64,000 nt of DNA from Chiloscyllium plagiosum (Eukaryota). The stretch's first letter is position 1. Each line of letters begins with the position of its first letter. Positions 1 to 64,000 of the stretch are shown here, piece after piece. The notes below the pieces were generated by a model that saw nothing but the letters and a program-made list of their open reading frames with translations, had not been told where the DNA came from and did no database searches. The DNA lies in the NCBI RefSeq assembly GCF_004010195.1, contig NC_057756.1, forward strand, positions 3,752,785 to 3,816,784, read 5' to 3'. Made by a program: the position numbers and the translations under genes.

Positions 1-460
1 TGTAATGGACTTGCTTTGCCGATTCTCAATGTGAGCTATTAATTTCAATATTCCCACACTTCGATCGACTTTGCAGTTATTGCATTTATGCAGAAATTAA
101 GTGTCAGTTTCTCGTCTCATTGATTCTGGTGAATTCAGTGATTGGCATGCCATTGGGTATCAAGGGACCATGGGTATATTGTCTTCAATTTAGAATGATC
201 ATTGCTTGCAATCTGTGCGGCATGGTTGTTATTTACATATGTTACAATTTCCCATGACATGTGATGGCATTACTTGCCACTTTTAAACCCAAGTCTTGAT
301 ATTGTACATAAATTATCGCATTTCAATATGGAATTATTGTGCAATCTGAGGAGTCTTAAATAGTGTTGAACATAATGCGATCATTGGCAAGCATCGCTAC
401 TTCCGAACCTATAATGAAGTCCAGCACATTAATTAAGTAGTTGAAGATAGTTGGACCGAT
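1..460 (-). mobile_element. Decayed CR1-clade LINE RT fragment
   Basis: The minus strand near 340-460 reads GPTIFNYLINVLDFIIGSEVAMLANDRIMFNTI, a decayed version of the LINE RT LGP..F..FINDL...FADD motif region, followed by a KWQV-like motif. Confidence 0.7.
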
Positions 461-2252
461 GAAGTTTATTGTAGTGCACGAGCACAAGCATCCAAATTGG
501 CCAGCTAGCAACGTCTGCACGACAAAAGCTTTCAAAGCACTTAACTACAATTGGAAATGATCATGTACCACGCACGGTTGTTTGCTCCTCTGATCATTAT
601 TGATTGCAATTGGAAATGATCTGGAAATTACTGTAAAGAGTAAAATTGCTGAAAGAAACAAATTCATTGTCTATGAGAAACGGTGTATAAACCAACTTTC
701 TCACGTGTTTAAGGCCATCCATTTTGGCATCTTTCAACACACATTTCATTTTGAGTGTCGATATGGTCTTTAAAATCATAAACATATGGAAGCAATCCTT
801 GGCTGTTTAATTTTTGTAACACTCTCATAACTGCAATTGCATTCTTGGATAGAATAAGCCTTGCGATTCTATACTGTTTGATAACTGACAAATTAGAACG
901 TTCCGTAGCTGTTGGCGAGAGTGTGCATCAGAGAGAAATGTCCTCTGTGCTGTTTGTTGTTCAAATGAGATGCAAATTTTAAAAAAAGAGAGAAAAATAT
1001 AAAAACCTTGCTTGAAAGCAATTTGACAATGCCAGATGTTTGTCACAACTGCAAAAAATTGAAACATGCACAAGCACTGTATAAAGCAAAAATATCTTTT
1101 CCCTGTTTTCCATTCCCACACCTTGGACTTTCCAATTGCTTCCTGTCAGTGTGTACGTATGTCCAACGTGATATTTAGATTAGATTTTTAATAGAACTTC
1201 CAGAGTTTGTGCTTGTTAATATTACCTTGAGTGTGCTGTCACCTGCGTGAGTATGATACAATAATTTTGATAAACAGTTATAAAGAGCGACAGACAAGAT
1301 GGCAGAAAAGCAAGGGTGTAAGAGAGACATAGCCATGGAGAATGTGCAAGAAGGACAGATCTATTTTGAAACTCAGCAAACCATCAAGGTACACATCAAG
1401 AGTGATAGGCAAATTCATGAGGAACGAGCATGTTCCACTACACAAACAGATATATGTGTACTTTTCACAGTACATGCAGCTTCCACTGCTGGAAGGTTTG
1501 ACTCAGACTGTGTATCTGGGTTCCTCAGTTTAAGTGGACAAGAAAAGCCAAGGCTGTATTTTCCTTACACACATCTACAACGTTGACTTATTCCATTATT
1601 TGGAAATTAATGGCTCATTCTCAAACCCTTTGCCAATTGAAATCATTCGATGGAGTAAAATTCAAACCACACAATGAAATCGTTTTTGTTCTTTTATGAA
1701 GCAGGCTGCGTTCTGATCATGGGGATTATAGTTCTACTTTGGTTTAGTTCATTCTTACAGATGAAGAATTTAGCTAAGAAAATATTGTGGTGCATGAAAG
1801 TAAAAAGTGTCACCAGCACAGAGAGATGTGACACGAGAAATACTCACGGGTGCATCTGCATATTTGAAACCCAGTCCCAGAAATCATCGCACCAAACAGA
1901 CATTTTCATTTCTCTCTTATCCTTTTGGTATTGATCTGCCTGCTGAACAACAGTGGGAAAATCATTTATGCATTTGCCATTTTTTTCCGGATCTGCTGCT
2001 TCTTTCTTGGGAGGAGTGCCCAATGATAGTGCCTCATTTCTGTCTATAATCCTCGAAAGTTTTGTAAGGCGCCACAGACATTGGCAAGAATCGCACTACT
2101 TCTCCAGATGTCTCCGAGTTCGACTGGACTACCTTGGCTAGCATGTTTTTCTGGACACAAGCCATTGTTCATTAAAAGTCACGGGTGTAGGATTGTCCTG
2201 CTGCTGTTTAGGGAAATTTTTATACAGTATTCTCGCTTCCCTCGTTATGCTA

Positions 2253-2426
2253 GGAGGAGAAAGTGAGGTCTGCAGATGCTGGAGATCAGAGCTGAAAATG
2301 TGTTGCTGGAAAAGCGCAGCAGGTCAGGCAGCATTCAGGGAACAGGAGAATCGACGTTTCGGGCATAAGCCGTGTTCCCTGGATGCTGCCTGACCTGCTG
2401 CGCTTTTCCAGCAACACATTTTCAGC
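2253..2426. mobile_element. PLE-derived fold-back (palindromic) short element with the central loop deleted
   Basis: Inverted arms gagctgaaaatgtgttgctggaaaagcgcagcaggtcaggcagcat / atgctgcctgacctgctgcgcttttccagcaacacattttcagctc. Direct repeat tccctcgttatgcta at 2238-2252 and 2427-2441. The arm is homologous to the PLE termini at 8530-8650 and 12415-12545. Confidence 0.85.
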
Positions 2427-3570
2427 TCCCTCGTTATGCTACCCTGATGATCACTAAAATGCAATTTACAATGGAAGTTGACCAAAAAATACGCTGAAGG
2501 CATGTTTATTTTTATTCACGGAATAAGCCTTCACAAGTTCTACTTCATCTGCTGACGTTTATCCAAAGGGATCTAATGAGACTTCCCTCTTTCTCAGCAT
2601 TACATGTAAGGTTCAGTCGTATTTTCGTACTTATGCCTTGTTAAAGCCAACAGTTCTGAGCCTCAAAGATTTGAAAATCATTTTCATTTGGCGGTGTGAT
2701 GGCATTTTCCAAAGACATATCCATGTCCATTTCTGGGGTACCTTAGAAAAACGTTACACCAAACTTTAGCTAGCAGGAGTAATTGACATTTAAAAAAAAA
2801 TATTCAGATGTATTGACGTACCACAAGAATTCTATTTCCTCATCACTGATCAAAACGGGGCCGGACCATGTTTTGCCTGCCACTGCCCGAGGGTCTCACT
2901 CAACTGGTAGTTCATCTCGTGGCCGCAAATGGTGTAAAAAACATTCCTATCTGTAGCCTGATATCATCAATTATCTTGCCCTTATGCTCCTTATGTTCTA
3001 GCAGCATTATTGGATTCTGGATTGTTACACGTCCTTTGATTATCCACTGCACCTTACTGACGATACAGTTTAATTTAATCCAAGGAGTGATGAAATTTGC
3101 TGCATTAAAACATGCACAAATTAGGCAAATCGAGAGTATTAACTATGAACTCTGCTGCTCCATAAGATGTTGCCAGTCTTTCACCATATTGCTTTTATGC
3201 GGCCATGCTGACCGAGGTCTAAGATATTTTCAGGCACGTCTCAGATACATTGATGCTAATTTCATCTCAAATAAATCTTCGATGCTATAGAGAAAGTCTG
3301 TACTGCCAAATGACATATGAGGGTCAACTGTGAGTTCAACTATATTGTCTTTATTTGCTACATAGAACAATTGCACCACCATGCAAAGGTTTGTATACAT
3401 CATTGCAGCATCATATTAACAGTTCTCCCAGCAGTCGATCGGTGGGGTCATCGGATAAGGCTGAGAAGCTACGTGTACTAAATAATTGATTTCATCTGCA
3501 AAGGGAGAGGACTTCGCTAATCTTCAGCGCTTTTGGTGTATGTATGTATTGTGCTTCTACTTTCTTTGGG

Positions 3571-3905
3571 AGGGAAACAAAACACCATTTCGACTGGGAA
3601 AATACATCTATCCTGGGACAGGCTAAGCAAAGACATGCCAGAGATTTCCTCGAGGCCTGGCACTACAACCACAACGCCATAAACAAACACATAGATCTAG
3701 ATACCATATATCAACCCCTCAGAAAACGAGCAGGAAATGACGTCACCACAAACCCCAGGAACCCCATCCAGGACAAACATATAAATAGAAAGCAGGAGAC
3801 AACAGCTTCGCTTCACTTGGAGGTCGCCCCTGATGATGTTACCGACCTAGGTAATGAAACGTCTGGATATCAAACCTACAGCTTAACGAGCAAACCGACA
3901 CAGAC
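3571..3905 (+). mobile_element. Penelope-like element 3' fragment (GIY-YIG C-terminus plus 3' UTR)
   Basis: ORF 3544-3963 contains HHFDWENTSILGQAKQRHARDFLEAWHYNHNAINKHIDLDTIYQPL, typical of the end of a PLE GIY-YIG endonuclease. Confidence 0.85.
3825..3867 (+). ncRNA. Minimal type-I hammerhead ribozyme motif (PLE-associated)
   Basis: CTGATGA (3830-3836), t, stem II gttacc/ggtaat, GAAA (3856-3859), then c-gtc, giving a palindromic ACGT stem III and GUC cleavage triplet. Stem I is weak (ccc vs tgg). Confidence 0.65.
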
Positions 3906-5994
3906 ACACACCATCCATCTGTTTCAGTTGCGCCTATTGAAATCTCCTCCTATTCCAACGTAAGACTGGCCCATTTCAACAAATGTGTGTTGGGCAGATC
4001 AGGATGAATATCTTCATAATTCTTCTTTGGTTGCATCACAGTCTTGCAGCACGAAGCTTGTTGTGAGTACTCGCTCAGATAGTGGCTTCCATGTGTTTTT
4101 TTTCTCGCTGGTTGGTATCTTCATGAACGTTCTGTGGCTCATGCCCACTGGAATAATGCTTGAGGTACAACTAATCAAATGAGGTTGCAAACGCATATTT
4201 TACTGTTGTCATGCTATACTCCTCCGCCCTGCCTGGAAGTTAATGTATCAGGACATCTCATGAGACTTTATATAAAAAGTTAATGCTGCATTGCAATTGG
4301 ATACCCCAGAACTTTTTTTGAACTCATTGTGATTTATATACACTGTTTTCTGAAACGAATGTCTCCGTTGCCGTTTGATTTAGTTTACTCATTTGTGTCA
4401 ATCAGATTTCTCCGTTTGTGGGTCGATTGAGAAGATCCAAATTTGGGTCGGTGGATACTTCAAGACAACTACAAATGTTTGGGCAAGGATACCTGAGATT
4501 TGGTGTCTTGCGAGAACATTGCCAGACATATATACAGTAAATCTCTCTAATCATTTTCAGATATGTTTGAGGGTGAAGAATTGGCGAAGCAATTCATGTT
4601 TGATTATGGGGACCTTTTCAAAAAGCTAATATAAATCAACTTACTCGACAATACGAGGTGGAGGATGTTGAGTAAACGTCAAATTTATTTTGTGCACAGA
4701 AAGAGCAAAGGCACCAAATTCTGAAAATTACTTTATTTGGGCACTGTCTACTTCAAGGAGGTTTTTAATTTCTCAAAATTGATCCCTGTCACTGGCAGAC
4801 ATGCAGTTCTTCAAACTGATCCTTTGGCGGCAGTGCCGGAGCTACTAAAGGAAACAATGTTTCATACGTTGAGAAACACGATTAACAGAGTGTACCACGA
4901 TGTTCAACAACTCTGATGTACACAATTTCATCAGGCGTTCTGATAGATTTGGATTTTTACTCAATTTCAAGATGCGGTTTGCATATGCCACCCAGATGAG
5001 GATAATGTCGGCTGACCTTCAGTGAAGAATAATAACAAAGAATAATGCTTAACGTGTTGCTTTCTTTGCTCCACTCGGAATGTTATTGGAAATAACGTTA
5101 AACAGAATGATTGGTCAAAAAAAGGATGGATAGACAGAGAGAGAGAAAGACTGATAGATATGTAGACAGACAGATAGCTACGCTTAAAATGATCAGATCA
5201 AGTTCGTTTCCTCTGTCCTTTAATAACAAACTAATCATATGTACAGGAATAGACTATTAAATGATGGCATAACTGGAGGCATTGACATTTTAAAAACACG
5301 ATAATTTAACAATGCATATAGGTTCCAATCTAGCCAACATTTTTATAGAACAACTGAATTGAGTACTGCAGTGTAACATTCATTGCGCTAACTGTTTGGA
5401 ACAGAGATCAAATAAAATTATTCAATTGTACATACTAATTGTGGACTGAATTAGGCAATTCAGATCTATGTGCCCGTTTATTGGCATAACTGTTCAATTC
5501 CTCGTAATGTTGATCAGTCTTGAAAAAAAAAGGCTTGATCTAACAACTTAAATTAGGATTCTCATCAGTATATATGCTTTCACGTCGGAAAATTCACCCT
5601 AATCCGGAAATGATTTTTAAGATATAAATAAATAAATCACGTTGTACTGCAAATTGCAAACCTTACAATTTATTACATACATATAGGAAGCATCTGTGCA
5701 ACTGATTTTATTATCAGCGAAGAATACTACTTTGGAAGTGGATTTCGAGTTTCGAAAGTGCAATCTTAAAAAAAATATAAATTGGCGTTTGGCAAAATTA
5801 TAGAGATGAGGTGAATCATTTGAATTTTAAAGGAAACGACAGTGATAATGTGATAGTGATTATGTTTGAGTGTTTTAGAGGAAAACTGTTGCGAATGAGC
5901 AGTAGGAACGCTTTAATTACTTGCTGTCAGAGCACCAATAACATCAGTTTCAATTTACTATTAAAAATATTTGACATGATAATAATGAATTATA

Positions 5995-8525
5995 TTATGG
6001 GGTGAAGAGATGGAAGGAGATCTCTGAAGGTAGTCTGTTCTTCTTGCTTGAAGTGGGGAGCAGGGAACATTTCCAGTGCCTGTGATCTGCATATGGACAA
6101 AAGCATTCGACAACTGCAGCACTTGAAAATCAATTTCGGAGTTGGAGTGGCCGTCTGGGAACACCTTAGAAGACTTACAAAGCAGAGAGAATCATGGATA
6201 GCATAAAGAGGTGGTCATAATGTGCACGTAGATGCACAGACTGGAAAGGAATGGCTGACCACCAGGCAGAGCAGGCAGATCAGAAATCTCCTGTGGCAAC
6301 TCCCTAGCAAATTGATGTAATGGTTTTGATACTGTTAATTGGAAGTAGCTCTCAGGGATAACAGCAGCAGACTGGAACCATGTTTGTCAATGCTGGAGAT
6401 GGAGAAATGCGCATAAAACTGCTCTAGTTATCGGAGGGATTAAATCATAAAGAGAATAGCAAGGTGTTTCTGTGGTTGAAAACGTGAGTACAGAATGATG
6501 TGTTCCCTTCCTGATGCTGTGGCTCTAAAAGTCTCAGAGCAGTTGCAGGGCAGTCTGGATGGGGAAGGTGAACAGCTATTAGTCCTGGTACACGTGGTAG
6601 GAACGACGGAGGCAACGAAATTAATTACATCCTACAAGCAGAATATGATCAACTATATCTAAGAAATTTGCACTGTAGTGCCATAAATGTAGTCAGCTCA
6701 GTATTCCCAACAGTGGAACGAGCTAGTCAGAGTAGAAACAGTCGAACGTATATGATGAATACGTGGCTGAAATGTTTTTTTTCGGACAGAAGGGGTTTCA
6801 GATTGTTAGGACATTGGGCCTGGTCTTTGGCAGAGTGGCATCTGTAACAACTGAGCGTTACAAAAAGACAGGACGGTGACTGATATCTAGCAGTGGATGG
6901 AAGAGGGGACTTTCTGGAATGCTTCTAGAGGGAGTAAATTTATGTGGCTGGTGTTTGGGAATTAATGTGTGAGGGTGGTACATGCAGAAAATGAGGCGGA
7001 TATGGAAACCAAGGCCGCATGAATAACAACGAGAACAGGCAGGGAAACTCTGCTGAAAAGGATAGGAGCTGTGAACTGAAATGCATGTACTTCAATATGA
7101 GAAGTATTACAGCAAGGAAGATGAACTTAAAGCTTTTGCTCGTACTTGGAACTATGATTATTTAGATAATGGAGATTTTGTTTCAAAGTGGGAAAGGACT
7201 GACAGGTGAATGTAAACTGATTTAAAACTTTGTGATATGATAGAAAGGAATGGAAAAGAGGTGGGGAGTTGCATTTATCGTAAATGAATATATCACCACT
7301 GCAGTCATGGCGAATACAACACAGGACTCATGTAGAGTGGCAGTGTACGTAGAACTCAGGGAAAGCAAATGCATTAATATGGTGCTGGGCTTAAGGTCAA
7401 GATTAAGGTGAGGGTTAGTGTTAGGCCTCCGAAGTACAGGTATCCAAACAGCCAGCAGTGGATAGAGGACTCACTATATAAAGAGATTTCGGAAACAGAG
7501 AAACCCGCAAGTTGTATTCGAGTGAGCGATTTTTGCTTTCCCTATATTGACTGGGACGCAAATCATGATTGGTGTTTGGGTGTGGCAGAATTTGTAAGGA
7601 TCGTTCAGGACGATGCACAAAATGTAAACAACACAAATACGCAACGGGTTGTATTGTATCTGATACTGGGACATGATCCCAGCCAGTTGAGAGAATTTTC
7701 CGTGGAGGGTTTGGAGTTATTGGCGTATATCTGAACGAGTGAACATAATAGAGTTATTTCTAAGAGAGTCATGAATCAGGGTAATAGCAGTCCTGGGTGA
7801 AGGTGCTAAACTGGGGGAAGTCTAACTGCAACGTTCTTTAGCAGGACCTGAAATATATTGATTGGATGCGGCTGTTTGAATGTATATCCATATCGGTCAT
7901 TTGGGAACACTTTAAATATCAACTGATAAGAGTCCAGTCGCAGCACGTCCTCGGAGAAAGAAGAATAGTTGCAGCAAGAAGAATAGGATGACTAGGGTAC
8001 GTAAAATTGAAAAGAATAAGGAAGCATACTAAGATCGAATGACGAAACCATTTTAGTAAACAGGAGAACCTAAACTATCCAAATGAGACAAGAAGGGAGT
8101 ATTTTGTTCACATAACTGACCATTCAGATAATCGGAAACAAGCAGTAATTTATGAGTGCCACCTATTGAATATTTCTCAGTCTTCCAGGAATGCATGCCA
8201 TAATGCCACTTAAAGGATAACTGAATGCTTAGTTGCCTAATGCAATTTGTAATTGACCTTTAGATTGTGATTGGGAAATCCAAAATTCAGATAATTGATA
8301 TTCAGATTATCGAGTTTCTACTCAATGAAAGTAGGAAGGAACGGAAACAAGGAATTAGATCTGAAATAAGCAATTAGAAGGATTAAAAGTGGTCATGAAA
8401 CGTCAGTAGCAAGCAGGATTAAATAGAATCCCAAAGAATTTCACACAGGTACTAGAAGAAAGAGGATATCCAGAGAAAGTGTTGGCCCTCTCAATGACAA
8501 AGGACAGTATGGATGTATGGAGCCA
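5995..8525 (+). mobile_element. CR1 LINE 5' part (ORF1 Zn-finger/SGNH esterase remnant, ORF2 APE endonuclease), decayed
   Basis: VCSSC-like ORF1 start, an esterase-like region near 6420-6900, LKCMYFNMRSI near 7075, FCFPYIDW in ORF 7408-7734 and a KSGHE motif near 8390. The element resumes at about 13340. Confidence 0.85.
8061..8323. mobile_element. Tigger/pogo-like MITE inserted in the CR1
   Basis: Degenerate TIRs caggagaacctaaactatccaaa / ttcagattatcgagtttctactc resemble CAGTAGAACCTCGATTATCCGAA. The CR1 sequence is continuous across it. Confidence 0.6.
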
Positions 8526-11500
8526 GGCGAAAGTAAGGACTGCAGATGCTGGAAGTTAGAGTGGAGACTGTGGAGCCGAAAAAGCACAGCAGTCAGACAG
8601 ACTTCGTGGAGCATGAAAATCCACGTTTCCAGCAAAAGCCTGTGATCCGGAATGAAGATGGGAGCCTCAGTGTTGGAGAGATAAATGGGAGTGGGGAGGA
8701 GTGGTGGAAGATAGCTGAGAGTGAAAAAGCTGGGTGGAGGTGGGGTTAATGGTGCTAAGTCAGAGGGGAGGTTGGAGTGGATAAGTGGGAAGGAAGATGG
8801 ACAGGTAGGACAGGTCATGAGGATAGTGCTGAGCTGGAAGGTTGGAACTGAGGTAAAGTTGGGATGGGCAATAAGAAAACACTTGTAATCCAAATTGATG
8901 TCGTGGGGTAGGGGTATCGAGGATGAAGATGAGGCTTTCTTCCTCCAGCCGATGGGTGTTAAAGGACTGACGATGGAGGAGGCCCAGGACCTGCACGTTA
9001 TTGTCGGATTGGCAGAAGTAGTTGAACTCTTTCGCCACAGGGCGGTGAGTTACTTGGTGCATTTGTACAAGAGATGTTCTCTGCAGCTCCCTGCAAGTAG
9101 ACGTCCTGTCTCCCCAATATAGAAGATCCTGCATCCAGAGAAACAGATGCAATAAAAGACATGTGTGGAAATGCAGGTGAAACTTTTATGGATATCTAAG
9201 GCTCATTTGTGGCCTTGGACAGAGATGAGAGAGGATGTGTGATTGAAGGTTTTGCAATTCTTGCAGAGGCAGGGGAAGGTGCCTGCAGGGGAGGGTGGGA
9301 TGCTGCACTTCCGTGGAACTGACAAGGTCGTCATGGTGGAAACAGTCTTTCTGGAAAGTGGATAGGGTTTTGGGGGGAAATATATCTCTGGTGGTGGGGA
9401 CCATTTGTAAGTGGAGAAAATGGCAGGGTTTAATGGGGTAGAATGTGTGGACCAGGGTGGATCTGTCCTTGTTGTGAGGGCAGATGTGCGGTGAGTGGAT
9501 TACATGCACTGGAGGGCATCATCGACTACTTGAGAGGGGAAATATTGATTTTAAAGTAGTTGGTCACTGCTGTATTCTGTGGTGGAACTGGCCCTCCTGG
9601 GAGCCGGTATCGCGGAGGCGAGGGAGTCGGGAATAAGTCTGAGTCGGACCAGGTGTAATCCAGTTAGATGTGGGAGTCGGTGGGTTTGTAGAAAATGTCA
9701 GTGCTGAATCGAACAGCATTGATGAAGGTCGAGAGGCTTGAGAGGGTTGGAGATGTATGAGATGGTTCAGTGAATTTGAGGTTCCGGTGGAATGTGCTGG
9801 TGAAGTTGATGAACTGTTCAATCACCGTTGGGATCATGAGGTGACGCCGAAGCAGCCATCAACGTAGCAGAGCAAATAGTGGGGAGTGGGGGTCGTGTAA
9901 CTTCAGGAAATAGACTGTTCGTCATAGATAGATTTTAGATTAGATTACTTACAGTGTGGAAACAGGCCCTTCGGCCCAAGAAGTCCACACCGACCCGCCG
10001 AAGCGCAACCCACCCATATCCCAACATTTACCCCCTTACCTAACACAACGGGGAATTTAGCATGGCCAATTCACCTGACCTGCACAGCTTTGGACTGTGG
10101 GAGGAAACCGGAGCACCCGGAGGAAACCCACGCAGACACGGGGAGAATTTGCAAACTCTACACAGTCAGTCGCCTGGGGCGGGAATTGAACCCGGGTCTC
10201 TGGCGCTGTGAGGCAGCAGTGCTAACCACTGTGCCACTGTGGCGCCCAACAAAGATGACAAAGAGCCGGGCATAGCTGGGGTCCAAGCGGGTGCCCATGG
10301 CGAAATAGAGTGTTCATAGAATGGGCACGTCGAGAGAGCAAGAAACGAACGGCTTGGAGGCCCTGGCCATTGTGGATGAAGTTATAAATGAACTGAATGT
10401 CCATGTTGAAGAAGAGACATTGGGGGCCAGGGAAACGAAAGCCCTGGAGGAGGTGAAGTGCGTTGGTGGTGTACGGAAGTTGGTCCTGAGGGTATAAGGC
10501 AGCATCGAGGAATGTGGAGATGAATTCGGTGAGTCAGAAGGACGCTGGGAGGTTGGGTCGCTGGCATAATCAGCCTTGTAGTTCCTGGGTACGAGGTAGT
10601 ACTGGATAGTGCGGGCGTTCCGAACTATGACGTTGGAAGCTGGGGTGGGAGATCCACTGAGGTGATTAGGTTTTGTACAGTGTGGGAGATGATGGTTTTG
10701 TGCTGGGAGGTGAGTTCATGGTCAAGGAGGCTGTAAGAGGAGGTGTCTTCAAGTTGGCGCCTGGCTTCAGCGTTGTGGAGTTCATTGTGCCAAACTACCA
10801 CTGCCTCCTCCTTATCCATTGCTTTGAAGATGGTGTTGGTTTTTGAGCTGAGGGATTGGAGGGCGGCACATTTTGAGGATGAGATTGGAGTGTGTGAGGA
10901 TTGGACATTTTGAGGCATTCAATGTCCCGTTAGCAGTTGTAAATAAAGAGGTCGAGGGCGGGAACGGAGTGCCGAGGACGGTGGGGTTATTGGGAATGGG
11001 CAAAGGGGACCTCGGAAGGCGGCTGGGAGTTTAGTTGGTAAAAAGTAATCCCGGAGGCAGATGTGGTGGAAGAAGTGTTCGATGTCACAAAACATGTTGA
11101 ATTAACTGATCTAGGAGCAGAGGGAAATGAAGGTAAGGTCTTTGCTGAGTACCTTACGTTCGTCCTTTTTGAGGGGGTGGTCGGGGGATGGTGAATATTT
11201 GGCAGGGCTGGCAGCTAGGACCTGGAGTAGGGCTGGAGCTGAGAGTGTGGGTGAAAAATATAACTGGAGAGGGCAAGCTGGTGGAAGGTTTATGTGGACG
11301 TCATCTACGTCGGGTGGCAGAGGTGGCGACTGTGGAATCCGGGGTGTGGTTTTCGGCAGTGTTCATTTGTATGGCATCAGTGCGGATGGAAGTGGTTGCA
11401 AAGACGGCAGCTATGGTGGCAGAAACGGCGGAACACAAAGCATAGGTGATTTCGTTGGGGGCAGAAGAGGCCACAGTGGCAGTAACAATGGGTGTGAAAG

Positions 11501-12410
11501 TGATGCTGTTGGGGGTAGAAGTGGATGCAGCAGCGGCCATGACGGGTCGGAAGTCACAGAACACACGGCAGTGGTGATTCCAGAAGGGGCAGAAGTGGCT
11601 ATGGTTGCGGCAACAGAGGGGGCGGAAGCATTGTTTTGTTGGGCCTTGCATTTTTCTCAGTGACATTGGATCTCAGAACAATCATGGTGGCTGTTGTCTG
11701 GCCGTTAGTTGTGGAGGCAGCATAATCAGCTATGGCTGTGGGTTGTTGAGTGGCTGGAACAGAAGTGTCGTCATCGTTCACTGCAGTGCTGATGACTGAC
11801 AGAGGCTGGTGGCTATTGGCAGCTGAACAGTTCTAGAGGCAGTGGGACGCCGCTGCAATGGTTGAGGCATGCCGATTATTCAAGTGGGTATATGAACGTT
11901 TGTTGTCCTTACAGTTTTTGATGTACAATATGGTGTAGAACAAGCATTTGTTAAGTGCGTGAATTCTTCTGAGGATGTCATACAGCAGTGGTCCTTTTGA
12001 ATTCTGAGAGAATGCGGCCTTCAGTAGATGCATGGCTGACTGTTTAGAGATTAGGTGGCGGTGCATGGCTTGAGTGTAGGGAGGAGCATCTGGAAGGAGG
12101 ACAGTTTCTGGACGTTTTGGAATTGTATTCTGCACTGGTTGTCCTATTCGATCCAAATTGTGTTGTGGGTTTGAATGGAATCCGAAGGCAATGTGGGATC
12201 ATTTGTTTTCTTAGGCAGGCACTGAGGAAGGAGATGTCGCCGTGATAACAAGTTTGTTTCGGCAAGTGGCTAAATCAATTCCGGGCAGAGTAGACAGCCT
12301 GTAGCTTGCAGTAAGAGAGAGACTCACCGAGATCTTTGGGAGAGAGGAGGAGATCTTCTACAAGGTAGGCATTCTTGGAAAAAGGATTCGCAGTAAGGAT
12401 AAAATCAACT
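8526..12410 (-). mobile_element. Near full-length decayed Penelope-like element (RT + GIY-YIG)
   Basis: GIY-YIG region VQVLGLLHRQSFNTHRLEEESLIF (8760-9152), RT motifs AMGTRLDPSYARLFVG near 10250-10300 and KAMDKEEAVVVW near 10800 (KADKGGAVVVW-like). The terminal arm at 8530-8650 has a decayed hammerhead. Confidence 0.85.
9925..10247 (-). mobile_element. HE1-type tRNA-derived SINE, full length
   Basis: Minus-strand head with A box TGGCACAGTGG (10226-10236) and B box GGGTTCAATTCC (10182-10193), a CR1-like 3' end and an (AATCT)n tail. Inserted in the PLE RT. Confidence 0.9.
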
Positions 12411-13335
12411 AGATGGAAGCTAAGACTGCAGATGTTAGAGTCTAGAGTGGAGAGTATGGTGTTGGAAAAACACAGCAGGTCAGGCAGCCTCAGAGGAGCA
12501 GGAAAATCAAAATTTCAGGCAAAAGCAATTCATCAGGAATGAATCTGGGAGCCTCCGGGGTGGAGAGATAAATGGAGAGTGGGGTGGACCTGGGGGGAAT
12601 GTAGCTGAGATTGTAATACATGGGCTGAGGTGTGGTAATGATGAAATATCAGAAGGGGTGGGTGGGAATGATGAAACTGCTGAAATCCACACTGATGCCG
12701 TGGAGCTGGACGGAGCTGAGGTGGAAGATGAGGCATTCTTCATCCAGGCGACAGATGGAAATGGAATGTCAATGGCGGAGGCCCAGGTCCTGCATGTCCT
12801 CAGCCGAGTAGCAGGGCTATGGGGCACGGATATGTTCTCTGAAGCACTCCTGTCTCACACGTAGATGAGACTGCATCGGGAGCAACAGACACAGCAAATG
12901 GCATGTGTGGAAGTAAAGGTGAAATATTAATGGATTTGGAATGCACCTTTGGGACGTTGGATGGACGTGAGAGGGAAGGTGTGGGTGCAGAAATATATCT
13001 CTGGTGTTGGGGTCCATTTTTATATGGCGGAAATGGCGGTGGATGGTGTGATTTATACAGAGGTTGGTGTAGTAGAAAGTGACGACTGGGGTGAGGGGGT
13101 CTGTCATTTTTCCGGTTGGAGAGGTGGAATTCGAGGACAGAAGTGCGGAAAATAGATGAGATGCACTGACGGGCATCATCAGCTACATGGGAAGTGAATT
13201 TGCTGTCTTTAAATAAGGAGACCACGTGGTGTGTTCTGTGGTGAAACTGATCCTACTGGGAGCAGATGCGGCGGAGGCGGTGGACTTGGGAATAAATGAT
13301 CACATTTTCTTGGGGAGGGATGTCGGGAGAGGAGG
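12411..13335 (-). mobile_element. Second, partial PLE copy in tandem (pLTR-like 3' end with GIY-YIG)
   Basis: Paralogous to 8526-9620: same terminal arm, EECLIF-type GIY-YIG end (aggcattcttcatccagg) and RHFRHIKMDPNTRDIF. Confidence 0.8.
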
Positions 13336-13339
13336 AAAC

Positions 13340-15030
13340 GGGCCAGATGAGGTTATTGAATACTATGAATCCATTCTGCTAGTATTCACGAAAGAGAAGT
13401 AATGATGAAGAATGATCATGAATTTCTAAGCCAAGTTGCTATTAAAAAGGAACAGGTGCTTTATGTCTTACAATCTTTTAAGTTAGATAAGTCCCCGGAT
13501 CCGGTTGCCATCTATCCCGAATAATGAGGGAAATAAGAGTTCGAATTGCTGGAGAAGGGACAGACATGATTTTACAATCGTTGGCCAGAGGTGAGCTCCC
13601 AGAGCACTGGAGAATAGCCAATGTTTTCCCATTGTTTAAAACTGGTAGAAGGAATAGGTCAGGAAATTAGTGATGTGTGAGCACAAGTCAGCGGTAAGGA
13701 AACTATTAGAATAAAAAATCTCAGGTACAAGATCTATAAATATTCAGAAGAAAATGGGACGAATAGCGACACATTACTAGATTATTTTTGGAGGAGGCTG
13801 TGTCTCACTAACTTGATCGAGGTTTTCGAAGAGTTGATGAAAAATATTGATGACTGTGAAGTATTTGGTTTCGTTTACATCTCCCCCATGAACGACTGGT
13901 TCAAAAAGTGAAGTCACCTATCAGGGTAGCGCTGCCACGGTGGATACAGAGCATTTTTAGTTATTGGAGACACAAGGCAACAGTGGAATGGATTGATGTG
14001 ACTAATAGTGTTCTATAAGGATCAGTTCTGGAACCTCAGTTGTTTGTGGAATAAGTCGATGAACTGGAGAAAAACATCTAATCAGTAAGTTTGTGGACAA
14101 TATGCAGACTTGTTGGGTTAGAGGTAGTGAGGAGAGTTGTGAGAGGATACAAAAGGACGTAAATTCTTTGGAGGCATGTTCATAAAAACAAAATGACATT
14201 TCGGGATCAATCTGGAGAAATGTTAAGTGATGTACCTTGGACTTGCAGGTGGAGATTAAACTGTTATGGATTGAACACTTCTGAGTTTTGATATACAGAG
14301 TGACCTGGTGGTGTATGTCCACAGATCAATGAAAGTGCCAGCGAAAGTACATAAGTCAGTTCAAAAAGGCATATGGCATGCTTGTCTTCATTGGATAGGA
14401 TATTTCATTTCAGGATAAACAAATTATGCAACAGCTTTATGGAACTTCATTTTGGCTACACTTGGAATATTGCATAAGGCTCTGGTATCCACAAGACCAG
14501 AAGGAAGTGAATGATTTGGAGGGGTACCGAAAATATTCACCAAGATGGTGCCGGGAATGGGAAACTTCTCGCTATGAAGAATGTTTAGAGAGTCTAGGTT
14601 TGTTTTCAATAGAACGTAGGATGTAGAGGGGAAATCTGATTCAAGTTTAAAAGATTATGAATGGCCTGGATAGAGTGGAAAGTATGAAGCTTTTCCCCAA
14701 AGTGGTGTGGTCAATTGCTAAGGGACATAGGTTCAAGCTGCAGGTGTGGGAGCGGAGCGGAATGAACTTAAAAAACATGTCCAAAGCAAGTCTTTCACAT
14801 AAAGGTTTGAGAGTACCTGAACGCGCTGCCAGAGGACTTTGTGGAAGCAGACATAATAGCAGCATTCAAAAAGCACATAGATATATGACTCAGGAAGGAA
14901 GAGAGGGGTCCAGGCCGTGAAAGTGAAGACAGTTTTAGTAGGGAAGGGTAAAATGTGTCGGCGGAGGCTTGGACAGCTGAAGTTTTCATTCCTGTGCTAT
15001 ACTGAACATTATTCTCTTTGTTCTTTGTAT
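13340..15030 (+). mobile_element. CR1 LINE 3' part (RT and 3' UTR), continuation of 5995-8525
   Basis: DKSPDP..IYP, WRIANVFPLFK, CLTNLIEVFEE, KFVDNMQ (FADD-like), HLEYCIRLWYP; ends in ttctctttgttctttgt. Confidence 0.85.
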
Positions 15031-15078
15031 GAAAAATAAATGCACCAGTGACACCAGAGAAGACACTTAATTCTAAAT

Positions 15079-15269
15079 TCTGGATTACTGGTGCTGGAAG
15101 AGCACAGCAGTTCGGCAGCATCCAAGGAGCTTCGACATCGACGTTTCGGCCAAAAGCCCTTCATCAGGAATAAAAGTGAAGTCACCTTGGATGCTGCCTG
15201 AACTGCTGTGCTCTTCCAGCACCACTAATCCAGAATCTGGTTTCCAACATCTGCAGTCATTGTTTTTAC
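15079..15269. mobile_element. PLE-derived fold-back element with a hammerhead motif on the - strand
   Basis: Inverted arms ttctggattactggtgctggaagagcacagcagttcggcagcatccaagg / ccttggatgctgcctgaactgctgtgctcttccagcaccactaatccagaa. 15-bp TSD cacttaattctaaat at 15064-15078 and 15270-15284. Confidence 0.9.
15137..15171 (-). ncRNA. Minimal type-I hammerhead ribozyme motif
   Basis: Minus strand attc-CTGATGA-a-gggc-tttt-ggcc-GAAA-cgtc-gat. The core is intact, with one stem II mismatch. Confidence 0.65.
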
Positions 15270-15824
15270 CACTTAATTCTAAATACTGACTTTATTTATG
15301 GACCATTTGCAAGATGTCACAGATGTTGGAAAAAACTAAATGCTTTTGTGGGTGTGGCAATATTGGACCACAGAAAGATATTTACTATTAGTTGTTGCCT
15401 CGAAGACGTTCCTTGTGAATTCACCATAGGTCAGTGAAATATGTATTCGCACTTTGAAGTAAAATTACTCAATGCACATAAAATCTACTCAATGAAATGC
15501 AGAACAGTTCAAAACGAAGGCATTTCCTATTTAATGTTCAATTAGCTGTTTTGCAAATTCGTTGGTTTATTGCATATTTTCAGCAAACCATAATTAATTT
15601 ATTCACAAGACATTTTGAGATCACTGTATCTGAGCTGAAAATATCCTTACACCATCCCATAAATACTTAAGTGCATGCAAGTGAACAATGAACAATACTA
15701 ACATTTTCTTTTGTTTAATATATCTGCAAGCAAATTCGCATGATTTATAAGGAAAAGTAAATCAACACTCACTTTGGAATGTATTTATTCCACAACGTAC
15801 TGATCACGAATGAAATAAAAGGAA

Positions 15825-15912
15825 TAGATTGTATAAGAGTCCCTACAGTGTAGAAATAGGCCCTTCGACCCACCAAGTCCACACCGACCCTAGGAAGAGC
15901 AACGCACCCAGA
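15825..15912 (-). mobile_element. HE1/HER1 3'-end fragment
   Basis: ccctacagtgtagaaataggcccttcgacccaccaagtccacaccgaccct matches the 3' end of the SINE copies. Confidence 0.7.
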
Positions 15913-16900
15913 TCATAGCTGAAGAGAATGTACCATCTCTACTCAAGGAAGCATTTTGCATTCCTGTGAATCTGAATTTATTATCCAGAAGTCACATTTT
16001 CCTCCAATTATGTTATCGGGAGCCACCCGATATCTTAACAGGTCTGTGCAAATTTTGAGTGAATCAACGAATGTCGAGCAAAAATATCATCAAGCGAGAA
16101 ACTCAAATCATCAGTGTATTGTATCATGTGCTTTGTGGAACCTTGCAGACTTTACATGGTCTTTGGGATGATGACTGTATTTGTAATATGTTACAAAATC
16201 ATTGTTGAAAAGGATGGTGTGAAATCTAAAACAAATGACGTTCTTTGTCAAACTTTCATTCATTGCTCTCACAAAACCATTCAACAATATCTACTGAGGT
16301 AATCTCATATAATAGTTTTGAACATTTGTATGGAAATTGATGATATTCGTGACCATCTGTTATACTTGAATTATGATTTTGGAAAATCACGGAGGCACAA
16401 CAGCAGAAATCCTCAAGTCCCGCTATGATTTTGACGATGGAAAAAATGTGCACTGCATGGTTGATTATTATGTGACCAATTGATCATCATTATCTTTACC
16501 AGAATTTATAAAAAATACCCACTGAGACTTTAAGTCATCGTGTGAATTGCTGCCATTCTAATTATAGTGATAGGTAATATGTTTAGGTCAAACAGTTTAG
16601 GACGAGGCGTGATTATCGTAATTTTTTTTGGTATAACATTTGATTTGGAGTTTAAATGAGTCGCATTTTAGTAGACGAGAGAGCATGATTTACGGTTAGC
16701 GAGGAACGTCTGATCAATACTACTTTTAATCAGTGTGTAGACGAGTATACAAATGTTAGTTAGCAAATGTATATCAGCAGAACTGTCTGTTTGAAGTTTG
16801 TTCAGGTTGTTTTACATAATGTAAAAGTTTGCTTGTTATAGTGTGGACTGCAATGTTTGACAGTTCTGTTGTTCAATTTGGAAGAAGAACCGTGCTATGG

Positions 16901-17499
16901 TGTGACGATGCTGGTTCTTTAACAAGATGATGTCGCAGTTAGTTTTTTTAAATGTAACCATAAACACAGAGGTTCCAAAATATCTGGAAATATCTGATTG
17001 TTAAGGCATTTAGGTCTTCCTTTTAAAACACTTGTACAATGAAAGGGGAATGGCTAGTTCTCCTATTCATTGTTTGGTTTGGTTTTAGCATACAGTCTGC
17101 TGAAGCTTCTGTTCAAATTTCAGCTGGGGAGAGTGTCCCAGGAATAAACAGAGGTTTTCTGGCTGACGCACTCTCTCACACTCATCTTTCCTGTAAGAAG
17201 CTATGTTTGATTTTATACTTTATTTGGTCTGTGGAGTGTATATGGGGATTTTGCAAGCATTTGGATCAGCATTATTAAGATGTAATGCAGTCGATTGGGT
17301 ATTCAGATATATTATGCTGTATTCTTTTATCTTTGTTTCATGCGTAAAAATAAATTTTGTTATGTTTGAAAGCAAATGGTCGAGCCAGCTGCATCATCCC
17401 TCTTAGGTCTACTTAAGACCTAATTTAAACCGTTCGAGATTTGAGGTTCTGGGTTGCCTTCTTGAAATGCTTTGAGAGGGTCTGAGCTCGTCAATAACA
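16901..17499 (+). repeat. 5' LTR
   Basis: Starts tgtgacgat and ends aataaca. Shares blocks such as ccaggaat.aacagag.ttttctggctgac with 23836-24420. Confidence 0.75.
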
Positions 17500-20400
17500 G
17501 ATTGAGTGTTCTTTGCGTGATGTGTCCTACAGTGCTAATTTGGGGTTCGGATTGATTGACTCGAAGGCAGTGAGTGCAGCTGTTCCTGCCTTTTCTTCAG
17601 CTGATTGAATTAGCTGGGGTTAAACAGTTTTTGGTGGCTCCTTCAGTCACAAAGAGTTTCCTCGGGGAGGAAGATCTTATTTTTGGGGCTTTTGAACAAG
17701 GAGGAGCTGCCAGAATTAGCAGAAAAGCTGGAGTTGGAGCTGCCTCCTTCCTAGAGGAAAGGGAAATAGTTACAGCGATAGCTCAACGTTTAAGTTTGTT
17801 GGAAACGCCAGCAGAATTTTTGGAGATTACTAAATTTGAACTGTGAGTGAAGCAAATTCAAATAACGCCAAAAGAAAAACGAAGAGTAAAATAAATGAAA
17901 CTGCATCGAAAATCCAGTGTATCCAACAACAACATTTAAGGGTAATAAAAATTGAAGCTTAAATACAAAAAGATTTTTACTGGCCTGGACTACCCAAGGA
18001 CTTATTTGAATGTTGCTTGACATGCCAAACATGCCAGGTAATTGGAAAACCACATTGAGCAACGTTTTTCAGGAATTGTAATCGATAGAAGGGAACCGTT
18101 AAATAGAAGAGGACGTCGACTATAAAACATTTAATGTATCACAGCATGCAATGAAACAGGAAGCAGACAACAAATCAAAAACTAGCAGTTTACTGTCGTA
18201 GATATTGTGTTAATGTTACTTTCAGATATGGGTGACCTTTAAAGGTTAATGTTTAGTTCACCCAGTCAGTCGAAAGAAGATTGAGCGAGGTGAATTATTT
18301 GTTAAGGACTCCAAACAAAAAGAAAGCTCAAGAATGTACGAGGTGAATAGTCTCAAAATGGATTTAAACATGGAAAGAAAGCAAAAGGAGGCTGTGTTAT
18401 TTTTTACAACACGGAGTGAAGAACCAATTTGAAAGGATCCAGAATTGGACTACCATCAAACCAGTTTGGAACAAAGAAAGAACAAAGAAAATTTAGAACC
18501 CAGGAACAGGCCCTTCGGCCCTCCAAGCCTGAGCCGATCCAATTCTACTGTCTAAACCTGTCGGTCAATTCATAAGCATTTGTATCCCTCTGCTCCCCAC
18601 CTACTCATGCATCTGTCCAGACGCATCTTAAATGAATCTGGCGTGCCCGCCTTTACTACCTCAGCTGGCCACCGCGTTCCAAACGCTCACCACCCTCTGT
18701 GTGAAGTTCTTGCGACGTGTATCCGCCTTAAACTTTCCACCTCTCACTTTGAAAGCGTGACCTCTCGTTATTGAATCCTTCACGCTGGGAAAAAAAGCTT
18801 GTCTCTATCCACCCTGTCTATACACTCCATGATTTTGTAAACCTCAAACAGGTCCCCGCTCAATCTCCTTTTTTCTAATGAAAATAAACCTAACCTACTC
18901 AACCTCTCTTCATAGCTAGCACCTTCCACACTAGGCAACATCCTCATAAACCTTCTCTGCGCCCTCTCCAAAGAGTCCACATCCTTTTGGTAATGTGGCG
19001 ACCAGAACTGTATACAGTACTCTAAATGTGGCCGAACCAATGTCTTCTACAATTTTAACATAACAAGCCAGCTCTTATACTAAATACTCCGTCCAATGAA
19101 AGCAAGCATACTATATGCCTTCTTGAACACTCTACCCAGCTGTGCAGCAAACATCAGGGTAAAATGGACCTGCACTCCCAGATTTATCTGCCCATCAACT
19201 TCCGTTCATTGTATAATTCGCGCTATAAATAGTCTTGCCTAAATGCATCATTTGTCTGGATTGAAGACAATCTGCCACCTTTCCGCCCAACTCTCCAGTC
19301 TATCTATATCCTCCTGTATTCTCTGACAGTCCCTTATGCTTCCTGCTACTCTACCAATCTTCGTGTCATCTGCAAACTGCAGACGAACAGTGTCCTCTTC
19401 CAGATCATTTATATATATTACAAACAACAGTGGCCCTAACACTGACCCCTGTCGAACACCACTGATCACCATTCTCCCGTCAACTACTACTCTTTCTCTC
19501 CTGTTGCTCAACCAGTTCTTTAACCATCGAGGTAGAACACTCTGCAAACCATGCGAGTTCACTTTCTCCATTAGTATAGCATGGGAAATCTTGTCAAACA
19601 CCTTACAAAAGTCCATGCATATAACATCAACAGTCCTTCCTTCATCTATCAACTTGGCCACTTTCTCGAAGAACTCTGTTAAGCTGGTAAGGCACGCTCT
19701 CCCCCGTACAAAACCATGATGCCTAATACTGATATGGCCATTCTTTTCTAAATATAAATTGATCCTATTCCTCAGTATCGTCTCCAGTAACTTTCCCAAT
19801 ACTGCCGCCAGGCTCACTGCTCTGTCGTTACCCGAAATATCCCTACTACCCTTCTTTTTACAGGGGGACAACATGAGCAATCTTCCAGTCGTATGGTGCC
19901 TCCCCTGTATTTAAGGATGCCACAAATATATCTGTTCGGCCCTCAGCTATTTCCTCTCTCGCCTCCCTCAGCTACCTGGGATAGATCCCATTCGGTCCTG
20001 GGGATTTCTCCACCTTAATAACCTCTACCCTACCCAGCACATCTTCCCTACTTCTGTCAACGTGATCCAGATAATCAAACTTCTATCTCTACTCTCAACA
20101 TTCATAATGTTCCTCTCCTCAGTGAACACTGATGCAAACTAAACATTCAGAATCTCACTCATTCGCGCAGGTTTGACATATAGTCTTCCTTCGTTATCCT
20201 TTTTTGGACCAATCCTTTCTCTAGTTACCCACTTGTTTCTTATATAAGAATAAAACACTTTGCGATTCTCCTTAATTCTGCTCGCTTAAGCTATTTTTGA
20301 CCCGTTTAAGCTTGCTTGATTCCTCGTTTAAGTCTCGTCCTACTCTTCTGATATTCCTGCAGGGCTCGTTCTGTTCTTAGCTGCCTAGACCTTATGAATG

Positions 20401-20610
20401 CTTCCCTTTACCTCTTGACTATTCACACGATTTCTCCTGTCATCCATTGTTCACGAATCTTGCCCTTTGTATTCTTTGTCTTCAAAGGGACATGCCTATT
20501 TTTCACTATCTTTAATCTATCTTTGAAAGCCTCCCACATTTCAAATGTGGATTTCCCTTCAATTAGCTGTGTCCATTCCACATTTCCGAATTCCTGCGTA
20601 ATTTTGATAT

Positions 20611-20888
20611 TTTTAGATTTTTTAGATTTTTTTTAGATTACATTACCGTGTGGAACCAGGCCCTTCGACCCAACATGTCCACACCGACCCGCCGAAGCGT
20701 AATCCACCCATACCCCTACATTTACCCCTTACCTAACACTACGGGAAATTTAGCATGGCCAATTCACCTGACCTGCACATCTTTGGACTGTGGGAGGAAA
20801 CCGGAGCACCCGGAGGAAACCCACGCAGACACGGGGACGACGTGCAAACTCCACACAGTCAGTCACCTGAGGCAGGAATTGAACCCGG
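20611..20888 (-). mobile_element. HE1-type SINE, 5'-truncated at the B box
   Basis: Closely matches 9925-10195; ends at ggaattgaacccgg. Confidence 0.9.
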
Positions 20889-21974
20889 ATATTATTCGCC
20901 TTGGCCCAGTTTTGAATTCTTCCCTTAGGACCACTCTCTTCTTTATCTACGAGTATTCGAAAACTTACAGAATTGTGGTTAATGTTCCCAAAGAAATCCC
21001 CCTCCACAACTTCTACCACCTGTCATGGCTCATTCCCCAGTACCAGGTTAAATATGGCGGCTTTCGTCGTTGGATTATGGACATACCGCTCTAGAAAACT
21101 CTCTGGGCCGCTTCTTACAAATTCTACCCCATGCAGACTTCTGATGCTAAGTGTATCCCAGTCAATGTTGGGAAAATTAAAATCTCCCATCACCACTGCC
21201 CCATTGGGAGGCATGTATTACGCCCACAACAATGTAACTGCACCCTTCTTATTTCTCAGCTCCACCTATGATGCCTCACTACCCAAGATCTCCATAGTGT
21301 GCTCCTTTAGCACAGCTGTGAAATCGTCCTTGACCAGCAGTGCAACTCCACACCCCACTATTACTTCCCACCCTGTCCTGTCGGAAGGGTTTATGTCCTA
21401 TAACATTTAGTTGCCAATCATCATGCCCTCCCTTCAACGAAGTCTCTGTAATTGCAATAACGTCATACTTCCAGGCACTAATCCAAGCCCGAAGTTCATC
21501 TGCCTTACACACAGTACTCCTTGCATTAAAGTAGATACATTTCAGGCCACCAGTTGCTGAGCAATCATCTGCTCTCTGCCTACTCTTCCCTTTATTAATG
21601 CTATCTTCATAATTGTTACAGTCTCCACCTCTTGTTTTCTTTTCTTGTTTTCTATTCTGGTTGCCAGCCCCCTGCCACATTAGTTTAAAACCTCCCCGAC
21701 ATCAGTCGCAAAAACTCCAGCAAGGAAATTGGTTCCGGTCTGTTTCAGATGTGGACTGTCCATTTTGTAATAGTTCCACCTTCCCCAGAACCATTCCCAA
21801 TGTCCAACAAATCTGACTCCCTCTCTCCCACAACATCACTCACACCACGTGTTCATCCTGCCTTTTTTTTTTCATTTCTTCGCTGGCCAGCACTTGGCAC
21901 TGTTCGTAATCACGAAATCACGACATTTGTGGTCCTCCACTTTAACTTCTCTGCTCGCCACTGCCCAAAGATAA

Positions 21975-22255
21975 ATCAAGCCCTTACCTTCCCAGCAGCC
22001 CTCGCTTCACTCCTCCTTCTCTCCACTTTGCGCTGTAAAAATGGAGGCCCGACCCCGAGGTAAGTGTTTTTTTTTTCAGTGGGAAAACTTCCCCTTCGCG
22101 GTAGCCCCGCTTCATTCCTCTTCTCTCCTCGCCGCGCTGTAAATAAATGAGGCCTGAATGCCGAGATAAGTGCCTTTTTAATTATGAAAACTTACCTTTC
22201 CCGGCAGCCCTCTCTTAACTCCTCCTTCTCTCCTCACCGCGGTGTAAAAATGGAC
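21975..22255 (-). repeat. About three tandem ~105-bp units at the CR1 5' end
   Basis: Repeated cttacctt.cc.gcagccc....ctcctccttctctcc....gcgctgtaaaaatg near 21982, 22088 and 22191. Confidence 0.75.
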
Positions 22256-23835
22256 CATGAGGAATTTGCAGACGTTGTTATAAATTATTGGGTGACCTTC
22301 CAAAGGAGAATCGAAAAGATCTCAAAGACTTATTGCTATCACACGGAAAGATAGGTGGATATAAGTTGGAAAGTAGTAACCTAATTATTTATGATATAGA
22401 CAGAGAAAGTGTTGTTCCTTTTCAGTAACATTCCTATCGACATAACCCTCGAACGTTGGCACAGGTTCAACAGGAAGTTAAATGCACGTTCCAAGACAAA
22501 GTGATCAAAGTGAATTGCAGTGACTGGAATTCACTCGTTGCAATCGTGCTAAAATCAGCTGGTACCAAATGGTTACGTGTAGACTATTGAAAAGTCAATG
22601 CAGTTACAAAGCCTGATACATGCCCGCTTCCACTTTTTGAAAACTGTATTGAAAAGTTGGGACAAGCAGCCGATATTTCTCGAACGGACTCGTTCAGATG
22701 ATACAGGCAGTGTCATTTGCCGAAACAGCAAAAACATTACTGGCTTTTGTACCATTGAATGAAGTGTATCAATTTAAAGTCATGTCATTTACTATGAAAC
22801 ATGTAATGGCCACATTTCAGAGACGAACCAAAAGGTTTTTTTTTCTGATTAACCAATTATGGAGTTGATACTGATTAACTGGTGATTTTTAGTCACACAT
22901 AGAAAAAACATTTGCAACATTTATCAGAATGTTTTAATTAACTTCGGGAGGCCGGTTTACTCATGAACGATGCTAAAAGTGAAATTGTTAAAGGCCAAGT
23001 CACCTTCCTGGTCCATTTTATTGGACATGGACAATTGGCCACACAGAATACAAAAACAAACGTAAGTCGGGAGTTTCTCATCCTACCTATCAACAGAGCT
23101 GCACGAATATTCCTGGGTTTGAATGTATTTTGTCGGAAATTCGCAGTCAATTTTAACAGTCTCAATGCTTCACTCACTGAGTAAGTAAAGAAAGGCAAGA
23201 AGCTTCATTTGTCAGCAGACTGTCAGAAAGCATTTTACAACGTGAAAGCTTTTTTAACCACTTCTCCAGTGTTAGCCACACCTATTTATTCTGAGTCGTC
23301 AAAGTTGCAAATGATGCGAGCGATGTCCATGTTGTGGTCTTCCAGGAAGAAAACGAGAAGATAGAAGCACCTAATGGCTTATTCACGAGGAAATTGAACA
23401 TTCCTCAGCAGAATTAGGCGACAGGTGTCAAGGAGAATTTGAACGTGGTGTTGGACTTACAATATTTCAACTTCTGTGTTACCAGTAATGTATCTGAGAC
23501 TTTCATGCACGTTGATCATAACATATTCTTTTTTTTGGAGAAAAGTAAGAATTTTGTTTCGTACTGTTAAGCCGGAGCTTGTTGTTACAGCCATTCCGTT
23601 TGAAAATTGTACGTGTCACGGGACTTAATATCGTGATTGTTGATGCATTTTGGAAACTTATATGAGTAACCGCCATGTTTGGAGTAAATGGACTGAAACA
23701 GAATATAGAAGCGCATGTTTGCATGTTTACAGTCAATGTAATGTATGAGTGTTGTTGAGTATCAACAATTTATGATGAAGGAGTTTAAAATAAAACTATC
23801 TTTGAGCACTGATGATTGCTTTTAAGGGCGGAAGG

Positions 23836-24420
23836 TATGATGATATGTTATGCTGTCCTTTTTTTTGAAAAGGAGTCGTAAATGCAGATCTTTCGATGTA
23901 TTTGGAAATACCTAAGAGAGAAGGTTTTTAAGTCTTTTTTTAAAACATTCGTACAAGAAGACGAGATTGTTCAGTACTCCCAATTCAGCATTTGGTTTGG
24001 TTTGATTTTAGCAACAGTCTGTTTGAAGCTGATTGTCAAGTTTAACCTGGCGAGAAAGATCCAGGAATTAACAGAGATTTTCTGGCTGACTCTTTGAGTG
24101 ACACCTCCACTATAACAACCTTTGATTCAGTTTAAGATTTTCTTTTATTGAGGGGTTGTTTATGTGGATGTTACAAGTATTTCAAACAGCATCAAAAATT
24201 GCAAACGTGTCGATTGTTTTTTTTTAGATGAGTTATTTCATTCCATATTCTGAGTTTGTTCGTTCGATTTAAATAAATTCTGCTTTATTTAGAACCGAGT
24301 ATTTGGCTACCTGCATCACTCTTGATGTATCCAACATACAGTTTGTTAAGACAAATCGAAAATTAGTTTCGGGGTTACCCACTTAAAATGGTGTGATGGG
24401 CTCTGTCCTAGCCCATTACA
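23836..24420 (+). repeat. 3' LTR
   Basis: Follows the PPT, starts tatgatgat, ends cattaca and is followed by the atgg TSD. Confidence 0.75.
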
Positions 24421-24994
24421 ATGGCTAATCATGCTTTTGTCGGTTTCGAAACCATTTGGTGGTATCAATGAAGATAGAAAATGTCTGGGGTACTCCGAGT
24501 TCGGTTTTTTTTAATGTTTTGCAAAGTAATTCTGATATTTTGAGATTTCTATCCATTCAAGTCATGTCTTGACGGTCTTGCAGAATACCTCAGCTATTAA
24601 TTTGCATTGTTAATCAGAAGTACACCATCGACTCACATAGCTAAGGTTTTGTCCAAAATTAGATGAACTGAGTGAAAAATTGTGCCAGATGTCATTTTGT
24701 TAAGTATGATTTGTGGCCAACTTCAATATTTTATCGACAGTAATATGCGTTCCTGTCTATGTGACACAAAGCTTTTTTTTTTAAAATTGACTGTTGAATT
24801 GTCAGGGAAGCACTCGCAGTATAATGGAACTTGCAGGGAGATGTCTAGATCATTGTGAATCATGGGATTCAAAAATAAATTGATCATATTCATTTTGATA
24901 TGTTAAGTATCTATTTCTTATAATGATTGAATCTTGAGCTTGGCTGTAATTGCGCAAAATTGCATGAAATACTCAATTATTTTCTGTCTTGCAG

Positions 24995-25015
24995 ATCTTA
25001 GGAAGTGCCAAATGG
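24995..25015 (+). CDS. 21-nt phase-1 heptad micro-exon, (D)LRKCQM, of a putative butyrophilin/BG-like gene
   Basis: ttattttctgtcttgcag|ATCTTAGGAAGTGCCAAATGG|gtaagt. Shares AAGTGCCAA with the 45552 exon. Confidence 0.75.
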
Positions 25016-26716
25016 GTAAGTGTAGACCTGTTTTTTCACACTATTGGGGAAAAGAAAAAGTGGTTGAAGAAATGTGTGAACATACAGTAATGTTGTCAGT
25101 ATCATGCGATCTACCCGAAACAAAAAAAAATAAAGAAAGCCGTTAAAAGAAAGATATGTTTCGCTAGCACCAATGTACTGACTCTAAATGATGGTGCTGT
25201 GTAAATTCAACAGTATATTAGAAATGATGCAAATGATTTATTTGGATGGAGACTCTTGTCACGGTATGTTGAGGTATTTCGAAGTAAAACATAATTCATT
25301 AGGTACTATATTTTCATCGAAAATTGCCTGATAGCAGATGTTGAAAAATTGCAAGATTGCATACCTGACCAGAGGTCCCGAAAATAGATGCAAAAGTCTG
25401 TCGTAGGTCACAGTCAGAAAGCAGATATTATGAGAAATTTGACAGGAGAAGCAAAATGAATTTGAAATGCATTTCAGTGGAAAATCTGATTAGAAATTTT
25501 AAACGGTATGAAAAAATTGGCAAAGTCAAAAACTACAAAGAAAATATTGAAAGGCCAATGCAAATCTTTCAGTTGGAACGAGAATTTTTCTTTTTAAATG
25601 CAATCAACAGAAAGCAGGAAGCTTTCGATTTTTACTTGATGCAAATAGCTATTAATTTATGCACGATACAGCACAAAGATGATTCAATAGACTTACATGC
25701 AGTTGAACATCATATACAAAAATTAATAGTCAAACAACACATCGGGGAAATGAAGATTTTAAATGTTGTAAGCACAACGCAATTTGCTTTTGGCAAAAAG
25801 GCTACCTTTCAATAAAAGCAAGTTGCCAATTTTAGATTATATATCGTAAGGAAAATTCATGATACACAGGTCAAGTGTTTCGATATGTAAGCATTTGTCC
25901 ATGAACTGTAGATTGGATTTGCAATATGCATGGATGTAATATCCCTGGCACAACTGACTCGACAATATACTGGTGCCAATTTTAAATGTCTAATTAGCAA
26001 TCACATGCAATCTGTAACATTCCGAAGATTTCAAGTCGTTTCAAGTTCGAACTGTATGAGGTATGACCTCAATTTCTTTTGAGATTTTCAACTTGATTTC
26101 AAACAACCTTCGGTATAGTTCAGTATCTTTTGTCCCATAATCGATCAATGGACCATTGTTTGGAGCTCTTGTCAATTTCCCCTTTCTTTTCTCTTCATTT
26201 GTTTTGTTTATATTATTCATGTTTTGACAATTGATGTGATGAAGTCAGGAAGCGAATTCAACTGACGGAAAGTAAACTAAGCAACTGTGACACGAAAGTA
26301 ATTGAGAATGTGGCAACTATTGGCACTGTCAAAAACGTATCTCACTAGTTTTGAAATAACTGAGCATTAATGGACGTGGAGATAACTGACCTCTTTGGAT
26401 CAGAAATTTTCGTAAATTGAAGTAACTTTTCTTCATCATTTTCTTAAACAAGCTGGTTGAATTCAATCCTTATATATATATAAAACTGTCTCCAGAAGAA
26501 CGATTGACTAGCAATATTGTTTAAGCACATTTCGGAGGATTGAATTCAATATATATATATATATAAATAACACACACACACATATAGTTGACGTCGCAAA
26601 CATCTATTAGCGTTTAGAGTTTTCAGGTGATAAAGTGCAAAGTAAGGCAAGTTAATGCAAATTTCGTGTGGCAATGACTGTGACCATGGAAGAATGCTAA
26701 AGTGTATTGGCCACTG

Positions 26717-27216
26717 NNNNNNNNNNNNNNNNNNNNNNNNNNNNNNNNNNNNNNNNNNNNNNNNNNNNNNNNNNNNNNNNNNNNNNNNNNNNNNNNNNNN
26801 NNNNNNNNNNNNNNNNNNNNNNNNNNNNNNNNNNNNNNNNNNNNNNNNNNNNNNNNNNNNNNNNNNNNNNNNNNNNNNNNNNNNNNNNNNNNNNNNNNNN
26901 NNNNNNNNNNNNNNNNNNNNNNNNNNNNNNNNNNNNNNNNNNNNNNNNNNNNNNNNNNNNNNNNNNNNNNNNNNNNNNNNNNNNNNNNNNNNNNNNNNNN
27001 NNNNNNNNNNNNNNNNNNNNNNNNNNNNNNNNNNNNNNNNNNNNNNNNNNNNNNNNNNNNNNNNNNNNNNNNNNNNNNNNNNNNNNNNNNNNNNNNNNNN
27101 NNNNNNNNNNNNNNNNNNNNNNNNNNNNNNNNNNNNNNNNNNNNNNNNNNNNNNNNNNNNNNNNNNNNNNNNNNNNNNNNNNNNNNNNNNNNNNNNNNNN
27201 NNNNNNNNNNNNNNNN
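26717..27216. other. Assembly gap (500 N)
   Basis: Run of N. Confidence 1.
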
Positions 27217-27709
27217 CCAAAGGCAGTTAACATTAAAAGGTAAACAAGTTATGCTGGCATTGATTGCAAGAAATTATGAAATATCACAGAAACCAAAACT
27301 ACCAAAGTTAATCCGCATTTTAGAGAAGGGCAGAATGATAAGTCCAAAACCTTAATTTTCCTTCTTTGCCTCCAGTTACTTCTGGACCCATTGACTTTGT
27401 ATTCGGTTTTCAAACTTATAGAATCCACACTGTGTTTTTGATTTGGTTAAACAGTCATTCATTTTCTAAAGAGGAGAAATGAAGATCAATGAAAACAAGT
27501 TTTTGAATACGGCTTTTAAGCATGTGTGGTAATTGACTTTTGCGAAGTTCGCTGTGTTTCTTGGGAAATCAGAAAATAATTTTTATGAGTGTCACTCTAA
27601 CAAATAATATGATCAGACAAAACAGTTTAGTGAGTGACGTCATTTTAATTGTTGAAATGGCAGAAAGTATGAACTTGTGGGAGAAGAAAAGAATTACAGA
27701 GACTAATGG

Positions 27710-28755
27710 ACCTGGTCACAGGCCTCCAGTCTGAAAAACAACCTTACACCACCACCCTTTGTCTTCTATCTTTGAGCCAGTTCTCTATTCAAATGGGTAG
27801 TTCACCCTGTATTCCGTGAAATCTAACCTTGCTCACCAGTCTCCCATGGGGACCCTTGTCGAAGGTCTTACTGAAGTCCATATAGATCACACCTACAACT
27901 CCGCACTCATAAATCCTTTTTGTTACTCCTTCAAAAAACTCAATCAAGTTTGTGAGGCATAATATCCCACACACAAAGCCATGTTAACTATCCCTAATTA
28001 GTCCTTACCTTTCCAAATACATGCCCATCTTGTCCCTCAGTATTCCCTCCAACAACTTGCCCACCACCGACGTCAGGTTCACTAGTTTATAGTTCCCTGG
28101 CTTGTACTAACCACTCTTCTTAAACAGTGGCACTCCATTAGCAAATCTCCAGTCTTCCGGCACCTCACGTGTGACTATCGATGATTTAAACATCTCAGCT
28201 AAAGGCCCAGCAATTACTTCGTTAGCTTTCCACAGAGTTTCAGGGTACACCTGATCATGTCCTGAGGATTTATCCACCTTTATGTTTTTCAAGACATCCA
28301 GCACTTCCTCCTTGGTAACACGGACATTTTTTCAAGTTGTCACCATTCTATATCTTTCATGTCCTTTTCCACAGAAAATACTGATGGAAAATACTCGTTT
28401 AGCATCTCCCCCATTTTCTACGGCTCCGCACAAAGGCCGCCTTGCTAATCTTTGTGGGGTCCTATTCTCTCCCTTGTGACCCTTTTGTCCTTAATGCATT
28501 TGTTGAAACCCTTTCGATTCTCTTTAACTCTATTTGCCAAAGCTATCTCATGTCCATGTTTGCCCTCCTGATTTCCTCTTAAGTGTACTCCTGCTGCATT
28601 TATACTCCTCCAAGGATTCACTTGATCTCTCCTGTCTATATCTGACATGTACTTCCTTCTTTTTTTTAATGAAACCCTCATTTTCCTTCATCATCCCGCA
28701 TTCCCTATACCTACCATCCTTTCCTTTCACCCTAACAGGAATGTCATGTCTCTGG
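27710..28755 (-). mobile_element. CR1/HER1 LINE internal ORF2 fragment
   Basis: CLTNLIEFFEGVTKRI...DFSKTFDKGPHGRL, VDKSSGHDQVYP...VPEDWRFANGVPLFKK. Confidence 0.9.
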
Positions 28756-28769
28756 ATTCTTGTTGTCCA

Positions 28770-29017
28770 GACAAATTCTTTTCCCTGATGTGGGTGAGTC
28801 CAGAAATAGAGGGTATAGGTTTAGGGTGAGAGGAGAAATATATAAAAGAAACCTAAGAGACAACTTTTTCACGGAGAGGGTGGTGCGTGTATGGAATGAG
28901 CTGTCAGCAGAAGTGGTGGAGGCTTGAAAAATTGCGACATTTTAACGTCTAGTCGATATAGACGGGTTGGATCGATGGGTTTTTTTTCTGTGCTGTACAT
29001 CTCTATGACTCTATGAT
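28770..29017 (+). mobile_element. CR1/HER1 3' end fragment
   Basis: gagagggtggtgcgtgtatggaatgagctg...gtgctgtacatctctatgactctatga (typical tail). Confidence 0.85.
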
Positions 29018-31249
29018 TGCAAATTTTGCAGTTGGTAAGCAATCAGTAGCATGCTGTAGCTTTTCATTCAGCACATATCAGCATTGTATGTGGATCAGTA
29101 TGTGCAGGTTTGAATATGTCAGAGCAAATTTCTGTGGCGAAAATCAATGTTGCAGTGATACCTTACCTCTACACAACATAAGAAAGAATACGATACATTG
29201 AGCCAAAATGTTTTACAGAGAATCAACAACAAAGCTGCTTTGCAAGTTGACAAAATGGCAATGCCAAATAATTTGATCAAACATTTGTAATCAATATTTT
29301 GTATCTGAACATTTTTAAATGGTTGCGGTGCCAAATATTTAAGATAATAATGAATGTATTTCCCTGGGAATTTGTAATAAAGTTTTTGTTAAAATTATGG
29401 AGGAGCTGAAAACAACAAACGTTATTGTAAAACGAAAATATCACATGAAATAGCCATTGTGCATATTTTGGTCTTCTGCCTTTTTCGATCATGCAAACAT
29501 GTTTGACACACAATAATTTTTTAAAATCATTTTCTTTCGTATAATGACTATTCAATCTCAAAACAAAAGAGGAAGGTACGTCTTAGCATTGTAAAGTTTC
29601 TTTATTCTCCTGTTCTGATAATGTATGTGACCATCCATTCATATTTTTTGATATGCATTTCTATTAATCATCAGGTAAATGAAGAAGTTATAATAAAATT
29701 CCACCTGAAAAATGCAATTATGCAGTAATATTGACTAACTTGAAGTGAGCTGTATTTTATCATTGTGGAACTAATAATTTACTGTATCACAAGTATAATA
29801 CAAAGGTATGATGTTAAAAATAACCCAACTTGGAAGCCGAAATGCACATTTTAAAAATAAACTCTCAGACAAAATTTACAACGGTATGCCGCTGTAATTT
29901 GCACACATAAGTGTCCAGACAGATAAATGTATCATGAGAACTGCTGAAAAAGCTAGCGTATCGTCATTGATAGAGTGATGCAATCTTGGGGTGGGCTAAC
30001 CAGGTATGGCAAAGTGAACCAAGGATAAAATTGTGTTATTGAGTTCGAATGAATGACTTTTCATGATCCCATTCATAACCCAGTATTCAAACTTGAAATC
30101 TTTGCTCATGACCCACAAAAAAAATCACAGTTTCTATTTTTATACTCCACTTTCTCTTCGGTCGACATAGTGCAATGGTTCACAAACAATTCACTTCTCC
30201 ATATCAAAATTGAAAAATGCATAATTTTGTACTATAATCATCAGAATTGGGTCTGTTGACAAGTATTCATGTTTAAGGAGGAATCAAAGCGTTTCTAAAC
30301 TAAGTAGACAAGAAACAAAAAAAGAATCTACCTCTTATTCGACAAGAGAATACAGGAGTAATTAAACCAACGTTGTCTGTGGAACAAAAATGAAAAGAAT
30401 TGCATCATTTACTGAGACAGACAAAGTCTGTGAGAGAAAGGGAAAAACAAAGACACAGATAGACAGGCAGAGAGAGATGCAGAGTCAGAAAGAAAAATAA
30501 GTTATCACACATTCGCCTTAAGCTGATGAAAGATGTGTGTATTGAAACTTAGATAAATAGAAAACAAAATGTATAGGGATATAACTGGAGACAAAAGTAA
30601 GAACACAAAATGTTAAAGTAAGGAACGTAATTTATTAGGCAAAGAATTAGCTAGAAAAGAAAGAGAGATGCCAATGTGAATGATCAGATCGACAGGAGTA
30701 ATCCCAGAATTATACACGACGTGACCGTTATCACTTGATAATTTGGTTATCTGCAATTCTCGTCATAACCCTTGTTTTAAACGCCTCAATATTGTAAAAT
30801 GTCAGTTTGCTATTGGAATTCTCATTCTCAGTGAAGAAATCTATCTTCCCCGTGTTAACGTCTTAAGGAAACTGAGCTCCGCCATCTTGCCGAGTTTGGC
30901 TTATGTTTATGTATTGCTTAATAAAGAAACAGCGCTAGTGAGTTATCACCTGATTTAATCGTAAGTATAAACTGTTTCTCAATGTATATATGAATTGTAA
31001 ATATTAAACTTATGAATCTTACAATATGGCACATCTCTTGCCGTTTTCTACGTAGACTCTATCTCACTGAGTGTGTAACAGGTTTAATTTTATACAATTC
31101 ATATGTACATTGATAAATAATTTATACATATGATATTCTGCTTCCAATGATCTTTTTTAGCTTTGCCTTCATGGACATCGCCTTTGTATTATCTCCATTC
31201 TGCAAAAATGACATAGGTGCAGACTATCTGTAGGTGGAAAATCAATATC

Positions 31250-31387
31250 AAAGCTTTGACAAATGGTCAGTTAGATTCGAAACGTCAGCTCTTTTCTCTC
31301 CTTACAGATACTGCCAGACCTGCTGGGATTTTCCAGCTTTTTCTCCTTTGGTTTCAGATTTCAGCATCCACAGTAATTTGCTTTTAT
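31250..31387 (+). mobile_element. PLE terminal fragment with a degenerate hammerhead
   Basis: agct-TTGACAA-atggtc..gattc-GAAA-cgtc-agct, followed by an arm related to the fold-back elements (gacctgctg...ttttccagc...cagcatc). Confidence 0.6.
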
Positions 31388-34300
31388 ATAGATATCATCA
31401 CATCTGTGTTCGAATTCGAGTGTGTACATGTTGATCAATTACAATCTACTGACAGTTTAATTTAAATACATTTCTGAACACGAAAGCCCGAACCCATTGT
31501 GAAAAGCTTCTATCAGAAAGCGGTGAGTTTTTCTTTTAATAAATTTCAGCAATCCGTTATAATGACAAATGAACTGTTTATTTGTTACGATGATAATCAG
31601 GATTCACAGAAAAATATTTCGTTGACAGCCTATCATTAAGCCATCTGACATTTTTTTTCTGTGCAGCCCAAATGCCACTTCAATTGAAGAAAAGAATAAT
31701 TTTCCAAAAGCTCATCATGATTTTCAATAAATGGTTTCGTGGTCACTCTGAGAAGTGCAGACAACATGATTATTTTTCATTTTATGAGCATGAATTGCAA
31801 TTTTGTCATCAGACTTAAGAAAGTTGGAAAATATAATTTATTTTGTTTAATTTGATACGTAATAATTGTTGTGCCATTTATTTGATTCGCCCCATTGTAG
31901 AACCCATTAAAATGGTGAAATATTACGACATTGAATGACGAAATTCTTGGGGCCAAGTCTGAATCAGCACCGTGAAAGAATAATAATTTGCATCCCAAAG
32001 TTCTGGCTTGCTGTGCGCATCAAACGTTCTGTGCCAAAAGTGCGATGCAGCAAAGAGATAACGATAGTGCAACTCCTTCAATTAAATCTGCAACAAAATA
32101 AATGAATAAAATTGATAACTCGAAATGCGATTTTGGACATACAGGAAGTATTGAACAACTGAGTGAATATTTCTGGAAAATGCTGACATGAATCCAAGCT
32201 TTTATTTTAGTAGATATTATGCGGAGGCAATTTCAAACAACAACAAAAATGCAACTGCTCAATTTTAAGTGGTGCATGATGCATCTTTTTGAAATAAAGA
32301 ACGATTTTCTGTAATTAGTTCGGTTTACTACAACAGTTCCGTTTAATGGTAGATCCAAACGTTAGTTGCTCTATTACCTAGCATACCTGGACAAAAATGG
32401 ATTTATTTGGTGAGTTGTGGTTTTACATAGAAAGACATTTGTGTGCAGGTAACAGGATGGAATGTTTAGAACAATCGAATATTTTCTCTTGATTTCAGAT
32501 TACGCTTAGGTTATCCAATCACAGACTAGTGTGAACATACCAGTAGTTAAAATTTAATCTAAAGAAAGAAGCTTACCTTATCCCTTAAAGAGTGTATAGA
32601 GCAACATCATTACAAATATTAGTTAGCCTATCAGGCGTCACGTCGTTGATTATTAAAACTACTGGCATAATTTGATCCATTTCTGCTTGACGAATGTTTA
32701 CTGGCATCTTAGAGAAATAGGAGTCACAATGGAATCCAATGAATAATGAAAAAAACTTGAGAAGATATGTTGTGACATCCATCATAGTTGGGTACCATCA
32801 CATTGGTTTACCATAATTGATCTGGACAGGGTAACCTTTAGACAACTTGTTGACATTCTGCAGAATTATGGAATGCAACACAATTCGAAAACTGGCGTGT
32901 AACAATAGAGCGAGAACATGATGCACAATCTACATTGTACAATGTAAGAAAAATGGAGTTATTGGAACTTCAGATCGGCAATGGAAGAGGATGCAAAATA
33001 TTCTGAAGTACTGAATAACTAAACAGACAATTCATAAAATTATTCACTAGTAAACATGTAGAGGCACCTTAATACTCAGAACTCGAGTGCAAAGCCAAAT
33101 TATACGTTTATTTATTTGATTTCTTCTTCTTGGGTTTCTCCTTATCATAAAGTAAATCATGAGTGTTAGCAATCAATTATTCTGAAATAATTCGTGGAAA
33201 TGAAAAATTAATAATGATGACGTTTGATGTATTAAAGTATTAATTCGGTCGTTGATAACAACAAACACTGCAAATGAGAGAAATTCATTGCATTTTTTAA
33301 TTTGTATAATATACAGACGCAGACCGATTGAAAGACATTATAAAATTAAAAGGTCAGCAATTCATGCATTTCTTCATCAATATTTCGAATAAGAGTTGGA
33401 GTTAAAATACATAGTATATTCACTGCGAAGAAAGCAAGAATGCGTTTAAACATATGTTTTAATCTTCATTTTACGATCTAGTAAAATCTGTGCAATAGTT
33501 AATTATTCATAAGACAAAGGTTCTTCGGAGTATTTGTGCATGAAACGACAAATTCTCTATTTTACTTTTTACAATAATGTGCTTGGGATTAGCAAATACC
33601 TCTGAATATTAATGTTTTCATGATGAAGAAAGGTGATTCGGCTGCATGTGCATAATAGATTTCTGAAACTGATGGGCTGAAGGTTGTTACATTATTTTCT
33701 CGTGTTTTGTTTCCATATGATGATACTGCTGTTGAAAATAACAAGATTTTGGTAGGCAATTTTCCCTCTGGTATTTCTGATACATGTTATTCAAAGTCGT
33801 GTGTTTCATATTCACTGACGACAGCACAGACCTTGAAGATTCAACACTGCAGCAACTAACAACACTGATGTTTAAATACGGCATACTATGCATGTCCAGT
33901 TGGTGCACGAAATATAACCGCAAAAGAATTTATGTCACGTCCCATATTTATCAATGTTAAACTACTGTCAGTTCTTCATTATCTTAGCCTAGCAAACATC
34001 TTTCGCTTACTCGGAAATGTTATGTATTTGAAAGGTCTTAGATATGCACATTGTGTGCAATAACTATTACATTTTAATCTCTTATTGGGTGTGATCCTCA
34101 TTTTATGCAAGATTAACTGCAATGGGATAAAAAAAATGAAGAGATTGATCCTGTTTTCTATCCTGTCGTTTTACTTTTATGACCACTCTGAGTATTCGTT
34201 ATATCATTTCTCACAAGATCACTGAAGCTTTGAACTTTTGGATCTGTCTCTCTGTTGTGTCACACAATTAACATTGTTTCAGGTCTGCGGTGTTGTTCGT

Positions 34301-35863
34301 AATGTTCATCGCTATTGTCATCCAGAGATCAATATTTTAACTCCAGTACATTAAGTTCCACTTATGAGGTTTTATTATTGAAATGCATACTTCTGATATA
34401 TTTATTCATAATATTCTGTTGTTCTTCTTGCTTAACGCTCACTGCTAAGCTCACGTCTATTTAATGGATTAACGATTTTAATCTCTGAATTGATGGTTAC
34501 GATGTCCTATCTAATTTACTCGCCACTAAGAGGTTCAAGACATACCTTTCAGAGCATATTAGGGATACACATTCAGTGTTGGCTTGAGGAATAGTCAACG
34601 CATTCCTCGAAGAATTCACAACAATATTAGTGTTTCTATCTTTTTACTTATTAGTGGGCACGTGCTGTTGTGATTGCTGACACGAAGCAACTGTTGATTG
34701 AAAGTATATAGTATTCAATAGAAATGCATAAAATGCTCATTTCAGATTACAAGCAAATAATTTATCAAATTTTGTTGAATAAATCCCTTGTGATTTTGAT
34801 AGAATGATCGGCAGCCAATTGACCACAATGCTGAAAAGGTTTGCCAGATCCTTACAATTAAAAGTGACTTACATTGGCATCGAGTGACTGAACACGCAAG
34901 TTTTGCAGAACAAGAGGGAGGACAAGTTGAAAGGCAATGTGAGAACTGCGTTCATAACTCTTAAAACATAGTCCCAGAGGTCTGGAACACATGGAAAGGC
35001 CCTTGGCCCAAAGAATCCATGCCGATCAAAATTTCTGTCCACACTAACCTCATGTCTCTGCACATGGCCCATATCTTTCTAATACTTTCGTGTCTATGTA
35101 TTTGTCCAAAAAAGCTCATTCCATCTGCTTACCCCACTCTCTGTAAAATGTTGCCCCTTAGATTCTCTTTTATTCTTTCCACTTTGTACTTATACTGATG
35201 CCGTCTATTCCAGGATTCCCAAACCGTGGGAAACACACGATGTGTATTCTCTCTTTGAATACGATCATCATCTTAAACAGTTCTATAATCTCCCCCTCTC
35301 ACTCTCCTACACGAAACAAGTCCTAGTTTGCCCACATTTTCCCTAATTCTCAGAACACTGTGTCCATGAAACAGCCATGTAAATTGCTTCTGCACTCTTT
35401 CCAAATTTAATAATATTCTTCCTATTACAAGGTGACCAAAACTGGTCACAATAATCCAAGTGCGGCCTTGACAACGTCATTTACAACATATAACATAACT
35501 TCACAAGTGCGAGACACAGTGCTCTGACTGATGAAGGCCAGTTTGCTAAAAACCTTCTTCACTGCCCTGTTTACTCATGCTTCACTTTCAGAGAGACGTG
35601 GACGTGAACTCCATGATTCTGCTGTTCCAATCCACTCCTTAAGATTTAACCATTCACCATGAAACTAACTTCTTCGAATTGACTTTCTAAAATCCAAGAC
35701 CACACAATTATCAGTGTTCAATTCCATTTGCCATTTATAAGTCCATTTTCCCAGTTGATCAAGCCTCTGGTGTGGATCCTGACTATCTTCCTCACCGTCC
35801 ATGATACCATGTATTATACCGTCATCTAGCCACTTCACAACCATGCCTTCAACATTGAATAGG

Positions 35864-36176
35864 TTAGATTAGATTCCCTCCAGTGTGGAAACAGGCCCTT
35901 CGACCCAACCAGTTCACACCGACCCTCCAAAGAGTAACCCACTGACTCATTTCCCCTCCGAATAATGCACCTAACACTATGGAAAACTTTGCATGACGAA
36001 TTCACCTGACTTAGATGCTTTCGGACTGTGGGAGGAAATCGGAGCACCCGGAGCAAACCCACGCAGACACGGGGAGAATGTGGAAACTTCGTACAGACAG
36101 TCATCCGAGCCTGAATCGTCCTGGGCCCCTGGTGCTGTGAGGCAGCAGTGCTAACCACTGAGTCACTGTTCCGCCC
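35864..36176 (-). mobile_element. HE1-type SINE, full length
   Basis: tRNA-like head with ...ctcagtggttagcactgctgcctcacagc; flanked by aatagg at 35858-35863 and 36177-36182. Confidence 0.9.
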
Positions 36177-36616
36177 AATAGGCTAGAGCAGTTTTGCCTG
36201 GAGCATCGAAGGTTGAGGGATGAACTTATGGAGCTTTATGAAATCATAAGGGGCTTCGAAAGGATAAACAGAGAAAGTATTTTCCTTGGGTGGGAGTAGG
36301 GATTTCAAAACGAGAGGGCATAGGTTTAGTGTGAGAGTGGAAAGATATAAAACGGACGTAATGGGAAATTTTTTAAAGCAGAGGGTGGTATGTGTATGGA
36401 ATGAGCTGCCAGAGGAAGTGGTGGAGACGAGTACAATTGTAACATTTAAAAGGCATCTCGTTGGGTGCATGAATCGGAAGGGTTTGGAGGGATATTACCC
36501 GAGTTCTAGGTGGGACTAGATTGGGTTGGGACACCTGGTCGGCATGGACAAGTTGGATTGATGGGTCCATTTCAGTGCTGTACGTCTCTTTGAATCTATT
36601 TTAGACTCTATGACTC
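36177..36616 (+). mobile_element. CR1/HER1 3' fragment
   Basis: KTRGHRFSVR...NFLKQRVVCVWNELPEEVVE; tail gactctatgactc. Confidence 0.9.
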
Positions 36617-36889
36617 ATTGATATGGATAGCAAACAACAAAGGGCCCAGCACCGATCTCTGAGGCCTTCCTGTACTTGTAGTTCTCCAGTCAGATAAGCA
36701 TTCTTCTACTTTTACTCTCTGTTTTACACCATCAAGTCAACTTTGCATACATTTTGCCTGCTCGCCCAAGATTCCATATGAAGTCACCTTCCAGAGCAGC
36801 TGACCATGTGGAACCTTATGAAGGGCCTTACTAAAATCCATGTAGACTATGTCCAACTCTGCCCTTGTCAACCATCCTGGTCACTGATT

Positions 36890-37692
36890 GCGTCATCGAG
36901 TCACAGAGATGTGCAGCATGGAAACAAACCCTTCAGTCCAACTCATCTATCACGTGCAGATATCCCAAACGAATCTCGAACCAACTGGAAGCACCCGGCC
37001 CACGTCGTTCCAAAGCCTTCCTATCCATATACCCATCCAGATGCCTGTGAAATGTTGCATTTGCACGAACCTCCTCCACTTCCTCTGCCAGTCCATTCCA
37101 TACACATACCGTGCTCTGCGTGAAAAAAAACTTGTTCTTAAAGTCTCGTTTTTGTCTTTCCCCTCTCAGCCGAAACCTAGGACGTCTTGTTCTGGTCTCC
37201 TTTAACCCCAGGGAAAAGAGTTTGTATATTTATCATATCCTGCCGCTCGTGTTTTTTTATAACCCTCAGTCTCCGACTCTACTGGGAAAACAGAATAAGG
37301 CTAATCAACCTCTCCCGATAGCTCAAATCCTCCAATCCTGGAAACATCATGATAAATCGTTTCTGAACTCTTTCAAGTTTCACAACATCCTTCTGAGATG
37401 AAGGAGATCAGAATGTTATGCAATATTCTAAAAAGTGACCTAACCAATATCTTGTATAGTCGTAACATGACCTCCCAACTCCTGTACTCAATACTCTGAC
37501 CAATAAAGGAAAGCTAACCAAACGCCTTCTTCACTATCCTCTCTACCTACGACTTCATTTTCAAGGAGATATGAACCTCCACTACAAGGGTTCTTTGTTC
37601 AGCAACACTCCCGAAGACCTTGCCATTTCGTGTAAAAGTCCCGCTAAGATTTGCCTCCCTAAATATGCAGCACGTCGCATTTTTCTAAATTG
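36890..37692 (-). mobile_element. CR1/HER1 3' fragment nested in the older CR1
   Basis: Starts with a catcgagtcacagagatg tail and interrupts the host RT between cctggtcact and tcaaagaac. Confidence 0.75.
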
Positions 37693-39125
37693 CAATTCAT
37701 CAAAGAACCCGAAGGAATTTGTGAGGCACGATCTGTCACTCACGAAGCCATGCTGGCAACTCTTAATCAAATCCTGTCTTCAAACTTCGTGTTAATCACA
37801 TCTCTCAGAGTATTCTTAAGCAGCTTACACGCCACAGATGTTAAATTTAGTGGTCCCAGGTTTTTTTTCTTTGTAGTCATTGTTGAGTCATAGCAAGACT
37901 TTTGCTATCTTCCCATCTACCAGAACTTCACTCTTGGCTAACGATGACATAATAATATCAATCAGAGTCTCTTCAATTTCTTCTCTACCCTCTTGCAGTC
38001 TTCTTGGATATATTTAGTCAAGACCAGTCTCCCATAATAAATATGAATAAATATGCATTTACACTGTGCATTTAAGACATGTATTACACCTTACTGGCAA
38101 ATTGTAAGGCTTGTCATCATGAACTGACTCTTTCTCTGAATGACACAGGGATCCAAGGAGCAGGAGTTGGACCGAAAGAGATACAACTATGTGAAGAAAG
38201 GATATAAAATTCACACACTCTTTGGATTAAACAATAATTGTGGAATAGATGTTGAATAAATTTAGAAAGAATAATTTTAGAGAACACTCATTTCTCTTAA
38301 TGACGCTATCATTTTATGCATCGAATAGTCTTTGCAGTGTTGTGCATGTATTTGTGGGTTGAGGTCTTTTTGAGGCAATGAATTTTGGTTGACATTAAAA
38401 TATTGGTCCAGTATTGGTACTTTGACCAACGCCATGGACATTATTTCCCTTCCTTAAACAGAGTTAAGAACAAAGCAAATGTTGGGATCATCATTGAGAA
38501 ACCTAGTAAAACTTAATCAAGTAATGATTGCGTTTTTTGATTCACCACAATAATGGCATATCCACATCTCATTTTGCATATTAAAATAACTCACCTCGTT
38601 GATCTTAGAATTAAACATGAATATCTGCATCTTTCACTCGATCATGTGGCAATAATTTCCTGATTGTCTAAACAAAGAAATTGCGTCCATTTGCTTCGTT
38701 ATTTCTAATTCCCTAAGAGAAATTAAACGGATAGAGTAAGAGAGAGACAAAAAGAGCCTGTGCGTATGTGGGCATCAGAGGGGTTGCGGTGGGGGGGGGG
38801 TGGGGGGGGTGGGGTTGTGCTGGGGTATGGTTGGTATGTGTGAGAGAGACAGACAGACAAACAGATGGAGACATAAAAAGTGAAACACAGACACTGAGGG
38901 ATTGATCGAAGTAAAGCAGGCAGGCACAAGTTTGGGCCATTGGCATGGAAGCCAGACACCCTGCATGTGCAACTCTCGTTTGAAAACAAGGTATCTGTTG
39001 CATGCTATTTCTACATTGTTGTGAGATTTGTTATGGAGCTTGGATGTCACTCACTAATCTGATCTAATCTTCCATAAATATTTCTCTTGCTCATGCTATC
39101 ATTTACATTTTATTAACCCTGACAG

Positions 39126-39146
39126 AAATTGCACAGTGCAGAAACG
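39126..39146 (+). CDS. 21-nt phase-1 heptad micro-exon EIAQCRN
   Basis: ttttattaaccctgacag|AAATTGCACAGTGCAGAAACG|gtaggt. Confidence 0.75.
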
Positions 39147-40064
39147 GTAGGTCTTAGCATTTTGTTTATTCTTCTGGTGATGTAAATATTACAATAAGCT
39201 ACACACTACTCAATGGCAATGCACTATCTACCATTATATATATAAAAAGTGTTTCTTTCTCGGACAATGCAGATAATCAAAAACAGTAAACACTTGTCGT
39301 CCCTTACTCACTTCAACAAAGTGATTTTCTAAGCTTTGCTTTCAAGTCAACAATGTATTTTTGGATTGATGTGAATTAGGTTAAAAGTGAGTGGACATAG
39401 CATATTTCATTAGGGTCTCCACGATACTAATTCATTGACAGTTCTATACAGCTGCTCCTTTCCCATGACGAATAAATCAGCTTGTACTTTTCTGAGGTTA
39501 TTAACTGGCATGTCTTCTTACGACATTGTACCCAGAATGAAAGCTGTGTGCCTGTGCCATTCAACGATACTGTGGTCATTGGTTTAGCTCCAATTCATTT
39601 TATTTTTTTTAATCCGATAAGGTCATCTAGTTCAGATCGGTGGAAGCACAGTAGCATGTCAGGGGAAGGTGTTTTTCTAATGTAGGGACACTTTGCAATA
39701 ATTTGAGATGGAGGTCTGGCATCTGCAAAGGAAGTTCCTTTTCAGTCAATGCTTAATGCTGAATGCAGAGCAAAAAAAGACCTGCAGCAAAGAATTGTAT
39801 TATTGTTTCATGCAGTGGGATAATAATGTGACAAACAGAAAAATAAGAGGGGAGTATGTGAAAACACAAAAGTGGTTTTGGCAGTGTTAGAAGTGCTGAG
39901 TGCCAAATTATTTCAAATGTTTCGAATTTGAAGTATTTGTCTTCCTTTCTTAGGCATGCTGAATTATCTTTTACGATCACAACAACATCAAAAAAAAAAG
40001 TTTGCTTCTTTGTACGTAAGTGTGGGTTTAAAAAAAATTAAAGCTGTTCCTCTTCTTCCATCAG

Positions 40065-40085
40065 AATTGCAAGCTTACAGTGCTG
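40065..40085 (+). CDS. 21-nt phase-1 heptad micro-exon ELQAYSA
   Basis: gttcctcttcttccatcag|AATTGCAAGCTTACAGTGCTG|gtaagc. Confidence 0.8.
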
Positions 40086-40387
40086 GTAAGCATGTAACTG
40101 GTGTTTGTTGTTTAATAAATTTGGTAAATTTATTCAACGCCCATTTGTGTTATGTGTTTCAAATGCAGTGATTTTTTTGAAGTGATAAAATAGTGTGAAA
40201 AAAAGTATATTAGGATATCACTTGTTTGCTTGCAGAAGACAAATTTTTCAACTGTCATTCAATTCAGTCATATAACCAATACGAGTTTAAACTGTTCCCG
40301 CTCATAGCGCAAGAGCGAAACTGGGATGGGACACAATGAAAGCTAACGAGGGCCATAGTGGGAGAGAGAAGAAAAAAAGAAAATGTT

Positions 40388-40985
40388 AAAATTCACACAA
40401 TAATAGTTGTTGTCCAACAGATTTAATTGGATGCACTAGCTTTTGAAGTACTGTTCCTTCGTCAGGTGATTGTGGAGTGCACAATTGGAAAACACAGAAT
40501 TTATAGCAAGTGTTTACAATGTGATTTAACTGAAATTATACGTTAAAAATACTTTGATTGTTTGTTAAGTCCTCTCATCTGTTAGAACGACCATGTTGGT
40601 TTCACTTCTTTCATATGTAAATCACAAAACTTTTTTTAAAGGTCCATTCTCAGATTATCTTTAATAATTGGTGTCAGCCCAGAAAATGTGTTGAAGATGT
40701 TATCCCCCCGTGTGTTGCTGTCTGTGTCATACTAATTAGACTTATTCCAATTTTTAAAAAAATGAATTTTAAAAATCTTACTTGGATTCATGTAGCTTTT
40801 GGTCAAAGTGCAATGTAAATCTGCAAGTACAAATTCACCCCACAAACGTATATGTGTACGTGTGCATGTGGGATTGTGCGGTGGGTTGTGCGAGTGTGAG
40901 AGAGTGTATAGGTGCGTGCATGAGTGTAAAGGAGTCGAAGCCTGATGCTTGTACACCCAAATCCAACACCGGCATCTCCAATCCA
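40388..40985 (-). mobile_element. PLE-associated terminal repeat (second family) with a degenerate hammerhead
   Basis: Minus strand cac-CTGACGA-aggaacagtacttc-AAAA-gcta-gtg at about 40435-40470; paralogous to 57222-57560. Confidence 0.65.
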
Positions 40986-42119
40986 AGAAAAAGAGAGATT
41001 AAATCTTGTCAGTGAGCTTAGGCAGTTACTCCAGATGTCAAAATAAACATATTGACTTAACAGCTGACAACCAAAATTAAGTTTTAGTTCTTCTTTAATT
41101 CCCCTTTATGTAAAAAACTGCTCTGAAAATGGTGTACACGTGGCCACCGAGAATTTTGCGCGATTGCTCTAGATCACGTTAGCTTCAATCATATCTTTCT
41201 TAAGTCCATCGTTGACACAGCCTAAATACTTAATTTACGAAATGTGACTGCTTCATTGAGCAATAAGTCCAGGTAAAAATCCCTCTCCATGAAACGGCCC
41301 AACATCTGAAGCTTAGAGTCCAGCTATTCAACACTGACCTGATATTGATTGTGCTCCAATCTCTCCAGTCTACCTTGTTCAATGGTAGCTCACACATTAC
41401 TTCAAAACAATAATATCCACATGGAAAGGACAAGTCAAAATGACTTATCACTTGTTCAGTGACTGTTGATGAAGACAAACGATTCCATTAAGTATTGCTA
41501 CCACATTGAAACAGCCCAAACTAACTTTGCTTTCAATCATTGGGGATGGCTGAAGATCAGCAAGCTGATGATGTAATTTACAAACTTTTCAATTGTTTTG
41601 AATTCTCCTTCATGCGAATAAGCAAAAAAAGAAATCGATCAAATGAACTGGCTTATTGGGCAGAATATATAGCAATTTCCAGTTGTGCTGCAAGACAACT
41701 ATTTTAAAAGCTTGATGCTAAATATGCAGAGCAATCTAAAAAGAAACACGTGCCGTCAGGCAAGAAAGTAGAAATAAATATCTTCCATTGTTTATATTTG
41801 TGAATCAATGGCGGTACGGGAATCATATTTAATTGAATTTTAATAATCTCCAATCTGATCGATTGTGAAGGCAAAATTGGTAATTTGATGACGAAGGGAC
41901 ATAGATGGTCTGCTTCTCAACATGACCACAAAAAAAAATCAGGTTATTACTAGACTGAATATTGTTTGTCACGAGGGAACGATAAGGAGACGTGGTTGTA
42001 CTCAAACACCGCGATGAGAAATTAAGAATGTCGTTCGTCATGCAGTGAAAAAGCAAATAGCATATTGTTCTTTGAAGTGGGAAGATTCTATTGAAGTGGA
42101 ATGATGCCATTTTCACCTA

Positions 42120-42650
42120 TAACGGGCATTGGACAAAGTTAACCTGTGCAAATGTGTGAAGAACCGCTCTTTCTATGTGAGCATGGATGCTCTGTATATC
42201 GAGGGAATGCAACGAGGTTACACCAGACGGATTCCTGAGATGACGGAGATTGCATCAGGTACACCTACATTCACCTGAATTTTTATCATTGAAACGGAAC
42301 TCAGAGAAAACGACAACGTTTCGAACGCGAATAAAAAGGATATTCTGTTGACGTAAAGCCTAGAATCAAGGTGTCACAGATAATTGATGATGGCCAAGCC
42401 TTTTTAATGCAGAAAGGAGGAGAAATTAAAACACGTAGAGAATGGTAAGTCTCTGAAACCATCTGCTATAGATTTCTTTTTGAGTTCAAAATATTGACTA
42501 ATTTCTTGTAGGAGACAGACATAAACGGATCAAAGGATGTGAGAGAATGCTGGAACAGGATACTGAGTGGGACTATTGATCATCTGCAACAGTGCTCCAA
42601 TCCCGTGTAGCTCTATACTATGCTCCTTCTTGTGTAGTCAATATTTCTAT
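42120..42650 (+). mobile_element. Highly decayed CR1 3' fragment
   Basis: gagggaatgcaacgaggttacaccagacggattcctgag and gagaatggtaagtctctgaa resemble CR1 3' ORF2. Confidence 0.55.
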
Positions 42651-43876
42651 GCTTCCGTCTCGACACTCTTTCACGTAGCAAATTGTGACATCCAAGTGTG
42701 CAAAGAGCAAAAATAAGGTAGCGGGGAAAAAGTAACTATGAATTGCAAAGCCTTAAATTTGGACACAGACGATTAATTTTAATTAAACATATAATTGAAA
42801 AATGCTTTATGTTTCAACGATGAAATAAGGCATGCTACCACATTCTGTTTATGCTTTTAAATTTTAAATCTCATCTTTGTTTTAGTGAGGGCTGCCAGAC
42901 TAATATTAGTTTCGATAATGCCATAACAGTTTAGGATTCAATTTAGTTTACGGTATCTTACTATTCAAAATAAATATGCAATCCATCTGAAAGTCTATTT
43001 TCATTTATATGTCTCTCCAGTTAAAACTTGTAGTTTTTTAAATCACAAAAATGTTCTGCATGCCGATTACTGCAAAATAATTTGCTTACCTGATTGTAAT
43101 GTGTTTTGTCCCCTCCCTATACAAGAATCATTGAATATGTGATAGCAATATATATAATTGCAAATTAAAATTAGGAATTGCCATTTTGCGAAAGGTGAGA
43201 AATTCTGATCATTTCGATTCGAATCCGAAATTCTCAACGAGATTAATGACAGTTTAACATGCAACTACACGACTGGTGCCGTAGTACTCCACAATGAGAT
43301 TAGCTGTCGGCTGCATATTGTATAAACTTGTGAATGTCAAGATTAATCCTTGAGTGTCTGCTCTGACAGGCACAGTGATAGTACAACCAAATATTATGAA
43401 ATACTCCTGGTCATATGTCATGAATATTATTTTGTGAACAAATTTGTCATATCATTGTTGAGGATATTTATTACAGGAATGATCAAATTAATTTATTTAC
43501 ATTAAACACTTCATTTGCGAAAACTTTTGAAAGTTGCATTATTCCAGAATAAAACAAATCATAGCATAATTACAATTTCTTCATTCGCTGTTCTCCTTCT
43601 TCTACATTGATCTCGTTTTGTTTTTGTTTTCTTTCTGGAATGTGTGAGCATCAATAATAATCTTTGGAATTAATAACAATCTTGACGAATTGTCTTAAGT
43701 AAAACAAGCATACTGAATAATTTGGATTGAAAGTGTGGCTCCTCGAACTAATATGACAAAATTAGATTCGAGATTCTGTAAAGATAAAAATAATGGTTTT
43801 TGACCTATATTTGAGTTTCAGAAAAAAGAATTGACTTTGGCATTTATGTTTATCGATTTCCTTCAATGAAATACAG

Positions 43877-43897
43877 AAGTAAGAAAAGTCCAAAATG
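43877..43897 (+). CDS. 21-nt phase-1 heptad micro-exon EVRKVQN
   Basis: atttccttcaatgaaatacag|AAGTAAGAAAAGTCCAAAATG|gtaagt. Confidence 0.75.
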
Positions 43898-45551
43898 GTA
43901 AGTCAGTAAAATAAACTATTTGCATTTTACAGTGAAATTTGTCATAGATTGGTAACCAGCATCGAACTGCAGTGATTTCCGCAAGACATCTTTGAAATAG
44001 ATAGTACTGTGCAAATTCAAAGCAAGTGAGATTGCATCTTTTTGCCTCAGAATTAAGAATATTACCACTGTTGCACATGAAACATCACTTATGATTCAAA
44101 TGTTTTAGTCCACTTGACCAGTCATTTTCTGATATATTTCTGAGCAAATAGAAATGACCACTTGGCATTTGATTCAGTGGTAAGGAGATAATCATTGTAA
44201 CGGAGGAGCAATCTACACATCGATTATCAAAGAAAAACATATACAATTATTTAAAGCTCGCATTACATTGACTGCATTTTTTCGTAGTATTTTTGGTTGT
44301 TCCACATCATTTGTGTGTGGCCATGTATGCATACATAACTATGAATTTGACGGAGAAGGAACAGAATATAGAGACAGTAAACACTTAAAGCCTGGTCAAA
44401 TCCGATAGGAGAACTGAAGCGATGCATTGACGACAAATGGGCAATCTGTTTGATTGAGGGTACGATTGCTTGGAACATAGTGTACTGCGTTTCCAGAAAA
44501 TAGCTAAGCATATTGTTGTGTAAACTATTTAACTTGTTGTGGCCAGTTTTTAAATAATGCTTCAGTTTTCCATTAAAAGGAAATCTTTACTTATCGTTAT
44601 GACATTGGATCTGTGAATATTATTCATTTTAGATCATCTTTATTTTTCCTGAGAGGCAGAGTGCAAAAATTAACAAAACACAGAAACAAAATGGTGTACT
44701 GGAAGTTTGCAAACATTCTATCCAGTACTATTGTAGATGCTGAGAGTAACGGTATCAATTGTTTGCAGAATATATAAGCAAGTAGATATAATTTAAGAAT
44801 AAAATGGAATTTTGAGAGGCATTGTTATATATAGTAGACAGAGATAATACAGCATCAATTCAGCAGATCTGGCAGCAGTGAGGATGTTGTAGGATATGCA
44901 ACAACATAAGTAGATATTATGGCAATGAACTTGGTGACTTCAATTGCTGGGAATGTTCGTAGTATTTCACATCAACGCGTTTTCCTCCATTTTATTTTTT
45001 TTATTTTAAAAGAAGAATAAGCAATATTTCCATATAAATTGCCTTCATCGTCCTTAAAATTCTAAATGGCTTGTTGTAAAGTAATGAATGATAATCATCC
45101 TGCACAACATTGTGCAAAAGTCCACAAAGTAACACATCACTCAGAAAAGTTTGGTTCTCGCTTTGTTGTTGTCAAATGATTCAAAATGTACATGCTTGAA
45201 AATTCCTTATACGTAAATAAAAGGTCAAATCAAAAAAAGGAAGAAATTTATCATAAATGTCAAACTTATGTGCCGGTTATACTTTACGACTGTTAGATTC
45301 TTTTTCGTGCCGTTTTCAGTCTTTATTATTTTATGAATGATACCGTGCGTGAAATAATCAGTTTTCTGCATAATTTCGTTGCTCTGTTAATTTTCACACG
45401 AAATTATATTTCTGAATTACTCCTGATGTTGTATGATTCAATTCTTTCATAAATACTTTAGTTCATGTTTATTTGCTGACATAATGCTAAGCTAATTGAG
45501 CTAATGATTGTCATTTGAGTTCATAAATGACATTTGTCTGCCGTCCTACAG

Positions 45552-45572
45552 AATTGGCAAAGTGCCAAGATG
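45552..45572 (+). CDS. 21-nt phase-1 heptad micro-exon ELAKCQD
   Basis: tttgtctgccgtcctacag|AATTGGCAAAGTGCCAAGATG|gtaagt. Confidence 0.8.
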
Positions 45573-46209
45573 GTAAGTAGGTTAAAATATGTTTTCAGCT
45601 GAACAATTGGCAGAAATGATCAGTTTGTCTTTGGCTAATAAGTTGAAGAGATTTTTAAAGAAGATGAATGAAGATTTATAATCAAAAGTTGAATATTGAA
45701 ACAAGTAAAATGCATATCAATCTGGAAGTTATTAATTAGATCAACATGATTAAATACTGAACTTTGTTTTGATATATGGGCTACTCCGTGTGTGTGTGTG
45801 TGCATGTGCGTTTGCCTTCATATTTGTGAGAGTTTTTATGTGCATGGTGTCTCTGTGTGAATTCTGAGTCTGATGGCATACGTGTGTATGTTGCATATGC
45901 GTGATAGTGAGGAATTGCGTGTTATGAGTCCAACAGATACACAGAGACCAAAGTGTACATTGCCTGTTTCGAAATTTCTGTTCAGTATGCAAAGTTTGAC
46001 AATTAAGATTTCCTGATGCATCATGATGTCAATGAAATCACAAAGCTTTTTGGACGTTTTACGGATTGATGTCCAATATTTAAATCAAATTTTGACACAA
46101 TATTTCCCATGAGTATTATGCGGCAGGTCACGTCTTCCTATTTTCTTTGATATATGCTAAATTCTACACGATCAATAAGTTACTGAAATAATTATTTTAC
46201 TCCCTGTAG

Positions 46210-46230
46210 AACTGAAAAAGCGGAACGAAC
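46210..46230 (+). CDS. 21-nt phase-1 heptad micro-exon ELKKRNE
   Basis: attattttactccctgtag|AACTGAAAAAGCGGAACGAAC|gtaagg. Confidence 0.75.
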
Positions 46231-47487
46231 GTAAGGCCATGTCAAATTATTTTCATTTATTTATTTTGTGTGAAATTGGACGAAGTCAATCATGGATGCC
46301 ACTTATTGATTTGCGTAAACTAGCTGAATAATACGCTCAAATTTCCACCCAAATGAGAAGCGTCACAATTAGTTCACCTCTGATATAAATATCCCCGCAT
46401 TCGTGATGATCTTCTAAAAATTAAACATTGTTATTAAAACTGTACCATATTGTCTGAATGTGAAGAAACGTGTCAGTGAAAGGGAGAGAGAGAGATAAAC
46501 ATCAAGGCAGAGTGTGCTTCATGTGACATTAAATCATTGTCGCCACTGAATATCTATTAAATATTCCTGCATATATGCATCATGTCCATGTTCACACGTT
46601 CTTTTCATAGAGATCAAAATTTCAGTGGGTCACAAAATCTGACATTTTCTGTGAAAACCAGAATAATGAAAAATACAAATTGCTTCCTTACACAATTGTT
46701 ATTCACTCAAGGCATGTGACTCTGTCTGCCTCAGGCGTCACATATGTAAATGATGTTCCCCATGGTTGTTTCAACGTAAATCACATAATGTTGTGGTTGG
46801 TTTCAAATGTAGGAATGACGAAATCTAGAAGACACATTTTCATTCATAATATTTATTGGGACGTTAGATTTTATCCACTCACTTATGCGTCTGTCTACTT
46901 GCTTGCTTTTTTTTTAATTGAATGCTTACTACATTGATCTCTGTACTTATTTTAACTAAGGAGTAATACTAAAGACATTTTCACACGGTCCATAGTGAGA
47001 TTCGAAACACCAAATTTCAAAATTCCCTTGATTCACTGACTTGCTTATTGACGTTCCATCCCTCAGTGATTCTGATGTGTACAAGTATTACTATCAGTGA
47101 CGTTTCATCTAGGTTTGAGCTGTTAATCCTGTATTTTTTGAAGTAAATATTAAGTCATTATACAAATATTTTGCTGATCCATGTAGCCATTGTCTTTGGA
47201 TCCATAATGTTTAACACTTCCGGAGAAGAAAGTGACTTGAAGTATACTGCTACATTGGGAATGAATTTTCGTACAGGACACATGATTCAGTATGAAGAAC
47301 AAATGTGCATCCAATGAAAATACACAATTCAAGCACAGAATGTTTTTTCAAATTTTAATGCATTGAAAGCCTGGAAAAAAAATGTTGGGTATTCAATGGT
47401 ATTCAGTGGTCAACAATGTCTCAGCGACCAGAAATACTGGCAAAAGATTGTTAAACTTTCTTTGAATTAACTCAGTAACCAATAAGC

Positions 47488-47491
<4 letters not shown>

Positions 47492-47538
<47 letters not shown>
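47492..47538. repeat. (TA)n microsatellite
   Basis: Directly visible. Confidence 0.95.
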
Positions 47539-47542
<4 letters not shown>

Positions 47543-49180
47543 ATTATGATCGGTTCCATTATATTGGTGCCAGGATTACAAGGGATCATATTCTGTCACG
47601 CACTTCTCCTTTGTTCTGCACCTAACAGTGCACAGTATTATTTTACTTCTTTTCAAATGGCTGTCTAGTTATTTGTTGCACACGTTGGTTGCCCTGCATC
47701 GTTCAGACGGTCAGTTTTTACATTCCAGACCTTTACCACCCACAGACTGCAAAACCACTTCCCCAATTTGCTTTACTTTCTTTTGTTTATACACTCATGA
47801 GTGGGAACAGCTGCTTCATTAAACTCTATCCAGAGCGCGCCAGAATTTTAGTGTTTCAATCATGTTTCCTGCAGCCCTTCTTTTCTAATTCATGTAGCTC
47901 AAACTCATCTTTACTCGCTTTCCTTATAATTCAGATGGCTCACCAAAAGATGAAATTCCACAAATGTTAAATTTGTTCACTGTAACCCATGCATAGTTCA
48001 TTACTCTACGTCACGAAAATCCAATCAAACACTAATTGTCCACAGTTAAACGCACTACACAAACATCACCATTCTTTACAATTCAGTATTAACAGTAATT
48101 TTAATTATCCTGAGCATCAACCGAAATAACTCCAAACATGTTTTTGCTAAGTGTGATTTTTTTTTACACAAATCTATGGTTCACTTTCACTTACTCCGTG
48201 TAAGCAATACTATCAGCCTTCAAGATCTGGAGAACAAAGATGGGACGTAACATAGCTCTATAGAAGCTGGAGAACTTCGTGAAAATATCATAATATCTCA
48301 AAAAAGTCCATTTTCGACAGAAGGCGATGCTGGAAGTCATAAAACACTTGAACGTGAATTAACCCCTAGGACGGGATCACGTGTACCCGAGAAAATTGTA
48401 GGAAGCTGGAGAAACGATTGCTCGGATCGTTGCTGAAATGTAGGTGTCATCAGTAGCCATGGATGCGGTGCTGGAAGAGTACAATGCCAAAAGAAAAATA
48501 CAATCACCTTATTGATAAATGTTGATATAAATTGGTACCTAGAGTATTGCGAACTTCTGAGATCTGTATCTATTTTATTCACATGCTGTCGGTAAAACAC
48601 CAGTTCATATATTTATATCAAAATGGATCGTTTGTTGACTTTTGTTTGAGAACGCATTTCAGGGGGTCTTTCCTTGTTTAGCTGATTCAAAAGGATCATT
48701 CTTTTGGCAAAACAGCATTAGTGATCAACATATTTTTCTTCCTTCAATATTGACAATGCTTTCATGGTCAGATTAGGTCTTAAAATACAGATTGTTTATG
48801 GAATTGAACTTTTATCATAGTCTAAGGCGAGATTTGAACCCTGGGCGTCAGAACATTTTCTTAGCGCAATTTCTAAGTTAAATACGAGCAAACACCTTTG
48901 TTTTTGTTACTGGGAAAACCAAGCTTTATTTTAAATGATGCAGCCGGATAATTTGATATCAACGACTAAGATGTTCAATGCCAATGAATGAAATTAAGCT
49001 ACACAGGTATTATTAGCGCAACAGTTTTAATTTTTTTGCTTATGATTTGGCATTGACCTTATGTATGGAACAGTTTGTAAGTTGTATCTGAGAATCAATA
49101 CGCTGGCATTCTTTCAGCAGCCTCTGAGCGACATGAAACGAAAAATCATCGAAAGCCTGGTGGATTGATTAAACTGACAA

Positions 49181-49182
<2 letters not shown>

Positions 49183-49226
<44 letters not shown>

Positions 49227-49242
49227 ACACACACACAAACAC
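49183..49242. repeat. (TC)n-(CA)n compound microsatellite
   Basis: Directly visible. Confidence 0.95.
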
Positions 49243-49296
49243 GCATTTGTCGTTCTGCTTTTTGGTTTGACTCATGAAATCTTTTTGGTTTTGCAG

Positions 49297-49329
49297 GCTT
49301 AAAGTGTTACCAAGATTTAAAGAAGATGG
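49297..49329 (+). CDS. 33-nt phase-1 exon (R)LKCYQDLKKM
   Basis: ctttttggttttgcag|GCTTAAAGTGTTACCAAGATTTAAAGAAGATGG|gtgaga; in frame with the heptad exons. Confidence 0.7.
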
Positions 49330-49526
49330 GTGAGAATGCATTTTTTGTTATGTAAGTTATCTTTGAATGCAAAGATCAATAGAAACGATATGCATTTTAA
49401 TTGTAATCGTTGTGTACTGTTCCAAACTCCAGTTAACATCACAGACTAAAGTGAGCAGGTTCGGTATGCAATGTGAAACAAATGTCTTTAAATTGAATAA
49501 ACACTTTGGCATTCTAAACTTTAGTC

Positions 49527-49727
49527 ACTGGAAAAGCACAGCAGGTCGGACAACAACTGAGCAACAGGAGAGTCGACGTTTCGGGCATTAGCCCTTTATT
49601 CCTGACGAAGCGTTTATGCCTAAAATGTCGAGTCTCCTGCTCTTCGAATACTGCCTGACCTGTTGCGCTTTTCCAGCCCACACTTTCCAACTCCGACTCT
49701 CCAGCATCTGCACTCCTCACTTTTTCT
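49527..49727. mobile_element. Older PLE-derived fold-back element
   Basis: ctggaaaagcacagcaggtc...gtcgacgtttcgggc / cctgacgaag...gacctgttgcgcttttccag; the hammerhead is degenerate. Confidence 0.85.
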
Positions 49728-52700
49728 GAAACATTTTTTCCAGCATTATTTGAAGTTCACTTGCTACTCCAGCACACAAAAAGTATGCCGAATTTGATGT
49801 GGAAAACATATTTCAATGGGCAAACACATTCTTTAACAAAAATTGAAGACATTTGAAAACGCAACGTTCTGCAGTATTAATTGTCCGTTATCCTGCATTG
49901 AAAGCATTTCATGTCTAGCTGTATAAATATTTCACAATATTTTCCAAATAAATATTATTGCATCTCAAGACAGATTTGAAATTGTAAATCAAATTCGAAT
50001 TTGACGAAATCAAGCAAAACTATCTTCTAATGCAAGCATGTGCGTAAAACATATATTTTCAGCAATTTGGGAACACACATAAAATCAATTGTCATGATTT
50101 ATATTGTGTATGAACCGGACGAATTTGCATGTGCACTATTGCACTATTCTTGCACTTGGCTTGATTGGAGAATATTTCACTGAACATCGGATTCACACAT
50201 ATGTTAAGCCAGATAGATATGACAGAGTATGGTGTTCATAAGTGAAATATAGTCCGATTTTTTTAATTTTGCTTTTTCTTAAACTGACAGAAGTACTTTT
50301 TTAAGATCATCAAATGTCATAAGTCCTCCTTTTAAAACTTGAATTTCCTCATCCAATGTATTAACAGTTAATCCCTGCATTGTTCATTCTGAAAAATCCT
50401 GAGCCAAAGTCTGAAGTGTTGAAAACTGTTTTAAAATGGACTTGCGGGTGGCAGTCAAACATCATCAGCTTTGCTCAGCATCTTTCTATTTTGTTTAATA
50501 ACATTCGATTAAACTGGATTTCACGTTGCAACGGCACTAGACACATCACAATTTCAATTGAACGTTAAATTTAAAAGGGTTTAAGACAGGAGCAGATCAA
50601 AAGATTCGCGGAGATTTATGAAGGAGGCACAACTAAAAAAAAGGGCTATGTGAATCAGCTGAAGCGCAAAGATGCATAAATAAATGTCAATATAACTTCT
50701 GGATGTAAAACCTCACAATAACGTGATGTAACATCACACCTTCCTTAGCGTGCTGACAAAAACAAACATGGTTTGTCAGTAACCTTCATTTCAATGAGTT
50801 ATCAGTTATTCACAAATTCACGCATGATGGCTTAAGATTCAGCAATATTTGAGGGTTCTTACACATTGAATTATTTGTGTTCGAATACAGCAAAAAGCGA
50901 CTACGTTCCAGATAATGGCTGTTATGTGGCTCGGAGACCTCTTGCCACAAATAGAAGGTGCTCGACACGTGCTCTCTCTTCTCTGACGAATCCATCCATC
51001 ACTGCATGACATTCTCATGGCTGAACTCCCAAATAAGAATCAACACACTGATTGCCATAAAACAAAATGTAAACTGTACAGACAGTAATACATATATGAA
51101 ATAAACATGATGGATGAATATATATGTGCATATGCAGACACACACACACACACACACGCCACACACGCTCTCATCTGCAATTGCAGATCACAGGATATGT
51201 TTATGATTCTCAACATTTAACGTAACTGTTCAAAATTTATCAAACTTTTTTCGTCACAAGTGAGTAATGTCCAATTTTCTTTTGATATAAATTCAAACAA
51301 AGTCATGGAAAGAATTACTATCCATGATAAAGCAGAACACTTGAATGGCACACATCATTCGCATTTGACTTTTAATTCCTTTCCCTCCACCAGCGATGCA
51401 AAGTGGCAGAAGGATGTCTCATTTGCCAGGCAATGCGACAGCTCTCACAGAGTACTTCAACGATGCATTCGAAACTTGTGATGTCTTTCAACTAAAAAGA
51501 GAAGCCCAATAGGAACATAGTAAAATGAACAGAAAATATTTAGCCTTCCAGTGAAAAATTGAGCTATATTTATTCTTACTTTAGTGGCATAACATTAATG
51601 GAATTAAACCGCCCCTTACACCATGGACAATGGATTCAATGGATCAAAAAGACAACAAATAATCGACCATCATTTTAATAGTTTTAATCAAGGATATATG
51701 TCCATCTTCGACGTCATGCATAACGTGTTGAAAAGAGGAAGTTTAAAAAATCGAAAAAAAAACACTCTCCAGATTTTAGCTTCTGAATAAAAAAGAGCCT
51801 GTGATACAGTAACCAATTGATACTTGTCTAAAATTCGTTCTGAAACATAGCATCAACACTCCACCCATTGTTAGAATAATTCAAACCCTTTATGAATGAA
51901 AACCACTATCATCAGCTTCAGGCACCAAATTGCTTGAAGCTTTTTCCCTTGTTTGTTCTTTTATTTTATTCATGGACATGTCAAAGTATAACACTGACTG
52001 TTGCTATTCTAGTTATAATTTCTTTTCTCCCACCTTAAGTTGCTGTGCCTGCCATTATTTAATCATTAATTACTGATGGCAATGTATTATAGCAATACAC
52101 ATTTTATGTGTGTTACTGGCGCTACCCGTTCAGGCCCCAATTTCCAGTAACATTTCTAATGCTGTATCAGACAAAACTGCAATCCTCCAACATATCTCTT
52201 TTAACGGACAAAAAAAGATAATGTATTAAAGTTGTTGCAGCTTCTGTAAAGCAATAGACGTATGGCAGAGATATGTTCCTTTGTGTTATGTGTTGCAGAG
52301 TTCCAAAATCGTCATTTATTTTCCACTTCCACGTACATTTTCAATTTTCTTCTTTACTTCAGTTTTATCAAATTTCATCGGTGCCCAAATATTTACAAAC
52401 TGGTTGTAGGACACTGTTGCACTTTACAGCAAGGTAATAATTTTCTCAAAAGCTCAAAATACTGTAGCAAAATGCAAGGCTAATTGTCACACATTTGAAC
52501 ACGAGTGCAATCGCACTTGCCACTACCAATGTCGACATAAGACTTCACTGTCTGTCAATATTAAATAAACGGTGAATTCAGCTAATTAGTTGAGATGTTA
52601 GAGATAATGCTGACCTTGACGTCTATTTTGAAAGGTTGTTTCCTTAAATTTCAATTTACAATTTCGGTTGTAAACTTGTATAGCATGTTGCCCTGTATTT

Positions 52701-53483
52701 CCAGATTTTTTCACGAAAATATTAGTCCAATCAATCCAATATGCTTCTCAAGGACTTTGTCTTATCACCTTTCAGTTTTTTTTTCTCTATACAATTTGAA
52801 TGGTTACTGAATTTTGCTTTTCTTTGAGTATAGGCATAGAACGTCAACTGAAGGCAGTAACCGTATATTGCTATGACTTGAAAGATTGTTTTAATGAGTA
52901 ATTTGGCCAAATCTGGCCATATGCACCGGACACTCTCTGATATTTGTATTTACTGCCATCAATATTAATTAATATTTAACAGGGTGCAGTGTATGCAAAT
53001 GCTGAGCCACTCTCAATTGTGTAAATATTGGAACATTTGGAAAGGGTGAATGAAACAGGATCCACTCTCATGTTTCTCCAACACATCTGATTAAATATGG
53101 AACAGCAAAAAGAAAGATATGTTTCTGGAAAAAAAATTCTATTTGCATTTACGTTGCACAATGTGTCATGAGATTTGTCCGATATCTAGCATTTCTGATG
53201 ACAGACCTCCACATCAACATTCATAATCTTCTCTCAGTCCTATGTCAAATGACATTTCCCTCTGGCAATTTCATGATAAAATCGATTTCTTCAATTTTCT
53301 CCAAATTTTGATGTTAACTTGACTCTTATACCACAACCTTCGTGGAATTTCAAAAAACTCAATTAACTGTCACATCATTTTCACTTTCATACTAGATGCG
53401 TTTTTGGAAGAATTTCCCAATCTGTCTCTTCGCTGTGGAATTCTTCTTTAACTTTCTCTGTCTGATTGCAAATCTATGCCACC

Positions 53484-55520
53484 ATAAGATATAGTTTCAG
53501 AATTAGGCTATTTTACCCATTCTGGCTGATTTACCATGTTTGAAATGTTTCTTAATTCCATTCCCCTTCTTCTCTTTGTCATCGTTGATCATATTATTAA
53601 ACACGAAACTAGTAATCTCTGCCTGACATAAACTAAACGAATTAATCTCCGCAGCCATTTCAGGAGAGGAGTTTCAGTGATTCGTCAACTTCTGGTTTAG
53701 GAGACGCCTCCTTTCCTCCGTTCTTCAGACTCGTACCTGCACTCTTGTTTCTATGTTCCTGAGTCCTTATCTCTACTTCAGTTGTAAAGGTTTTCTCGAT
53801 CTCGGCCTCCCAATGTTGTGTAATATTCAATGACATCCTACTGTCATTCTTCTAAATTCATTGGAGTACAGACCCATTGTCTCCAACTGTTTGTCACATG
53901 ACAAGCATTTGCTGTCGTCGTCTTTGGTCTATTTCTGGTCTGAACCTTCCAAGAATGGATAATTCCCCGTTAGATATATTTCCTCGGACTTCTCACAGCG
54001 TTCTAAACATTTTAGTAACAGAGCCTTATCCCATTTCACCACAAACATCTGCAATTTTAAAATCTCCCTCATAAGATGAATGGTGACATTGTATTTGCCG
54101 TTCAGTCCGAGTTGACCATGCCAACAAATACCCAAAATTAATCCAGTTCCATTTGGCTACAGGTTGACAATATCCATTTAAGCCCCTCATACTCACTTAC
54201 ACATGCATATTCCTTTGAAAGGATGTTACTACACCAGTCTCCCCAAATCTTCTGGCAGCTCATTCAACTTTTTCCCTGTTACTTTAAACCTCTTGTGTCT
54301 AGCTTTGGATCCCCCTACACTGCGAACACGAATTCGGCTATTCACCACATCCATGCCCCCTCATCATTTATAAATTTCTTTACCTGCATCGCTCAGCCTC
54401 TGATGCTTCCAGTTAAAAAAAAACAATAACAACAGGTTGTTTAACCTAAGCCGAGACCTCAAACTCTCCAACGATCCTTTAACTCTTAACCGCACTCTTT
54501 CAAGTGCAATAATATATATATATTTTTAGCAGCGAGATCAGAATTGAATGCAGTATTCCAATAATGCCCTGAACGATTTCCTGTACCTCTGCAACATGAC
54601 ATCCCAACTCCTTTACTCAGTGCATTGGCTCATAAAGGCAAGTGTATCAAATGGCTTCTTCACTTCCGGTCTACTTGCCAAGCGACGTTATGAACCTGAA
54701 CTCCAGCATCTCCTTGTTCAGCAAGACCTCGTGATAGACTACCATTAAGTATATTACACCTTCACTGATTCGCCTTACCAAAATGCAACATCTTATATTT
54801 ATGTAAATTAACATACATCGGCCCATATGAGCTCGGCCCCGTTATACTCTGAGATATCTTTCTTCACTGACCACGACCTCACCAATTTTGATGTCATCTG
54901 CACACTTGCGAACCACTCCTCTCATATTCATATCTAAATCATTTATACAAATGACAAAAAAAGCTGTGGACCCACAGCTGGTCAATAGCCTCCACTTCAA
55001 AAACAACCCTCCACCACCATCCTCTGTCTCCTATTTTCAGGCAATTATCAATCCAAGTAGTTAGTTCTGTCCGTCCTCCTTTAGCTCTAATCTTGGTAAA
55101 CTGTCTACCACGAGGACATTTGTCAAATGCCTTTAAAGAATTTAAATACAGCACGTCCACTGCTCTGCCATCCATCAGTCTTCTTTGCCGAAATTCAAAA
55201 AACTCAGTTGTCTTAAGACATGATTTCGCACGGACAAAATTAAGATGACTATCCACAATCAGTTTTAATTTTCTGAAATGAATATAATTCCTGGCCTTCA
55301 GAATTTCGTCCAACAACATACCTTCCATTGACTTTGGATAATCCGTACATAGTGCCCTACTTTTTCCCTACATTTTTCTTAAAATATGGCAGAACATCAG
55401 TGATCCTCCAGTCTTCCAACACCTTACCTATGGCTATTGTTCTACAAATATTTCAGCAAATGGCTCAACAAACACTTTTCTAGCTTTCCACAACTATCTG
55501 CAATACACCTTACCAATACC
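53484..55520 (-). mobile_element. Two adjacent decayed CR1 LINE fragments
   Basis: 3' ends near 53484 and 54075; DGRAVDVLYLNSLKAFDKCP (ORF 54939-55328); gtcatctgc (ADD) near 54895. The host element resumes near 56810-56970. Confidence 0.75.
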
Positions 55521-56805
55521 TCGTATTTTGTCCACACCATCCGGTAACCCCAGTAACTCCTCAACAAGCTCAAAATCACCAAAATCAATGAGGAAGAAAT
55601 TATGTTTTCGCTTGATGTTGAATCATTGTTCACTCACATTGACTTATCACTAGAGAAAGAAGTACTTGCCGCAATGCAGGAAGAAACAGAAACGCTGACC
55701 CCAACAACACCATCGGCAGGTACAATAAGCTCAACCTACTAAACTTATACCTAACCACTCCGTTCATCTTTAACGATGAAATATACCAGCCAATCAATGG
55801 CACATCCATGTTATCATCCATCTCAGGATTCAAAGCGGAACCAGTCATGCAAAGAATGGAAGGGATGGAAAGCTTTGGATCTGCTAGGTGGACGATGCAT
55901 TTGTCATCATTAAACACACAATGATCGAGGAAACACAACATCTCATAAAGAGTGTAATCACTGTTATCAATTTGACCAAAGACGAGCACAACAATCAACT
56001 CCCTTTCCAGGATATAATCGTTCAACTGATGCTCACCTGTGAATTATTTAAAAACGTTTATAGGAAGACAACTCATAGGATCAAATTCTTAATTAAAACA
56101 ACAATCAACCCAAAATCCAGAAACAGAACAGTGTCACGACATTACTTAAATCTGCTATTACGTATTGCATAACACCAGAACTATTAAAAAAAAAGAGGAA
56201 GAACACGTGCAGACAATGGACACTTGAACAGCATCGTCCACCGAAGCGTATCGGACACTGTAAGTCATAATACACTGATCACCCTATCCTAATTTAAGAA
56301 CACGCCATAAATGACACCAATACCTCTTCGACCACGAGGAATCATGGTAACACACCAACCAATAGCCATCCTTCGACAACTACTCATCAGGATGAAAGAC
56401 CACAAACCCACAACATGAAAGAAAACATGTAATATATACAATCCCATGGAACCACAGCCATTAACACGAAATTAGACAGAAGGAAATGCGACGAGCAATC
56501 TCGGTAGATGAACAGGAACTAGCAGCAAAACGGCACGAGCAATGCTCCCTCATCTTAAGACATGCAGACAAGGAGGACCATACATTTACTGGGACAAATT
56601 AACCAACCTTGGACAAGCCAACCAGAGATATGCATGGTAATTCCTAGAGGCCTGCTTTTCAACCAGAAGTACCATCAAAAATCATGTAGAATTTCTTATC
56701 ATATACAAACTATTGTAGACAATATCCGGAAATTTCACTACCCACCATAACAGAACAGGGAAAGCGAAGTGAAACAACAACGCTTCATGGAAGTTGCACT
56801 GATGA
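55520..56805 (+). mobile_element. Decayed Penelope-like element (RT + GIY-YIG) inserted in a CR1
   Basis: MFSLDVESLFTH, YQPINGTSM.S.ISG, VDDAFVII, NNQLPF.D, VYRKTTH; ends at gcactgatgat (truncated hammerhead start). Confidence 0.85.
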
Positions 56806-57221
56806 TTTGTCACATCTCTTTGGATTCCCTTTAACCTTATTTACCAAAGTTATCTCAAGAGTTCTTACTCCCCTCCTGATTTCTGCCTGGAGTATACTCC
56901 TATTGTCTTTATACTACTCCAGTGATTTACTTAATATCAATTGCCCATACCTGTTGATTGCCCCCTTCTTATTGCTGATCACAACCTTCACTTTTCCAGT
57001 CATCCAGCATAATTTACAACTACCAGCTTTCACACAAACAGAACATATTGTCATTTGACTAATGTTACCGTATTTTAAGTGCTCCTAATTTTCAAATGTA
57101 CTGTTTCCTCAGAATTAAGTAAAATTCCAAATATCTTCGTAAAATTAACATTACATTCAATGCTGAGCTATGTCCCTTTTCTTCCAGAGCAATTATTATG
57201 AGTTACTTTAATTGTGTGTTA

Positions 57222-57560
57222 AAAATCACACACCACCAGGTTATAGATCAACAGTTTAGTTTGGAAGCACTAGCTTCCGGACCGCTGTTCCATCATCAGG
57301 TCATTTTGGAGAATAAGATTGTAAGATACAGACTTTATAGCAAAAGTTTATAGTGTGATGTAATTGAAATTATGTATTGAAAAAGACAGGTATTTTTTTC
57401 TTTTATATGTAAATCGCAAAACTATTTTTATAAAGTTACATTCTCAAGTTCACTTTAATAACTGGTGTCATGTCAGCCCAAATAAGGCATTGAAGGTGTT
57501 ACCGGACTGTGAGGCTGTGTGTTCCATAATGAACAAACTGATTCTAATCTAAAAAAAAAA
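57222..57560 (-). mobile_element. PLE-associated terminal repeat (same family as 40388-40985)
   Basis: Minus strand gac-CTGATGA-tggaacagcggtcc-GGAA-gcta-gtg at about 57268-57303 (hammerhead with mutated GAAA). Confidence 0.7.
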
Positions 57561-57929
57561 AGATCCACAGAAACTTGTGATTAAATTTTGTGATTTTCAT
57601 CGTTTCTTGAAAAAAACAACGATTTCCTTTTTTTTGCATGTCATATTTTCTGTTTGAACAAAAACAGAGTCCGGTAAGTAAGTGAAATTGGTGTCTTTCT
57701 TTCATAAAGATGTCAAAAAGTTTTTTTAAAAACTCTTATTATCTATTGTGAAAGCATTGAGTCTCAAGCTATCAACTGCAAGATATAAAATCCAGTTCCA
57801 GATTCGGTAAAATTCGTAACTCAAAACAAATGAGTTGAACCATTAATGTCATCGCAGCAGTGACGAGATTATGAAGATTTAATGTACTTGTGGTAATAAG
57901 TATAAATCCTCCAAGTTACTGACAAGTAG

Positions 57930-58930
57930 GATTGTCAACTTGCTCGCTCAGCTTGTCCAGACTTTTCAACACTATTCAAGGTAACAACATCATTGCGCAC
58001 CACTGGTGAAGCATTGGTGTTCTGGTCTGCTTACTACTGGGTCTGCTGGGATTGGCGGTGTCATTTCCAGTTTTCTTGCTGGTTCTGTTTCTTAGAGGTT
58101 AGTATATGGGGTCCAAATCTACATCTTTGTTAATGGAAGTCAGGCTCGAGTGCTTGGCCTCCAGGAATTCCCGTGTATGCCTCAGCTTGGTTTGTCCTAA
58201 ACTGGATACGTTGTAACAGTCGAATTGGTGACATTTTTTGTGCATGTGTATGGATTTAAGTGAGAGCTCGTCATGTCTCTTTGAATCTGGTTGGTGTTCG
58301 TGTTCCCTGGTGGCTAATTTCCTTCCTGTTTGCCCAAGTGCAATTAGCAATCTTTACATGTTATTTTGTATGTAACTTTGATTCTGTTGGTCGTGTGTTT
58401 GAGATTCTTTGATCTTATCAGTAGTTATCATTGTGTGATAGTTGATTTGTACACTATAATGATACACAGGGATCGGAGTCGTCTGTGATAAGGTCTGATA
58501 TGTCTTTTGTGCTTGGCAGTGTGGTCACTGTGTCTGGACGTTTCTTGTCTTTCTATTGTCGACTGTCATGTAGATAATGGCGGAATACACCTTTTAGCAA
58601 CCCATTGCTTCTGAAGACGTTGCGTAGATTTTTTTTTGTCTGCTTTGTTCATCTCTGGGGTGATGCAATGTGTTATGCCTCCTTGAACAATGTTCTGATA
58701 CAGTTTCGAATTTGAGTATTGTAGTTGAATACTTGGCCTGTTTGGGTGGCCTTCCTGTATACGTTGGTCTGGAGCTCCACGTTCGCCATTTGGACCAAGA
58801 AGGGCATTCGTTTGTTGTTCTCTGCTTCCTTGGTGAAGTTTATGCCGATTAGGATGTTGTTTATATGATGGGTTTCGTTTAGCTCTGCACACTTGATAAT
58901 AGCAAAGGTGTCTTCCAAAACGATATGACA
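57930..58930 (-). mobile_element. Penelope-like element 3' part (RT C-terminus + GIY-YIG)
   Basis: EDTFAII...FTKEAENNKRMPFL...VYRKATQT; GQTGRKLATREHEH...HQFD...REFLEA. Confidence 0.9.
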
Positions 58931-60060
58931 TTTGCAGTTCAATAAGCTCTCTTCACTTATCTGGTACTTTGTTTTTCTATATCTACTTTACTATCAATGA
59001 AAGTGTCACAATGTGGGCAAAAAAGAAAAAGGAAAAAAGAAGACTTTTCCTTTCGTGAACAAGAATCAATATATGTACTGAGTCGAAAATGTTGGCGCTG
59101 GAAAAAATCACTTTGTCAAATCTCTAACAACAATCAGAAATTTTAATAAGTCCAGGTGATATGTGCATTCATAATAAAACATGAACTTGCTCTTTCAACA
59201 GTGTCCGTAAATTATTTGTGCGTGAAATGTGCTACAAATGTGCTATAGTAGACAATCGGAATAATGCTAGTTTTTGACTTAGTGCCAGTTGAAACCCCCA
59301 GTACAGGACTCCCAAAGAGGCTTTGGTGCAGCCAGAAAAGGTTTAAAATGCCTTGTTGCTTGCATTATTGACTTTCTCATATTTAAACTAAATTGGTATC
59401 AGGCTGCAAGTTATGTGGTATGGCGAGTTCGTGCAGAATACATCTTGCCTGATGATTAACATTGGTTCCATTATATTCCTCACTGCAGTATTGACAAATG
59501 TGTGGAGGATATTTCGGTGGTGTAACAATGCATGCACACTCCAGAATCCCAAATCATGTGATTTGGGAATTAAAATTTATCCATAATCTCAGTATGCAAA
59601 AATTTCACGTGTAGTGACGTTTAATGTATTAAAAGTTGCATCCTTACTTGACAATTAGAATAAATGAATAAAATAAAAAATGGAGATTACAGAGTTCCTC
59701 ACGCCGTCATTGCTGGGGTCCCATTGAACTGCAAAATGACCTCTGTTATTTCTTTCTTTCCAATGTCTGACATTTTTGTGCATTACATTCTGCATCTTTT
59801 ATTTCACTCTTTGGACGTTTTCCAAACATCACAGTGAGTTATCAACAATGCCTTGTATTGTTGCAGCAAGATTAGTAAAGGCATATTTTTAGACTCATCC
59901 TTTGGGTTAAATATTACAATTTTGTCCACATTACGAGTGACAATCAATGTATGCATACAAGGATTTGCCCACTTTATTTGCAAGAACAAAAATTCTCACT
60001 TTCTGAAATTGTTGCAAGTATGCACCATCATTCAAGTATCGATGTTTTCTTTTCTTCCAG

Positions 60061-60084
60061 TGAAATGTACACAGTCTAGTATCG
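60061..60084 (+). CDS. Candidate 24-nt phase-1 micro-exon (V)KCTQSSI
   Basis: gttttcttttcttccag|TGAAATGTACACAGTCTAGTATCG|gtaaaa: strong acceptor, weaker donor, frame-preserving. Confidence 0.4.
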
Positions 60085-60239
60085 GTAAAATGTTTTCTCT
60101 CTTTAAACATATGGTGCGCATTAAATTATGCTTAATCAGCCTGACGATTGCATGATTTTTCAAAGCCCTCACATTCTCTCACCCGTTATACAATCCCTCC
60201 TTTCTGTTCAAATGGCAGATGTTACAGAAGCATTGAGTC

Positions 60240-60560
60240 AAACAGATCTTTTGATCCAATCGGACAATGGAGCTCAAATTTTCCAACTGGTCCCATTTAC
60301 TTGCGTTTGGCTCGTGCCACACTGTTCATTTCCACTTCAAATATCTTCTCAAACGTCTTTTAAATAATATAACTGCACCTGCAACTATTGTAGGAGTTCA
60401 TCCTACACAGGAACCACTCTCTACGTGAGAACTGCCAACAAGATCGGTTTCAAATCTTCCTCCTCTCATTTTAAAACCATACACTTCAATTTTGATCTCC
60501 CTTCGCCAAGGAAACCAAAAGACCTTTTCTATTCATATTATATAAGGCGCATGCGTTTAT
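60240..60560 (-). mobile_element. Highly decayed CR1 3' fragment
   Basis: tcccatttacttgcgtttggctc...aaacgtcttttaaat...accactctctacgtgagaa resembles the reversed HER1 3' end. Confidence 0.55.
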
Positions 60561-60800
60561 GAACCCCTATATAGTTACAATAAAAATTGCATTTTGATCT
60601 GACAAATCTATGGGATATGTTCCTAATATTAGAATGTTTGTTTTAGCTTCTAAATTAAAATCGATTATATTCAACATATTCAATTTCGAACCCAACCTTA
60701 AACCTTCAGTTTCAGTGAACATACAAGCTTTCTGCTCCATTGTTTTCTCTTTCTTTAATTAGAGTTAGTATCGTATATCTTATTATGTTCATTCCCTCTC

Positions 60801-61167
60801 ACATAACATTTCTGACTACTTTTCAGTTTAGTTCATGCTACTCGTGTCATTTCACAATTATGCATGATACCAATCAGTTTTTGAAAGTTACTGCACAACA
60901 TTGCTTATGTTATTAATTCAGCTATCACTTTATTGCTGCTGTACTTTCCTTGCCTGCATACGTTAAGAAACATTCACGTCTATGACTGGTGTTTCAGTCA
61001 CTGGTGTTTGGTCATATTTCAATGTACAGCAGCAATAAAGTGATAGCTGAATTAATAACATAAGCAACGTTGTGCAGTAACTTTGAAAAACTGATTAGTA
61101 TAATGCATAATTGTGAAATGACACGGGTAGCATGAACTAAACTGAAAAGTAGTCAGAAATGTTATGT
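60801..61167. repeat. Long inverted repeat: 144-bp arms, 79-bp spacer
   Basis: Arms at 60801-60944 and 61024-61167 are reverse complements with 5 mismatches and no indels by manual alignment. Confidence 0.95.
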
Positions 61168-62057
61168 TTGCTATTATGTCACCCGTTACCTCAAAATTTG
61201 CTCAATAACTTGGCAGCCATGAATATCTGAAATATTGTTAGCTTTTACTCAAATTGATACAAATGTTAACGTTTACATATAACCAATTATTTATCATTTT
61301 CCTCGTATCCTAACATGAAAATGCATGTTATGGGATTACGAGATATTTCCATTACATTTAGGCAAATTGTCTGATCAACTTCCTTATTAACAATGTAACA
61401 TTTCGTGTTGTCGAATTGCAACCTTCAAAGTTTGCTTTATTCTTGAATTGATTTTCATTTCAAAAATTTCTGACTTGCAATCAGCGCTTGAAGATAATGT
61501 TTGATATTTTCATTTGTTCCATGTGCATATATTTCTTCTTGCTTTTAATAAAACTGACACGCCCATGCAGCGATTGTTTCAAAAGTTCCACTTCTAATTT
61601 TGTCATGATTCTACCACAAAGGCAATCCAGGAACTGCATTAAACAACTTTCCTGAGTAAAGTATTTTTGTTTGTAAATATGAAGATGCAGGCACACATAT
61701 AATTGTTTTATTAATTTTGAGACAAGCCTTCATATGGGGTTTTGTTTTAGCATTCATATAAATCCTGTCAGCTATTTGGCAGAAAAGTCCAGAAAGTCAT
61801 TTATTTCGTTTCGGGCATATTTCTTTTCGTTTCTTATCTGAATTCACACATGTAACTTCCAGCTCCAAGCACGATCTCGCTACTTCACTGAAAAATTTAT
61901 TTTTATTATTTTCATCGTGAATTCTGCAATAACGTTCCATAATGTCCGAGTCACCGTTGGCCAGCAGCTCCGTTCTTTTATTTACGTGAATTTTCGCTTA
62001 TTTTGCTGCACGAATCAATTATTTTAATTTGAATACAGTTTGCAAGAAAAAAATGTA

Positions 62058-62241
62058 GCTGAAAATGTGTTGCTGGAAAAGCGCAGCAGGTCAGGCAGCA
62101 TCCAGGGAACAGGAGAATCGACGTTTCGGGCATAAGCCCTTCTTCAGGAATCCTGAAGAAGNTGCCTGACCTGCTGTGCTTTTCCAGCAACACATTTTTC
62201 AGCTCTGATCTCCAGCATCTGCAGTCCTCACTTTCTCCTCA
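62058..62241. mobile_element. Young PLE-derived fold-back element
   Basis: Near-identical to 2253-2426 in the opposite orientation; 14-bp TSD aagaaaaaaatgta at 62044-62057 and 62242-62255; a single N at 62162. Confidence 0.9.
62115..62152 (-). ncRNA. Intact minimal type-I hammerhead ribozyme motif
   Basis: Minus strand gattc-CTGAAGA-a-gggc-ttat-gccc-GAAA-cgtc-gattc: perfect 4-bp stem II, 4 of 5 bp in stem I, palindromic ACGT stem III, GUC triplet. Confidence 0.75.
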
Positions 62242-64000
62242 AAGAAAAAAATGTAATTCCACTATCTGTTGATTTTACACAGCATTCTTACCAACATTCT
62301 CTCATTTCTTGTTATTTGTGAAATTTCTGCTTTTTATGTTACAGGAAGTGAAATTTCCCAGCATTACTCTTCTGCAAAATATGTTTGTATTTTATCTTCC
62401 ATCTTCCAAATTTCTTTTTTTAAAATTAATGCGATACACATCTGTGATTCTGTGTGAGTCCCTAATTCAAGTATGAATTATTTATGTCCACAGCACACTT
62501 ATACAGCATGAGAAAGAGGCGACTTCTGAAATATGCAACAATTCTCATTCATTCAATACCTGAAAAGTTTCCATAAGCGCTTTCCGTTCTTCAGGCATAA
62601 GAAAACATTTTAGATCTGATCTGCTCTTGAAAAGAAAGTCAGAATGAGGCAGCTGAAAACGGTTGGACAATGGACAAGAAACATACAAAGAGGATCTCCT
62701 ACATAAATGAGAACCATCTTCATTTTCATCAAGCATACTTTCAACCAACGGGCACATTTCTCGTCTTGCACATTTGATATGGTTTTCCCAAAAATTCAAA
62801 TTTTTCCCATCAGACAAACTTAGCCTTGATATTAAAATCAAATTATGTCATCTCAGCTCTGTAACTTAACATGTATTCTTCATCCTGAAATCAAGGCTAC
62901 TAAAAGATGAGCACAGTGGTACCAGCGTAACTCATTTGCTGCATCAGTGATTGGATTATTGCTAAACTTGTCATACATGACATCACTGTTGATGAAGACT
63001 TCAGTAACTTCGAAGATGGTTGCCAATAACCTGATCATGGCCACATGCTTAGTTTGTATTCAGGGTGACTTTTCTACATAAAACTCTCCCATAAAGATTT
63101 CAGTGCTTCTGTTGGTTTCCTATGTCATAACTGTAGTGGAGCAATTGGGTCGAGGCAAAAACAACGTCTAAAATCCACATCTTGTGTAAGATTGCTAAAA
63201 TATTTTCATGTCTATTCATTTTCTTGTGCTCATCGCAATGCACATTTTCTTAACAAGTTTTCGAAAAACGTTTGAGAAATGTTCTGTCACATAGTGATAA
63301 GAAATTTTAAGTCGTCACGCAGGGTCAAGCAGATTTTGTATTGAACTGAATTTTGCATTAAATATCTTTATTTCTTGTTACTGTTACTCGATTGCAGAAG
63401 TACAGGAACATCGTGAACATTATTTTAATAATCGCTGCCTGTAAATGGTGCCATGTTAGGTACTAGTACCTACGTGCAGATACTACAGAGTAAAAAAAGC
63501 AGTTATACCAGAGAAAATAACAGTATCAATTGCAATGTCCAAGAATGAGTTAAGAATGAAGTACTTAACATCGCAAAAAAATGATTACATTACTCTCCAG
63601 TGAAGAATTCCAAACTGCAGCAACTAAACATATGGCGCAAGGCCCAAGTCTGACATATGTCCCGCAGTTCTCCAGACTCCAGACCAATCCGCAATGACAC
63701 TTAACAGCAAAAAGATGACTGACGTTGTACCGGGATTCGCTTCACCTCAAGTCACTCCAAAACCCTGGGGTTCCCCTAGTGCAAAACGGAAATATATCAT
63801 TCTGCTGTCATTCGGAACTCAGCCTGGCAGACATTCTACTGCTACCATCGCTCCGGGATTTACTCCATGAGTCAGTCTGAATTTGCTGTGCTGCCCCTGT
63901 GTGACATGGCCCACGTGATCAGCTCTAGACCAATCTCTGATCGTAACTCATGTCCTTTGAAACCTTTCTTCAGGTGGAGTGATTGAAAGTATGGGAGAGG

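What the first reader, a model, noticed from the sequence alone, without database searches (positions are those of the whole stretch)
24995..49329. Hidden gene: array of 21-nt phase-1 micro-exons encoding a coiled-coil tail (butyrophilin/BG-like)
Seen: six segments of exactly 21 nt (24995, 39126, 40065, 43877, 45552, 46210) and one of 33 nt (49297). All are on +, outside TEs, bounded by YAG acceptors and GTRRG donors, and open in phase 1. Spliced, they read (D)LRKCQM EIAQCRN ELQAYSA EVRKVQN ELAKCQD ELKKRNE RLKCYQDLKKM. In the six heptads, position 2 is always L/I/V and position 5 is C/C/Y/V/C/R, which is an a/d coiled-coil pattern. I saw no comparable 21-nt set on the - strand. Established: one heptad per 21-nt exon is the hallmark of the cytoplasmic tails of butyrophilins (BTN/BTNL), MOG and especially chicken MHC BG genes. 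Inference: this is the tail of a shark BTN/BG-like immune receptor that ORF-based annotation cannot see, relevant to how old BG-type multi-heptad tails are.
Basis: partly seen in the sequence, partly recalled or inferred. Interest (0 to 1): 0.85.

Follow-up and report, generated by a model that had tools for sequence, protein, structure and literature searches.

The report
Giant shark gene of heptad micro-exons
The seven tiny exons are really there. They belong to a much larger, roughly half-megabase shark gene made of dozens of 21-base exons, each encoding one seven-residue unit of a coiled coil; the design resembles the tails of chicken BG immune genes, but membership of that family is not shown.

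Summary
All six 21-nt segments and the 33-nt segment sit at the stated places on +, with AG acceptors and GT(A/G)(A/G)G donors. All are open in phase 1 and lie in single-copy DNA.

The window is only the middle of the array. In 334 kb around it, a splice-site filter with no reading-frame condition finds 21 segments of 21 nt on + against 1 on -. All 21 are open in the phase-1 frame.

Genome-wide motif searches put such exons almost only on contig C47, + strand, 3,401,129-3,798,333. Two more lie at 3,385,223 and 3,394,701. Candidate 24-36-nt phase 1-1 exons continue to 3,914,299.

This is one single-copy gene of at least 0.42-0.53 Mb, not a short tail and not a multigene family.

The BTN/BG reading is not supported by the tests I could run:
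- No Ig, SPRY or other non-transposon domain was found in the 354 kb scanned.
- The heptad register differs from chicken BG.
- The gene ends were not reached.

RNA data were uninformative, and the spliced peptide could not be searched. Earlier notes of this scan describe one-heptad-per-exon arrays in a fungus, on other DNA.

The parts
24995..25015 (+). 21-nt phase 1-1 micro-exon, heptad (D)LRKCQM
   Evidence: acceptor ttgcag, donor gtaagt, open from base 3; surrounding 401 nt occur once in the genome; the preceding candidate exon (window -3878) ends in G, which gives GAT = D.
39126..39146 (+). 21-nt phase 1-1 micro-exon, heptad EIAQCRN
   Evidence: 39000-40200 occurs once in the genome.
40065..40085 (+). 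21-nt phase 1-1 micro-exon, heptad ELQAYSA
   Evidence: Best pyrimidine tract of the set (0.84).
43877..43897 (+). 21-nt phase 1-1 micro-exon, heptad EVRKVQN
   Evidence: Weakest pyrimidine tract (0.53) but a gtaagt donor. The DNA run X1 covers its bin at single-copy depth.
45552..45572 (+). 21-nt phase 1-1 micro-exon, heptad ELAKCQD
   Evidence: 45300-45800 occurs once in the genome. It is the member closest to the family consensus (leave-one-out score 18.3).
46210..46230 (+). 21-nt phase 1-1 micro-exon, heptad ELKKRNE. It ends in C, so the next split codon is CGC = R.
49297..49329 (+). 33-nt phase 1-1 exon, (R)LKCYQDLKKM. It encodes 11 residues, so it breaks the strict heptad spacing and marks the change to longer exons downstream.
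   Evidence: acceptor ttttgcag, donor gtgaga. One search lists it among the phase 1-1 candidates.
26627..26641 (+). Uncertain 15-nt phase 1-1 candidate exon (DKVQ), 76 nt before the assembly gap
   Evidence: ttttcag acceptor, gtaagg donor, and AAAGTGCAAA like the family. It would break the heptad spacing. Not otherwise supported.
4042..4062 (+). Uncertain 21-nt candidate exon (LQHEAC)
   Evidence: pyrimidine tract 0.74, donor gtgagt, open in phase 1. It starts with T, ends in T and scores low against the family profile.
1..64000 (+). The whole window lies inside the gene. The nearest candidate exons outside it are at window -3878 (DLKHFKE) and +70767 (30 nt, LKKCRKYKV).
   Evidence: Window = G000:C47:3752785-3816784.

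Best explanation
The seven segments are genuine coding exons from the interior of one very large, single-copy shark gene on the + strand. The gene spans at least C47:3,385,223-3,802,113 and probably reaches 3,914,299.

Its core is an array of at least about 27 exons of exactly 21 nt, probably 40-50. All are in phase 1-1, and each encodes one heptad in the same register.
- The split junction codon G|A(A/T/G/C) always gives Glu or Asp (position g).
- Codon 2 is Leu/Ile/Val (position a).
- Codon 5 is mostly Cys or Tyr (position d).
- Codon 6 is mostly Gln/Lys/Arg (position e).

Spliced together, they would form a long, continuous, probably parallel dimeric alpha-helical coiled-coil rod. After the 33-nt exon comes a stretch of 24-36-nt phase 1-1 exons that also read as charged helix.

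Every exon is symmetric, one heptad long and joined through the same acidic split codon. Any exon can therefore be skipped or duplicated without changing frame or heptad register. This explains how the array grew by exon duplication. It would also let splicing tune rod length.

Shown: the exon anatomy, strand and length specificity, frame openness, single-locus distribution and heptad statistics.

Inferred: splicing, translation, dimerisation, length tuning, and any role of the Cys ladder (interchain disulfides only if the rod is extracellular).

The family is unassigned. The design works like the chicken BG tail, but the evidence favours a separate origin or a very distant relationship.
For: Strand and length specificity:
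- Over 334 kb, with YAG, at least 60% pyrimidines and donor score at least 6.5, and no frame condition, 21-nt segments number 21 on + and 1 on -. Other lengths 12-45 give 0-7.
- All 21 of 21 are open in the phase-1 frame, against 12 of 21 and 16 of 21 in the other two frames.
- 17 of the 21 have L/I/V at codon 2.
- A looser filter gives 40 on + and 7 on -.

Single locus:
- Motif searches of the whole 3.56-Gb assembly put 8 of 14 hits, 10 of 39 and 10 of 108 on C47 +, 3,401,129-3,798,333. Reversed-pattern controls gave 12, 60 and 47 hits.
- No second cluster exists anywhere.

Signs of selection on the protein:
- Flanking introns share no similarity, while length, splice sites and heptad pattern are kept.
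- Leu at codon 2 is written CTG, CTT, CTA and TTG, and Cys as TGC and TGT. The conservation is therefore at protein level.

Residue statistics in 20 hand-picked exons:
- Position 5: C9 Y4 L2 F1 V1 A1 K1 R1.
- Position 6: Q7 K5 R3, others 5.
- 18 of 20 end in G.

Exons lie in unique sequence (and X1 depth).
Against: No transcript evidence. No RNA run was listed as holding the stretch, and the lay showed no joints at the exons. That data could not have shown them (see Tried and rejected).

No cross-species comparison was possible, so conservation is inferred only from paralogous exons within one genome.

Neither gene end, no start codon, no stop codon and no recognisable domain was found.

The 20 exons used for residue statistics were chosen for an acidic residue (or Asn) at position 1 and L/I/V at position 2. 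Only positions 3-7 are unbiased.

My splice-site weights were typed from general knowledge, not from a trained model.

The downstream 24-36-nt exons are weaker. Without a frame filter, + has 21 candidates and - has 13. With it, 15 against 2.

Introns of up to 31 kb around 21-nt exons are demanding for splicing.
Confidence: 0.62

Rival explanations
1. First reader's reading. The array is the cytoplasmic heptad region of a BTN/BG-type type I receptor. The leader, IgV(/IgC) and TM exons would lie upstream of C47:3.385 Mb. The gene would end either without B30.2 (BG-like) or with the lone B30.2 exon at C47:4,577,499-4,578,019.
For: - One heptad per 21-nt exon in phase 1 is what the BG papers describe (PMC5938342 and PMC4046983, passages seen).
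- Phase 1-1 is the usual phase of Ig-superfamily exons (recalled).
- BTNs with heptads exist in cartilaginous fishes (PMC12841164, passages).
- The only SPRY hit on this contig among the 150 scored lies on the same strand, is a terminal exon, and has a phase-1 acceptor that fits the chain.
- No B-box exon was seen on C47 among the 150 scored of 312 candidates.
- C47 carries 12 of the genome's 145 C2-set_2 Ig hits.
Against: - No Ig or SPRY exon in 354 kb of + strand scanned.
- The C2-set_2 hits all lie at 5.69-10.21 Mb, beyond the B30.2 exon.
- The B30.2 exon is 663 kb past the last candidate exon. Its named relatives are TRIM/bloodthirsty at 27-35% identity and a B30.2-only model of Chiloscyllium punctatum at 59%.
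- A phase-1 B30.2 acceptor is, as far as I recall, common to TRIM and BTN genes, so it does not discriminate.
- The hydrophobic register is codons 2 and 5 here, against 4 and 7 in BG.
- It is a single locus, not a family.
Confidence: 0.15
2. The array is the extracellular neck or stalk of another kind of membrane or secreted protein, for example a type II lectin-like receptor or a matrix protein. The Cys residues at position d would form a ladder of interchain disulfides.
For: - Cys occupies position d in 9 of 20 heptads.
- Position d suits interhelical disulfides in parallel dimers (recalled).
- CD23-type stalks are built from repeated heptad-coding exons (recalled).
Against: - No Lectin_C or other ectodomain hit downstream. 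+ ORFs of 33-59 aa were scanned only for 49.5-64 kb, and only ORFs of 75 aa or more for the next 100 kb. Short lectin exons beyond the window could have been missed.
- No TM or signal exon was identified.
Confidence: 0.1
3. The array is an evolutionary relic or a non-coding transcript feature. It would be a once-compact heptad gene inflated by transposon insertions and no longer expressed as protein, or exons of a long non-coding RNA.
For: - No RNA support was obtained.
- Introns are full of LINE fragments.
- The gene is extremely long, and no ends were found.
Against: - 21 of 21 filtered 21-nt segments keep an open phase-1 frame and strong splice sites, although their flanks have diverged beyond recognition.
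- Synonymous codon variety at the conserved Leu and Cys positions points to selection on protein.
Confidence: 0.12
4. Chance arrangement of splice-like motifs.
For: None beyond the fact that AG and GT are common.
Against: 21 against 1 between strands; 21 against 0-7 between lengths. 0 of 100 shuffles reach the observed count. Genome-wide hits cluster on one strand of one 0.4-Mb interval.
Confidence: 0.01

Closest known systems
Chicken BG (B-G) genes, cytoplasmic tail (PMC5938342 and PMC4046983; passages read)
   Same: Long arrays of 21-nt exons, each one heptad. The first codon is split 1+2 (phase 1). The predicted product is a dimeric coiled coil. Exon number can change without loss of frame. 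A few exons depart from 21 nt.
   Different: - BG has IgV and TM exons directly upstream; none were found here.
- BG has hydrophobic residues at exon codons 4 and 7; here they are at codons 2 and 5.
- The BG papers say the split codon varies with the previous exon; here it is Glu or Asp in 19 of 20 exons.
- BG is a multigene family (14 genes in one haplotype); here there is a single locus.
- BG genes are compact (recalled); here introns are 0.6-31 kb and the gene is at least 0.42 Mb.
- BG has 27-37 heptad exons; here at least about 27 were seen, with 182 kb of the array unread.
Butyrophilins, BTNL, MOG and ERMAP (PMC8813856 and PMC12841164, passages; the MOG and ERMAP exon structure is recalled)
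   Same: 21-nt phase-1 heptad exons after the TM exon. The family is reported in cartilaginous fishes.
   Different: BTNs have only a few heptads, then a B30.2 exon. Here there are dozens of heptads, no B30.2 within 115 kb, and no Ig exons found.
CD23 (FCER2) stalk and similar type II receptor necks (recalled, not checked here)
   Same: A coiled-coil stalk grown by duplication of exons that encode whole numbers of heptads.
   Different: As I recall, CD23 exons encode 21 residues (three heptads) and number 3-4. No lectin domain was found here.
One-heptad-per-exon arrays noted earlier in this scan (e1-7221451, fungus, seven 21-nt phase-0 exons; e1-7154532, protist, 42-nt exons)
   Same: Exon length equals a whole number of heptads. 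Growth is by exon duplication.
   Different: Those are different kingdoms, phase 0, compact genes with few exons, and had RNA support. Their claims were not re-tested here.
Micro-exon genes (MEGs) of Schistosoma (recalled)
   Same: Genes made almost wholly of symmetric micro-exons, so exon skipping keeps the frame.
   Different: MEG products are short secreted peptides without a heptad design. They are unrelated in sequence and lineage.

Membership tests
Chicken BG / BG-like | Many consecutive 21-nt exons, one heptad each | tested here: met
   21 filtered 21-nt segments on + against 1 on - in 334 kb. BG description from PMC5938342.
Chicken BG / BG-like | Split first codon (one base from the previous exon, two from this one), i.e. 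phase 1 | tested here: met
   all are open only consistently from base 3 (21 of 21). BG statement.
Chicken BG / BG-like | Hydrophobic a/d residues at the 4th and 7th codon of each exon | tested here: not met
   hydrophobic or Cys/Tyr residues sit at codons 2 (L15 V3 I2 of 20) and 5 (C9 Y4 L2 F1 V1 of 20). Codons 4 and 7 are mostly K/H/T/N/Q and mixed polar. BG register.
Chicken BG / BG-like | Leader, single IgV exon and TM exon immediately upstream of the heptad exons | tested here: inconclusive
   No V-set or other Ig hit in + ORFs of the window, of -170 kb to 0, or of C47:3.381-3.401 Mb. None near in the genome-wide V-set search, which scored 150 of 1319 candidates. The array still continues at the most upstream base read, so the gene start was not reached. 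TM exons have no Pfam model and were not searched systematically.
Chicken BG / BG-like | Tandem multigene family with copy-number variation | tested here: not met
   motif hits cluster in one interval of C47. Only two isolated further hits, at C47:2,301,251 and 2,399,425.
Butyrophilin (BTN/BTNL) | IgV and IgC (C2-set) ectodomain exons | tested here: inconclusive
   None in the 354 kb scanned. C2-set_2 hits on C47 all lie at 5.69-10.21 Mb.
Butyrophilin (BTN/BTNL) | Only a few heptad exons, followed by a single B30.2 (PRY-SPRY) exon | tested here: not met
   Dozens of heptad exons. No SPRY/PRY in 114.7 kb downstream of the 33-nt exon. The nearest SPRY exon on + is 775 kb past the 33-nt exon. Its link to this gene is untested.
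Butyrophilin / BG | Sequence homology of the protein to family members | not testable with these tools
   The search tools take only contiguous sequence of 40 residues or more.
Type II C-type lectin receptor with coiled-coil neck | C-type lectin domain exons downstream of the neck | tested here: inconclusive
   No Lectin_C hit in + ORFs of 33 aa or more at 49.5-64 kb, or of 75 aa or more at 64-164 kb. Short lectin exons beyond the window would be missed.

The most novel reading that the evidence does not exclude
Sharks carry a single-copy gene of half a megabase or more that arrived at the one-heptad-per-exon design independently of avian BG genes. It would hold some 40-50 interchangeable 21-nt phase-1 exons. 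Each is joined through an invariant acidic split codon and carries Leu at a and Cys/Tyr at d. The product would be a coiled-coil rod whose length splicing can tune, and which could be locked by a ladder of disulfides. It would be the largest micro-exon array described in a vertebrate, and a natural test of how 21-nt exons are recognised inside introns of 10-30 kb.
Probability: 0.4. Interest if true: 0.78.

Novelty: new variant of a known kind. Interest (0 to 1): 0.62.

Why it matters
If expressed, this would show that the exon-equals-heptad architecture, so far a curiosity of chicken BG genes and the short BTN linkers, exists in cartilaginous fish on a far larger scale.

Two readings follow. 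Either the design is as old as jawed vertebrates, or, as the different register suggests, it was invented more than once. A second invention would argue that the modularity itself is selected, because exons can be added or skipped without losing frame or register.

The locus is also a clear case of a gene invisible to ORF-based annotation: its largest coding exon seen is 36 nt. And it is a stringent natural test for micro-exon definition across very long introns.

In the held library I found no paper describing such an array in cartilaginous fish:
- (butyrophilin + shark + heptad): 0 papers.
- (phrases for 21-nt exons): 7 papers, none on this by title and abstract.
- Searches returned only the chicken BG and BTN literature.

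Tried and rejected
RNA evidence:
- The look-up of sequencing runs listed no RNA holder for 39400-49399. The four holders are DNA-type runs from one study.
- Read laying on 43850-63849 used two single-cell polyA runs (X5 about 2% read, X6 about 6% read, 0 reads laid), one small run guessed to be RNA (X7) and one DNA run (X1).
- X5 reads fell only in repeat bins (about 49.2-49.9 kb, 54.5-55.2 kb, 57.2-58.5 kb and 61.9-62.5 kb). No joints at the micro-exons were listed.
- The data are 3'-biased, thinly sampled, and cannot anchor 21-nt pieces. They say nothing either way.

Sequence homology:
- The spliced peptide could not be given to any search tool.

Domain hunts:
- The 144 + ORFs of 33-59 aa between 24.9 and 49.5 kb were listed but never scanned.
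- On -, only 90 of 156 window ORFs were scanned.

Weak hits rejected as chance:
- ZW10_C at 55404-55544 (E 9e-4, below cut-off, low-complexity peptide).
- XG_FTase at 54548-54745.

The lone B30.2 exon on C47:
- It is phase-compatible and on the same strand.
- It is 663 kb away and has only TRIM-like or orphan relatives.
- It stays an open lead, not evidence.

Other attempts:
- A profile of the six exon bodies found no further copies inside the window.
- Earlier-findings look-ups by place, relatives and sequence returned nothing for this locus.

Full report
1. THE OBSERVATION

One search shows all seven segments exactly where the finding puts them. Six are 21 nt (24995, 39126, 40065, 43877, 45552, 46210) and one is 33 nt (49297). 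Each is preceded by (C/T)AG, mostly after a pyrimidine-rich stretch. Each is followed by GTAAG, GTAGG or GTGAG. Read from the third base, none has a stop. The junction codons are GAA (E) five times and CGC (R) before the 33-nt exon.

In the window, AG-N21-GTRRG with at least 60% upstream pyrimidines occurs 7 times on + and once on -. Lengths 12-60 other than 21 give 0-5 on +. A pattern written from the six exons finds exactly those six, all on +. Shuffles give 0.81 expected, and 0 of 100 reach six. This test is partly circular.

The 80-nt flanks are unrelated to each other. The DNA around the exons is single-copy in the 3.56-Gb assembly (X1 depth). The exons are therefore not pieces of a repeat.

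2. THE ARRAY IS MUCH LARGER THAN THE WINDOW

The window is G000:C47:3752785-3816784. I fetched 170 kb upstream, 100 kb downstream and 20 kb at 3.381-3.401 Mb.

A filter without any reading-frame condition required YAG, at least 60% pyrimidines and donor score at least 6.5. The weights were typed from general knowledge. Over 334 kb it gives 21 segments of 21 nt on + and 1 on -. Every other length from 12 to 45 gives 0-7. All 21 are open in the phase-1 frame, against 12 and 16 of 21 in the other frames. 17 of the 21 have L/I/V at the second codon. A looser filter gives 40 against 7.

New members, in window coordinates:
- -161371 ELQTCQR
- -160157 ELEHCRK
- -158956 ELANLQK
- -138571 ELAKCKV
- -134302 ELTHCQA
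- -94280 EIEKYKQ
- -47703 DLVKCKG
- -20798 DLTACQL
- -3878 DLKHFKE

Degenerate motifs searched over the whole genome:

| Total hits | Hits on C47 +, 3,401,129-3,798,333 | Reversed-pattern control |
|---|---|---|
| 108 | 10 | 47 |
| 14 | 8 | 12 |
| 39 | 10 | 60 |

Only two further family-like hits exist, both on C47 +, at 2,301,251 and 2,399,425. No other cluster was found. The 20 kb at 3.381-3.401 Mb adds candidates at 3,385,223 and 3,394,701, so the upstream end was not reached.

Downstream of the 33-nt exon, no further family-like 21-nt exon was found. Phase 1-1 candidates of 24-36 nt with charged, helix-like peptides continue to window 161515, which is C47:3,914,299. For lengths 27-36 nt there are 15 on + against 2 on - with a frame filter. 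Without the filter there are 21 against 13, so these are less secure.

The gene therefore spans at least 417 kb and probably about 529 kb. About 27 heptad exons were seen, and 182 kb inside the array was not read. At the observed density of about one exon per 9 kb, the total may be 40-50.

3. ANATOMY OF THE REPEAT

I chose 20 exons for an acidic residue (or Asn) at position 1 and an aliphatic residue at position 2, so only positions 3-7 are unbiased.
- Position 5: Cys 9, Tyr 4, Leu 2, Phe 1, Val 1, others 3.
- Position 6: Gln 7, Lys 5, Arg 3, others 5.
- 18 of 20 exons end in G.
- All 20 begin with A: AA 11, AT 5, AG 3, AC 1. The split codon is therefore Glu or Asp in 19 of 20.
- Leu is spelled CTG, CTT, CTA and TTG, and Cys TGC and TGT, which points to selection on the protein.
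- Apparent introns are 637 to 30,800 nt.

In coiled-coil terms, a is Leu, d is Cys or Tyr, e is Gln/Lys/Arg and g is Glu/Asp. That is a classical parallel-dimer pattern. The 33-nt exon encodes 11 residues and ends the strict heptad run.

4. WHAT IT IS NOT SHOWN TO BE

Pfam scans of + strand ORFs:

| Region | ORF size | ORFs scanned |
|---|---|---|
| Window | 60 aa or more | 157 of 160 (3 lie in the N gap) |
| Upstream of 24995 | 33-59 aa | 150 of 150 |
| Downstream of 49330 | 33-59 aa | 97 of 99 |
| The 200 kb of first flanks | 75 aa or more | 243 of 245 |
| The remaining 90 kb | 70 aa or more | 129 |

These scans found only transposon domains (reverse transcriptase, endonuclease, RNase H, GIY-YIG and a GDSL esterase next to LINE domains) and a few sub-threshold chance hits. 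They found no V-set, C2-set, SPRY, PRY or lectin domain.

Genome-wide family searches:
- No V-set hit lies near the locus, but only 150 of 1319 candidates were scored.
- The C2-set_2 hits on C47 all lie at 5.69-10.21 Mb; they are 12 of 145.
- One SPRY hit lies on C47, at 4,577,660 on +.

That SPRY hit is a terminal B30.2 exon with a phase-1 acceptor, so it could in principle close the chain. But it lies 663 kb beyond the last candidate exon. Its named relatives are TRIM/bloodthirsty proteins at 27-35% identity and a B30.2-only model of Chiloscyllium punctatum at 59%. No B-box exon was seen on C47 among the 150 scored of 312 candidates. I treat it as an open lead.

5. COMPARISON WITH BG AND BTN

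From passages of PMC5938342, PMC4046983 and PMC8813856:
- BG genes have a leader exon, one IgV exon, a TM exon, then 27-37 exons of 21 nt (a few of 18 or 24), and a 3'UTR exon.
- The first codon of each 21-nt exon is split 1+2.
- The hydrophobic stripe sits at the fourth and last codon.
- There are 14 genes in one haplotype.
- BTNs have IgV-IgC-TM, a few heptads and B30.2. They are reported in cartilaginous fishes (PMC12841164, passages).

The shark array shares exon length, phase and the coiled-coil logic. It differs in register (codons 2 and 5), in the invariant acidic split codon, in copy number (one locus), in scale (introns of kilobases) and in the absence, so far, of any Ig, TM or B30.2 exon.

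A register shift of two codons relative to the exon border is not expected if the exons descended from the same ancestral 21-nt exon. I therefore rate independent origin, or a very distant relationship, as more likely than BG orthology.

6. HOW IT MOST LIKELY WORKS

Shown: the exon design. Inferred: the rest.

Each exon is a self-contained, symmetric heptad cassette. The donor consensus (G before GT) and the first exon base (A) together write the acidic g residue. Any two cassettes therefore join to give the same junction. This allows growth by exon duplication. It would also allow exon skipping that shortens the rod by exact heptads. The product would be a long dimeric coiled coil. Whether the d-position cysteines form a disulfide ladder depends on topology, which is unknown.

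7. WHAT IS MISSING

Transcript evidence, cross-species conservation, both gene ends and any homology search of the spliced product. The RNA tools gave nothing usable (see Tried and rejected).

8. VERDICT

- Observation: confirmed and extended.
- Hidden coiled-coil micro-exon gene: well supported by sequence statistics (confidence about 0.6, rising to about 0.85 if the BTN/BG and stalk variants are counted as real genes too).
- BTN/BG membership: unproven, with two defining features tested and not met for BG.
- Novelty: a new variant of a known kind of design.
- Interest: moderate to high, pending RNA proof.

Noticed in passing
window 19251-21701 (-): LINE remnant on the minus strand: reverse transcriptase ORF 19251-19910 (RVT_1, E 2.6e-22) and a weak endonuclease hit at 21282-21701. 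A 105-nt tandem repeat of 2.6 copies lies next to it at 21983-22254.
   Followed up: no
window about 8000-16000: G-rich block with GC up to 0.49 and GC skew up to +0.34, unlike the rest of the window. It is full of overlapping minus-strand ORFs with no Pfam hit. Nature unknown, perhaps an unclassified repeat.
   Followed up: no
window 26717-27216 and 62162: Assembly gap of 500 N inside the 14-kb intron between exons 24995 and 39126, and a single N at 62162. Exons could be hidden in the gap.
   Followed up: no
window 62057-62240; also bins 49186-49852, 54522-55188 and 57190-57856: Very high-copy short repeats. Depth reaches millions in the DNA run, and they also attract the single-cell RNA reads and the X7 contigs. 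The one at 62057-62240 looks SINE-like, with sharp ends.
   Followed up: no
G000:C47:2301251 and 2399425 (+): Two isolated 21-nt segments with the same splice sites and heptad-like reading (DLKNCKE, DLSKYQE), 1.0-1.1 Mb upstream of the array and with no motif hits in between. They may belong to a paralogue or a distant part of the same locus.
   Followed up: no
L031:700-1220 (G000:C47:4577499-4578019, +): Orphan terminal B30.2 (PRY-SPRY) exon with a phase-1 acceptor. It is the only SPRY hit on this contig among the 150 scored. The best named relatives are TRIM/bloodthirsty (27-35% identity) and a 178-aa B30.2-only model of Chiloscyllium punctatum (59%).
   Followed up: partly
G000:C47:5.69-10.21 Mb and G000:C37:9-34 Mb: C47 holds 12 of the genome's 145 C2-set_2 (B7/BTN/nectin-type) Ig hits. 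C37 holds most of the 150 listed SPRY hits and most B-box hits, which suggests a very large TRIM/B30.2 cluster.
   Followed up: no
L026:6762-9999 (+): A GDSL-esterase-like ORF (E 6e-13) directly ahead of endonuclease and reverse-transcriptase ORFs. This looks like a LINE with an esterase ORF1, sitting in an intron of the gene.
   Followed up: no
window 55404-55544 (+): 47-aa ORF with a sub-threshold ZW10_C hit (E 9e-4, 19.6 bits against a cut-off of 25.8). The peptide is low-complexity, so this is probably chance.
   Followed up: partly
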